A DNA stretch of 64,000 bases from Octopus sinensis. Lineage: Eukaryota. The position numbers and the translations under genes were made by a program. Location: positions 1,178,001 to 1,242,000 of the forward strand of contig NC_043009.1 of assembly GCF_006345805.1 (NCBI RefSeq). The letters are read 5' to 3'. The notes below the pieces were generated by a model. That model saw only the letters and a list, made by a program, of their open reading frames with translations. It did no database searches and had not been told where the DNA came from. The first letter of the stretch is position 1; each line of letters opens with the position of its first letter. Of this stretch, positions 1-64,000 are shown piece after piece.

Positions 1-91
1 ACATAGACACTCTCACCACAAATCTAGGGACTAAGTCATAACAAACATTCAGTATTGAAGCTGTTGAATCCTAAAGAGAATGATAAATTAC

Positions 92-720
92 TTGGATCTT
101 TTCCTTTTGAATGGCAGATGTCAACACAATTTCTAGGTAACTAAACACTTTTAAAATTCGTATACTGGTAGAATGTGTTTATAAAACATCATTTTCCCTT
201 GGTTTTATTGAGAAAATTCTATAGTTTGTAAGATATTTCGTCTGAAAATCCGAGCATTTCAGCAATTTTAACCAATCGATTACCTCCATTCAACTAAAAT
301 CATTTGCTGCGTCTAAAACTGAAACATCCTGTAACTAGCCCTAAACCTCCCCACCAACCCTAATTTTTTTTTTCTTAATTGTTAAATTAATTTAATTCCA
401 TTGCTTTAGTTTTTTTTTACACACGTAACAAATTAACAATTAAGAAAAAAAAAATTTAGGGTTAGGGTTAGGGGGGAGGTTTAGGGTTAGTTACAGGATG
501 TTGTCTCAGTTTTAGACGTAGCAAATGATTTTAGCTCAAAGGAGAGCATAGGATTGGTTAAAATTCGAAAAATTAAACTACATTAAACAAACAAATTACA
601 ATTTTCTTAAGAAAGCCAAGAGAAAAAAATGTTTTATTTTGACACATTCTACCAGTATACGAAGTTTTAAAGTGTTTAGTTAACTAGAAATTGTCTGCCG
701 TTCAAAAGGAAAAGATCCAA
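92..720. mobile_element. Fold-back (MITE-like) element with about 300-bp inverted arms and internal TTAGGG/CCCTAA motifs
   Basis: ttggatcttttccttttgaatggcaga... mirrors ...tctgccgttcaaaaggaaaagatccaa; complementarity continues inward to about 390/430. Confidence 0.85.
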
Positions 721-1282
721 TTACCTTAATGTAAAATAAGGTCTCTGCACCCAAAACTAAACAAGGCACAGTTGCGTTAAGACCAATCCATTTGACTTTT
801 CTGATGGGAGTATTAAAAAGAATCTTTTGATGAAAATGTGACTATCAACTATGGAGAGGGAAGTAAGGATGATTTCTGGAGAATTAAGTAGATGAGAGGC
901 AAATATTTTTCTGCATAGTGGATCGGTTGGTGTATTTTTGGTTAACACAGCCAGAAAATCCTTGTATTTCTCTTCTGCTAAGGTTAATACAATTAAATGC
1001 TCTGCTTAATCATAACTAAAATAGCCATAATAAAACAAATTCACAACCAGTGGAATGGTGGTGCAACATTTTACCCACTTAAGTCACTTCACAATTTTTG
1101 CAGTAAAATCATGTTTGATATAATATATTGTTTGGAGGATAAATTACTGACAGGCATCAGTTGCATAAAAAAAAGAAAAGAATAATTCCCTGTGGGACGC
1201 ATCGAAAAGTTAACCGGAGAGAATTATGCAGTGAAGAATAAACACTATTGGTCTTTTCTATTGCACATCCAGTCCCTTTTCT

Positions 1283-1515
1283 AATAATAATAAACATTGT
1301 GTACAGTGCTCAGGTGCACTACAACTCATCTAAAGTGTATATATAATCAGGTGTAGTTTCGGCAGATTTCAGAAAGCATGAGGGCCTTAAAGGATGCAGT
1401 GTCATGGCAGTCAACAACTGACGCAGGCAGTTTATTCCATGCTTCAGCAACTCAGAGCGTGAAAAAATGTTTCCGAAAGTCATGGGAGCTGTGTTGTTTT
1501 CTGACTTTGTAGGCA
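1283..1515 (-). mobile_element. CR1-type LINE 3' fragment
   Basis: Minus strand translates RKHFFTL*VAEAWNKLPASVVDCHDTASFK (CR1 ORF2 C-terminal motif with an in-frame stop), followed by a (TTA)n tail. Confidence 0.75.
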
Positions 1516-2384
1516 TGTCCAGATTACCTAAGATCAGCAATTTTTTTTTAAAATGGAGAGAGGAACGTTGACGGATTAAATCCTACATGTAAAGTATCTC
1601 CTCAAACTTACCAGCATCATACCATTGATTGGTAAAATATAGTAAATCAGACTTGCTTCCTAACAACTGATCAGTTGGTTTTGATAAGCATTTTTTTAGG
1701 AATGATGCCAAATAACAATTTGAACAAGGTAAGCTGATGAAGATTTATTACATCATCTCAGTTTTCCACACGTTTCTTTTCTCATCTTGAGACACATTTC
1801 ATATAAATAATCTAATTTAATACTGACTTTTATGTCACTGAAATTATTTTAACAATATTCAATCAAAAGAACATTATTGTTTACTCTACAGTCATGGCCT
1901 TACTAACCATCATCCTAAAACCAACCAACCAACCATGAAGCCCTACCCTCTCCCCACCATGTTTTTTTTTACTGTACTATGACATCTGTTCAAAATTAAC
2001 AGATATATATGTTTGCTTCATCATCTCAAAGTGGTTCTCCATTGCAGATTCCAACTAAAACAATTTACGAAAACAGGTTCCCTTTAAAATATTATACTTC
2101 CCTACTCTTCCCCCAATCCCTCCAACAAACAATACTACTCTCAACCAACTAGTTGTACTCATCAGTAAAGAAAGACCCAACCACCTCCACCAACCAAAGG
2201 CTACACACACTAACCTGGCTCAAACTAAAATTCATATTCCATTTTAGCTGGTATTTTCTTTAATTTCCCTTATACACTATGTCAACTGCCTTGTAGTGAA
2301 CAAGAGTGCTGATACTTTATGAAGAACTGTAAAACAGTTTTATGATACCAAAGCAAGCCAAAGAATACAAGAAATTTATACAGG

Positions 2385-2691
2385 CATCTAAGTATCATAC
2401 TTAATGTATATACACTATTTATAGGCCAGTTATTGTGGTATTCCCAAAAAGACAACATTCCTTGTGGGTCATGCTGTGTTAAAAACACTATAATAATCTG
2501 GTATATGCAATTCAAGCAACATTAAATTAAAATAGCTATCTAGGTATCATAATGTAGATACATTGTTGACAGGCCAATTACAGCATGTCCATAAGAGATG
2601 GTATCTCAAGATGAATACTGCAGTAACTGGCCTATCAATGGTGTATATCAATTAAGTATGGTACATAGATGACTATTTTAATTTAATATTG
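2385..2691. repeat. Nested inverted-repeat region
   Basis: 2385-2442 is the near reverse complement of 2612-2671; 2517-2551 pairs with 2657-2691. Confidence 0.7.
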
Positions 2692-4469
2692 CCTCAATAA
2701 CAAATACTGGAGATATATGTGTGTCTAGAATTTGTGAACTGAAGATAGTCAGTGATTATAACAGTTGGGGAATTGTGTAAATTAAGAGGGGTGGGCACAA
2801 TAAAAGTTAATAGTTTATTCAATGTCTACTACTTACGTTTTTGTATTAGTAAAATGATTTTAAAAAAAAAAGTAGAAAGTGGGTGTGTGTTGAGGGAGAA
2901 GCCATGGTTAAGGTCTTAGTGTTTTGGTTTCCATTTCCAGACCGAAACCAAAGCACTTGGGAAAAGGGTGTCTATTTCATAAGTTCCAATCATCTCACAG
3001 GTAAACTGGGCTCTTAACAACTTATGGAAGAGAAATCACCATTGTTATTATACTAAGGGTGTTTTTGGAAAGGAATAGCATGAATGCTACAATTTATATA
3101 TCTCAAGGAAAAGGGGAAGATTTTTCTTGTTTTCCCCACCTTGTCAATAAAAAAGAAAAAAAAAAGAAATGGCTAATCTGTAATGGAAGAGCCACATCTA
3201 AATGGAAGGTGACTTCAGTATAACTCAAAACACACCCGAAAATTAATCTTCAAAATTTAAATTAACAATATTTAATTTTAGCACTATATATGTATTAGCA
3301 TTATTTTTATATTCTTATATAAATACTATGTTATTTTAAAACCTATTGTTATACAAATATTGTTATTATATGCATATTGTTATAAAAATATTATAATGGA
3401 GTGTTATAAAATATCAGGTGTTAGAAAAAAAAAAAATAAAAAGTAAATTTTTCTCCCTGATAAAAACAAAAATATAATATTCCGTGCAAAATGAAATAAT
3501 TTGTTACAATGAATGTATTAGCTTAAAACAACATGGTCTGAACAGTGAATTTACAAGAGAAAAAAAAAAACAAGAAAAAACAACAACAACAAAAGAAAAA
3601 CGTTTTTTTAAGGATTTGTATCATTAAAAAAGTTCTATTAACAAAATATCAAATCTTTCAAACTTAGAAATACAACACAAATAATTTCTGAAATATTTCA
3701 AAACAAAATCCATTCTAGCCAAACATCAAATATAAGAATTAAGGCATGGATATTCTTTAAGTTTGCTCAAACCAGCAAATGCAGAGAATGTGCCTAGCAA
3801 TGCAGATTTCACATGCAGGAATAGATATAGCACATTATTTGGGAAATGTCACAGGATATGCATTCTGTGCAGAAATATTTTAGTATGACAGCCCCACTTT
3901 CATCTTTCTAAAGAGTTCTATATAGTTCCTTGAATCTAGTTCTGTCCCCTCTATGTTACCTAGCTCATAAACCTGTACCATTACATAAACATTTGGTTTA
4001 ATCCCTCCTGGGGTTTCCTTCTAAGGACTAGCCTATAAGAGTTCAGATTGAACCATAAGAGCATCAACGCACCCCAAGTATCTCTAGGCACTAGGGTAGG
4101 TTTAGAAAAAAGCAAAAACAAAACTGTCCCCTAAGTCTCAAGGGGTTCTTAATGATCATTATTTAGATATAGCTTCATGAAAGCAAAAAAAAGAAAAAAA
4201 AAAAAAAAGAAAAGAAAACTAAATCAGCCCCTTGGATGGGGGTGTTGGCTCATATCTCAGATTAACATTACCAAATGATCTGAGAACAAAGTATTCCGTT
4301 TAGAAAGCTGAAACATCTGGAGCAGATCTGAATTCATGACCCAAGACCGAGTAATCCAGGACCTTAGATCCAGTGGGTTATTCAAATTTTAAAGGGCTTA
4401 ATCATTATACTTCCATCCTTAGACATACTGCATATGTGTGTGTGTGTGTGTGTGTGTGTATACAGATCT

Positions 4470-4830
4470 ATTATCATCATTATTTAACATCTGCTTTCCA
4501 TGCTGGCATGGGTTGGACGGTTTCACTGGAACCAATAAGTCACAAAACTGCACCAGGTTCTAGTTCGATTTGGTATTGTTTCTACTATGGCTGGGTACCC
4601 TTCCTAATGCCAACCACTCTGAGAGGGTAGCAAGTACTGTTTATGTGCCATCAGCATGGGTGCTATTTACATGACACTGGCAAAGGCCATGGCTACTATT
4701 TCATTTGGCTTGACAAGTCTTCAAAAGCACAACATATCACCAAAGGTCTCGGTCACTTGTCACTGCCTCTGTGAGGCCTAATATTCAAAGATCATGCTAC
4801 TGGCAACAGCCACGACTACGATTTCACTTG
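4470..4830. mobile_element. Dispersed retro-element end with (CAT)n/(GAT)n tail; related pieces near 19697, 42945, 45543, 46520, 48975, 55965, 57340
   Basis: Shared tttccatgctggcatgggttggacggttt...ctggatgcccttcctaa..ccaacc core. Confidence 0.7.
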
Positions 4831-4975
4831 GCTTCTAATATGAAACTAGCTATTCAATCCCAGTTACATGAACCATAAAGAAATTTAATTAACGAATGAA
4901 AATATATCACAAATCATTGAAAAAATAAAACTGTTTGTTAGATCATAGACTTGATAAGCACTTGAGAAACTTTGC

Positions 4976-4977
<2 letters not shown>

Positions 4978-5010
<33 letters not shown>

Positions 5011-5720
5011 CTTTTCTGTTATAGGCACAAGGCCTGAAATTTGGGGGGAAGGGGCTTGTTGATTATATCAACTTTAGAGCTTTACTGAATTTATTTTCTT
5101 GACCCAGGAAGGGTGAAAGTTAAAGCTGATTTCAGTGGAATTTAAAAATAGAACGTAAAGACGGACAAAATGCTGCCAAGCTTTTTGTCCAGTATGCTAA
5201 TGATTCAGCCTGTTCACCACCTGAATAACAATAATAATAATAATAATAATTCTTTCTAATTTTGACACAAGGAAAGCAGTTTTGAGGGTAGGGGGCTAGT
5301 GAATTATACTGACTCCGATACTTTATTTTATTATTTTTGAAAGAATGAAAAGTAAAGCTGGCCTTAGTAGGATTTGAACTCACAACATAAAGGGCCAGCT
5401 CACTGTTTTTAATAGTTCAAAATTTTGCTAGAAGACCAGCAATTTCAGTGGGAAGGGTTATTTGATAACACTGACCCTAGTACTTGACTGGTACTTGATT
5501 TTATCAACCCCCACTAAATGATGAAAGATAAAATTTGCCTTGGTGGTATTTGAACTCAGAACGCCAAGTGCTGGAAGAAATAATGCGAGGCATTGTTCTG
5601 ACACTCTAATGACTTTGCCAATCTATCAACCTAAAGCTAATAATAATTGTTTCTGACATAGGCACAAGACCTAAAATTTGAAGGGAAGGGGGTTAGCCAA
5701 TCATATCAACTCCAGGGAGC
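4978..5720 (-). mobile_element. Head-to-tail chain of SINE family A copies joined by (AAT)n
   Basis: Repeated ggcacaaggcctgaaattt...tttgaactcagaac modules separated by aataataat. Confidence 0.8.
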
Positions 5721-5746
5721 TGAACAGAGTGTGTTAAGTGACTTAA

Positions 5747-5967
5747 CCCTTTTGATACCAGCCCGGCTGAAACTGGTTCTGACTCTATAGTACAAATGTC
5801 TTATTTTCATAAGTCCTGAATTAAAATCTTCCACCAAACCTTAGTCACAATTTAAGTTCCTAACACTAGCTTAATGATAACTAAGTTATTTTATTAAATT
5901 CTTTTTTATATTTAAAATAATTGAAAGAAACACAGAGCAGCTCAAAATAAATACGGTAGTGAAAGGG
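5747..5967. mobile_element. piggyBac-type MITE
   Basis: TTAA|CCCTTT...AAAGGG|TTAA; a related copy at 33235-33441 in opposite orientation. Confidence 0.8.
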
Positions 5968-6247
5968 TTAACTGAATACCACAAAATATTTTGCCTTTTG
6001 ATCAATACTCCCAACCCACCACAAACACCTTTGTCAATAGTACTGATACTATTACTTATTGGCTGACAACCCCGTCATATTTTGTGAGGAAGGGGCTAGG
6101 CATTTGGATTGAAGCATTCTGAATTAAGCCAAATATTATGGGCAAGTAACAAAGACAAAATAAACTGAAGACCAAAACATTTTCAAAAAGAAAATAGATG
6201 CAAAGATCATATTTGAGTGTGTGAGTGTTGAGTGGATAGCAACCTAC

Positions 6248-9166
6248 CTTATCTGGTTGTGAAACTGGTAAGAAGGACATTTTGTTGTCAATCCAATTCT
6301 CTTGTCTCGTAGTGCCTGCTTCACCAACACCGGGTACAACACAAATCCTGCTGCCTTCAGGACCATATCCACTAACACCTGGAGCATAGCCACCAGGAAT
6401 TTGTACACTGGCGCCAGGACCAAAGGTCCTGCCTTCAGAAGCAATTCTGTTGTCAGTTGCATACAGTCTGCTGTCGGGCCTGTGTATTTTACCGTTTGGA
6501 CCATAGAATCTACCGTCAGGACCAAAGTATGCACTGTCAGGACTATATAGTTCACCATCGGGACCATACACCCTGCCATCTGGACTGTATACATGTCCGT
6601 CTGGGCCATAACCTTTACCATCTGGACCATACAATCCACCGTCGGGGCCATACACTTTGCCCTCTGGACCATATATAGAGCCACCAGGGCCATGACCTTT
6701 GCCATCAGGGGAATAAAATCTTTCGTCAGGACTATACAAGGTGCCATTGGGACCATACATTTTGCCATCAGGACTGTACAGTCGATTATCAGGACCAAAT
6801 ATCTTGCCATCAGGACCGAATAGTCTGCCGTCAGGACCATAAACTAGAGCATCAGCGTTGTATGGCTTACCATTAGGACCATACACCCTACCATCTGGAG
6901 TATAAACACTGTTGTGGGGACCATACCCTTTGCCATCAGGACCATGCAATTTACCGCCAGGGCCATACACCTGACCTCCTGGACCATACACTTTGCCGTC
7001 GGGACCATAATTTCTTCCACTTGGACAACACACAACACCATCAGGGCCATAACCTTTGCTAGGAGAGGAATAAAATCTTTTGTCTGGACTGTACAGTTTA
7101 CCATTGGGTCCCACCATTTTGCCATCAGGAGTGAACTCCCTACCACCAGGACCAAATACTTTGCCATCTGGACCATAGAATCTACCATCAGGACCATAGT
7201 ATCTACTGTCAGGACTGTATAATTCTTTGTCAGGACCATAAACCCTGCCATCTGGACCATAGACATGTCCTTTGGGACCATATCCCTTGCCGTCAGGGCC
7301 ATGTGGTTTGCCATCAGGACCATATATTCTACCATCAGGAGCAAATATTTTGCCATCAGGGCCATGACCTTTGCCATCAGGAGCATAAAATCGTTTGTCT
7401 GGTTCGTACAGTTGTCCATTTGGACCATACAATCTGCCGTCAGGACTGTACGCTTCACCATTTGGACCATAGCCTTTGCCATGAGGCTCTGGAAGTCCAA
7501 AACCTTTCCCTTCTGGAGCTTTGTATCCTTTTCCTTCTGGAAGCCCACACACTCTGCCATCAGGAGAGTACAGTCGATTATCAGGGCCACATATCTGGCC
7601 ATTGGGACCAAATAGTCTGCCATCAGGGCTGAAAACTTGACTATCTTGACTGTATGGCTTACCATTAGGACCATACACCCTACCATCTGGGGTATAAACA
7701 CTGTTGTTGGGGCCATAACCTTTGCCATCACGGCCATGCAGTTTACCGTCAGGGCCATACGTCAAGCCATCTGGGCCATATACCTTGCCGTCAGGACCAT
7801 AATTTCTACCACTTGGACAACACACGACACCATCGGGACCATACCCTTTGCCGTCAGGGTGATAAAATCTTTTGTCTGGACTGTATAGCCTATCATTGGG
7901 TCCCACCAGCTTGCCATCAGGTGTGAACAGTCTGCCTCCAGGACCAAATACTTTGCCATCTGGACCATAAAATCTACCATCAGGACCATAGTATCTACTG
8001 TCAGGAGTGTATAATTCTCCGTCAGGACCATAAACCCTGCCGTCTGGACCATAGACATGTCCTTTGGGGCCATATCCTTTGCCATCAGGGCCATATGATT
8101 TGCCATCAGGACCATACATTCTACCATCAGGAGCATATATTTTGCCACCAGGGCCATAACCTTTGCCATCAGGAGCATAAAATCGTTTGTCTGGTTCGTA
8201 CAGTTGTCCATTTGGACCATACAATCTGCCGTCAGGACTGTACGCTTCACCATTCGGACCATAGCCTTTGCCTTGGGGAGGTTCTGGAAGGCCATACCCA
8301 TTTCCTTCGGGAAGTGCAAAACCTTCTGTTCCTGGAGTCCCACATACACCACCATCTGGATTGTACAGTTTATCATCAGGACCATATATCTTGCCGTCGG
8401 GACCAAATAGTCTGCCGTCAGGACTAAAAACTTGAGCATCAGGACTGTATGGTTTACCATTGGGACCATACACTCTACCATCCGGGCTATAAACACTGTT
8501 GTGGGGACCATACCCTTTACCATCACGGCCATGCAATTTACCGTCAGGGCCATACACCTGGCTATTTGGACTACACACCTTGCCGTCAGGACCATAGTTT
8601 CTGCTGTCTGGACACCATACAGTGCCTTCAGGGCCATGCCCTTTGCCACCAGAGTCATAAAATCTAGTGTCTGGACTGTATAATCCACCATTGGGTCCCA
8701 CCACTTTGCCATCAGGAGTGAACTCCCTACCACCAGGACCGAATACTTTCCCGTCTGGACCATAGAATCTACCATCAGGACCATAGTATCTACTGTCAGG
8801 ACTGTATAATTCTCCGTCGGGACCATAAACCCTGCCGTCTGGACCGTACACCTGTCCTCTGGGACCATATCCCTTGCCGTCAGGGCCATGTGGTTTGTTA
8901 TCAGGACCATATATTCTACCATCAGGAGCAAATATTTTGCGACCAGGGCCATAACCTTTGCCATCAGGAGCATAAAATCTTCTGTCTGGTTCGTACAGTT
9001 GTCCATTTGGACCAAACAATCTGCCGTCAGGACTGTATGCCACACCATTCGGACCATAACCTTTATCGAGAGGAGCTTCTGGAAGGCCGTAACCTTTTCC
9101 TTCTGGACACTTGCATGCATCGGTCAAGGGCACAGCACTGGGATAGAGTTCTCCATTGACACTAGG
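6248..9166 (-). CDS. EPB41: Giant 2919-nt exon (973 aa) of xYGPDGx / xYSPDGx heptad repeats
   Basis: TCTTCTTTTCTAG acceptor, AAG|GTAGGT donor, phase 0 to 0; covers most of ORF 6056..9133 with no stops. Confidence 0.85.
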
Positions 9167-12100
9167 CTAGAAAAGAAGATACAAAATATACAATTGTAGT
9201 ATAATTTGTAAAATGAATTACAAAATACTTTTTTATAAATTCAGTTTAAAACAAATGGTGAAGAAGGAAAACGAGAGAGCAAAAGAGTAAATGCAGAATA
9301 CGTATTCAGTGAACCAGAAACATCAGTGTCAACTATCAGATGAATTCATAAAAGAATACCTCCTTTTACTGGTTCTAATCAATATCAGAAAAGTGTATAA
9401 AAAAAAAAAAGATAAGGAAGACAAAGTGATTGACTGACGACCAATGTTAACAACAAAGACACAATAATATATACAGAACAAATTCAACATCGGTACAGAA
9501 ACGGTACAAGATTTAAACGCTGCATAAATATGGAAATAAATACATTGGGAATTTCAAATGTTCTTTTTTTTTATTAATGTATTTACATTTGTTAATGTTA
9601 ATTAATTACACACACATAATGTAATTTTATGTGTGTGTGTGTGTGTGTGTGATAATTCTGGTATGGCTTTATCTGGCTGAGTGCATTACATTGTATTACC
9701 AGCACCAGAGTGATTGTCTACTATGGCTAAAGTATCCCTCTGCACTGTGTCAGCTTATATTTAGACTTACTGTTTTTCCAGCTGGATGCCTCACCACAAC
9801 ACTACTTGAGGGTAAGGTGTTCGCAGTGCAGAAATGTGAGGAAAGATGTGTGCTGAGGGATTTGTTTCTGGTTGGATGCTTTTAGATACAAATTTCTTTC
9901 TGGTTGGATGCTTTTAGATACAAATTTCTTTCTGGTTGGATGCTTTTAGATACAAATTTCTTTCTGGTTGGATGCTTTTAGATACAAATTTTTCAAAATA
10001 TCTTGAAGCAGATGGTGATTTGGGAGCCTGAATTAATATTCAGGATGAAACTCTTGTTTGGCCAGTATTTTAATTGTATCTATTTATAAATATAATTAAT
10101 TACATTACCATATGGTTTTTGAGCCAAACGCTATATCTTTGGGTACCTTTAATATTTTTACCCAAACATAATTCTCTATAATCTAGTATTTAAAAATCAA
10201 ACATTTGGTAACAGAAACACTAAACCTGAAAAGAGAAAGTGTTGTTAGATGTGAAAGAAGAATTGTCTGTTTCAGAAAATGATTGCTTCAAAAAGAAAAG
10301 AAAAAAGAAATACCCCCCCCCTCTCAATAAGCAAGAAAACATCGTTATCAGATTGGTACCATTTGATCTTGAGAAAATAACTCAAAAGGTATTGGTTGAT
10401 GTGAAGCACTGGTACAAGGTGCAACATGGTTGCACATCAAACCTAATCACACAGCCGTGCCTGCAGCTATATCCTGACACCTTTTTTTTCAGACACTGTA
10501 TCCTCGACTACATTATGATCCCATGCACCTTTTCTTTCTTTTTCTTTTCAAAGATGACAGAATGTGATTTAAGAAACTCAGCCACAATTTCCAGCACAAC
10601 AAGAGACCTAAAAGCTCCCCGTTATAGCAGTAGAAAGTGTTCTACGCATGAAACAAAAATATGCAATAATTACACATGGGGCCCTTCAGAATCATATTAG
10701 TGACCCTAATTTTAAAATAGAGGTTAAAATGAAAAATTCAGTATGTAAGAGAAACAACATTAGAAAAAACTTGAAAATGCTGGATTTTATTTATTTTAAA
10801 GTTCTTTATCTAGTGATCTGTTTTCACAATTTGATGCAATTCAAGTGCCATAGAGTCAATAGACATCTATGTAGTATAGCTAAAACATGAATAATGTTAT
10901 ATATATATATATATAAAGATCCTATTTGTAAATGTTTTTTTTGAGACAAACATTTTCAGATCAGTTGTGTTTGTGTGTACATGAAGATTATATATAAAGA
11001 CACAATGTAATGTTTTCTAATATTCTTTCATTTCTTCCAAACATGAGGGTGTATCAGTGACTAAGATGTGATGACAAATGGAGCATGCACGAAACATAAT
11101 GCTAACATGAAGCTACAATGACATTTCATACATTTTATGTTATGTGCAGTTGCTAAAAATCATTTTACACAGAAAGACAACAAGTAAAGCACATGAAAAT
11201 ACAATAAATAAATGATTAACAAAATAAAACAAAAAAAGGATGTTGGTTAAAACAGAAATGACACCAAAAGCTCAAGGGATGACCATGCCTTAAATATATG
11301 GAGGTTTGAGGGGTAATGGGATTGAAAGTGTATATGCATTCAGATTGGTGACTATTGAGGGAGAGAGAGAGAGAGAGAGAGAAAGTAGAGAAGAGATTGG
11401 AGCATAGTGATGAGTGATGAGTGATGGTTGAATATGTGGAACATTGCACAATGGTAAAAGTTGGTAAAATAACTTCCACATTGGAAAGGAATGCCAGCAG
11501 GCGTTTATAAACATTAGCTAAACAACAATGTAAGTGACATGGTGATGTTAATGACACCGACAGTAACAAGAACAATGGGTTAAGACGCAAAAGAGAGGAG
11601 GAGGAGGAGGAATGTTCTAGAACAGACACCTGACAACACTGGGGGAAGGTAGAAACACAGCACAAAAAAAGAAACAAGGGTTGATACATATGAGGTGTGG
11701 AGAGAAGCAGGTGAGAAAAGGACAGGGTATTAGGGGGGGGATGACACCACAAACAAGCAGGGTAAGCAAGAGGACGACAACGACGACGACGACGGGGTGA
11801 ATGGAGAAAGAAAAAAAAAGAATTCTTATTAGATATCTAAGAAGATTACATGAATGATAATTTGTAAAGGGACTGAGCAAAGTACTTTGTAGAAATTGGA
11901 AAACAGGGATTAGGAAACTAACTATACATGCCGAGATTCTATTTCTGAAGATGGTTATGAAACGTAGTAAGCAGATGAAGATGAAAAATGGGGCTCTAGC
12001 TAGAAATAAGGACACCCATGCACAGAGCTGTCAACATTTTTTTAAGTATTCAATTTAAAGACTGATTTATATTGGAGAACATGGAGGTAAATCCAAGCAA

Positions 12101-15100
12101 AATTTGCCCCCCTATTTAAAAGGTGTGAAACCCTTTAGCATTTAAACTGATCATATCCTGCCTAAATATTTTTCCTGTTTAGTGTTCAAACCAGTCAGAT
12201 CTTGCCTATCATACCTAACCTACAGTATCTTTCTATAAGTATACAATCACATCAATGAAATTTCAAAGCTGTGAGATAATGCCTGATTAATTCAAAACAA
12301 TGTGAATGAATAAGCAATAATCTGAATGCTAAAGGGCTAAATGTAGCTTAGAATAGATAGTTTGTGCGTGCGGGCCTACATGTGTTCGTATTATTAGTTT
12401 CAGCCGTTGAACTGAGTCCATGTTGGGGCACTGCCTTCAAGGAATAATCAATTAGAACAAATGCCAGCGCTTAGCAAGGACTTCGACCATGGAGGGATGA
12501 AACAAAGTGTGCTATCACAGGATTATTACCTTTGCCTTAGCGAAGGCAGAGGTATTGTTTTCAGTCATGTTTGTTTATTTGTTTGTCCGTAGACAAGATA
12601 TCTCAAGAACCACGAGATGGATTCAGATGGAACTTTCAGGGATGTTTGGCCTCGTGACTGGCATGGATTGATTAGATTTTGGGATTGATCCAGTACCTGA
12701 CAAGGATTCTGGATTATTTTTCCTGATTTTTTACTTAATTTTTGAGAGCTGTTGGGTTTATTTTTAGTATTCCCATTAGTGAGAACAGTCAAGTTTATTT
12801 AAGATATTCTCATTTTAAAATCATCTCTGGCCAATTGCTGAGAGGACGTTGGTGTTGCCTTGGCGGAGGTTTGCACTTTCTGAATGCTCTTATTATTATT
12901 ATCATTAAATATCTTCTGAAGTAGATTTGTTTAAAACAAAACTTAGAAAAAAAAAAAAGCTAGCTTATTGAAAGAGATTTAATTAGTGCCATGACAGGTC
13001 AAGTGACTATACAACTTCTTTCATTAGCTTATGAAGGTTTGTGTACATTTTTACCAAGGTCACAACCTATGATCCCGGTCATGACCATCCTGCCTTCTGC
13101 TTTTCTACCAGTGTATCCATGAGGCTATCCCATGTACTGTTTCCTTTTTAAGATGACAGATTTAAGAGAGATTTGCCTATTTCTTGCAGGTCAGGAGACT
13201 GCACAGAGGCATGTGAATTAATGGCTGAATATATAAAGATACGTAAATGTAGACCAAATGTAGGTTAGAATTGTGTAAAATTGGGAATATAATGTGTGTG
13301 TATCTAAGAAATCAGAACAGCTCCAGTTGAACAGCTCTGATATAGAAAAAATACACGAGATAGAGAGAGAGAGAGAGAAAGAACCGGGCCATGTTCTTAT
13401 TAGTAGACAAAGAGTAGATTGCAGATAAGTATTACAGGTTGGTGTTGGTAAACACCAACGACAGACAGAAGATGGCAAACCTTCTCTACCAATTCTTGTT
13501 CTTCGTCTAGAATAGGGGGTAACTTTGTCTTCATTTGCTCTGCCTGAGCATCAAATGTTGTCACCTTATCCTTGCCCTCACCTTCATCATCTGAGGAATC
13601 GGAGGAAGAGGAGGAGGAGGAACTGGATGAATGCTGTAAAGATGATGAGGTGATAAGAAGCATGAAGGTGCGTATAAAATGATGGCAACTAAAGTAGGAG
13701 TACAGTTGTTCTTAAAAACCAATGAATGAACTGCTAAGAAGATCACATTTGGGTGGGAGGGATGCTGGTTTGTCTGTGTTAGCTTGCAGTAAATGTTTTA
13801 TTTTCAAACTATAATAAACGTGTTTTAGAAAGTTTGGATGAGAGGAATGATAAATTTCGTCCTAGGTTTGATGTTTGTCCAAAGAAATGTAAAAAAAAAA
13901 AAAAATTAATTTTTTTTTTCCAGCAGATGATTTGCATCAAGTGTGAACGATGCAATATGAAAAAAATTGGAATAGAAATAGTCTGAAAAATTAACAAAGC
14001 TATCCTCACTTCTATAGATTTGTCTGCATCTATGTACATCGACACGTCTTTGTATATAAGTATATGTGTGTATGTATGTATTATGTGTGTGTACATGCAT
14101 ATTAGCATTATAAGTAAGTGTACGTGTGTATTTGTCAATATATCTATTAATTATGATGTGTGTATTTGTAACTATAGCAGATTAATTCATTTTTAAAACA
14201 AAATTAAACAAAATACAAGATTAAATACATAAAGAAAATTATGCAAACAAGAAAAAGTATAACCATAAACAAATAAAATTTAAAAAACAAAAAAATAAAC
14301 ATTAATAATAAAAAAACAATTTTTTTCAAAATAAATACAACAAAATACAAATTAAAAATTGATAAACAAAAACGTCTGATATATAACATGTTTTCTTTGA
14401 TGAGCATGCTTATATAGCAGGGAGAAGTAGAAGTGACAGCATGAAAATGTCCAAGCCGAAGCCTTAAAGGTAAAAGCCACTTCAGGTGGATTCAGGGGTG
14501 GTTGATTGGTTGCAATAACTGAAATACTAACAAAAATGACTCCAGTTCAAATCCCTGCAAAGTCACTGGGATACTTTTTAACTGTCTTACATCACACACA
14601 ATACATCCAGATTAAGCCATAAATCATAGTCACTAAACTAATTAGCTAAATAATAGATTTGGCTACAATAAATAATTGGTTTGGATCAACAATTATGAGA
14701 ATGTATTTAATATTAATAACAATTATAATAATTCTTTCTAATTTTGGTACAAAGCCTGCAATTTTAGGGAGAGGACACTAGCCCTGATTGCATTAACCCC
14801 AGTATGTAACTGGTACTTATTTTACTGAGGATGAAAGGCAAAGTTGACCTTGGTGGCATTTGAAATCAAAACCAAGAATCAGCTTGTTGCCTTAATAACA
14901 ACAACAATAATCCTTTCTACTATAAGCACAAGGCCTGAAATTTTGGGGGAGGGTGCTAGTCAATTATATCAACCCCAGTACGTAACTGGTACTTATTTCA
15001 TAGATCCCAAAAAGATGAAATGCAATACTGACCTCTGTGGAATTTGAACTCAGTATGTAAAGATAGGTAAAATGCCACTCAGTATTTTGCCCAGCGTGCA

Positions 15101-18100
15101 TATAATTCTGCCAGTTCACCACTGTAGTAGTAGCGGTTCTCGCTACTATAGGCACAAGGCCTGAAATTTCTGGGGAAGGGACCAGTTGATTCCATCGACC
15201 CCAGTCGAATGTAAAGAGCTGGCAGAAGTGCTAGTAGGCATTTTGTCTGGAATGCTAATGTGTTGCTGTTCTCTTACAATGTGGCAAAAAAAACTCCTCT
15301 GATTTCCAGGAAGGAGAAATACAAAAGTTGTGACATTCATGCCTTGGCCAAGTACATCTATTATCAAAGTGAAGTGATTCCAAATGAAAACCAGAAGTTG
15401 GGGTGTTTGAATTCCAATATTTTAAATCCAGGTTTGTCCCCGTTAAAAGGGGACACTCTTACAGCAACCACTCACACCATCTCGCCCCGGTTTTGGGTGC
15501 CCTCTTTCCTCAAGTCAACCCTCCCAATCTCCTCCTCCGCGTTTTCTTTGGTCGATCTCGCCTTCGTGGTTCATTCACTTTAAACTTTAGCACTTTCTTC
15601 AGAACATGATCCTCCACCCTCCTCAACACATGTCCATACCACCACCACTCCATTCACCCTTGCCAGCTGTCCCACCGATTCCTCCAACCCCCAGTATCTC
15701 CATCAAGTCCTTAGCCTTCCTTTTATCCAATAGTTTCACACCACACATTGCTCTCACCTGATACTTCAAATTGAAACTGGTATTTAGCTTTTGTTTCCTG
15801 ACAAGTTCTTATCGTCATCACTGACGTCTATTTTTCTCAAAAGTATTCGGCCAGAAGACCAACAGCTACATTTCCCCAGTTTGAAAACATGTACAAACAT
15901 AATTAAGATGAAACGAACATACTTGCTGCAATGCAAAAGTTACGTGAAACACAAAACAAACCAAAGGCAATCATAAAAAAAGGCAGAACGCAATGATTCA
16001 GTTGAACAAGGAAGAATAGTTAGTGAATGATGAATGATGTAAACACATTCCAAATGTCATTGTCTTCCCACAGCCATAATGACAATTATTATATATGGCA
16101 ACCAGTCTCAGCCTCTCCCTTATATCCCTAATGATGAGAGGGATTCAACCAGAAAGAGTTACTGAAAGGAACTCTGCAACAAGTCCCACACATTAGCTTA
16201 CACACACACACACACACAGACTGTCTGACACTGCATCATTAGAGACCCTCTCATCAGGTGAGAACAGGAGATGGATAGAAGCAAGGAAGGGTTGGCTGTG
16301 GGAATGTAGTGGGTGATAAAGAATGGTGATAAGTGCTAAGAAAATCTGAAACCGTGCAGGGAGGTGGGATTTGCAGATTTTACATAGTATGTGTGATTTA
16401 ATTTATAAGGGATTACTTCAAAGGAGAAAAAGAAAATTACTTCAGTTTTCTCATTAAGACTGTGAAAGTATATATAAAAAAAAAGAGGTTACTAGTTTAC
16501 AACATACGCATACACACACATTTAAGACTATGTATGTAGAACCACTGATGGCACTGATTACACACAAAGAAAGGTGTAGAGGCATCTACTTTCACTGCCT
16601 AAAGACATATGCTCAGAAGCCAACAGGAATTTAACAGACTATAATATTTACAACTAACAGGGGAGCATCTAAGAGATTGACTTGCTAGAGAATGTAGTAG
16701 CCAAAGTCCTCTCAAACGATGTCCTATTATCTTAAAAGGTTAATTTGGATAATAGGTCCAGATGCATTGTCTAGAGAATAGAACAAGATGGTCATAGGGT
16801 TGACTTAGGCCTGAACAACAAACACAAGTGTTGGTTCACTTCACAACTCTTCTCTGATTTCTTCAAAACACAGAATGGATGAAGTGCCATGATGTAACTG
16901 GTAAATCCATTTAGAAAAGCAATAAAACTCAATCAACCCCAACATCAAAAAATTGTCGATTGAGTTTTAAATGATTTTATGTCCTTTTTTGTTTTCTTTA
17001 TCACATTCTTTTGATTAGACATGAGCAATTACATAGTAATGGTATTTAGATTTAAACAGACCCAAGAGGGGGCAGTGGAATGCTTCACCCGTCCGCTTTT
17101 GTTTTCCTTTCTAGCACTGATTTCCTTGTACTTAGTACAAAGCCATAATTTGTAGAGCAGAGGGGGGTGTAATAAAATGTGGTGTATTAATGGTACTTAT
17201 CTTAGCAATCCTGAAGAACGAAAGCTAAGAGTCGTCAGGTGAGATTTGAACTTCAAAGGTACAAGATGGAAAGTGAATACCTTAAAACATTCAGTCAGGT
17301 TTGTTTGACAGCTTTTTTTATTTCTTTATTGCCCACAAGGGGCTAAACATAGAGGGGACAAACAAGGACAGAGACAAAGGGACTGGGTCAATTAGATTGA
17401 CCCCAATGCGTAACTAGTACTTAATTTATCGACCCTGAAAGGATGAAAGGCAAAGTCGACCTTGGCGGAATTTGAACTCAGAACGTAAGAGCAGACGAAA
17501 TACCACTACGCATTTCGCCCAGTGTGCTAACGTTTCTGCCAGCTTGCGCCTTATTCTTTTACAATTTTTGCTGTCTTGGTCGCCCTACTTCAGTAATCAA
17601 CATTAAAGCAATAGAGAGGGAAGTGTGAAAATTAGTACAAGGGAGGTAATTCTTACGTCAGGTTAATATAAATGATCAGAGAGGGTCAAACCACCAATCG
17701 CTTAAAAATTTATTAAAATAGAAGCCTTCTTTATTATGCTATAGATATAAGCTTTTAAGCTTGTATATTCAGAGCATAAATCTTTCAAGTTACAACTTCT
17801 ATAAATAAAGATTTTCCAGATTGCAGTATCAGAAAAGAAACAGAGATCTACAATTTCCAATCGATTTTATAAGCATTTTAATAAAAAAAAAAAAAAAAAA
17901 AAAAAGCTTTTGCACATAGAAGCTAATGAAGCCAAATCGGACAGAAGTCTTGCCTAAATATATATTGGTATAATAATAACATGACTATTGTAACGTTTTA
18001 TTTTCATATTTGAATGTTCAGAATAAAACACTGCCCTCAAGATGAAGAAACTATAACAGGTCTATAGAGAAGCCATCCCATCCCTCCATTATTATTTATT

Positions 18101-21100
18101 ATCACAGGGTTAGCATATCGCTGGTCCTCTTCTAGAGATAAATCCACTAATGGACTTGTAGAAATCCAGTGATCATCCTTGAAGAGGTTGCTACGAAGCA
18201 GCTATTACGGAGAAAGGCTGGGTGCCTGCATTACTCAACTCCCTGGAATATAAAAGGAAAATCTTAACAGGGTTAGCACTAAACTTTGGCACTGACAGAT
18301 AAAGCACTCGGATTCAAAGAAACCATTAGTGGTCTGAGCTGACAAACCTCCATACAACAAAGTTGCAAAATAGAATGAGTTTGTCATGAAACATTACACA
18401 GTATCAAGTGTAGTGTCTTAAACAAAAACAGATAAATTTGGATTCAAGGCACCTTAGTTATTTTTGTTCAATTTTCTTAAAAGCTTCCGCCCTATGTGGA
18501 ATAACTGGCAATGCATTTCACGAAATATTCAGTCATCTGTGCAAAATCCCAGATAACAAGATAGCAGGACATAGTGATGGGGCCGCAATATCAAACTACA
18601 TCTTAACGAAAAATGATGGCTGCAACCAACAGTGACTCAGTACAGATATAGTAAAGAAAACTACTATTGGGATATATCTTAAAAATATGTACTTCTGTCA
18701 GAGCTGGGATGGGTATGTTGAAAATCTGAACTATATATATATATATGTAAAATCTCCAATAAATTGCAAGCCAGTTTTGAGTTGGATATGCAGTTACAAG
18801 TATAACTGGATATTACTGAATCACAAACTGATATTTGTAGAAAGGAATGTGTGAAAGCTTATTAGGAAATGTAACTTGACAGGGACAATGAAACATGAAA
18901 TGGAAACAGACAGCAAAAACTAGCAGGAAGCAACAGCAGCCCTTTTTCTTTTTCTTCTTTTCTTTCTGAAGCTGTATACAAGCAGAAATAACAACAGCAA
19001 TAACTGGAAGAAAACACACGAAAAAGCAAGAATTTGATAAGAATTCTTATAATGTTGATAAGTCCATCAAGTAGCAGAGACAAACTGGATGTCATAGCAG
19101 TGCACTTCAGATTGGACTAATCCAAACAGCCCCACCACTTTTCTTCTTCAGATCAATTACTAATACACATGACCATCACACGCAACAACTTTTAAGTAAA
19201 AGCAAAATAGTGAATAAAAAGATTTATCAAAATTCAAAGAAAGATGTTCTTTCCTTTTAGTCTACAATCAGGTTGTAAAATCATAGGAATGTTATAAAAA
19301 CTGGAATAAAATCTCAAGAAAGTTAGCTCAACCAAAAGTACTGATCTAGTTTTATAATATTAGTAGTGATTTATTGTTGAGGAATGAAATAAGTTTGGCC
19401 GGGATTCAATCAAAATAACTAGGGCAGTGTATTACTGCCCTTAATTTTATTGAATGGGGAGTGGGGTGGGCTGAAAAAAAAATGAAGTTTGAGATTTGAA
19501 ATCAAAGACAAGACAGTGCACTATTCCTACAAACTCACTAAACCTCCCATTTTATTCTTTAACATTATTACTAAGACTAACAATTTTCCTGCATCACATT
19601 CAGTTTAAGACATTTCAGTGACTCATCAGGCAGTCTTTACAAAAATCTGAAAGTAGTGCACTACCATGGTTTAGTAACGATGGTTAAAATAAAACCTTCC
19701 ATGCTGGAATGGGTTGGATGGTTTGACAGGAGCTGACCAGGCAGAAGACTGCACCAGACTTCTGTGTCTGTTTTGGCAAGGCTTTTATGGCTAGATGCCC
19801 TTCCTAACACAAAGAAGTGTTATTTTTTATGCAGGTCTCTAAAATGGATCAGGTATTTTAGATAATTTTGAATAACTTTTTTAGAGATATGAAATATATT
19901 TATTTTCAAATTTTCTATAGGATTTTGTTTTTATATTATCTTTCTATCAAAAAAGTCAAATTATTTTAAAAACCATAATTTTATCTTAACATCATCTGGT
20001 TTAAAAGAGAAAAATAAAACTGCTTTTTATGAACAAAATTAAAACTGTTACCTATCTTGAATATTATACAAAAATACTGTAAACATGGAACAGCACTTAA
20101 TATATTAAAATATATATTTGAACTGCTTTTAATATCGTTCATAAAAAGTGCTTGGAATAATAATAATAATAATAATAATAATCCTTTCTGCTAAGGCCTG
20201 AAATTTGGGGGAGTAGAGGGGACTGGTTGATTACATCCACCCCAGTGTTTCACTGATATTTAATTTATTGACCTCAAAAGGATGAAAGGCAAAGTCAACC
20301 TTGGTGAAATTTCAACTCACAACATAGCATCAGGTGAAATAACACTAAGCATTTTATCCGGCACGCTAACGATTCTGCTAGTTCGCCACCTTATTAATCC
20401 TAATAATAATAAAAAATTTTAAACTGACCGTGCAGGCAATCATTTAAAACCATAAAACCTCAGAATGCACTTGTTAGACAACAAAGTGATAATTGTGAAC
20501 CTGGAAGGCAAAGATGCCTTGAAATATACCCTGGTGAGGTGAGGAAAATATTAGCCAAAAAGCATCATTCAAAGAACAGAACAAATGGGAAGATTGCAGT
20601 TCGAAAGATAAACATGATAAATGGATTAAAGCAAAAACAGGGATTAGATTCTGCATCATCTACAACTGCTGAAAATGCAGCAGAGCATGCTGAACAAACA
20701 GAAATGTCTGTTGTCACCTTTTCGGATCTCTTTTTAAAAGGATTTCGCATAGGACACATAAGTCCAGATGATGACCTATGGACGCTCTTCTGTAAGACCA
20801 TGGAGATATTATATATACACAGATATATATATGTAAATGTTTTATATATATATACAAACACACGCCATATAAAAATAGTCTAAGGATGTAATAATTAATA
20901 AACTGAATACCTAATTTGAAACATAAGTTTCATTAAAAATCTGAGTCAAAATTGATGGAGACAGCTTGACAAATAATTACTGATGCATAGTTTACAAGTT
21001 AAAAGTTGTAAAGAATTCATTCAAAAATGGATTTTATGAATCTTAAAATATAAGTGAAAGATATGTGTGTAAATTTTACAGTTAAATACCACACTTAATT

Positions 21101-24100
21101 TTTGAAACTTATGACTATATTAAAAATGAAGTTAAAAAGAAAAATCTATAATAAAAAAACAAAACAAAACAAAAATATTTGGTATATTTTGTAAAAACAA
21201 AATTGCAGTTAAAATATAGATGGAAGAGTAAGTAGTAAACACACAGAAACTTGGAAGTTAGCGAAAGCTATCTAAGAGAAACTTTTCAAGCCATATTCTT
21301 ATTAACAGTTCCTAAACGAACTTCAAAAGCAAAAAATATTACAAATTATACAGTCACACTAGCAAAATTAATTATAAGTTTTGAAACTGTTGCTTGATCA
21401 ATTCTTAAAGCACAATCAGAAAAACAAATTACATTAACTCAATTCGTAACAACAAAATCTGTCCATCAGTTATTTTTCAACCAATTTTATTCCGGCTGTA
21501 ACTTAACCCTTTGCCATTTAAGCTGATCATATCTTGCCCAAATATTCAACTGTTTTTACACTCAAACTAACCAGATCCAGCCTCTCCACCTACTCTACAA
21601 TGTCATTCTAAAAACAACAATTACATCATCGTTAGATTTTGAAACCATCGGATAATGCATGATTAATTCAAAACAACATGAATAAATAAACATTAAATTT
21701 GATAGAATAATTTGAACGTTAAAGGGTTCAAATTCTAATTCAGCATGAACAAGATACGAAAAAATCTTGCATCTATAAAGAGATGACACCAAACTTTGAG
21801 AATATCAAAAAGGACTTAAGTTTTATGTCCTGCTCTTGCAAATGCACCTTCCAGCTATTCTAACCCTTATTTTAATTGTGATATATCTCTATATGGCTTA
21901 CCTTCCAAATTTTGCTTTTTAACTCAATAACACAGGTGATAGATTGAGCGGGATGGATGAATTTTGAAAATTTCATCTTTAGCATATGAAAGCATTTGAG
22001 ATAACGAAATGTCAACTTATGGACCAAAGTTGGTAGTTCAGTTACATTAATCTCATAAATGTTATTCCTTTAAAATGTGCTTAGTTATATTCAGAGAGGG
22101 CTTTTTTCCTACAAATAACTAGAACAAAAACGATTGCAGCATGGAAGCCATTTAAAAACACACAAAAATCGTTAGATTCATTTCAACATTTAAATTTAAT
22201 TTGTCAAAATATTTTTGTCACTCTGAAATTGCAACCTGTTCACTGACAAAATTCTGTGCTCTAATTTTGGGCCAGTAGGGGCAGTGGGTACCAGCAACTT
22301 CAGGTTGATTAAATAAAGTACTTTGTACATATTTTATTGAACCCAAAAAGATGATCTTGATGGGATTTGAACTCATAATGTAAAGGGCTGGAACAAATAC
22401 TGCAAAATATTTTCCTGACATTCTAACAATTCTGCCAAGCCTCTGCCTTTAGCAGAATTATAAAATTATAATAATAAGGGGAAACTACATTTTCGTCTGA
22501 ATGAAGTGCTTCCATTTCTGTTTCGAGATACTCAAAGAAAAGAATTGTGTTAATAGCTTCCAAATTTAATTTAGGGCTTCAGCTAATAACCAATTTTCTA
22601 AATCAGTATTCAACATGTGATCTAAACTGATATTTGTGTTACATAAGTTATTCAGGTCTTTCTTAGCCTAAAGATTTATAATTAAAATATATATATATAT
22701 ATTACAATAATGATTCTTGTCTCAAAGACATTAGCGATCACTTGGTTAGGTGAAATATTTATAATGAAAAATTGGAATCAGATATCAGATTAAACTGGTG
22801 ATCTTGGTGCCACTACAATTGCCAATGATGTGAAATGTTAATCCAAGCTCAAGTGACATTCAGTAAAATCAGTTGTAATATATTCCAGCATTTATTACGG
22901 ATATATTATTGATAATAAATAAACAGCGAAATTAATCCCTAAAGAATTTTTAAAATGCAGAACTATGAGTCAGCAAAGTTAAACACAAACTATTGAGGAT
23001 TAGCTTTCTGACTTTGAATCAACAATCTTTATCCCAACACGTTTTCCTTCCCATCTTGAAACTTCTCAAAATGCAAACAATCAAGTATTAAAAAGCCAAA
23101 AAGATTAGCCAAAACAGACAGATTAACAACAGAGACACATACAGGAAAATAAATCTATAGCATACTTAATTAACTCAATGTCTTCATTCCGTTTTAAGAC
23201 TAAAGTACAAAACCAACTTTGCTGGAATTCTGTTTGGTCCAGTTTTCTAGTTTCATTTAACTTTCTACTTTCATTGTAGAGTTGTTACAATGAAGTTGTT
23301 GATTAAAGGTTAAATCAACCTGAAGACCAAACTGCCGGTGCAACATGGTCACTAAAAGTTTTTTTTCCTTCCATTGTCGGTGAAATACAATTTAGATTGC
23401 AATGTTTTCCTATTTAAAAACTATAGAAATATCTACAAAACATTTCACTAACACAAGAAATTACTGGTAGGTATTTCAATATTAAACTATTTCATAAATT
23501 AATGAACACATTTAAATGATGTACAACCATCTTTAGCAACTTATAATCATGTGCAATAATATCATCTAAAAATTAAGACCATCAACACCAATGAATTAGG
23601 ACTACTGGGGGCTACCATCAACTTAAGAAACACAACAGAGCACCAGGATTTTTTCTTACGTCTACTCTACAAAAAGTAATTACAAGCTGAGTTTTAATAT
23701 CAATGTGTTCTTAAATAACAATGCTGAAATTTTACTTTTGCAAACATTAAACTAAAAGATATACACTAAAACTATTCAAACACCATGCATATCATCATCA
23801 ACATCCTAATCATTATAATAATAATTATGGTTAGTAATAATGAGAACAAGAAATAAAGTACTAAAACAAATATACAAAAATTTATAAGTGTTAGAGACAG
23901 TATAATCTAAACAGAATCCGAGCCAGAAACAAAACTAATTATTTAAGAATTAATATCGGCTAAAACCACATCTGTTAACACTTCGTAAAACGAACTACAA
24001 ACATATTTATCCAAACACTGAATAGTTTCCTTCTAGAATAATGCTTTAAGAACGACTCAACTTGAGTAGCTATGCACTGTTGAACAGTAGTAGAGATAAA

Positions 24101-27100
24101 TTTCGGTTGTGACTATGACAACAGAGTTCTTTTCAATGGCCATAAGAATGAGTTATAAACGATCGATAGAGAAATTTCTTAAAGGAACAAAAACTGCTAA
24201 GTTAAACAGAAGACAAGAACGGAAGCCATGAAGCGGAGACTGAAAACAAGAGCAGATAACAGAGAGAGAGAGACGGAAGGGTAAAACGTTTTAATTTCGA
24301 AAATCTCTTCAACACAACAGAATTAACTGGCACAAGTCTTGAAGAGAAATTAATTGTTCTCAGCTGAGAATCAAAGTCCAGCCATGAAGAAATTTCTTTT
24401 AAAGAGAAAATATTTTGCCAAGAAAAGACATAAGTGAGCCTAAGAAACATATCCAACAATAATTTTCTCTATTTTTGTAATTCTAATTAATGAGCTACAA
24501 TAAGGATGAGCAAATCAAATAAAATCACCCTAAAACAAAACAAAGCAAAACAAAAAACAAAAAAGACCTTTTTGGACTCTTTCTTGATACTCTCAGTGTC
24601 TGAGACATCTACCTCCACAGATTCCACTTCCTGTTGTAATAATACAGGGGAGTTAGAAAATTTTGTATAAAAAAATTAACATAAAAAAACCCCCAACTGT
24701 TTATGTCAATTTATCAGGTTTTAAATGAGAAATAAAAACCCTCAAGTTTGTTTGGTCCATATTCGTCATCAGTTTTGTCTTTTAATAAAAATTTATTTTC
24801 AAAATTAGCAAAGTTCTTTTTTTTCTCTGGTTTCATTTAATATCTTATTAAAAGTTAAGGTGATGGTAGTTGTCTGAGAAATACAGGTATGAATTTGGTC
24901 ATTTGTTTAGAAATTATGTAAAATTATATGAGAATGACTTGTATTGGAGCTTTACTTGCTGTATTGCTAGTGAGTATTTCATCGATCTTTTTCTAAAAGA
25001 GTAATAAGAAAATTGACTTCGTTAGATTTGCTGCTTCTCACTCTAGAAAGTTGAGCAGGAACCCAGTGATAGAGAAATGATTAAAACGAGTACTGAAGAC
25101 GACAACTTGTGCCATGAAGCTGCCTGAAAACAAAGGCAGATAACTGAGACAGACTGAACGGTAAAACTTTCCAGCTTAGAAAATCTCTCCAACAGAACAG
25201 AATTTAACCGGTACAGGTCTTGACGAGTAATTAATTTATCAATGGTTCTCAGTTCAGAATTAAAACAGGTGTCAATTTAAAGGAGTTTTGAGTTTTTTTT
25301 CTTAAAGTGAATATCTTTTGCCAACAAAAAAGGCCTGAGATATAGTTAAGTCAGCCTAAGAAACAGAGCCAATAATTTTTTCTGTCCTCTTAATCCATCT
25401 CCTACAGTTAAGATCAGCCAGAGAACAAATCGAATAAAATCACTCAACAACAAAAACAGAAAAAGACCTTTTCGGGTTCTTTCTTCTTGGTTTCCGTAAC
25501 TTCTACCTCCACTTTTTTCACTTCAACTTCCTGTTGCAATTATAGAGGGGAGTTAGAAAACTTTGTTAAATAACAACTAGAAAATTTTTAAATAATATCA
25601 TCACAAAACTCCAACTGTTTATATCAATTTATCTAGTTTTAAGTGAAAAACAAAAAGCTTCAAATCCTTTTAATACATTCCCTTTGTCATTTTTACACTT
25701 TAATAAAACTTCATTAAAATTTATTTAAAAAAAAAGAAGCTATTTTTTTTGTTTTTGTTTCATTCAATGTCTCATTAAAATGCAGATTATGAGATTTGTC
25801 TGCGAACTATAAGCATACATTTGATTGACTTTTGAAACTAAAATTGACTTAGATTTGCTGCTTCTCACTCTAGAAAGTTGAGCAGGAACCCAGTGATAGA
25901 GAAATGATTAAAACGAGTACTGAAGACGACAACTTGTGCCATGAAGCTGCCTGAAAACAAAGGCAGATAACTGAGACAGACTGAACGGTAAAACTTTCCA
26001 GCTTAGAAAATCTCTCCAACAGAACAGAATTTAACCAGTACAGGTCTTGACGAGTAATTAATTTATCAATGATCCTCAGTTCAGAATTAAAACAGGTGTC
26101 AATTTAAAGGGTTTTTTTTTGAAAGAGAAGATCTTTTGCCAACAAAAATGGCTTGGGATATACATATTAAGTCAGCCTAAGAAACAGCCAATAATTTTTT
26201 TCAGTATTTTTGTAATTTCAATTTATCTACTAGAATAAAGATCAGCATGCCACAGAGCAAATCGAATAAAATCACTCAACAACAAAAGCAGAAAAAGACC
26301 TTTTCGGGTTCTTTCTTCTTGGTTTCCGTAATTTCTACCTCCACTTTTTTCACTTCAACTTCCTGTCACAGAAAATTTTATTAAATAATATCATCACAAA
26401 ACTCCAGTTGTTTATATCAATTTATCTCATTTTAAGGGAATAATAAAAAGCCTTAAATCCTTTTAATCCATTCCCTTCATCATTTATACATTTTAATAAA
26501 ACTTCATTAAAATTTATTAAAAATAAAAGCCCTTTTTTAAAATTTCATTTAATGTCTCATTAAACTTCAGATTATGGGAGTTGTCTGCAAACTATAAGCA
26601 TAGGTTTTATCAGTTGCTTACTATATTACTAGTAAATATTTGATTGACTTTTAAAAATAAAAGTGAAAAGAAAATTGACTTAGATTTGCTGCTCTAGAAA
26701 CTTGAGCAGAAAGCCAATGATAGAGAAATGATTAAAACGAGTACTGAAGACGACAACTTGTGCCATGAAGCTGCCTGAAAACAAAGGCAGATAACTGAGA
26801 CAGACTGAAGGGTAAAACTTTCCAGCTTAGAAAATCTCTCCAACAGAACAGAATGTAACCGGTACAGGTCTTGAAGAGAAATTTATTAATCAATTAATTA
26901 ATTGTTCTCAACTGAGAATCAAAACAGGTGTCAATCTGAAGAAATTTCTTTCCAAGGGAAAATATTTTGTCATTAGAAAAGAGCTTAGATATACATATTA
27001 GTTAAGTGAGCCTAAGAAACAGAGCCAATAATTTTTTTCAGTATTTTTGTAATTTCAATTTATCTACTAGAATAAAGATCAGCATGCCACAGAGCAAATC

Positions 27101-29632
27101 GAATAAAATCACCCAACAAAACAAAAACAGAAAAAGACCTTTTCCGGTTCTTTCTTCTCAGTTTCCGTAACTTCTACCTCCACTGTTTTCACTTCAACTT
27201 CCTGTTGCAATTATACAGGGGAGTTAGAAAATTTTATGTTAAAAAACCCCAAAAGACACAAATTCAATCCATCCCTTTCATCATTATCATTTTTATCTCT
27301 CTTCCTTAACATTTTCATAGACAGAATAGAAACCAGTCGTCTTCAATATATCTTGCTCCCACATCGGCTTCAGTGCTTGTAGAACTGGAGAGCATTCCTA
27401 CATGTTCTACTGACTGCAGATCCCAATGTGCGGAGGTTTTATTGTTTCAGAAGAGGTAGACAAGTACGTAAAAAAATGCACACATACACACACACATATA
27501 TATATACATACATAGTCACATATGCACACACACACACACACACACAAAATACATATATAACCTCATTTGCATGCATGCATCCATACATACATATTTAAAG
27601 CGTTAAAGTTTGGATTAATGATAGAGGACACAATTGTATCTGGAGAACGACATAAACCTGCTAAACAAGCAGTTTTATGTCAGAGGGTATGACCAGGCGT
27701 TTAAGTGAATATTTGTTTCTCTTCAATACAGGCCTGTAATTTAAGACATCTGATGCTGTCTTGTCAATAAACTGTATCCTGATCACAATGAAAACACAAC
27801 ACATAATAAATGAATACAAGTTTTGATTTTCCAAACACACACACACATATTGAAGGCATAGAAGTATCTGAAATTAAAATTTTTTTAAATATAAATTACT
27901 GAATTATATAATAAATTAAAATATACTCTATAGTTAAATTACATAGGAATAAAAAATGTTCATTTATCAACAAGAATCTTTAATTATTGATACACAGAAA
28001 ACATTGTACTTTCCTGAAACAGTAATATTAGTAACAATACAAAGTGAAAGAGATCAATAGATTTCAACAATTCCTCAATACCACAAACCAAAGCAAAGAC
28101 AGAAAAAAGAAATGTCATGCAAAAAGTAAAGGATTTCCAGCTCAGAGTATAACAATATGTCTTTGAGAAGAGGAATAAGAAATGTATTAAAGCAAAATGA
28201 AGTGAAGAGTGTGAAATAGCCTCATCATCCTCATCTATTGTTTAAAAAAAATATTCTTTTCCTTGTTTCAGCCATTGGACTGTTGCCATGCTGGGGCACC
28301 AGTTTGATGAGTTCAGTCAATCTAATCAACCCCAGTTCTTATTCTAAGTTTGGTATTTATACTGTTGGTCTCTTTTTGTTGAACCACTGAGTTACAGGAA
28401 TGTAAACAAACCAATACTGGTTGTAAAGTTTTGAAAGACAAGTACACACATGGTGAGCTTTTGTGCAGTTTCTGGCTATCAAAGCCACTCACAAAGCATT
28501 GGTCAACCTGGGGGGGGGGGGGGCGCCCACAGTAGAAAACATTTGCTTAAAATGTTGTGCCATGGGACTTAATGCAAAATCACATGTTTGTAAAGTGAAC
28601 ATTTCGACAATACAGCCATGCCTACCGCTAGAAGACACCCAAAGTGCTGCACACTGGGCCTATAAAAATTACTGGAAAGAAAATTGTGGAGAAAGGGGCT
28701 AAAATAAATGCTCTTTGACACCCTTACATCTATGAACCTGTAATTCAGTTTTCAGCATTGGTCTTGACAGAATTTGCTGTGAAATATGTTTGGATTATCC
28801 TCACTGTCATTGTTTTAGCATCCAGTTTTCCAGTTGCTTGGGTCAGATGGAATTTATTGAGTTGGATTTTCTACAGCTGGATGCTCTTCCTATCGCCAAA
28901 CCCTTACTTGATTCCCAACTTGGAATACAACTGGATAATTTCACTTGCATTTCATTTAGTTTTTCTCTGCACCCCATCCACAGTATTATACTATTTAGAG
29001 GCCATGTTAATGGTAGGAATAAGTAACCATTGAATGGATTATAAGAGCTTGTTGGTGTGTTTTTCTAATTGTAAGGTACCAGGTAACTAACTGGGAGGTT
29101 ACAAGTTCAGATCTTGTCAGAGACATGGCATTGTGACAACCATCAAGTTACTTAACACTCAACACCTGAAGACATCTTGCTCAGAATGTAACTTAGGAAA
29201 AAAATGGCCCTGGGACTCAAGTTGCGTGTTTTCTCCGAAGGCTGGGAAAAAGAAGAACTCATCTAAAACAGAGAAGAAATTTTCGGCAGAGAAAATAGAT
29301 TTTTTACCAGATGCATTCCTTAGTCTGACGCAGGCAGAATGTTATTTTCAATTTTATATAATTGTGATTAGCTACATTAAATTTAAAGGATATCTTCATC
29401 AGTAATTAAAAAAAAATTGAACTGGGATAAAAGAGAATGAGGAAAATGATTGTTAGAATAGGGGAAAAAAGCTGCAAGTTAGTAAAGAACCATAAGGATC
29501 ATTAGTATGTAATGTAGGAGAGGGAAAAGAAGAAATAGGTTAGACGTGAAGAGGACAGAAGTTGAAAATCAACCAGCAGAGAAGAAGAGGAGTGGATTGA
29601 AAAACCGTGCCACGATATTGAAATTGAGACAG

Positions 29633-29684
<52 letters not shown>

Positions 29685-32600
29685 TGTGTACAAGACAATA
29701 GATGAGATAATGGAAAGAACTCTTGCAAAAACTAAGGAAAGCTTAAGTTGCAGCTTTCAGTACTAGTGTTAGTGACTAATAGAAAGACACTAAATGATTA
29801 GTTCACCAAATAGATTGGAACTGGGAATAATAAATTAGTGGATAATAAATTGACATTTATGTACAGGTATATATGTATATGTACACATGAGTAAGCATAA
29901 ATATACAGGTATATGCACACATAATTCACGGTTGCCATTTAGTGAAGGAAAACTAGAGGCAGAGTGGTTGTTTAGTAGAGAACCCAAAAGTTAGAGAGAT
30001 CAAATGCAATGTAAGTGACAAATTAGAAACCTGAGTCATTTCTTTTTCAGTTGGAGATGCAGGAGGTGTTTTGCCCTTATCTTTATCTTTTGGATGTTTT
30101 CTAAATTTGCCAAATAAGCCAAGTCTTCCTTTCTCTTTTCCCTGGAGTATTTATAAAAATGGACAGAGTGAGAGTAGGAAATACAATGAAAGGAGATGAA
30201 ATGGTGAGAGAACAGGACTATTTCGCTTGTAGTCTTCAGATTTATTTTATTGACCCTGAAAGGATTAAAAAACAAAGTCAACCTTGATGGCATTTGAACT
30301 CAGAATGTTAAGTTGGAAGTAATGCTGCTAAGCATTTTTTCCAGCACAGTAACAATTCTGCCAGCTTGTCACCTCAAAACTTCTTGGTGTCATAAATGTC
30401 CATTTAGACCTTGTCAGATAAGCTGTGGCTTGATCTGGAGGTAGAGCAATTTAGAGAGGAAGCAAAATGGGGAAAAAAAAAGAAAAAAATGTTTTGAAAT
30501 TGTACTTATCTAACAAGTGTTTTGATAAATGTCTGTGTATTGAAGGTGAAGTGAGTATATCATTGAAGAAGCATTTTAGCCATGTAAAAATCCACATGAG
30601 CTGTGGCCTGGTCACAGTTTTACTGCAACCGTTTGAAAGTTTGCTAATAGCCAGTTTTTTTCATAGAACCCATCTTTGCTTGCTTTCATGATGATAAAGA
30701 CATGAGTATTCATGCTGACCGATCTTGGTCTCTTGATAGTAGCCGTCACTAGTTACTTGGTACTTGCATCAGTAAATTTCACCAGATTCCAGTGTATACT
30801 GCATATACACACATGAGAAGCAACATGTACAGTAGGTGAAAATTTTGCTGGGGATATACTAGCTTCAATGGTACTAAAGTGGTCGAGAAACATATTTCCC
30901 ATCCAAGAACAAAGCGGCAGTCCTTCAAACATTTTATTTCAAGCACACTCTCTCTTATAATGTCATCTTTATATTATATCAGAAGAGAGTTTGTTTTTTT
31001 TTGTATTTATGAAGCATAACTGTTGTTAAATGAAGGCTCCAGAGGAATGACTGCTAGTGCCAGGGAGGCAGCACAAGTAAATCCAAATTCAAACAAAACC
31101 TTCATCAATTGAGCTAAAATCTGCCAACAGCGTGTCTTCATGGTATCTATGAGTGAATCAGTAATTCAACAATTCTGTGGCTGTTATTAACTTTATCAGA
31201 AGCTTATTATGTTTATTATTGTATAAGTAGTTAATATACACAAATAGCAGCTACTATAATCTATATACATGTGAATTAGCTACTAACCTCATAACGACCA
31301 GCTAAGACTGGCCCTTCAATGTTTTTTTTTAATAGTTAGGGTTAGTGTTACGATTAGATTAGAGAATGGATGTTCAGTGATGATAGAACAACTTTGATAT
31401 ATCAATTTTGGGTTTGTTACTGAATGACAAATACTCAAGGATTTGTTGATACAGAGAACAGCAATTACAATAAACCAGGACATAAAAATGTTTTGCAAAA
31501 GTGTTTCAGGGTCAGTGCAGTTATAAAGATCTTTCTTTTTTTTTTGGCTCACAGAAATAGACAAAATACCAAAAATATGTTGCCAGAAATATTTTTTTGC
31601 CAATGGTGCTGCAACCCAAATAAATTAATGGCTGTGATGATGGACAGCCAGTGCACCTGAATTTTATCAGAAACAACATTTTTCTTCCAAATGGTAAATG
31701 TTTATAAATATAATTCAACATCATCCTCATTGTTCTTACATCTGTTTTTTCCATGCTGGCATGAATGAGATGAAACTTATTGACATAGCATTCTACAGTC
31801 AGATCCTTTTCCGGTCACCAGACTGACCCTATTTTCAATGAAGTTATTTTTATTCCACTGTTCTTCAGAGGCCAAGCTCTTAGGGGGCACACTGTGTATG
31901 AGGGACATACACATGACAAGTCATTTAAATGGTGTTGAGTAAAGGCACATGGAAAGGAAGCATTTATATTCAGGACAGGTTTTTCTACATTTTCTCACAA
32001 TCAATTTTACTCAAAAAGGCATTAGCTCGGCCCAAGCTGCTCAAGGTGTCATCCAGTGGGATGGAACTCAAAACCATGTGATTACAAAATGAACTCTGAA
32101 TCCATGCAGCCATGCCTACACCAGCAATAAGAATCATTTGCTTTATCTGAATGACCACTTATCTGTGACCACTGGTCAGCTGGTCTGATTATTTTTTTTT
32201 AAACAGAGAAAGTGGATGGGCTTTCATCAGCTTTAACCCATGATAACGAAACTTGTAATTAAATTACACTAAGTCTCGATTAATTTCGAAAAATAATCAA
32301 AAGTTTGGAGGAACTTAGTACAATAACTGTTTTCACACATTGGAATATCTCAAACTGGTGACTGAAACCTAAAAGATTCTGACATACTATTAGGATGGAA
32401 GATGTAAATGTAATTACAAGCACTTCTAAAACAGTTAGGTTTTTATATTAGGGAATTCTTAAGTGGTCTAAGGTGGTTTGGTATAAAAAGGAGTTAAATG
32501 GAAGAGGAGTATTTAAAGAGAATTGAATAACATTTGTGACCCTTTTGCTTTTAGTCTTCAGCATCTCTAACAACTCTGTGTAAACATTACCAACCTTCTC

Positions 32601-35600
32601 TTTCTCAGCAGCAACTTCAGGTTCTTCCTGAGGTTTCTGTCCATTCTTAAGGTTGTTACTCTGCAAAAATACAATAATTTTGAAGTGAAAATACAATATC
32701 GTGAAATTTTGTTTTAAATTAAAAAAAAAAGTTTAAAAAAAAAATATTGTTTGAAAAAAAGTTAATTGTAAGCTGCTGTCTTGAATCAATCCAATAACGG
32801 TGGAACTTCAATAACGAACTGTTGTCAATAGAGTGTACTAAGTGCTTTTAACATGGCACATTTTGTCTGTCTTTTCAAGAATGCCAAACTACAAGATGTA
32901 AGGTGGATGGGAGACATAAACATGACAACCCAGTCACTTAAATAGTATCAGGCAAAACCACAAAGTAAACACTCTTGCACACATCTTTTATCCTTTTCAC
33001 GTTGACCAGTCCAAGTGCTCAAAGTAGCCATTATGGGAATGGATAAATTTGATAATATCGAAACAAAAACTGGTTTTGGACTCTAAAGTAATCCACAAAT
33101 TGCTTATCCATACAAATGTTTTCTTCATCTTTCAGTCCTAAATTAACCAGAAAGTTATTTTTTTATATTGTGTTTAATATGAGGAATTTGAGATGAAACT
33201 TTTTGCTAACAACAGCTGGCTGGTAACCCTTTAACCCTTTTGTTACCATATTTCTGTTGAGATACTCTGTTTCTTTCAATTAATTTTAAACATAACAGAG
33301 AAATTAGTAAAATAACGAAGCGAGGGTTAGGAACATAAATTGTGACAGGTTTGGTGGAAGATTTTAATTCAGAACTTTTGAAAACAAGACAGTTGTACTA
33401 CAGGGCCAGAGCCAGTTTCAGCTGGGTCAGTATTGAAAGGGTTAAGCAGATAAAGTGTTTGGGATCCACTAATTTTGATATGAACAGGGATGGCTGAGTG
33501 ATTAAGAAGCTTGCTTTACAACCATGTGATTTTGGGTTCAGTCCTATCGTGCAGCAACAAAGGCAAGTGTCTTCTACTACAGTCCCGAACCAATCAATGC
33601 TTTGCAAGTGAATTTGGTAGATGGAAACTGTGTGGAAGCCCACTGAGTGCATGTGTGTGTGTCTTAGTGTTTGAGTTTGTCCACCATCCGCCACACAAAC
33701 AGTGTTGGTTTGTTTATGTCCTTATAGCAGTTTGGTAAAAGAGTCTGACAGAATAAGTACCAAAAAAAAAAAAAGATACTTGGGCTGATTTGTTCAACTA
33801 AACTTTGGGAGGCAATGCCCCAGCATGGCCACAGTCCAGTAGCTGAAATAAGTAAAGGAAAGAATAACTAGTTGATAACATTATCAGTGGTTATAATGAA
33901 CAGCTTGCTCTGTGTCTGAATCTCAATCAACGCAGAAAAGAATATATATTGTTGAAAGAGATTAGTGATTTTATCCACCTGGTGGTGGGTCGAAAGATTA
34001 GCCTGACTGTCCACTAAAACTTATAGGGATCCAATGGGAAGTGTGTTATGGTCATCACTACTAATTTTCTAATTGCTAACACAATGGGACACAGTACTGA
34101 CTTATACCGTGTGTCTACAAGTCATTAATATCTATGTACCAATGAAAAATATGCTATTTACTCACAGTTTCAAGGTCTGCTGCAACTGGTTTAACTGCAT
34201 CAGCCCTGATTACTGAATCATCATCAGTCTATAACGGAAATAGAAATAATTTAACATCCAATATTTTCATTTCTCTTTTATATTTCTCCTCCAATAAATT
34301 CTCTCTCAAAGGAGATGAAGTCATAAACAAAGCACAAAATACAAAATGGAATTCATTTAAAATAATCTAGTTTTAAATTCACAATCTGGTAATTTCAAAT
34401 TCATAATCTTTAGCATTAGTATACGTTGTGGAATGTAGAATTTTACAGACCTTTATTTTTTTTTTACAGAATAATGGTTGATATTGACAGTTAAAAATTT
34501 TTGATAAATGCCCGAGGGACAACTGCCCATAATCGGGGAGCACTTGGAGTCAGCAGAAACAGAAGTGATCGATAACTGCAATGGTGTGACATCCATGCAC
34601 ACAAACAAACCTACAGAATTCAGGATACTCAAATAGGTATCATATTAAGATTTGTCATCCATCTGTGTTGATATCCTAATAAAATGATTTAATAAGACAT
34701 TTTCATTATTAAAACAATTAGAAAAAAAAAAAAAGTTTGGTTGATGAGGTTTCTCAGTAGATGCACCACTAGTACATGAAAACAAAAAAAAAAACCAACA
34801 AAAAACTCATGGAAAATTATATATCTCTTCATGTCTATCAAGCTATTTCAATTTATATATCCCAAACAATTATCAATCTCAAACAAACCCTATAATGCCA
34901 GAAATATTGATGCTTTTACTAATATTACAAGAGTTCAAGACAATTAGTTTATTGTAACAACAAACTGTAGTTTTATAGTTAAAATGTCTAATAACTAATT
35001 CACGGTAAAAGCAACAGGAATAATTTTTTTTTAAGCCACAATGCTTCAGATTTTAGTAACAAAAAATTAGAACAGGTAGTATTTATATTTCTAAACTAAT
35101 TTTGAAGGTTGGATAGAGAGGAAACACAGAAATGGATGCTATCTCTAAGTCCATACAATATATGAGCTATATATATTAAAAAAGAAAAAAAAAAGGAAAG
35201 TGTTACAAGTGCTTTGAACATTTGCATTAGTGCTTCAAGTGCGATAAAATGAATGTTTTAAAATCTATCTTTGGCAAGCATATTAGTAACAAGCAATAAA
35301 TAAACAAAAAGTCTATCATTTAAAATTAAAGTAAAAAGGGAAAAAAAATGAGAAAAGAACATTGAGAATATTTTGACTGATGTGAAACGAATATTTAATG
35401 CAAGATAAATATTTATAAACACAAATACAAAACAAAAACAAAACGCGGAAAAAAAAAAGAACTACGTATATCTGAAAATACACACAGAACTTATGTCAGA
35501 AGAAATAACTGGGTCACTGGGACAATAGATATAAAAGAAAGTTTTTGACAGAGGGCCTCAAAATCAAATCTGCTCGGTCGAGTCTACCTGTTAACTACAA

Positions 35601-38600
35601 TCAAGCTCAATGAAATGAAGGCTTACGAGAGGTGCAACGGTTTTAAGTGAGGATTGAAAACTCCAGTTGACCTCTTGACCTCGACTTTATCGTAAAAAAA
35701 AAAAAACCCAGATAGACGTTAATCAAATAGAATCGGTTGCTAAGATCAAGAAAGGCAACTCCTTCAATGCTATTTGTGGAAGGTGCATAACTCTTACACA
35801 CCAACCAACAAGGGGAGACACTTTAGACATTAGAATGCTGTTTTCTAACACGAAGAAATACATTTTATGCCTTCAAGGAAGAAATGCAACGTTTTGAGCA
35901 GGGTTCATTCCCATTCTCTCTCCACGAAGAGATCGACCCAAAATGTTAGACTTCTTCTTCAAGGCATATAATTTATTCCACTATTTGAACCTATCGCATT
36001 CTTATTTACCAAAGCACTGCTTTACATATATGCCTGAGTATCGTTTTGTTTTACAAATGTTGTTCTTATTTTCTTGAAGAGATATAGAAGCAATACAAAC
36101 ATTACCCACAGAGATATGGCCAAACTCAATCATTTAAAATATCCATTTCATTACGTTTCTGAGTTCTGTTTCAGTTGGGATAATAAAACCTAATCCCTTG
36201 GATTATTGTTGTTGCTTAGCCTCGAGTCAGTCCTGACTTAACAAACCTATGGCCAACTTTATTCCAGCTGTACCAGGTATAGTGGACTAACGACTACATT
36301 ATGAAATGTCTACCCACCCCACAAGACAATAGGTTGAGATTTGAGGGATTTTGCAGCTATCTTTAGCAAATGTGAGTGGATTGCATGGTGAGATGTGATG
36401 CAAATCACCACAGCTGCTCTTTCATACTCCACCATCTTAGAAAGGGACACATTCAATATGACCCCAGGTGTATTGTCTTTTGAAAGGAGATGGGTTGCTC
36501 TCAACCAAAATGGTTTTCATGATGGATTTTTCTGAGCCTGAAATAATCTAGGCCTAAACAAGTACAGTTAAGCTGCTGAGCTGGGAGTCCACTCATTTCA
36601 ATTTCTTCTCTTCTTTGTATAAATGCATGCATTTATGGGATCACACCAAGATGATCGTTTATCTTTGAATAGTCACATATAATTTTTTCTACTCTAGGCA
36701 CAAGGCCCGAAATTTTTGAAGAGGGGGGGGGGCAGTCAATTAGACTGGCCCCCAGCAACTGGTACTTAATTTATCGACCCCGAAAGGCAGAAAGGAACAG
36801 TTGACTTTGGCGGAATTTGAACTCAGAATGTAGAGACAGGTGAAATACTGCTCAGCATTTCTTCTGACATTTCTGCCAGCTTGCTGCCTTAATAGTTACA
36901 TATGAGAAGAAACAGTGTCTGTAAATGAACTGATACTGTTGTTATTAATGGTACAACTGATTCAATGACTTAAACAATAATACCTGTCATTGAGACAGGA
37001 ACAAATACTGAGATAAGTAGATTTTGAAATGGGATTTCACTTTAAGATACCATAAAATATCTAATTTTACTTTTGCAAGGACTCTTTACAATTCTGCGTT
37101 ATAGTCACACAAAAACACAAAAAAGAGCCTATATGTGACTGTGTTCAAAGGTGTTTACTAATACTAGCTAATCCATTGGTGCTCACTAAGTGAAAAACAA
37201 ATCTAATTCTTGACAGACTAATTGTACAAACACGAAACAGAGAAAACAACATAAAACGAAACGAAAACACGAAGAACACAAGGAAATCCTTTGAGAGAGC
37301 GCTGTACCATTTTGTCAAGACGGTCTTCGGAATTTGATAGTTTATCATTTATGCCCTTTTTCTTTCTCTCCTTCTCCTCCTTTTCTCGCCTCTTCCGTTC
37401 CTCCTCCTCCCTCTTCTTTTGTTCCTTCTCTCGCTTTTTCTCGTCCTTGTTGGAAGGAGGCCTTTTGAGGTAGGAGATGGGCATACCACCTTCTGTGGAC
37501 CTTGCATCATATTCTCCACCCGAGTAGTCGGCAGTCTTAATACTCTGAAAGTAGACATTCTAACACATGCAAATCAAACAACAAAACCACAAATACCCAG
37601 AGCGCAAGACGCAGTAAACAAGCAAGTGCATGTGGAATGGGGATGCCTGCAAGTGCACTTGGTGCATGAAGCAGATTTAAGACAACATTGTGAAATGGTG
37701 TTAGATTAAAACTCAACAGGAAACAAATCACAAATATAAAACAACTCAATCTAGTGCTCCTATCTATATGATATGGTGGTGGGTGACAAAGAGAGAGGAA
37801 GGAGTAGAAGAGTAAGATGGCTAGAAAGTGGAGGGTCTAGAGAGAGAGAGAGTGTGTGAGAGTGGAGTTTGTGGCAGGAGAAGAGTAGAGCTGGTGCACG
37901 AAGGAAAATGGAGCTAGTGTATGAAAGAGATGGTGTAGGGAAGAAAAGTGTAGCTACTGGAAAGAGGTAAGTGTATCAAGTGGGAGGGGAAAAAGAATGG
38001 AGCTTATCTCAGTGGGAGCTCACAAAGGAAAGTGTAGAGGGAAGACTAGAGTTGATGTGTGTGTGTTTGTGTAAAAGTGAAGCCCAAGGAGAAAGTGTTA
38101 GGTGACAGAATGGCAGATGCATGAATCTACATACTACAGGGTAAAGCTGATGACTGGTTATAATATATATATATATATATATTCCACAAAGCATGGCACA
38201 TTACATCAGGATGAACAATGAAGTTAATCCCAGAACATTGGTTAGTCAAGAATAAAGATTATAACAATTACAATTATTGAAATCATTTCTTACATTAGTA
38301 GAAGGTCACAGATTCTGGACACAAGGCACAGTTGATTAAAAAGACTCCCAGTACTAGACTGATACTTATTTTATCAACCTCAGAAAGATGAAAGGCCAAG
38401 ATTTGAACTCAAAATGTGAAGGGGTAGGACTAAATACTGCAAAGCATTTTGTCTAGCACTCACTGACCTCATGATACTAATGGTTTAAAATTTTGGCACA
38501 AGGCCAGCAATTTCAGAGGCTAGGATAAATCAGTTGTATGGACTCCAGTGTTCAACTGGTATTTTATCGACCCTGAAAGGATGAAAGGCAAAATCGACTT

Positions 38601-41600
38601 TGGCAGAGTTTGAACTCAGAATGTCTTTAAGATGAACAAAATGCTGCTAAGTATTTTGCCTGGCATGCTAACGATTCTGCCAAGGCACAAGGCCAGAAAC
38701 TTTTGGTGAGGAGGGGGGGGGGGCCAGTAAATTTATATTGAACCCAATGCTCAATTGGTATTTACTTTAATCAACCCTGAAAGGATGAAAGGCAAAGTCT
38801 ACTTTGGCTGAATTTGAACTCAGAATGTAAGAGTTGGACATACTGCAAAGCATTGTTCTAATGCTCTACTGATTCTGCCAGTTCACTGCCTTTTTCAAAG
38901 TTCAGCTTTTGATTTAGGCACAGGGCCAGCAATTGTGAGAGAAGTGAGGTTAGCTGCTTCAAATGACCCCAGGAGGGATGAAAGTCAAAGTTAACCTTGG
39001 TGGGATCTGAATTCAAGAATGTAAAGAATCAGAGCAAGTCCTGTGGAGCTTTTTATTTGACACTAATGATTCTCCTAGTTTAGTGGGTTTTTTTTTTAAT
39101 AATGAAAATAATAGTAATAATACAATCAAAACATTTACATTAGGTCAATAATAAGGTGGAAGGTAGGCAAAGAGGCTGAGCAGTGAAATTGCTACACTTG
39201 ATTCCAAAGCCAAAAAAATTAGAATCCTGTTTTTGGCATCATTTTAATTTAAAAGCACAATAGTTGAAGAACAGGGGGAATAAAATCCATATAATAAATA
39301 TATAATAAAAATAAATTATTAGTAGTGAGTAATGCTTATTGGTCCAAGAGCTAGGCCACCGACAAAAAAGCCACCAGTCCAAAATATATTAGAATCTATA
39401 TGCAATAAACATTAATGAAAGGCAGGAGCTGGCAGAAGCAAGCCAGTTTATCTATCTAGGCAGTTAATATCACTAATGATGGTAGGTTTAGAAATAAACT
39501 AGACTGTAGCATGTCCCAGGTCAGAATGTCATTTGTAAGTTTGAGAGAATGCCTGTGGAAACATCAGGTGCCTGTCGATCCAGTGCAAAATATACCAGGC
39601 AATAGTATCATCTAGGATGGGCAGCATGGCTGATATATGATGTGAAGGAGACAAAACAAAAAATGAACTGCCTGCATTCATGATGTGAGATTTGAGAGAG
39701 ATCATGAACATCACATCATCAGATGGATAGACAAGGTCAAGAGCACCCTCATTCTAGCATGAGAGAGGTACTGGTGTAACAAACCTCCACCAGATTGTAT
39801 ATGTCCATAGAATTCAAGAAGCTTGGTTACCAAGACAAAGATTGGCTAAATGTAACATCAGGTAAAGGTAAAGACCCCCTTTGGTCATGAATGACCACAG
39901 GATGTACCTAGAAAGTTCCGCTCCAAGGCACAAGTCTGGGCAAGGCTGTTTATGACCAGTAGTCATCCATGCATACCAGCCTCTCCTCTTCATGCCACCG
40001 ATGTTCTCCAAGGGAAAGGCAAAGACCGATACAGCTTGGCACCAGTGACATAGTAAACCATTTCTACAGCTGAGTGAATTGGAACAATGTGAAATAAAGT
40101 GTCTTGCTCAAGAATACAACACACAGCCCAGTCCAGGAATTGAACTCACTACCTCATGATCGTGAGCCTGATGCTCTAATCACCAAGCCATGTGCCTTCA
40201 CCAAATGTAATATTAGAGGAATGGACAACAACAACCAGAACTGTGCCACAACAACTTAGGACAAGATCCCGTGGTAGAGATCCATTTCCTTCTGATGGTA
40301 TGCTTCATATATTCTGTCATTATTAACTATTGTCTTACGAAACAATAAACATTACTGCTTCACCTAACATTACCTCACAGAGTCAAAAATAGGGGATACT
40401 CTCACTTTTTGAATGAATAAGAACAATCAGTGAATTTCAGAACTACTTTCTCCATCCACAGAATACAAAAATAGCCTCCCTCACTTGGGAAAATTAAATC
40501 AGAAAAAAAAAATTTGCCACGTCTTTTAACAGAATTTGTTTTAAAAATGTTTTTTTTTTATCAGTAGACAATTACCTTAATAATAAAATTGAAGCCTTTT
40601 GTTTTAAGGAAATTAAGTTTAGTAGCATTGCTTTTTTTTTTAGAAAAGATTAAATATATATAAAAAAAAATTTAAACCCACCAACATTCTATAAATGAGG
40701 AGATCATCAACTATCAACTGATAGTGTGAGAGTGCAAAACAACTAAAAGAAATACAAGTCAAAGTGCTAAACAAACTCACAACCAGATCGCTTTGAAAGG
40801 ATGCAATATAAGAACTGATGAACCAAAAACTGATACGAAGGGAGGGGTAAAAAAAAACAAAAAAAAACAAACACACTGAAAAACGATAAAAACAAAATTG
40901 AAAATCGTTGACTTACGTCTGGAGAGCTTGGTCTATCATATCTGTCAGCCTCGTTAACGTTGGGGAGAGAGACCACTTTACCATCTTCATTGCCGCCGTA
41001 TTGGTTTTGCATGCCCCATCCTGGATAGGTGGCTTGGTCACCATGTTTTTTATCACGTCGATCTCGTACATCATGGCGAGGAAGTGTTGCAATAATTGGA
41101 TAGTCACCAGCAGATCCGAAAGACTCAGTGCTTGCAATGCGGTCACGGTTGACTGCAACGGGGAGAGAGAGAGAGAGGGCATAATGAAATTCATGGAATG
41201 AGATCGTGGGGTGTAGCTGTTTAGATGCTGGTGATTTGGCAGGGTTGACAGAGTACTTTTTGGCACTGGAGGCAGACAGACAGACAGACACACACATGCA
41301 TACAGAAAGATACACATACAGATTAAGGGAGAGGGATGGCAATAATTTAAAAGCTTATGGCTAAGTCAAACCAGGTTCAATTTTTTTCTCAGCACAGGGT
41401 TAATGGTTAATCATAATAAAAAAACTACCCATCTTTTGTTGTTCTTTTCTTTCTGTTTCAGCCATTGGACTGTGGAAATGCTGGGGCACTACTTTGAAGA
41501 ATTTTTAGCCAATTCAATCAATTGCAGTATTTTTTTAAAGCCTGGTCCTTATTCAATTGGTCTCCTTTGCTGAACTGCTAAATTGTGAGTGGGTGGTAGG

Positions 41601-44600
41601 GAACAGACACAGAAACATGCACACATATATATATGATGTTCCCAAGACTATAGAAGACATTTGCCCAAGATGCCATGCAATGGAACTGAACCCAGAACCA
41701 TGTGATTGGGAAGCAAACTTCTTACCATCCAACCATGGCAATCAGCATGAAATTCTGCTTTAAGAATTTCATATAATCTTTCATAGTTAAAAAAAAATTT
41801 TTTTTGGCATTTTCAGAAAATTTTTGTAAATTGTGCGTATGATTTAAGGGCAATTTAGCTGTTGTTTTTAGCACATCACAGAACCACCTGATGCCTTCCT
41901 GGTTTCTTTATCACTCTGAGATGTACTAATGTTTTTCAATATTTTTCTCCCCATAAACACATTTAATGATTCTTTGCTGGGACATGAGCTAAAAATTTGC
42001 ACTGCCTGTTTTTAAGAAAAAAAAAGAAAAATGGAAAAAGAGAGGAAATTTTAGGTTTAGGATTTAGGGGTAGGTTAAAAAAATTTTTGTTTTCATAATC
42101 GTATGAATTCCTGTGAAGAACATGAATTCACAAAAATTTTCTGAAAATTCCAATAAATAAAAAAGTTATGAGGGTTTATAAGAGGTCTTTAAACCAGAAT
42201 TGTCGGAAAAGGTATAACATTTTTGGTTTTTTTCTTTCTGGGAGAGGTCGGAAGTCAAAAAGCTATCAAAGTAACAAGATTCATGAACTATTTTTTTTTT
42301 TTTGGTGGGGGGACACATTGTACAAAATAATACAAATCTATTGAGCAAAGTACAAAACTTTGATGAGCTCTTACCGTCATCCATACTTCGTGACCGATCA
42401 TAATTGTAAGACTGGGCGTATTTCCCACCACGATTGAAATGAGGATTCTGTCTATCAATTGTATCCTGGCGTGTTTGATATTGTGTGCGACCAGAGTAGC
42501 GGAACTTAGAACCAAACCGTGGGAATACATTTGCAGGTTTAGATGATTCTGGTTCTTTCAGCCTAGAGGGAAAAAGAAATAAGACAAAAGGTTTACATAA
42601 AAATATGCAATATGATGGGATTCTTTCAGTTTCCATCTACCAAATTCCTCGCAAGGCTTTTGGTCAACCAGGAACTATAATAATAGACACTTGCCCAAAG
42701 AACCATGTGGCTGGGAAGCAAATTTCTTACCACACAGCCACAGCTGCAACTCAGAATCCTTTAAGGAATTGCTATTTAGCCCCAGGTCAGTCCTCATTGA
42801 GAAGGATCTATGATCATCAAGACCACCCCATTTTATTTTCAGACATGATTTGCTGTACATAAGACACATCAAGCTAAGTAAAATCGCTGTCTTCCACATG
42901 TACAGGCTTGTCCTTTCGGGTGCTAGAGCCACCTAAAAAGAGCCAGTGGAACGTAATATGCACCCAGCACACACAGTTACGTGGTTGGCGTTAGGAAGGG
43001 CATCCAACCATAGAGACCGATCCACAACGGACAGACTGGAGTCTGGCCAGCTGCCTGTCAAACCGTCCACCTCGTACCAGCATGGAAAGTGGATGTTAAA
43101 TGACGACAACAACAACGATGATGATAATGATGACTACATCAAGACTACTGTCCAAATTAAGTTTCTTTTTAATGCACCAAATCAGAGGCAAAGGTACCGT
43201 TACCCCAAATATCTGGTCCTTATTTCTTCATTCCAACAGACAGCAGATGGAATTAAACTCATATCAAAGGACATAACAAAGTGCTTTCAGCATGATATGA
43301 ACTCATGATGCAAGAGTTGGCAGTCGGATATTGCATCTGATTGGTTATTTTGTCTAATAAAGACAAAGTTAAAAAACCCCCAAAAACCAAGAAAACCTGA
43401 TTTAGAAACCTCCCCCTCCCCACCACACTAATAAGATCAAGATTATGTACATTATTTATGCAAGTCAGACTGGAGGGCTCATTTTAATTGCTGCTTCCAT
43501 GCAGGCCTTCTTCAGGTGTCTTGGGTCAGACTCAATTGTTATATTGGAACTCTGGAATGTAACCCATTCTTTGATCCGTGGAAAGCAACAGTCAACTGAG
43601 CACATCAGTTCGACTTATGTAAATGTCTTTTATCTTTTACTTGTTTCAGTCATCTGACTGCGGCCACGCTGGAGCAGCACCTTGAAGGGTTATATATATA
43701 TTTTTTTAAGTCTAGTACTTATTTTCTCAGTTTCTTTTGCTGAAATGCTAAATTACGGGGACGTACACACACCAACACGGTCGAGTGGTGATGGGAAACA
43801 CACACAGGCTTCTTTTCAGTTTCTGTTTACTAAATCCACTCACAAGACTTTGGTCGGTGCCTGAGGTTATAATAAAAGACACTTGTCCAAGGTGCCACTC
43901 AGTGGGACTGAACCTGGAACCATGTGGTTGGGAAGCAAACTTCTTCTTACCACACAGCCACACCTACATAAATAATACACATAATATAAATTGCTCATCC
44001 CAGAAATATAGAATTGTAAGATCAAGATTACCTGAAGAATGTGTGATGTTCAACACACGTTTTCCAGAGCCGTTTTGCAAGATGGTGATGTTCCAATTTG
44101 AATGAAACTAGAGTATCTAATTTCTCAAACTGAAAATAAAAAATAATATTAGTCAATAAAATATGGTGATTAATCAAGAGTAATTGCAAGGTGGTCATGC
44201 TGGAGCACTGCTGAGCTGAGGGTTTAGCTGATCTGATTAGCCCCATTAGTAATATCAACCTGGTATTTATTCTAATGATTTCTATGGTGACATGCTCTAT
44301 TGTAGATTTTCTAAGCCTGTGCAGCATGCAAAGAAAAGAATGACCCTCACTCCCCACCAAAAGAAAGAAAAACTTATCCAAATTTACATACAGAAAACTG
44401 AAATCTATCACAAAACCCCTTGCAGGTCCTTAAAAAAAGTTGAAAAGCAGGCCTACTAGATTAGGGTTTATTTGACTATAAACAACAACAAACATTAAAA
44501 AAAACACACCATAGAACCAATGGCAATACTTACTTCAGTGGGTCGAAGTTTGATGCCGAAATTTTTCCGCTTATAAGAGATTTTCAAAATCTTTGGCCAA

Positions 44601-46960
44601 GAAAAACGGTTAATCCGAAGTTTGTCCTTATAAACCATAAGACCACTGGCACAAACTCCAAGGAGAATATCCACATTGTTGGAATCCTAAAAATAGACAA
44701 AAAATATGAAACTACTGTGAATTTATGAGAATTATATAAGTATGTAATATTGTTTATCGTTTTCTTTTATCTGTTTCAGTCGTAAGAGTGTGGCCATGCT
44801 GGGGCACCGCCTTGAAGAACTTTTTAGTCAAATGAATCAACCCCAGCACTTATTTTTTTTAAAGGCCTGGTTCTTATTCTATCAGTTGCTTTTGGCTGAA
44901 CTGCTAAGTTACAGGGATGTTAACACACCAACACCAGTTGTCAAGTAGTCGTGGGACACACACACACAAATGGGATTCTTTCAGTTTCCATCTACTAAAT
45001 CCACTCACTAGGCTTTGGTCATCCCATGCTATAGTAGAAGACACCTGTCCAAGGTGTGACACAGTGGGATTGAACCTAGAACTACGAGGCCAGCAAGCAA
45101 GCATATATTTCCTGTGTCTGTTGGTGACTGCATTTTCACTTTATAGGGTCAGTTTTCTCATTTGATGATTACAGTATTACCAGTTCCAATAAACACTCAC
45201 ACACACATATAGACAGACAGATGGATATATATAACATGAGTTATATATCATTGACCTCTTCAGAAAAATATTCGTTCCTTCACCCTCTTCATTGAAATTT
45301 CTTGAATGTTTGGCCATTTTATAATCTTTCCTCTCAATGCCCTTAAAAAAAAAAGACTTTTTTTTTGTTTAATCTGAGTGAAGCCTTCTTTTTCAACTTT
45401 GCAGGTTTCATGATGTCATTACTTGAAGTCTTGTCACGAACTGGCTCAAAGATATAGTTTTATTGGAAAACAATGGCATAAATCTGAATTTCAATTACTC
45501 TTGCAAGTACTGCTAGCACTTCTTACGAGCAGGATTGCCATTCATCGTCATTCAACATCCATTTCCCATGTCGGCATGGGCTTGAAGGTTTGAGAGGAGC
45601 TGACTAGCTGAAGGGCTGTTCAGGCTCCATGTTTTTGACATAGTTTCTATGGCTGGATGTCCTTCCTAACACCAACCACTTTTCAGAGTGTACTGGGTGC
45701 TCTCATGCAGCACCAACATGGGTGCCTTTTATGTGACACCAGCACCTAAGAGCCTGCAAGATTAGGGATGCTCAGATTAGGGATGCAGGGGATGAGCCTG
45801 TATGCAAGGGCAACCATGCTTTTACTTAGCTTGGTGTGTCTTTCCAAGTGCAGCAAATTGCTAGGAATCTCTGGCAGAATCGTTAGCACGCCGAGTGAGA
45901 TGCGCAGCCGTATTTTGTCTGCTGATACGTTCTGAGTTCAAATTCCACCGAGGTCGACTTTGCCTTTCGTCCTTTCAGGGTCGATAAATTAAGTACCAGT
46001 TATGCACTGGGGTCGATATAATCGACTTAATCCGTTTGTCTGTCCTTGTTTGTCCTCTCTGTGTTTAGCCCCTTGTGGGTAGTACAGAAATAGGGATCTC
46101 TGTCCCCTGTCATCCCCTCTGTGAGTCCCAACATGCATTATGGGTGCTCAATTTCTTTAAAAAAAAAAGAATTCAAAATTGTCAGACAACCGAAAACATT
46201 CCATTGTAAATGGGCATTAAATGCATATTCATATTGAATGTCTCTATTACAAAATCATCATGGGAAGTTTGCACCTGTCCTTAATTGGCCAATTGGTGTT
46301 GCATGTTTATTAGGTGTATGCCAATGATGTAATATTTGCCAAGGCATTTTGAATTTCCATATTGTATTTTAGATGGATCTCTTTAAAGCAAAACCAAAGA
46401 CACCAGCAACAAAACTTAAAGTAGGAGATAACTGATGATCAAAACTGTTATCAAGTCCCCTCCAGGGCATGAACAGCAAGATCCTAATCCTATTCTTGAC
46501 AATGTAGTTGACATTTATGATGATGATGATCATCATCATTTAATGTCTGCCTTCCATGCTGGCATGGGTGGGACAATTTGACAGGAGCTGGCCAGGTAGA
46601 AGACTGTACCAGACTTTTGCAACTGTTTTGGCAGGATTTTTTACTGCTGGATGCCCTTCTTGAAACCAACTACACCCAGCGGAGTGAACTTAGTGCTTTA
46701 CATGTGGCGCAAGCACAGGCGAGGCCAGTTTTGGTAAGGTTTTTACAGCTGGATGCCGTTCTAAATGCCAACCCCTTTACAGTGTTGACCGGATGCTTTT
46801 TAAGTGGGACTTGCACTGACAGAGTCACCAAGTAACTAGCAAAACAAACAAAAAATCCTCTGAGAGGGGAGGCGGAATTGGAGGAAGTGATGTTTTGTCA
46901 GATGAGAGAGAAACAGGTGTCTTGCTGTAGAGGAAGTACAAGGTTACCTGGAGAGAGAGA

Positions 46961-47018
<58 letters not shown>

Positions 47019-50000
47019 GAACAACTGATGCTGTTAATGCTATGAATGATGAAGAGGATCAGATGAGAACAAGATAAATGATAACAATTAAGTACGTACT
47101 TTGGCTTCATGGAGGTCTACTCCATACATTGCAAGTTTCTTTGCGTTTTCAAGGTAGTGAAGTTCTGCTTCCTCTGGTGTTTGTCCCCTGAAATGAGAAA
47201 ACAATCAATTGCTTCATAATACATTCCATTTTTAAGTGTAATTAGGGTTCAGTAAAAAAATTTACTTCACCACAGATCGAAATTTAGAAATAGCAGCCAA
47301 AAAAACTAGCTATTTCTCTACCATAATAAAATCTCCCAGACAACATATACTGCCTGGGAGATTTGGTAGAGAAATAGCTAGTTTTTTTGCTATTTCTAAA
47401 TTTCGGTACGTGGTGAAGCAAATTTTTTTGCTGAACCCTAATCATAATTATACTCATAATTATAAAAATTATTGTTTAAGTTTACCGATAATGGTTTTTT
47501 TTAACATGCCGAAGCTACTTGGTAAAATTATTAATTATTAATTAACTAATTTTACCCTTTATTATTATTGATATATATACATAATCAAGGAAAGGTTATA
47601 ACCTCAGTGTGAGTAGTTGCTGTAGTGGAAACATGTGTAGGTCATTATAATATGCTGTATATAACTATAAAATAAATTTTGTGGATGTACAAGTCTCCAT
47701 ACACTTTATTATTATTATTATTATTATTATTAATAATATATATATACACACACACACACAAACCATTCAGTACAAACTCACAATAATCTTTATCTTTTAT
47801 ATATGAAATAATGGCAAGAATAATGATAGAGTAGAGAGTATTGACTTACTTATGCTGCTGATGCAGATGTGCAATGTTACAAAGCATTTCATTATCCTGG
47901 TTTGGGGCAAACTTCAAATCTTTGATGTAGTTTATAGTGTCTCCATGTTCTGCATAATCATAGTCTCCCAGTTCAGACTGAACTGTGTAAGAGCCTAGCA
48001 ACACGTGTGTAGCAAATGAACAAGGCAGTCTGAAGGGGATGGCAGTAAGGGAGTGGCAAAAAAAAGAAAAATTAAAAATAATTAAAAAAAACAATACATA
48101 AATAAAAATTTTATATTATAAAATTAAACACAAAAAAACATGAGAAAACAAAAAGTAACTTAATACAAATATTGATTTCTTTGCACTAGGCAAGCATTTG
48201 TCAGGTAGATAATTGATCAAATTGACTCCTATAAGCATGATATCAACAAGAGCACTCAGAGAGCACAAATCTCCGCCAAGGCAGCACCAACATCCTCTCA
48301 ATGATTAGCCAGAGATGATTTTTAAAATGAGAATATCTGAAATAAACTCGACTGCTCTCACAAGTGAGAATATTAAAAAAGAACCTGATTGCTCTCAAAA
48401 ATTTAATTAAAAAATCAGGAAAAGTAATCCAGAATCCTTGTCTGGTACTGGATTGATCCCTCAAATCTAATCAGTTTGTGCCAGTCACAAGGCCAAACAT
48501 CCCTGAAAGTCTCATCTGAATCCATTCAGCAGTTCTTGAGATATCTTGTCCATGGACAAACACGAATCAAAACAATACCCCCGCCTTCGCTAAGGCAGAG
48601 GTAATAATGTAGTAGAGGTAATAATGTAGTATAGAGCATTTGAATTATTTCAAGTCACCCCATGAGAGACAAAAAAAAAAACAAAAGATTATCCTTACAG
48701 GATTTAAACTCATAACTACAAGATGTAGAAGAAAATACTGTAATGTATTGCAATATGTTTTTTTGTTGTTGTCCCAAGCACTATTATTATTATTATTGTC
48801 TCGCACCAGTATGCAACACTGAGTTAACGAAGTAGCATCTGCCATGGTTGCTTGACCAGCTATAATTAGTAGCTGCATCTCCTTCAAAATCTCTCCCTAC
48901 AGTTTCAAATTCAGATAAATATACTGGGTCAAGCAGTCATCACGTCAGCATCATTTCGATGTAAATTTTTCCTTGGGTTGGATGAAGTTGATTGAGGTAG
49001 ATTTTCTTAGGCAGGATGCCCTTCCTGTTGACAACCCTCACCTGTTCCTATGTAAGTTAATATATCCCCAAGGCCAGACATGTTTTCAAATGTTAAAATC
49101 ATGTGGTCATGCAGATTTTCTACAGCCAGATGTTCTTCCTGTCACCAACCCACAACCACGGTTTGCACAGAAGACTGGAAATGAACATTGCTACAGATGG
49201 TAAAAAGGCTCTAAAACTGCTTTTTATTTATTACATGGAAACGGGCGGAAAGCGAGGCAATGAACAAAAAAGATGCTTTGAAAAGTGTAGCCATAGATCA
49301 ATTTCTGATTTAGTGATGTAATACCACTGAAAGAACGTCTCTTTTGCTCATTCCCTCACTTTCCGCCCATGTCTACAGGATAAAGTGGTTTTAGATCCCT
49401 TTGGCATCTTCTTCTAGCATGTGGCATTACTTGGTAGTTGCCCTCATTATAATTTTAAAATTATATTTAGAAAATTAAATACTTTGTATTAATTTTCACC
49501 TAAGTTGGTTTTTACATGTTTACTTAACGTGCAAGTCGCTGAGTACTCCACAGACATGTGTACCCATAACATAGTTCTCGGGGAGATTCAGTGTGACAGA
49601 GTGTGACAGGGCTGGCCCTCTCAAATACAGGTACAACAGAAACAGGAAAACAGACTAGGAGAAAGTGGTGAAAGAGTACAGCAGGGTACACCACCACCAT
49701 CCCCTGCCAGAGTTATGGAGCTTTAGGTGTTTTTATTCAATAAACACTCACAATGCCTGATCTGGGAATCGAAACTGCAATCCTACGACTTCAAATCTGC
49801 TGCCCTAACCACTAGGCCATTGTGCCTCCATATATATATATATATAGATAGATAGATAGATATAGATATATATATATGGGGAAGAAAGTTGTAATATCCA
49901 TCCCCTACTTTACTATAAATATCTATGATGGCTGTCTTGACCTTTCTCCACTGTTTTTACTTTCTAAAACAACAAGGTCAATTTTCATACAAAATATCAT

Positions 50001-52073
50001 CTCAAGTTGCTGACATAAAGCATTTTCAAAGACCAGGTCCTTAACTATAAAGTTTTCACATACATTTTCCCAAGTCTTAAATATATGAAAACAAAAACCA
50101 AAAAAAAAAATAGTCATGAGTAAGACATAGATAAATAAATAGAGCCAGACCTGTATTTTTTTGTCTGTCTGTGAAATTAGGCCAGATGAAGGACTTTTGC
50201 AGCAACTTAGGATCTGGAACAAACTGACTGGTTTTGTTGTTATTTAACAACTTGGTAAACCGTTAGAAACTCTCTAAATTGCTGGAGCAAGTGTTTACTT
50301 TCACTCTTTAGCGTTCAGATTATTCTGTCAAATGCGATGTTTATTTATTCGCATTGTTTTTGAATTAATCATGCGTTGTCTCATAGCTTTGAGATTTCAA
50401 TGATACGATGTTTTATTTGTCGAATGAGATTGTGGGATAGGTGTGTGGAGAGGCCACATCTGGCTGCTTTGAATATAATACAGTCAGAATATTCTGGTCG
50501 GCTATGACTAGTTTAACCCTTTAGCGTTCAGATTATTTTGTCAAATGTAAGGCTTATTATTATTCATGTATAATTTTGTAGCTTCAAGATTTCAATGATG
50601 TGACTTTATTTTTAAAATGACATTGTAGGGTAGGTGTGAGAGGCCCGACCCGGTCAGTTTAAACCTAAAACAGGTAGAATACTTTGGCTGGTTTATATAC
50701 TAAAGGGTTAAATGTTAATGAGTTAAGGATGGATGCCTTCCTTTCAGTTAGCAAGCGGCAGACCAAAAAGTGAAGTAAAGTAACATGTCTAAGAGTGCAA
50801 TGCTATGCAGCAATACAGACTGAAATGATATCCGTGACTTGTTATGCAACTGTAATATACTATAAAGTATTTTGTTAGTCTATTAGTCTTTTACTGGATT
50901 CAGTCATTTGACTGCGGCCATGCTGGAACAAATCGACCCCAGAACTTATTCTTTGTAAGCCTATTCTAAGCCTTTGTAAGACTTATTCTATCAGTCTCTT
51001 TTGCTGAACCACTAAGTTACGAGGACATAAACACACCAGCATCGGTTGTCAAGCGACGGTGGGGGGACAAACACAGACACACAAAAACATATATATATGA
51101 TGGGCTTCTTTCAGTTTCCATCTACCAAATCCACCCACAAGGCTTTAGTCGGCCTGAGGCTATAGAAGAAGACACTCGCCCAAGGTGCCACGCAGTAGGA
51201 TTGAACCTGGAACCATGTGGTTGGTTAGCAGGCTACTTACCACACAGCCACTCCTGTGCCTACAAATGTATATTAAATATTTTTATAAATCAATATTGCA
51301 TTCTACTGTGTTAGCAGTGCTACTTCAGCACTCGTTAAGGTTGTCTCTACAGGTAGTCCATAGGAATATCAGCCAGCACTGATTTTTGCTATGACATTTC
51401 ATATCCAAGGCGTCAGATGTAAACAAACAATGAGACCAAAGATGGAAAATGAGTAATGAGCTTCTATGCCATATTTCGGGGGGTTTTGCTCCCTTCAGCA
51501 GCACCCATCCAAACCATTAATCATCCTCAAACCCATTACTTAAATAGTCACTATATACAGTGGTGTATAGTTACTGGATATACACCCATTACCCAGGTTT
51601 CATTTTTGATTTCTTTGCTTTTTGTCTCATATAATGAAACATCATAACCAAAATCAGTGCCGGCCAATAATTTCTATAGAATATCTGTAGAGATGACCTG
51701 AAGAAGTAAAGAAACAATATTAGTTAGCTATAGCAATACATTACAGCTTTTTCACTTTCTACAGCGGTTCACTGGAAGTTTGAGTCAGTAGTTCAATACT
51801 GCAGCCAGCCATCCAGCCAGAATGTATCGTTTGATAATTAGAATGTGTATGAGGGACAGTGAGTGAGCTGTATGCAAATGTGTGTGTGTGTGTGTGTGGG
51901 TGGGTGTAGATGGGAATGTGAAACAAGTTAGCAAGGAAGACAGTAACAGGCAAATGAGACAGTATGAATAATAGAATAAATATGCAAAATAAATTGAGAC
52001 ATAGAGGAAGGAGGAAACGGTCAATGTGGCAAGAACACAATTTATGTATAATAAAATAGTTCAAAGTGGGTGG

Positions 52074-52129
<56 letters not shown>

Positions 52130-53749
52130 CCACCCAGTAATTGAGTTTGAATGCCAGACAATAGAGAATAGAGAAACCTCCGCATCCTGCAAGTCTGGTG
52201 TTTTTATCTTTGATATTTCAAAATTGGCATGCACCAAACCCATAAGCTATGTGCGTGCGCATGTCTGTCTGTGTGTGTGTGTGCATGCAAGAACTTTTAT
52301 GACAGATAATTAGCTTGGTAACCATTTGCAAAAGGTTGCCCAGTGTTTTAGGTCATGCGATACATGAAAATAACCTTACCTCTCATTTAATATGTCAACT
52401 CGGATTTGAAGGCACAGCATGTATCTGGAGGAAAAGAAAATAATAATAATAACAGCAAGAACAAAAATTCCTAACACAGACAGAAGGCCACAATTTTTTT
52501 TCAATCCAGTCGATGTTTGGTACTTGACGAGTATTTAGTCTATTAACCCTGGTAAGATGGGAGGCAAAACTGATCTGGCAAAATTGCAACTCAGAATGTA
52601 AATGGGGCAGAACTAAACACAACAAAGCCATTTGTTGTCTGCCATTTTACAGAATCTGTCAATCCATGACGACGACAATGGTGAGTTGCAGGAAAGTAAA
52701 ATAATTAAATAATGATTAGCATTTAATTTAGCTCTCTAGCACTACAAAAATAAGAACAATAATAATGATAATAATCCTTTCTACTAAAGGCACAAGGCCT
52801 GAAATTTTGCGGGAGGGGACTAGTCGATTACATCAACCCCAGCGTTTCACTGGTACTTAATTTATCGACCCTGAAAGGACGAAAGGCAACGTCAGCCTCA
52901 GTGGGATTTGAACTCAGAACATAAAGACAGGTGAAATACCACCAAGCATTTCGTCCAACGTGCTAACAATTCTGCCAGCTCACCACCTTAATATCATCAT
53001 CATCAATAATAATAATAATAATCATCCTTTCTACTATAGAGACAAGGATTGAAATTTGGGGGGAAGGGGCCAGTTGATTTGATTGACTCCAGTACGCAAC
53101 TGGTACTTAATTTATTGACTCCAAGAGGATGAAAGGCAAAGTCAACCTTCTTGGAATTTGAAATCAGAATGTAAAGATGGATGGAATGCCACTAAAGCAT
53201 TTTGCCAATAATAATAATAATCCTCTCTACTATTGGCACAAGGCCTGAAATTTGTGGGGTGGAGGGCTACTTCATTGTATTGACCCTAATGCTTGACAGG
53301 TACTTATTTTACCAGTCCTGAAAGGATGAAAGGCAAAGTCAACTGAGGGAGAAATTGAACTCAGAACAGAGAAATGAACAAAATGCCGGGCAGCATTTTG
53401 TCCAGCTTGCTGCCTTTGGTTTCAAATTTTGACACTAGGCCAGCAAAGTTCAGCCAAAGATTCAATGTAGCATAAGTAACAAGAGATAAACTGATTAACT
53501 CCGAGTTAGTTGTCTTGTGCGCTATACTGTGGCATACGTTGGGGCAGGTGACAAACAGTTGGACGAGTCTATTGCTTATCACATTATTTCTACAAGTATT
53601 GAGTTGATGAAGGCAATACGATTTATTTATTGCTAGAGTGGCAAAAATGAGCATTGCTTGAAAAATTACATACCTTGTAAGATCTTCTCGAAGTAAGGAT
53701 GGATCAGGAGGATAAAATTTCACTTGGAATGCAAATTCCCAAGGAACAT
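6248..53749 (-). CDS. EPB41: Protein 4.1 / coracle-like FERM-domain gene, multi-exon, partial (5' FERM exons and C-terminal domain not seen in window)
   Basis: GT-AG exons join in frame into [65 protein letters not shown]...[24 protein letters not shown]...[41 protein letters not shown]...[17 protein letters not shown]...[17 protein letters not shown], diagnostic of the band 4.1 FERM and FA domains. Confidence 0.95.
9865..9991. repeat. Perfect 32-bp tandem repeat x4
   Basis: tttctggttggatgcttttagatacaaatttc starting at 9865, 9897, 9929 and 9961. Confidence 0.95.
12523..12891. mobile_element. Non-autonomous element resembling DINE-1/HINE (Helentron-associated) type
   Basis: Subterminal inverted motif (cctttgccttag / ccttggcggagg), tgtt microsatellite near one end; inverted homologue at 48245-48607. 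Confidence 0.6.
13481..13633 (-). CDS. EPB41: 153-nt Ser/acidic exon [51 protein letters not shown] (possible internal in-frame donor giving 13565-13633)
   Basis: TTTACAG acceptor, AAG|GTTTGC donor, phase 0 to 0; alternative AAG|GTGACA donor after 69 nt. Confidence 0.8.
14731..15250 (-). mobile_element. Chain of SINE family A copies
   Basis: Three partial modules of the same family. Confidence 0.75.
15470..15760 (-). mobile_element. RTE-type LINE 3' fragment, degenerate
   Basis: Minus strand gives [14 protein letters not shown]...WYGHVLRR...RRRDRPKKT with frameshifts, typical of the RTE ORF C-terminus. Confidence 0.75.
15923..15925 (-). CDS. Candidate 3-nt microexon (CAA, Gln)
   Basis: Minus strand reads TGCCTTTGGTTTGTTTTGTGTTTCACGTAACTTTTGCATTGCAG|CAA|GTATGT. 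Confidence 0.45.
17319..17550 (-). mobile_element. tRNA-derived SINE family A, well-preserved copy; further copies near 20183-20390, 22265-22448, 30225-30375, 36690-36888, 54481-54638
   Basis: Minus head GGCGCAAGCTGGCAGAAACGTTAGCAC, B-box-like GAGTTCAAATTCC, core GCCTTTCATCCTTTCAGGGTCGATAAATTAAGTAC; more than 20 dispersed copies. Confidence 0.85.
20718..20789 (-). CDS. EPB41: Candidate 72-nt symmetric exon [24 protein letters not shown]
   Basis: CTTACAG acceptor, AAG|GTGACA donor, phase 0 to 0, GC-richer than flanks. Confidence 0.6.
24568..24630 (-). CDS. EPB41: Tandem 63-nt exon copy 4 (diverged), [21 protein letters not shown]
   Basis: CAACAG acceptor, AAG|GTCTTT donor; length and open frame kept despite divergence. 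Confidence 0.68.
25468..25530 (-). CDS. EPB41: Tandem 63-nt exon copy 3, [21 protein letters not shown]
   Basis: CAACAG acceptor, AAG|GTCTTT donor, phase 0 to 0. Confidence 0.68.
26300..26362 (-). CDS. EPB41: Tandem 63-nt exon copy 2, [21 protein letters not shown]
   Basis: TTTTCTGTGACAG acceptor (upstream region shortened relative to other copies), AAG|GTCTTT donor. Confidence 0.6.
27139..27201 (-). CDS. EPB41: Tandem 63-nt exon copy 1, [21 protein letters not shown]
   Basis: CAACAG acceptor with CTAAC branch-point-like motif upstream, AAG|GTCTTT donor, phase 0 to 0. Confidence 0.68.
30031..30141 (-). CDS. EPB41: 111-nt symmetric exon [37 protein letters not shown]
   Basis: CTCCAG acceptor, CAG|GTTTCT donor, phase 0 to 0; the real frame differs from the ORF-track frame. 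Confidence 0.78.
32595..32660 (-). CDS. EPB41: 66-nt symmetric exon [22 protein letters not shown]
   Basis: TTTTTGCAG acceptor, AAG|GTTGGT donor, phase 0 to 0. Confidence 0.82.
33235..33441. mobile_element. piggyBac-type MITE
   Basis: TTAA target duplication, CCCTTT/AAAGGG ends, homologous to 5747-5967. Confidence 0.8.
34166..34228 (-). CDS. EPB41: 63-nt symmetric exon [21 protein letters not shown]
   Basis: TTTCCGTTATAG acceptor, ACT|GTGAGT donor, phase 0 to 0, open. Confidence 0.82.
37308..37544 (-). CDS. EPB41: 4.1 variable-region exon, 237 nt, [64 protein letters not shown]...LDKM
   Basis: TTTCAG acceptor, ATG|GTACAG donor, phase 0 to 0, open and protein-like. Confidence 0.82.
38320..39080 (-). 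mobile_element. Chain of four SINE family A copies
   Basis: Repeated gatgaaaggcaaag...ttgaactcagaatgt modules. Confidence 0.8.
39872..40201 (-). mobile_element. tRNA-derived SINE family C
   Basis: Head GTGAAGGCACATGGCTTGGTGATTAGAGC...GAGTTCAATTCC; homologue at 56836-57166. Confidence 0.8.
40917..41152 (-). CDS. EPB41: 4.1 variable-region exon, 236 nt, [28 protein letters not shown]...RYDRPSSPD
   Basis: CT-rich tract then TTGCAG acceptor, GAC|GTAAGT donor; phase 1 to 0 continues the FA exon frame. Confidence 0.88.
42375..42562 (-). CDS. EPB41: 4.1 FERM-adjacent (FA) exon, 188 nt, [32 protein letters not shown]...RSRSMDD
   Basis: CTCTAG acceptor, G|GTAAGA donor, phase 2 to 1, [11 protein letters not shown] motif. 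Confidence 0.96.
44032..44129 (-). CDS. EPB41: 4.1 FERM exon (F3 end), 98 nt, [33 protein letters not shown]
   Basis: TTTCAG acceptor, AG|GTAATC donor, [13 protein letters not shown] motif. Confidence 0.97.
44534..44686 (-). CDS. EPB41: 4.1 FERM exon (F3), 153 nt, [51 protein letters not shown]
   Basis: TTTTAG acceptor, GAA|GTAAGT donor, phase 0 to 0, [17 protein letters not shown] motif. Confidence 0.97.
45872..46091 (+). mobile_element. SINE family A copy (plus strand) inserted into an older repeat
   Basis: Same body as 17319-17550 in reverse; flanking near-duplicate taggaatctctg / tagggatctctg. Confidence 0.8.
46951..47014. repeat. (GA)n microsatellite; others at 29633-29683 and 52073-52127
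   Basis: Seen directly. Confidence 0.95.
47100..47187 (-). CDS. EPB41: 4.1 FERM exon, 88 nt, [29 protein letters not shown]
   Basis: TTTCAG acceptor, AAA|GTACGT donor, phase 2 to 0, MYGVDLH motif. Confidence 0.96.
47241..47442. mobile_element. About 200-bp palindromic MITE-like element
   Basis: attagggttcagtaaaaaaatttacttcaccac... mirrors ...gtggtgaagcaaatttttttgctgaaccctaat, with a loop of only about 10 nt. Confidence 0.85.
47850..48029 (-). CDS. EPB41: 4.1 FERM exon (F2), 180 nt, [24 protein letters not shown]...HQQHK
   Basis: CTTCAG acceptor, AA|GTAAGT donor, phase 2 to 2, LPCSF and QSELGDYD motifs. Confidence 0.96.
48245..48607. mobile_element. Second copy of the DINE-1/HINE-like element, opposite orientation
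   Basis: Reverse complement aligns along its full length to 12523-12891. Confidence 0.65.
49190..49418. repeat. Imperfect inverted repeat (degenerate MITE)
   Basis: gggcggaaagcgaggcaatgaacaaaaaagatg pairs with cgtctcttttgctcattccctcactttccgccc. Confidence 0.7.
49525..49830 (-). mobile_element. tRNA-derived SINE of another family
   Basis: Minus head GGAGGCACAATGGCCTAGTGGTTAGGGCAGC...GTTTCGATTCCC with A/B-box-like motifs. Confidence 0.7.
50303..50724. mobile_element. Two nested piggyBac-type MITEs of a second family (inner copy 50517-50707); other copies near 12131-12337, 21506-21726, 56503-56726, 59771-59942
   Basis: Inner TTAA|CCCTTTAGCGTTCAGATT...TAAAGGG|TTAA inserted near the end of a homologous outer copy. 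Confidence 0.75.
51339..51698. repeat. Imperfect inverted repeat (degenerate MITE)
   Basis: ggttgtctctacagg...gcactgatttttgctatga pairs with tcataaccaaaatcagtgc...tctgtagagatgacc. Confidence 0.7.
52380..52424 (-). CDS. EPB41: 4.1 FERM exon, 45 nt, (R)[14 protein letters not shown](R)
   Basis: CTCCAG acceptor, AG|GTAAGG donor, phase 2 to 2; matches the YxLCLQxRxDI motif; absent from the ORF track. Confidence 0.93.
52760..53450 (-). mobile_element. Chain of three SINE family A copies joined by (AAT)n, plus a fragment
   Basis: Modules at about 52775, 53026 and 53221. Confidence 0.85.
53674..53749 (-). CDS. EPB41: 4.1 FERM exon (F1 end), 76 nt, [26 protein letters not shown]
   Basis: TTTCAG acceptor, AG|GTATGT donor, phase 1 to 2, VKFYPPDP motif. 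Confidence 0.96.
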
Positions 53750-56700
53750 CTGAAAAAGATAAAATGAGACAAGGGTTAGAAGAAAACTGTAAAACAATAG
53801 TAACTGCATTCTCCAGTAAAACAGATGAAGCCGTTTGCATCTACATGTAACAAATTTGTAGACTATCTCCTCTCATCAAAGTATCAACAATTTTAGCTAT
53901 AACTAATGTATCCAACTGACAGTTACACATTGTGTCCTGAAGACAAAGAACTTGGAAAGTTGTTGCCACTTCATTTACCAAATAGTGAGAAAAAAGTGGC
54001 TTGATTCTCTTTTATTTGTTTCAGCCCTTGGACTGCAGCCATGCTGGGGCACCATCTTTTAAGGGTTTGGTCAAAGAAACAGACCCCAGTTCTTATTTTT
54101 TAAGCTTAGTATTTATCCTCACGGTCACTTTCGTTGAATCACAAGTTACGAGGAGGTAAGCAAACCAACACTGGTCATCTCACACACACACACACACATA
54201 TATATACATACAAGACGGGCATCTACATAGTTTTTGTCAAATTCACTCACAAGGAATTAGGTAGCCTGGAGCCATAGTAGAAGACACCTAAGGTGCCATG
54301 CAGTGGGACTGAACCTGAAACAATGTAGTTACAAAGAAAAATTCTTAACTACATATCTATGCCTGTGTCCATGGAGGAACACAGAACTAACTAGGACAAA
54401 AAGGGACAGTTTTGTCACAGTGACAGAAAGTGAGTTAACCCTGGATCAAGCAGACCCATGATCAAAGGCATTGCAGTTCTTTTCTACTCTAGGCACAAGA
54501 CTCTAAATTTGGCAGGGAGGGGGCCAGTTGATTAGATCGACCCTGAAAGGATGAAAGGCAAAGTCGACCATGGCAGATTTGAACTCCAAACGTAAAGACA
54601 GACGAAATACTGCTAACATTTCTGCCAGCTTGCCACCTTAAGGCATTTCAGTTCTGACCAGCATGTCTGGTATATTAGCCAATGATATTTTCTAAGAAAG
54701 TAAGGTGTAATTTAAGAGAACTTGCTTGTTATTTCTAGCAGGATGAGTAACTATACATAGGCTTCCTTCTAAGTTTTAAACTGAAGTAGGCAACAGTAAT
54801 TAGAAAATGGCAAATTTGTTCTGAGGACTAAAATTTAGAAACTAGTATCCTGATAAGCAGGTGAAGAAACTTGTTTGAGACAAAATATTTGATTAACCAA
54901 TTTATCTGACATCTCTTAAATATCTCCTTCTCATCATTAAAACTGAGACAAAAGCTATGTGCCAACATTTTTAGGACCTGCTAATATAAAGAGACAATAT
55001 TCACAGCTGAATGTAGTTTTCTGTATACTACTGATTGAGTTCATCTAACATTTTGCCTGCTCTGATACAGGGAGATAATACTGGTCCCTGACAACACATT
55101 TGTGACAGTTTGTGCACTACACTTGTGTGCAAGAGACTGATGAACAAGCATCTCTGTTGAGAGAGAGAAAGAGAGAGATCAATATCTTTGTGCCCCTCCA
55201 GGGTCTCAGAAGTAGTTGAGTATTTAGTTGAATTCAGTAACATTTTAACAGAACATTTTTCGGTCACATTTAGCTTAAATGACATCAGACCACCCACTCG
55301 TATACAGGAAGGGTACCTATCTATTTACTGCAGATCACATTCCATATAAGATGAAGCTATCCCCAGCAAAATAGCCTAATTGAGGTACGTAGAATTTTAA
55401 TTAAATAATTATGCTTCAGAGACAGAAAGACATCTCATGCAGTAACCAGAGAACCCAAGAGTCATGAACTTAGAAACTAAATATGTTAAGAACTGTCTCC
55501 CCACACAAAATAGACAGGCAAACAGATACATACATATAAACATACACACACACACACACACACACACATGTTACTGGTTTTTCTTTTCTTTTTTTTATCC
55601 AATGGCAAGTGATCTAAAAACACAATGTTCAAATGGGGTTGTTTTAGATATTTTTTTCTGCCAAGATATTATTAACCTTTGCAACGCAAAAGTGTTTTTA
55701 TTTAATGAATCAAAGCAAATTGGAAAATTGCATTTCCCACAGAACATTTCTGAAGAAATGAAAGTTGAAGTAGCAGTGACTTTAGAGTTAGCAAAGCACT
55801 TTCAGGAAAAAATATTTGAAACAAAATACTTCAGAAATGTATTGATTTTTAAACATAGATTTTAACCTCAACAAGTGAATGCAAAATCTCAAGTGCACAC
55901 ATGTCTCTCTCTCCCCCCCTCTCTCTCTATATACATACACACACACAGATACCCTGCCACATACATTTAATGCCCACTTTATCATGCTTGCATGGATCAA
56001 ATGGAATTTGACAAGGCAGATCTTTTACAGCTGGATGTCCATCCTGCTGCCAACCCTCACCTCTTTCCAAGTAAGGTAACATTTCCTTGGGGCCAGATAT
56101 GTTTTAATGGAAGACTGGAAATGAAGGATGCCACTTGCATGACAGTAACACACACATACACACATATACAATAAGTTTCTTTCAGTTTCTGTCTACTAAA
56201 TCCACTCACGGGGCTTCAGTTGGCCTGGAGCTATAGTCAAAGGCACACACTATGGATGCATACAAACACACACACAACACGCTACTTAAACACACACACA
56301 CAAACTAAATTATAACATGAAATTAAATTCAAGTTTTTTTAACATCTAACAAATATATTCTACTCATAAATAGACAACAGAAGGAGTTTCGAATTATGAA
56401 CTTTAGAAACAACAGTAACCATATTTATGAAGATTAGTTGGAAAAAAAAATCTTTTTCAGAAGGGAATAAGCAGTGTGTGTGGAGCATGAGAGGCAGTTT
56501 TAGCCCTTTAGCATTTGAAACGGGCCATATTTGGTCCAAATATGCTACTTGTATTTATGTCCTAACCAACCAGATCCAGCCTATCACACCTACCATTCAA
56601 TGCCATTCTAAAAATATACTGTGACATTGTCCAAATTTCTAAGCTATGAGATAATACATGATTAATTAAAAACAATGTGAATGAAAAAGCATTGCATTTG

Positions 56701-56835
56701 AGAGAATAATCTGAATGCTGAAGGGTCAGGCAATGGAGAACAATGTTTACGAATAAGTGACGAAATCCTACAATTAATTTGCATTACATATACCACACAT
56801 GTCTGAATGTACAAATAGAAGTAGGGGTACTCAAA

Positions 56836-57166
56836 CCCCTTCAGTCATGAATGACCATGGGATTGCACCTACAAAGTTCCCCTTCGAGGCACAAGTCCAG
56901 GCAAGGTTGTTCATGGAAAACCAGCAGTCTCCCATGCATACCAGCCTGCTCTCTCCTTGCCACTGATGTTATCCAAGGGAAAGGCAAAGGGGCCGATACA
57001 GCTTTGCACCGGTGATGTCGCAACTCATTTCTACAGCTGAGTGAACAGGAGCAACATGAAATTAAGTGTCTTGCTCAAGAACACAACACACAGCCCGATC
57101 TGGGAATTGAACTCCCTACCTCATGATTGTGAGCCCAACACTAACCACTGAGCCATGTGTCTTCAC
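56836..57166 (-). mobile_element. tRNA-derived SINE family C, second copy
   Basis: Aligns end to end with 39872-40201. Confidence 0.8.
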
Positions 57167-60100
57167 TTAGTACTCAAATCATGTAGTAGAGTATATTTAT
57201 TCACTCTGCTGAAGTTGATAATTCATTTCTTTGTTACTCCAAGTTTTCTTGCTTTTGGCCAACAGAATGGAAGGAAGCTTGAAAGTGAGAAAATCAGAGC
57301 AATAAAAGAATGAATTGTCAGCTTTAATATATTATCAACGTTTTATGTCCACTTTTCCATGCTTGCATGGGTCAGCTGGAAAAAGCTGAGGAAGATTTTC
57401 TATGGTTGGATGCCTTTCCTGTGCCAACCTTCACTTGTTTCCAAACAAGGTAATATTTCCTTCCCATGACCAGACACAGTTTTCGTGGAAGACTAGAAAA
57501 GAACAACATTGCTTGTATGACAGTGATGTATGAAGGGGACTTTCCATCTACCAAGTCCATTCGAAAGGTTTTGGCATGGGGGCTATAATAGAAGATACTT
57601 GCCCAAGGAGCCGAGCCATACAGTATGACTAAACCTGATATTACATGGTTGGGAAGTAAGTTCCTTAACCACAAGGCCATGCCTGTGTCTTAACACTAGT
57701 TTTAAATCTGTCTTTCCAAGCTGCCAGACAAGTAAGAGCACTGTTCAGTTCAATCCTATTTACATCATTTCCTGAGAATGGGGAAATGGAAGTAACAAAC
57801 CTACTTTGTAACTCCCACTGGAAACACTAATAGCGAAATGAAACTGGAAAATATATTTTTAAACAAATCATCTATTTGTTTTTACAATTTTGGTTTTCAG
57901 AATAACGACAATTTCTCTGCATTGCTGACTTAAAAAAAAAAATAGAAAAATTCCAGTTTTAATTGTCAGATCCTAAATTCTGTTTTAGAGAGAGGCAAGC
58001 ATTTAGCTCTTTTGTTAACATATTTTTTATTGAAATATATTGCCTTTGCTTCAATTAATTTAAAAAATAAGGAATTTAGTAAACTAATTAGATTTATTAA
58101 GCCAGTGTTTGGAATTTAAATTTACATAAAATTCTGATGGGATGTTTTAATTTAGTAGACTGTGAGAAAACAAGAAACTTGTGCCATAGAACCAAGGTTG
58201 GTTTCAGACAGATTCAGTTTAGAAGGATTAAAAAGATTCTATGAATCAAAATCTCTCACTTTAAAGTGTTCGTATTGCAATTAAAATCTATCACAGATGT
58301 ACGCAAGAGCTTTTAGCTACATTTTGTTACAAACATTATCTCAATAAAGGCATAAATGTTTAAGTTATATGACTAAATGTAACAAAATACTTGATTCTTT
58401 TCAAAAATAACTGAGGAACACAGTGTATTTTGTTTGAAATATGGTCAAAAAAAAAAAAAAAAAGAGGGAGGGTACTAATTAACCTGATATGAAATTAATA
58501 ATTAGAAAAGCAATAATTTTTATTTTTGTAATTATTTAAATAGGTAAAAATCTGTTGCAACATTTGCATATAATTTAGAATCTTTACCAACAATAAATAT
58601 CAAAGAGAGCTTTTGATGACTTTGGTCACACCACTAAAAAAGTACTTTAATAACCAATGCAGTACAAAGTGCAACATGTATACGAAGAGAAAGGAAGGAA
58701 ACTTCAAATTCACTGAGTCAGACCCTAAACATGGTTACAAAATTTTAGAAAAAGTTATATTTATATAATGATGACATTACATCTGCTACAAAAAGGACAA
58801 AAGTGTTGCATAGGCATGAGTGTTTCAGGTAACCCATGTGAGGTCTGAGAGAAAAAAACTCACTCACTGGTATATTAATCTGGCTTAGCAAAAGTTGTAC
58901 GGCTTGAATCTCATCCGACTAGTTATAATGAGTTCTCAAATTGTTATTTACAAATATACAAACACATATACATACAAGCACTGCAGTAAGGTGGTAAACT
59001 GTGAAGATCTGCCTGTAAACTGAAGGCTCAAATACCCAGTTGAACCACTTCATTTCTTGTAGCTTTAGCCTATGGTGACCCAATGATAATTTATGGCTTG
59101 TGGGATACTTGGATTTTTTCATACACACACATGCTAAAAACTTGTGAATAATTTGAGACCAAGACCTCTTTACAACAAATCTACTAACAGGAATTCAACT
59201 ACACACCTCTTAGTGCTGGGATAATAATGTGCTACTATTTACTTTTTGATATGAAACACAGTTCAAAGCTGGCAGAATGGTCAGCACACTGGGCAAAATG
59301 CTTAGTAGAATTTTGCCTGGCTTTACAGAGTTCAAATTCCACTGAGGTCAACTTTGCTGTAATCCTTTTGAGGGTCGATAAAATAAGTACAAGTTGATTA
59401 CTGGGGTCAATGAAATTGATTTACCTCAAACTGCTGGCCTTGTGCCAAAATGGAAAAACCAATATGAAACCATTTTACATTATTCAAATTTAATATTGAT
59501 TATATTAAAATATTAGCAGTTAATACATCATTTATTTACACACAAAATATGCTAAGTAAATAAAAAAGCTTATTTAGTCTGTAAATAAACATTTGGGATA
59601 GAGCCTATATATGTAAACTTTATTTCCACCAGTCATAGTTGAACTAATGTCTTATCTGAGTGGATCTTGATATCAGGTATTAAAAATAATTAAAATAATT
59701 TTCCAAGATCTAAAATACCAAACTATGCCTATGTAAATTATACTGGTTCTCAATTATGTACATTGTTAAACCCCTTAGCATTTAAACCAGCCAGATCCAG
59801 CTGCTCACACTGACCCTACAATGTCATTGTAAAACTAAACAATAACACCATAGAAATCTCAAAGCTACGAGATAATGCAGGATTTAATTCAAAACAATGT
59901 GAATTACATAAACATTACATTTGACAGTAATCTGAATGCTACCCCTAAAACCCTGCAAGCTATATAGAGATGTCCACTTGAATCAAATCTGTTCCGTGTT
60001 TATCTAGGGATTGGTGAACAGGAAAACAATTACTAAAAACATAAAGCAGAGAGCTTATTTTTAAATAAAATATAATTATAGTTTTTTTTTTGTTTTTGAT

Positions 60101-60339
60101 TTTCCAATATACTGAGTGATTATTGTTACTTAGCATGTGTAGCAGAATTTCCTTATTTTGCTTTGCTTTTTGGGTTAGTAACATAATGACCTCCTTGAAA
60201 TACAAAAACATTATTTGTTTACTCAAAAAGAGACTGGGGTATTGTTTCACACATTTTTAAACTTTTATTTCTCATATATTAGTCCCTTTATTTGAATAAC
60301 ATTTTCAAAATTAGTATTATTACTCTTTTTTTACTCTTT

Positions 60340-60739
60340 TCTTTGTTTCAGTCATGTGACTGTGGCCATGCTGGAGCACCGCCTTTAGTTGAGCAAATCA
60401 ACCCCAGGACTTATTCTTTGTAAACCTAGTACTTATTCTATCGGCCTCTTTTGCTGAATCGCTAAGTTACGGGGATGTAAACACACCAGCATCAGTTGTC
60501 AAGCGATGTTGGGGGAGAACAAACACAGACACACAAACATATACACACGCACACACACACAAATATATATATATACCTATACAATGGGCTTCTTTCAGTT
60601 TCTGTCTACCAAATCTACTCACAAGGCTTTGGTCAGCCTGAGGTTATAGTAGAAGACACTTGCCCAAGGTGCCACGCAGTGGGACTGAACCTGGAACCAT
60701 GTGGTTGTTAAGCAAGCTACTTACAACACAGCCACTCCT
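60340..60739 (-). mobile_element. tRNA-derived SINE family B with CORE-like CCTTGGGCAAGT; other copies near 28260-28620, 33490-33860 (+), 41450-41740, 43630-43965, 44770-45095, 50890-51260, 54015-54365
   Basis: Minus head GGAGTGGCTGTG...GGTTCCAGGTTCAGTCCCACTGCGTGGCACCTTGGGCAAGTG, internal (TG)n, many homologous copies. Confidence 0.85.
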
Positions 60740-60983
60740 AAAACATTTCTAAAACTTTTTTTTACATTCACTGTACTACTACTGTGTCACCAACAGTTTT
60801 TATCTGAAATATATGTGAGACATTACATAGAGCATTCTGCATCGTGAAAGCAATCAGCTACAAGAAGTGGTTGATTTCTAAAGATGAAGAGAGACTAAAG
60901 TATTAGCTTTAATTTATGAACCTGAGTAATGCCAAGTGCTTGTTGGCAGTTTCATATAAATTTAGAACATAATACTAACAAAA

Positions 60984-61990
60984 ATGGTTTCAAATTTTGC
61001 CACAAGGGCAGCAATTCTGAGGGAGGGGATGGGTCGATTACATCGACCCCAGTGTTCAACTGGTACTTATTTTATTGACCCTGAAAGGATGAAAGACAAA
61101 GTAAGTCAACCATGGCAGAATCTGAACTCAGAACACAAAGATCGACGAAAAGCCACAAAGCATTTTGCCTGGCGTGCTAAAGATTCTGCCAGCTTGCCAC
61201 CTTAATAATAATAATTCTTTCTACTATAGACACACGGTGGAGTCACACGGTCTAGTGCTTAGAGCAGTGGATGCACATTTGAGGGGTTGTGGGTTCGAAT
61301 CTCAGACTGGGCAAGGTGTGTGTTTAAGAGTGAAACACCTAAGCCCCACACGGCTCCGGCAGAAGGTAATGGCAAATTTCTGCTTACTCTTTCACCATAA
61401 CTTTCTCTCACTCTTTCGTCCTACATCTTGCAGTTCATCTGTGACGGACTGGTGTCCTGTCCAGGTGGGGAACCTATATACCAACAAAACTGGGAAACCA
61501 GCCCTTATGAGCCAGGCATGGCTTGAGAAAGAACAAACAACATAGACACAAGGCTTGAAATTTGGAAAGAGAAAGGGCAAGTCAAGCACATCAACCCCAC
61601 TGCTTAACTACTACTTGTTATATCAACCCTGAGAGGATGAACGGCAAAGTTGACCTTAGTGGAATTTGAACTCAGAATGTAAGGACAGATGAAATGGTAC
61701 AAAGCATTTTGAGTAGCATGCTAACGATTGTGCCAGTTGGCTGGCTTTATAATAATAATTGTAATAAGAATAATAATAATAGTTTCAAATTTTGGCACAA
61801 GGCCAGCAATTCTGGGGGAGGGACTAAGTTGATTGAATTGATGCCAGTGCTTGACTGTTACTTATTTTATTAACTCTGAAAGGATGAAAGACAAAGTTGA
61901 CTTTGGTGGAATTTGAATTCAGAGCATAAGGACAAATGAAATGGTGCAAAGCATTTAGACCAGCATTTGGACCAGCTAATGTCAGCTGAC
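60984..61990 (-). mobile_element. Chain of three SINE family A copies, the middle one interrupted by another SINE
   Basis: Modules at about 60984, 61216-61745 and 61782. Confidence 0.8.
61235..61541 (+). mobile_element. tRNA-derived SINE family D with a 9-bp target-site duplication
   Basis: A/B-box-like ggtctagtgcttagag and gggttcgaatctc, (AAC)-like tail, atagacaca at 61226-61234 and 61542-61550. Confidence 0.8.
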
Positions 61991-62505
61991 TGTCTTTATA
62001 AGAAAATAAATACAAGAGTTATTCTTTCTGTTCCAAGGTTTTAGTTGGCTCAAGGGTTATAAAAGGCGGCACTTTCCCAAAGTGGCACACTGGGACTGAA
62101 CCTGTGGCCACACAGTTGGAAAGCAAACTTATCAACCACAGAGCCATGCCTGCACCTATGTACATATATAATAAATAAGATTACAAATATAGAATTAAAT
62201 ATAAAAATGACTCAGAAATACATCTGCAAATAATTAAATGATATGTCACTATTTCTAATGAAGCCTCAAGCGACTTCTTGCACAACTTTGGCTGGGAACT
62301 GGTAAACACTGCACTAAACCTAACACAATGAAGAGAGAAGATAAATTGTGCTGCAGTAGGTAACAGGGATGTAGAATAAATTACAAAACCGGGAATTAAG
62401 CAGTTGTAGATAAATCTCACTTTTAATTGTGCTGAGGATACTATTAACTACTACAATTAAAACAACACCAATATCTAATTAGCTATTTGTGTGGGTTTTT
62501 TTTAC

Positions 62506-62571
62506 CTTTACCCATATCTGGTTTTTTAGTAAAAAACCCAAAATCCAGAAAATCCAGCCCTAAACTATTTT
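62506..62571 (-). CDS. Candidate 66-nt phase-1 cassette exon xNSLGLDFLDFGFFTKKPDMGK, upstream of the 76-nt FERM exon
   Basis: TTTTATTTTTCAG acceptor, AAG|GTAAAA donor; open only in phase 1, the phase the next FERM exon needs. Confidence 0.55.
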
Positions 62572-63494
62572 CTGAAAAATAAAAATTTCAAGTTAAAACA
62601 AATAATTAATAACAAAAATGTAAGAAAGAAAAAAAATCTATAGAAAAATAGCTTAAAAGAAAAGGGAAGAAAAGAAACATTAAAGAAATGGGGAAAAGAA
62701 GAGAGTGCAAATTCAAATCTTAAAAGCAATCAAGCACACACACACAGAATCAAACCCATTCAATTAATGTGAGTCATGATGGGCCTCTTAACATACCGAC
62801 CCATTAATCACATCTCCTTCACATTCAGATACTAGTTATACTCCTGCTACTGTTCTTATCAATCCCACTCAAATAACGATCAGAATAACTCATTCCTCGC
62901 CCACTCCAAGTCTTCAAGATCCTTTAGAAGTAACAAATAAGAGCAAAGAAAAAAAAAGAAAAAGAAAGAAGCTTTCGGCTATCTCGCTCGGGTCAGGTAA
63001 CCAAGCAAGTTTATCAAAAACCTTTTGTGTCTATACCTGACATGGAGAATGTGCAGAATGTAAGCCAGGCACTAACAATAATTCACATTTCTAGGCTGGA
63101 TTTATTCTTCTATATTTCTCTGCTTTTACAGGTGTGAGTCACTGGACTTTGGCCATGCTGGGGCACTGCTTTCAAAGGTTCTAAGTCAAACCATATGAAA
63201 GCCAGTACTTATTTAATTGTTAAACCTCTAAGTTACATGACGAAAAAGACAACAAAATCCAAAACACTGGTTTTTAGACCTGTGTAAACAAACAAAGACA
63301 TGGATGTGTGTATCCTTTTCTTAATGGCATGTCAACTTTGGAGGATTCTTGATTCTTAAGATTATCTCCCCTCCTCAAATGGAGCCGGTTTTAATAATCA
63401 TCTGGTAATAATGACACATCCTCCAGAGGCGGAGATAATTTTAATAAATCAAGAATTCATGTTGTATAGTTGCTTGAGAAGGCCTGTCAAGCCA

Positions 63495-64000
63495 AGCATA
63501 ATTGTAGTCATGGCAATACCAGTGTCATGTAAAAAGCACCTTTCATGCATTGGGCCTCACGGGGGCAATGTGACTGATGCTAGTGTTGTGTAATTAGCAA
63601 ATAAAAAGCACCTTCTGTGTGTTGGGCCTCATGGAAGCAATGTGGCTGATACTGGGATCGTGTGACTAGCACGAAAAAAAGCACCTTCCATGCTTTGGGC
63701 GTCACGGAGGTAATGTAGCCAATGCAGGTGTTTCATAACTAGCACCCATGCTGGTGGCACATAAAAAGCCTCTTTTGCATGTTGGGTCTCATGGAGGTAA
63801 TTTGGCCAATGCTGGTGTCATGTAACTGGCACCTGTGCTGGTGGCTCATAAAAAGCACCTTTCGAATGCTGGGCCCCACGGAGGCAAGGACAAATGACTG
63901 AGAACCTTGGCATTATGCTGTGCCTCAGTAGAAGACCCATCAAGCCAAGTGGAATCATAGTTGTGGCAGACACTGGTGTCACACAATTGGCACCTGTGCC
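63495..64000. repeat. Degenerate 70-90 bp minisatellite (about 5 units), probably inside a retro-element
   Basis: Recurring aaaaagcacctt...ttgggcctcatggaggcaatgtggc...tgctggtgtc. Confidence 0.75.

Follow-up and report, generated by a model that had tools for sequence, protein, structure and literature searches.

The window analysed, a stretch of 64,000 nucleotides from Octopus sinensis, holds, as judged by homology, the variable middle of the octopus gene for the membrane scaffold protein 4.1/coracle, read from the minus strand. Seven exons (42375..53749, minus strand), located with Pfam (FERM_M, FERM_C, FA) and by tblastn of 4.1 homologues, encode the end of FERM lobe N, lobes M and C, and the FA region. 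Pfam matches to single exons gave E values of 2e-16 for FERM_C and 1.6e-4 for FERM_M, and the FA region, PF08736, was matched at 2.4e-13; identity to lophotrochozoan 4.1 records was 64–78% over one exon, and the top named homologues among the matches listed were protein 4.1 or band 4.1-like proteins. An eighth exon, of 236 nt and phase 1-0 (40917..41152, minus strand), matches XP_036355969.1 of O. sinensis at 100% and P0212, an orthologue from another species, at 55%, and sets the phase 0 of the linker that follows. P0212 is collinear with the octopus exons to the end of a 2919-nt exon and carries the 4.1 C-terminal domain (CTD, PF05902). No exon for this domain was found at window positions 1–6247, and the octopus gene appears to continue past both window ends. 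RefSeq names a fragment of this locus 'glutamic acid-rich protein-like', which is a mis-annotation.

The linker exons, all on the minus strand, begin with one of 237 nt (37308..37544), which belongs to the exon chain, aligns end to end with residues 428–526 of P0212 and by inspection codes for an SAH-like charged helix run of about 30 residues (E/R/K), free of helix breakers. It is followed by a 63-nt exon (34166..34228) of the same chain, also present in P0007, a RefSeq model of O. sinensis, by a 66-nt exon (32595..32660, donor GTTGGT) and by a 111-nt exon (30031..30141, donor GTTTCT) with a basic/hydrophobic GLFGKFRK motif, the acceptor of which is used in sequencing run X7. Next come four tandem 63-nt exons rich in Glu, Val, Lys and Thr, R1–R4 (24568..27201; individually 27201–27139, 26362–26300, 25530–25468 and 24630–24568), placed by the exon chain and by contig joints and sharing the donor GTCTTT. 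They are tandem copies of an exon-plus-intron unit of about 830 bp, with 92–98% DNA identity among R1–R3, and are recent duplicates of a 21-aa module. A 72-nt exon (20718..20789) has its acceptor joined to R4 in run X15. The poly-Ser/acidic exon (13481..13633), placed by the exon chain, measures 69 or 153 nt depending on the donor (13633–13565 or 13633–13481, GTGACA or GTTTGC), and no splice joint for it was found among the joints listed (15 of 832). Finally, the 2919-nt exon (6248..9166) carries a heptad array between conserved short ends, and its acceptor is used in P0007. An exon of 3 nt had also been proposed; scanning positions 20717 to 13634 turned up three candidates, none of them supported.

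Every linker exon has AG/GT ends and phase 0-0, the sizes are as originally predicted, and together with the eight upstream exons they form a single stop-free frame of 1,645 aa. The linker exons add up to 1,291 aa, 973 of which lie in one exon. Assigning phases from the sequence by itself involves some circularity, because open pseudo-exons turn up in all nine phase classes (15 in class 0-0, true exons included, vs 3–11 in the other eight); the exon boundaries are backed independently by the contig joints and by proteins P0007 and P0212. The original prediction extended phase 0-0 to every exon after 40917, and this holds for the exons seen, the gene running off both window ends. The contrast that it drew with the FERM exons was confirmed for all eight upstream exons, which have mixed phases (1-2, 2-2, 2-2, 2-0, 0-0, 0-2, 2-1 and 1-0) and donors beginning with GTA. 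Likewise, the weakness of the linker donors was borne out on average, with a mean match at positions +3 to +6 of 1.4/4 in 12 linker donors vs 3.25/4 in the eight upstream ones, but the donors of the exons of 237 and 2919 nt are of the GTA type and, since R1–R4 were copied together with their introns, their four GTCTTT donors should be counted as a single weak donor arising from a single event.

The use of these exons was assessed from joints in contigs of public sequencing runs, the RNA status of which is a guess, and the 2919-nt exon lies outside the stretch covered. Four weak-donor exon pairs are joined at their predicted ends in this putative RNA: the 66-nt to the 111-nt exon (X7, 760x), R1 to R2/R3 (X15, 945x), R2/R3 to R4 (X5, 268x; X17, 168x) and R4 to the 72-nt exon (X15, 424x). 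The depth at these supported joints, 168–945x, compares with 2–20x for the 32 contig pieces listed. Among the 15 joints listed, from a total of 832, three have CT..AC ends at predicted boundaries, and one more was listed separately; the other 12, which fall in interspersed-repeat stretches and have no such ends, were discarded. There are thus two exits from the 66-nt exon: run X7 shows one leading to the 111-nt exon, and P0007 one leading directly to the 2919-nt exon. Because P0007 skips seven of the linker exons, alternative splicing of the linker is likely, and P0212 likewise lacks the entire skipped block. Some contigs have gaps, at the 66-nt exon (X5, X17) or at R1–R4 and the 72-nt exon (X7), from which no skipping was deduced. 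Nor was a joint of R1 to R3 taken to prove skipping of R2: these two exons, R2 and R3, are identical over the first 30 and the last 32 bases, and with sides of only 25–28 the joint does not tell them apart. A further joint, 13622>22453 (X5, X7), was rejected as a new exon, since its plus-strand reading gives an acidic C-terminus with HSEL before the stop; most likely it belongs to another locus.

It could be argued that most linker exons are constitutive, P0007 and P0212 reflecting prediction error or differences between species, and the frame symmetry deriving from one duplicated phase-0 ancestor. No listed contig joint skips an exon unambiguously, the skip in O. sinensis comes from one computational model, P0007, built on a 43-kb scaffold which also carries a frameshift, and P0212 belongs to another species. 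Nevertheless, the same skip occurs in two independent protein records, the linker donors score measurably lower than the FERM-exon donors, and isoform variation is found at this place in every aligned relative with several records, so that constitutive inclusion is considered very improbable.

In this respect, cassette-exon variation of the FA-to-CTD interval is, as far as the aligned records indicate, the norm of the protein 4.1/coracle family. All the records listed for Sinanodonta (7/7) and Lingula (10/10) have an identical FERM/FA core and in-frame blocks that differ mainly between FA and CTD, with linkers of 365–536 and 229–351 aa, respectively. In Mustelus (24 records), 4/6 gap runs fall in the same interval, and shark 4.1 records are numbered as high as isoform X44. 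The lophotrochozoan orthologues (Sinanodonta, Lingula, Capitella, P0212 and P0215) have the same variable interval as the octopus, although their linkers measure 229–536 aa against at least 1,370 aa in the octopus chain with all exons. Octopus and bivalve have several modules in common, namely SAH, GLFGKF, poly-Ser and (N/R)KM(S/E)F. A module resembling the 237-nt exon is present in one of the seven bivalve isoform records, and the 111-nt exon matches a cassette in one of the seven (0/200 shuffles), while a segment like SSSS..EDGEGK of the poly-Ser exon occurs in all seven and in Apolygus P0021.

Similar arrangements are known from model systems. Drosophila Coracle (1,698 aa at full length) combines FERM-FA with a long divergent centre and a C-terminal region that is conserved (PMC2132682, PMC3315501), binds neurexin/Caspr-type tails and localises to junctions, its central region not competing for neurexin binding (PMC2132682), and cora has alternative exons regulated by Muscleblind (PMC3315501). 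The octopus gene likewise has FERM-FA followed by a long, divergent and probably alternatively spliced region, but its linker modules differ from those of the fly, which is known here from papers, its cassette exons are more numerous and smaller, and no YGPDG array is mentioned in the excerpts on the fly protein (PMC2132682, PMC3315501). With vertebrate 4.1R/4.1B (EPB41, EPB41L3) it shares FERM, FA and, probably, alternative splicing, which is extensive in the vertebrates, and the octopus counterpart of their CTD would lie outside the window; in human 4.1R, described as extensively spliced, the 21-aa exon 16 controls membrane stability (PMC10887211). The spectrin-actin-binding domain PF04382 sets the vertebrates apart, being found on vertebrate rows and on no invertebrate row among the 120 homologues listed, and it was absent from the octopus linker exons scanned with Pfam. 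Runs of same-phase symmetric exons coding for disorder and derived from tandem duplication have been described as a general pattern (PMC3632108).

Taken as a whole, the octopus FA-to-CTD linker is probably one in which phase 0-0 exons are included or skipped, adding or removing spacer and binding modules, and not a load-bearing spring. From what is known of the family, the FERM domain would dock on membrane proteins of junctions or synapses by way of their cytoplasmic tails, as with neurexin IV in Drosophila, and the linker, mostly disordered, would set the reach of the CTD and its choice of partners. The weak donors and the frame symmetry suggest that tissue-specific splicing factors might switch a block of 196 aa (exons 111, R1–R4, 72 and 153/69), and symmetric disordered exons may tolerate duplication and repeat growth, which could have given rise to R1–R4 and to the expansion of a 40–60-aa exon to 973 aa. 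The splice-tunable linker of the original prediction is thus likely, given the spliced-in weak-donor exons, the two exits from the 66-nt exon and the optional bivalve modules, although free skipping of any subset, as first proposed, goes beyond the paths observed. The design is known for protein 4.1/coracle and so is no innovation of soft-bodied animals.

The mechanical part of that prediction fared differently. A titin-like spring would require the linker to bear load between a membrane-bound FERM domain and a cytoskeleton-bound CTD, splicing setting the stiffness of muscular tissue. R1–R4 are, like titin PEVK exons, short, repeated and rich in E, V and K, and their 81% P/E/V/K exceeds the roughly 70% typical of PEVK; the giant exon, with 22.5% Gly and 14.2% Pro, alters linker length more than 4-fold. 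However, these four duplicates amount to 84 aa with three prolines in all, no PPAK motif and no Ig/Fn3 domains, compared with over 100 PEVK exons in titin (PMC6469411), so that the likeness of the array to titin is an analogy at most. Furthermore, the SAH stretch has only about 30 residues, matching modules are found in a bivalve and an insect, the confinement of PF04382 to vertebrate rows among the 120 listed means that a second load-bearing anchor is not evident, and the Drosophila region C-terminal of FERM is cytoplasmic if expressed alone (PMC2132682). Nothing points to load-bearing, and we regard a spring of this kind as unlikely.

The only unusual part of the linker is the exon swollen to 973 aa by a seven-residue repeat. 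It contains about 118 in-register heptads of the form [RK]-[VLGF]-Y-G-P-D-G, with 71 P[DN]G motifs, and the heptads are organised at a higher level into units of about 265 aa, of which there are three and part of a fourth. There is no stop codon, Pro is kept in register in 110/118 heptads, and the exon is under purifying selection, i.e. coding constraint, because dN/dS between the units is 0.29, 0.42 and 0.32. Both of its ends match neighbouring residues (607–644) of P0212, and the counterpart of the whole exon has about 31 aa in the bivalve and 40–60 aa in P0212. These values bear on a further possibility, near-neutral drift, by which a dispensable disordered linker gathers frame-keeping duplicates and repeats that are variably included with little functional effect. 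The near identity of R1–R3 and their duplication together with the introns would agree with it, as would the high divergence of linkers between phyla and the lack of a significant match for the 63-nt, 66-nt, R and 72-nt exons in the 10 homologues tested. Against it stand the dN/dS of the giant exon and its strict heptad register, the modules held in common with the bivalve and the high depth of the inclusion joints, and drift is considered quite improbable.

No close relative of the heptad exon was found in two protein searches or in the Atlas. The homologue search (length 535–1703 aa) gave six weak NHL/propeller proteins among 8000 candidates, and the Atlas search no usable match. With phmmer, 712 matches at E<=0.001 were obtained, the best of which, besides P0007, had 16–50% identity (150 listed); they appear to be composition-driven, the follow-up consisting of a Pfam scan of 15 of the 150 listed. 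A FERM query gave 0 blastp matches in the 183 proteins collected. The Pfam matches on the exon itself (Proteasome_A_N, DUF4440, GBD_IRG7_N and DUF6998) were rejected as artefacts that sum short stretches, and Tcp10_C (PF07202) was not among these four families matched at E<=0.1. Neither octopus 4.1/coracle nor a YGPDG heptad repeat was reported among the literature matches listed.

AlphaFold models of the repeat are of low confidence (pLDDT 37.7 and 57.4) and place a short strand every seven residues. The array would most likely, though at low confidence, form repeated beta-turns or short hairpins displaying about 100 aromatic and basic side chains, which would make it both an extended spacer and a surface for multivalent binding; compared with a spring, a beta-hairpin ribbon or a multivalent scaffold is just as plausible. 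The repeated PDG turns and the modelled strand spacing recall the TCP (G-box) domain of CPAP/Sas-4, described as a single-layer beta-sheet with repeated PDG turns (PMC3776556), but a period of seven leaves strands of three residues, and there is no Tcp10_C match. A fold search with the model returned nothing at Z>=5 (best Z 3.5, rmsd 4.4, 53 aligned residues); CPAP was not listed, an absence that carries no weight against the resemblance. In a PDB sequence search, where nothing was significant, the top rows were the RNA polymerase II CTD, which also repeats every seven residues, its Tyr and Pro likewise separated by two positions; octopus G/D/K/R stand in place of S/T, and the best E of 0.023 is composition-driven, which makes this an analogy only.

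The cassette-exon design alone teaches little, because a protein 4.1/coracle gene would be expected to have it. More worthwhile as a lead is the giant heptad exon, which combines protein-level constraint with look-alikes that other phyla have at this position; this combination, together with the lack of a close relative in the searches described, suggests either a structural module that recurs or, in the 4.1 scaffold, a mutational hotspot. A bolder proposal, which we hold to be a long shot, is that one spot in protostome 4.1 linkers repeatedly and independently grows Gly/Asp-turn repeats, and that the octopus array is a splice-switched beta-hairpin ribbon acting as a shock absorber. If so, the ribbon, with a calculated length of about 55 nm in the folded and about 350 nm in the unfolded state, would open one hairpin after another where membrane complexes are linked to the cytoskeleton in tissue that deforms strongly, and a membrane-skeleton adaptor would have gained a novel kind of elastic element. 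Were the array splice-switched and either elastic or condensate-forming, it would offer a testable handle on the tuning of attachment in invertebrate membrane skeletons, which do without the vertebrate spectrin-actin-binding module. As regards the look-alikes, similar DG-turn repeats are found in annelid (GPDGRPL 30-mers) and insect (mirid bug, GKDG heptads) 4.1 linkers; in P0215, the linker repeat is a 30-aa GRLLGPDGRPL unit in five copies.

The window holds most of the extent of a single minus-strand gene, in which exons for FERM_M, FERM_C and FA were recognised by Pfam domain matches (53749 to 42375, minus). Named matches to one FERM exon were protein 4.1 or band 4.1-like records (120 listed of 7,978), the closest of those listed being P0212, a 760-aa homologue (78%) which is collinear with the window from FERM through the end of the giant 2919-nt exon (9166-6248) and bears the 4.1 C-terminal domain (CTD). 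The window yielded no CTD and no beginning of the FERM N lobe. Exon 41152-40917 (minus) is identical to part of the O. sinensis RefSeq model XP_036355969.1 (P0007), with single-residue differences beyond it, which places the window in Octopus at genus level. Some 37 codons after the start of the giant exon the model shifts frame, which is probably a fault in the assembly of its 43-kb scaffold. This 4.1 fragment carries the RefSeq name "glutamic acid-rich protein-like".

Between FERM and the C-terminus, the original prediction had placed a linker of phase 0-0 exons, many with non-consensus donors, and both features were borne out. Every exon listed (237, 63, 66, 111, four of 63, 72, 69/153 and 2919 nt) was recovered with AG/GT ends and a length divisible by three, the 19-exon chain staying open over 1,645 codons, while matches at donor positions +3 to +6 averaged 1.4 of 4 in the linker (n=12) against 3.25 of 4 on the FERM side (n=8). 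Open pseudo-exons of all phase classes are present within these introns, so the symmetry of phase is in part built in when it is inferred solely from the DNA. The four 63-nt exons (R1-R4, 27201-24568) are tandem copies of a unit of about 830 bp, exon plus intron, R2 and R3 having their first 30 and last 32 bases in common. The 72-nt exon and the 69-nt exon have donors (20717 and 13564, minus) that agree over 11 bases, AAG followed by GTGACAAC. Three AG-NNN-GT microexon candidates lie on the minus strand at 18242, 18827 and 16684; that at 18242, with the best pyrimidine tract and one Gly codon, may be the 3-nt exon previously proposed. A candidate 42-nt phase-0 exon (22530-22489, minus; GAG acceptor, GTAGTT donor) had no match among the homologues compared.

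Four of 24 listed runs, consisting of contigs presumed to be RNA, were aligned to the stretch 13400-33399, with a depth of 2-20 for the 32 contig pieces listed. Among 15 joints listed of 832, three showed CT..AC ends at predicted boundaries: the 66-nt exon (32660-32595) joined to the 111-nt exon (30141-30031) at a depth of 760x in run X7, with a short side of 67 letters; R1 to R2/R3 at 945x in X15; and R2/R3 to R4 at 268x in X5 and 168x in X17. A further predicted joint, additional to those 15, links R4 to the 72-nt exon (20789-20718) at 424x in X15. Splicing therefore uses the donors GTTGGT and GTCTTT just where predicted. The same 15 joints from the four runs included neither 111 to R1, nor 72 to 69/153 (13633-13565 or 13633-13481), nor any unambiguous exon skipping, the R1 to R2/R3 joint being ambiguous in this respect because of the ends shared by R2 and R3. 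The contig of X15 that carries the R4 to 72-nt joint is missing 12 bases of R4 (24584-24595), an in-frame difference of allele or species that fits coding constraint. At 18971-18921 (minus), a TACAG acceptor precedes a phase-0 frame with a polybasic run and then GCCCF, resembling a palmitoylation or membrane-targeting cassette or an alternative end; these 15 joints held none at this site.

Tunability, the remaining part of the proposal, stood less completely: weak-donor exons are spliced in at predicted joints, and skipping is likely rather than proven. P0007 joins the 66-nt exon straight to the 2919-nt exon, leaving out 196 aa (111, R1-R4, 72, 153/69), a block which P0212 also lacks, but P0007 was modelled computationally and contains a frameshift. 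Among the matches listed, all of them annotation models, the FERM/FA core is identical within 7/7 Sinanodonta and 10/10 Lingula records, which vary by in-frame blocks chiefly from FA to CTD; the Sinanodonta exceptions are an N-terminal difference in one record and differences immediately before the CTD core in two. In the 24 Mustelus models, 4/6 gap runs fall between FA and CTD. Published work agrees: Drosophila cora has alternative exons under regulation (PMC3315501), its FERM alone suffices for localisation and its central divergent region does not compete for neurexin binding (PMC2132682), human 4.1R is extensively spliced (PMC10887211), and a general pattern is described in which consecutive symmetric exons code for disorder and stem from tandem duplication (PMC3632108). 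The splicing logic of the octopus linker is likely the one already known for the 4.1/coracle family.

FERM-FA likely tethers the protein to the tails of membrane proteins at junctions or synapses, and regulated inclusion of weak, frame-neutral exons likely alters linker length and adds short modules. To judge from their sequence, these are the heptad array, a charged helix that would be rigid, an acidic run with phosphorylatable serines and a motif both basic and hydrophobic. That the linker forms a titin-like spring is speculative: SAH domains are reportedly able to act as springs, but a second load-bearing anchor is not evident and the modules are not restricted to soft-bodied cephalopods. 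In fact, when compared with 10 homologues under shuffle controls, four octopus modules also match bivalve segments. The poly-Ser segment was matched in 7/7 bivalve records, the GLFGKF motif in 1/7, as was the charged helix, and the giant exon's end matches a 31-aa cassette in 2/7; for the 63, 66, R and 72 exons none of the 10 gave a significant match. Moreover, the supposed PEVK likeness does not extend to membership: the octopus array is 84 aa long, has just 3 Pro and lacks PPAK, whereas titin has over 100 PEVK exons (PMC6469411). Titin may serve at most as a working analogy.

What is new in this 4.1 gene is the lineage-specific heptad mega-exon. It comprises about 118 in-register heptads with the consensus [RK]-[VLGF]-Y-G-P-D-G, Pro being kept in register in 110, grouped as three units of about 265 aa plus a partial fourth. 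The units share 86-89% DNA identity across 230 codons, with dN/dS of 0.29, 0.42 and 0.32, which indicates constraint as protein. The exon opens with 12 residues and closes with 28 that match adjoining residues 607-644 of P0212 (0/200 shuffles each), so the array most likely grew within an ancestral exon that was short. Homologue search, Atlas and phmmer gave no close relative of the array. DG-turn repeats occur in both an insect and an annelid-like 4.1 linker: Apolygus lucorum KAF6197634.1 (P0021), which has 4_1_CTD, holds 23 GKDG-type motifs, and homologue P0215 five 30-aa repeats. Such repeats appear sporadic in 4.1 linkers, since P0215 alone among the 120 FERM matches listed has at least three G[PK][DN]G motifs. 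Akin to the octopus 69-nt and 111-nt exons, the Apolygus protein contains a run of poly-Ser as well as GGLFG-basic motifs.

Two low-confidence predicted structures of the array (pLDDT 37.7 and 57.4) gave one short strand per seven residues, and a fold search returned no match that reached Z 5. The single-layer sheet of CPAP, which is built from PDG turns (PMC3776556), offers a lead only; a disordered, multivalent chain rich in Tyr and Arg is just as possible, and a novel elastic ribbon seems quite improbable.

Elsewhere, a 32-bp tandem repeat (4.1 copies) occupies 9860-9991 and 72/87-bp repeats 63531-63884, while an abundant SINE-like interspersed repeat, found at many intronic sites (e.g. 14700-15200, 17300-17550 and 20200-20400), dominates contig depth in the four aligned runs.

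Follow-up and report, generated by a model that had tools for sequence, protein, structure and literature searches.

The window analysed here is a 64,000-nt stretch of the Octopus sinensis genome, and the array of four short exons within it belongs to the octopus protein 4.1/Coracle gene, a host that the original prediction had missed. The gene runs on the minus strand, and its exons are collected in Table 1. Pfam searches with single exons returned FERM_C (1e-16) and FERM_M (2.5e-5); the mapped exons cover the FERM domain without its start. When the FA exon was used as a protein query, 90 matches were obtained among 103 candidates, and the informatively named ones are 4.1, coracle or FERM proteins. 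These matches carry PF08736 (FA), while the exon itself, scanned together with its intron flanks, gave no Pfam FA match. The best match, P0013 (760 aa), contains FERM_N, FERM_M, FERM_C, FA and 4_1_CTD domains and no SAB, and is colinear with the exons of the window from 53750 to 6248. The 4.1 C-terminal domain present in this colinear homolog was not found in positions 1-6300 of the window, and in the octopus gene it likely lies beyond the window.

Table 1. Exons of the protein 4.1/Coracle gene in the window.
Feature	Position	Strand	Characteristics
FERM and FA exons	53749-42375	-	Pfam FERM_M/FERM_C, band 4.1/coracle matches, colinearity with P0013
Three variable-region exons	41152-40917, 37544-37308, 34228-34166	-	99-100% match to XP_036355969.1 (100% for 41152-40917); last also 63 nt
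eA	32660-32595	-	66 nt, phase 0, donor GTTGGT; positive control for contig-end test
eB, upstream alternative exon	30141-30031	-	111 nt, phase 0, donor GTTTCT; absent from XP_036355969.1
c1, cassette exon	27201-27139	-	63 nt, phase 0, CTAAC at -26, donor GTCTTT followed by U-rich tract
c2, cassette exon	26362-26300	-	63 nt, 1 nt different from c3, CTAAC branch motif deleted
c3, cassette exon	25530-25468	-	63 nt
c4, cassette exon, most diverged	24630-24568	-	63 nt; contig ends 24597 and 24603, codon-position signature
eC, candidate downstream alternative exon	13633-13481	-	153 nt, Ser/Asp/Glu-rich, donor GTTTGC; from sequence alone; skipped in XP_036355969.1
eG, giant exon	9166-6248	-	2919 nt (973 residues), YGPDG-type repeats; both ends match XP_036355969.1 / P0013

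The 18 exons concatenate in a single frame with 0 stops, yielding 1621 aa with the four copies and 1537 aa without them, and from the exon at 37544 onward every exon is phase 0 and has a length divisible by three. The array sits in the variable region that separates the FERM-FA part from the C-terminal domain, and the same stretch (U2/U3) is described in passages of PMC10887211 as variably spliced in 4.1R too. Searches with two of its neighbours added nothing to this picture: a scan of metagenomes with exon eC gave 596 pattern matches of which 0 were confirmed, and an ESM Atlas search with the YGPDG repeat gave no usable match.

Anatomy and coding constraint of the four copies

Four tandem units of ~830-900 nt, each composed of an exon and flanking intron, extend over ~24150-27300, both ends being approximate. 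The four segments originally predicted from the sequence, each with 63 nt between CAG and GTCTTT, were all found, together with their peptides, on the minus strand; every exon encodes 21 residues in phase 0. The introns between neighbouring copies measure 776, 769 and 837 nt. Over the first 430 nt that follow the exons, the units are 77-94% identical, far beyond chance, with 94% between c2 and c3, 89-91% between c1 and c2/c3, and 77-85% between c4 and the others; c4, whose flanks are the least alike, therefore split first. The exons c1, c2 and c3 differ among themselves by 1-5 nt, with 4 nt distinguishing c1 from c3 and 1 nt c2 from c3.

The CTAAC motif that had been predicted for the units is present at -26 in c1, c3 and c4, but a 17-nt deletion took it out of c2; TTAAT at -22 is all that remains there, and c2 is possibly decaying after this loss. 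Both c1 and c3 retain branch motif, acceptor, donor and U tract. The motif GCATG occurs 50-52 nt downstream of the exon in c1 and c2 only.

As originally described, c4 keeps its length, frame, splice sites and CTAAC, but indels are not confined to its flanks, the exon itself having two that compensate each other. Compared with c1, it shows 27 differences in 63 positions without gaps and 12 in 57 when these two 6-nt in-frame indels are admitted, and both gaps are also recovered by a codon-blind aligner. In the pairwise alignments of the flanks, 8 of 39 indels (which are not independent) are multiples of three. None of the 12 substitutions between c4 and c1 falls at codon position 2 (neutral simulation, P 0.002), and 2-3 of the 9 changed codons are synonymous. 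The changes are mostly T/S and E/D, with a BLOSUM test that is not significant (P 0.07). Since the codon-position signal is that of c4 versus c1, it indicates that constraint still acted on the c1 lineage once the two had separated. Splice-site invariance was considered as proof as well and rejected, since a 13-nt run within the intron varies just as little as the 13-nt run at the donor.

The peptides follow a pattern of alternating Glu/Val and then a Lys/Glu cluster, with a net charge of -1 to -4 (-4, -1, -1 and -3 in the copies). Their P+E+V+K content is 86-90% in c1-c3 and 62% in c4, with 0-1 proline per 21 aa. Searches with the four peptides gave no Pfam family match, no PPAK and no SAB at E<=10, a result whose sensitivity is limited by the 21-aa query length, and the peptides are absent from all 102 proteins compared (the octopus model, fragments, insect and repeat proteins, and 4.1-like proteins). 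The encoded Glu/Val/Lys spacer is predicted to be disordered; alternatively, the alternation of Glu and Val may make it a beta-strand-prone motif.

Skipping of the array and likely splicing of c4

A search by protein for octopus isoforms recovered XP_036355969.1 only, plus 3 more fragments and 7 insect or unnamed repeat proteins. This predicted RefSeq protein (270 aa, 'glutamic acid-rich protein-like') joins eA directly to eG, so that eB, the array and eC are skipped. Since the array is absent from this Octopus sinensis model with the frame kept, and the reading frame is open both ways, the exons are probably cassettes.

Further, indirect evidence comes from assembled Logan contigs, not reads, of four runs out of the 24 listed (X1, X5, X6 and X8, guessed to be RNA, under three species labels), which were aligned to 13201-33200 with likeness 90 and share 1. 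Of the 844 joints, the 15 shown, in a table filled with SINE matches, include none at any copy, which is not evidence of absence, and one true splice, between eA and eB (30140/32594, CT..AC, run X6). Logan contigs derive from a 31-mer graph (as outlined in PMC12424806), and therefore a contig running through an intron has to end within the exon, at a base that can be computed, if spliced molecules exist. In this regard, branch positions were computed for 8 exons and compared with 53 true record ends in the 32 pieces shown of ~49,000, the test having been designed after the table had been seen. Four of these 53 ends coincide with predicted branch positions versus 0.03 expected (P 3e-8). Inside the array the fit is 2 of 12 ends (P 4e-4), or 3 of 16 with four ends inferred from the difference table (P 9e-6), and among the 5 listed ends within exons 4 are exact.

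The individual ends can be read as follows. End 32623 is the eA donor position and acts as a control, the eA junction being directly listed in X6, while end 30060 (run X8) fits the eB donor joined to an exon whose first base is not G, which means that the array was skipped. End 24597 (run X1) is the donor branch position of c4, and end 24603 (run X8) its acceptor position, with an upstream exon ending in AG and not CAG, which fits AAG (eA or a copy). As no 31-mer of c4 recurs in the other copies of the window, paralogy does not explain the ends on c4. The donor and acceptor of c4 are thus likely to be used and c4 to be spliced into mRNA. Use of an internal in-frame donor, GAG/GTAGA, which would leave a microexon of 24 or 18 nt, is not favoured, since ends 24597 and 24603 need full-length c4. 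One X1 contig begins at 24615 (an inferred end), inside c4 and not at the predicted place, and is unexplained.

Neither c2 nor c3 has splicing evidence of its own. An end at 26328, inferred from 'from_end' values, fits a donor of the c1-c3 type joined to an exon whose first base is G and hints at the joining of one copy to another. The contig ending there has letters resembling c1, but matches c1 and c4 equally (5/8 letters) and is assignable to no single copy; in addition, the base before the end is an A in TTACG, and a SNP or an A-to-I edit could yield the same end.

The contigs also bear on the history of the array. The X8 contig, of a second species label and ~6% different, covers c4 and the upstream repeat block (24603-25136), and two or more units may therefore be older than the split from that species label. 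The X1 and X5 contigs carry private letters and seem to represent other array haplotypes in individuals. The coding signature, the contig ends on c4 and the skipping model all support the recently expanded cluster of cassette exons that had been proposed.

Mode of inclusion and its alternatives

With moderate confidence, we favour the reading in which four tandem 63-nt phase-0 exon copies stand in the variable region of the octopus 4.1/Coracle gene, c4 being likely spliced, the block skippable and the copies likely chained as disordered spacers. With the copies, short charged spacers between the two conserved ends of the protein would then likely be gained or lost, an ordinary kind of alternative splicing, and a tuning of linker length is plausible.

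The alternative that survives best, though we rate it as rather unlikely, is that only c4, perhaps with one of c1 and c3, works, and that the younger copies were carried along in a neutral duplication of the intron and are silent or decaying. Both firm contig ends indeed lie on c4, c2 has no branch motif, the 1-5 differences among c1-c3 are too few to reveal selection, and individuals apparently carry other array haplotypes (the private letters of X1 and X5). However, the codon-position signal implies constraint on the c1 lineage after the split, end 26328 falls at a donor of the c1-c3 type, and the splicing elements of c1 and c3 are intact.

Mutually exclusive splicing, which the original prediction had offered beside a stepwise use of the copies, would have one real copy per mRNA and swap charge variants of one 21-residue motif; we consider it quite improbable. 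According to PMC8373072, mutually exclusive splicing in invertebrates usually acts on tandem homologous exons of equal length, yet the majority of tandem duplicated exons end up constitutive. A device for exclusion (steric, frame or RNA pairing) was looked for in the array and the upstream intron and not found. With 769-837 nt, the introns are too long for steric exclusion, and the frame is preserved under double inclusion, the exons being phase 0 and multiples of 3. A site at 29745-29771 could form a duplex (-21.9 kcal/mol) with a stretch that is identical upstream of c2, c3 and c4, but as docking/selector pairing it was rejected, being no better than chance, and the best duplex between inter-copy and upstream-intron sequence (-27.8) was equalled in 10 of 40 shuffled sequences and in 4 of 11 control segments. 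End 24603 would also fit eA joined straight to c4, whereas the weaker end 26328, which could also reflect a variant or an A-to-I edit, points to copy-to-copy joining. Given that no exclusion device was found and that the frames are compatible, additive inclusion is favoured, at moderate odds.

That none of the copies is spliced, the segments being pseudo-exons and the contig ends chance or allelic branches, would agree with the 15 joints shown of 844, the 102 proteins without the peptides and a donor matching U1 at only 6/11 positions, but is very improbable in view of the exact ends at both c4 borders, found in two runs that carry two species labels and backed by a working control, the codon-position signature and the splicing of neighbours with equally odd donors.

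The donor of the copies, GTCTTT, has pyrimidines at +3 to +6. It is weak, as had been pointed out, but it is not an outlier: it matches U1 at 6/11 positions and the neighbouring exons at 5-7, the donors of eA, eB and eC are of comparable kind (Table 1), and the eA-eB junction was seen directly. A pyrimidine stands at +3 in eA, eB, c1-c4 and eC, and a purine in the other 11 exons. What distinguishes the copies is the U fraction at +3 to +32, which is 0.63-0.77 in the four of them versus 0.23-0.53 in the 14 other exons, the highest of all 18. In PMC2766253, weak donors with downstream pyrimidine tracts are described as using TIA/U1C across metazoans. In line with this notion, the weak donor of the copies could be rescued by the U-rich tract behind it in a TIA/U1C-type manner, leading to regulated inclusion. 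The included copies would likely be chained one after another, each adding its 21-residue spacer, in a presumably additive rather than exclusive way, and c2 would be fading from the series after losing its branch motif. The result may be an effect on spacing, or on charge- or phosphorylation-dependent binding of the cortical adaptor.

A bolder version of this model, which we regard as doubtful but worth stating, would see a dial for the length and charge of the 4.1/Coracle spacer, in which 0-4 graded 21-residue copies are added stepwise by tissue through a non-consensus, U-rich donor. Such a copy-number-variable array, placed beside the 973-residue YGPDG exon, would amount to a modular linker of the titin style, evolved independently in an adaptor of cell junctions.

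Comparison with known exon arrays

The exon arrays of the titin PEVK region are made of short duplicated Glu/Val/Lys-rich exons, the view that these are phase-0 being doubtful, and they share with the octopus array this architecture and a likely additive use. The PEVK label once given to the octopus copies holds for composition, but not for proline (0-1 per copy of 21 aa) or for PPAK, which gave no match; the octopus array differs further in having four copies only (84 aa in total) and a membrane-cortex adaptor as its host.

A close comparison is with the protein 4.1 family itself (EPB41/band 4.1-like, Drosophila Coracle), which has in common with the octopus gene the FERM and FA domains, a variably spliced low-complexity region and many short in-frame exons, and whose 4.1 CTD is present in the homolog P0013. 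The octopus gene differs by the fourfold amplification of one cassette with its introns and by the fact that no SAB domain was found. The earlier analogy with 4.1R exon 16, which encodes 21 aa of the spectrin-actin binding domain (passages of PMC10887211), proves nearer than thought, as the host is of the same gene family and length and cassette behaviour agree. However, that exon is single in 4.1R versus four copies in the octopus, neither the copies nor P0013 has a SAB Pfam match, and there is no sign of homology. The peptide not being SAB, the shared 63 nt is a coincidence.

Tandem exon duplication is well described, as sections of PMC8373072 illustrate, and clusters of this kind, including those of the Dscam1 type, likewise consist of exon-plus-intron units in tandem with equal exon length. 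Unlike Dscam1-type clusters, the octopus array has no exclusion device that we could find, and the whole block can be skipped. A literature search, with subscription papers outside its scope, found no paper on these octopus exons; 'band 4.1' occurs 0 times in the v4 text of SPLASH (PMC9258296) and in none of the 2 supplements examined, and passages of PMC2132682 hold nothing bearing on these exons.

The array is thus a lineage-limited tandem exon duplication within an already known variable region, unannotated in the sole octopus model found. Its description corrects a fragmented annotation, in which that model is a 270-aa piece skipping the array. Knowledge of splicing or of 4.1 proteins would be unchanged by it unless graded tissue-specific inclusion is shown. 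The array does provide a compact natural series for how duplicated exons turn additive, exclusive or dead, composed of one old copy under constraint, two young copies that are intact and another that lost its branch motif. Two lophotrochozoan 4.1-like proteins, P0016 and P0017, have repeat expansions of their own in the same region, and repeat growth in the variable region is therefore recurrent.

Donor sites of the variable region

Along the variable region of this protein 4.1/Coracle gene, seven successive minus-strand exons carry a pyrimidine at donor position +3 (GTTGGT, GTTTCT, four times GTCTTT and GTTTGC), whereas the remaining 11 mapped exons carry a purine. Judged from the donor letters, this difference suggests that exons eA and eB, the four 63-nt array copies c1-c4 and the candidate exon eC would form a single co-regulated block. 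In run X8, which we take to be RNA, contig ends at 30060 (eB donor) and 24603 (c4 acceptor) are jointly consistent with eB not being joined to the copies, hinting, from this single run, at a possible either-or choice between eB and the array.

Features of the window
Feature	Position	Strand	Remark
Pyrimidine-+3 donors	32594, 30030, 27138-24567, 13480	-	eA, eB, c1-c4, eC
Exon eB	30031-30141	-	contig ends in run X8
Two acceptor-like intronic motifs	24350-24450 and 24230-24250 (approximate), with homologs per unit	-	invariant across units
Further 63-nt phase-0 exon	34166-34228	-	found in predicted model P0001
Giant exon eG	6248-9166	-	2919 nt, stop-free, belongs to the array's host gene
32-nt minisatellite	9860-9991		4.1 copies, 99%
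72/87-nt tandem repeats	63531-63884

Variation and invariance within the array

At 25819-26330, the letters common to the contigs of X1 and X5, likewise presumed RNA runs, agree with no one copy of the window; the array may therefore differ among individuals, through gene conversion or copy number. Within the introns, the acceptor-like motifs TTTCTTAG|GCT and TTGTTTTCAG| are unchanged in all four array units, where neither was seen to be followed by a conserved donor. The further exon in P0001 is unrelated in sequence to the array copies, despite its equal length and phase.

The giant exon and its repeats

Arguably odder than the exon array is eG, which comprises three macro-repeats of 265 aa (mutual identity 80-81%), themselves composed of units 7 residues long and of the YGPDG type, a motif matched 76 times. 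Its counterpart in the colinear 4.1 homolog P0013 is just a short peptide, matching both ends of eG. A protein search found long insect proteins with repeats resembling the YGPDG type, and the ESM Atlas gave no usable match to it. At residues 239-270, the O. sinensis model P0001 (XP_036355969.1) is shifted in frame with respect to the window early in eG and then terminates, which may account for the annotation of the host gene as a short fragment. Differing tandem repeats also occupy the FA-to-CTD region of a chiton 4.1-like protein and of another 4.1 protein (P0016, P0017).
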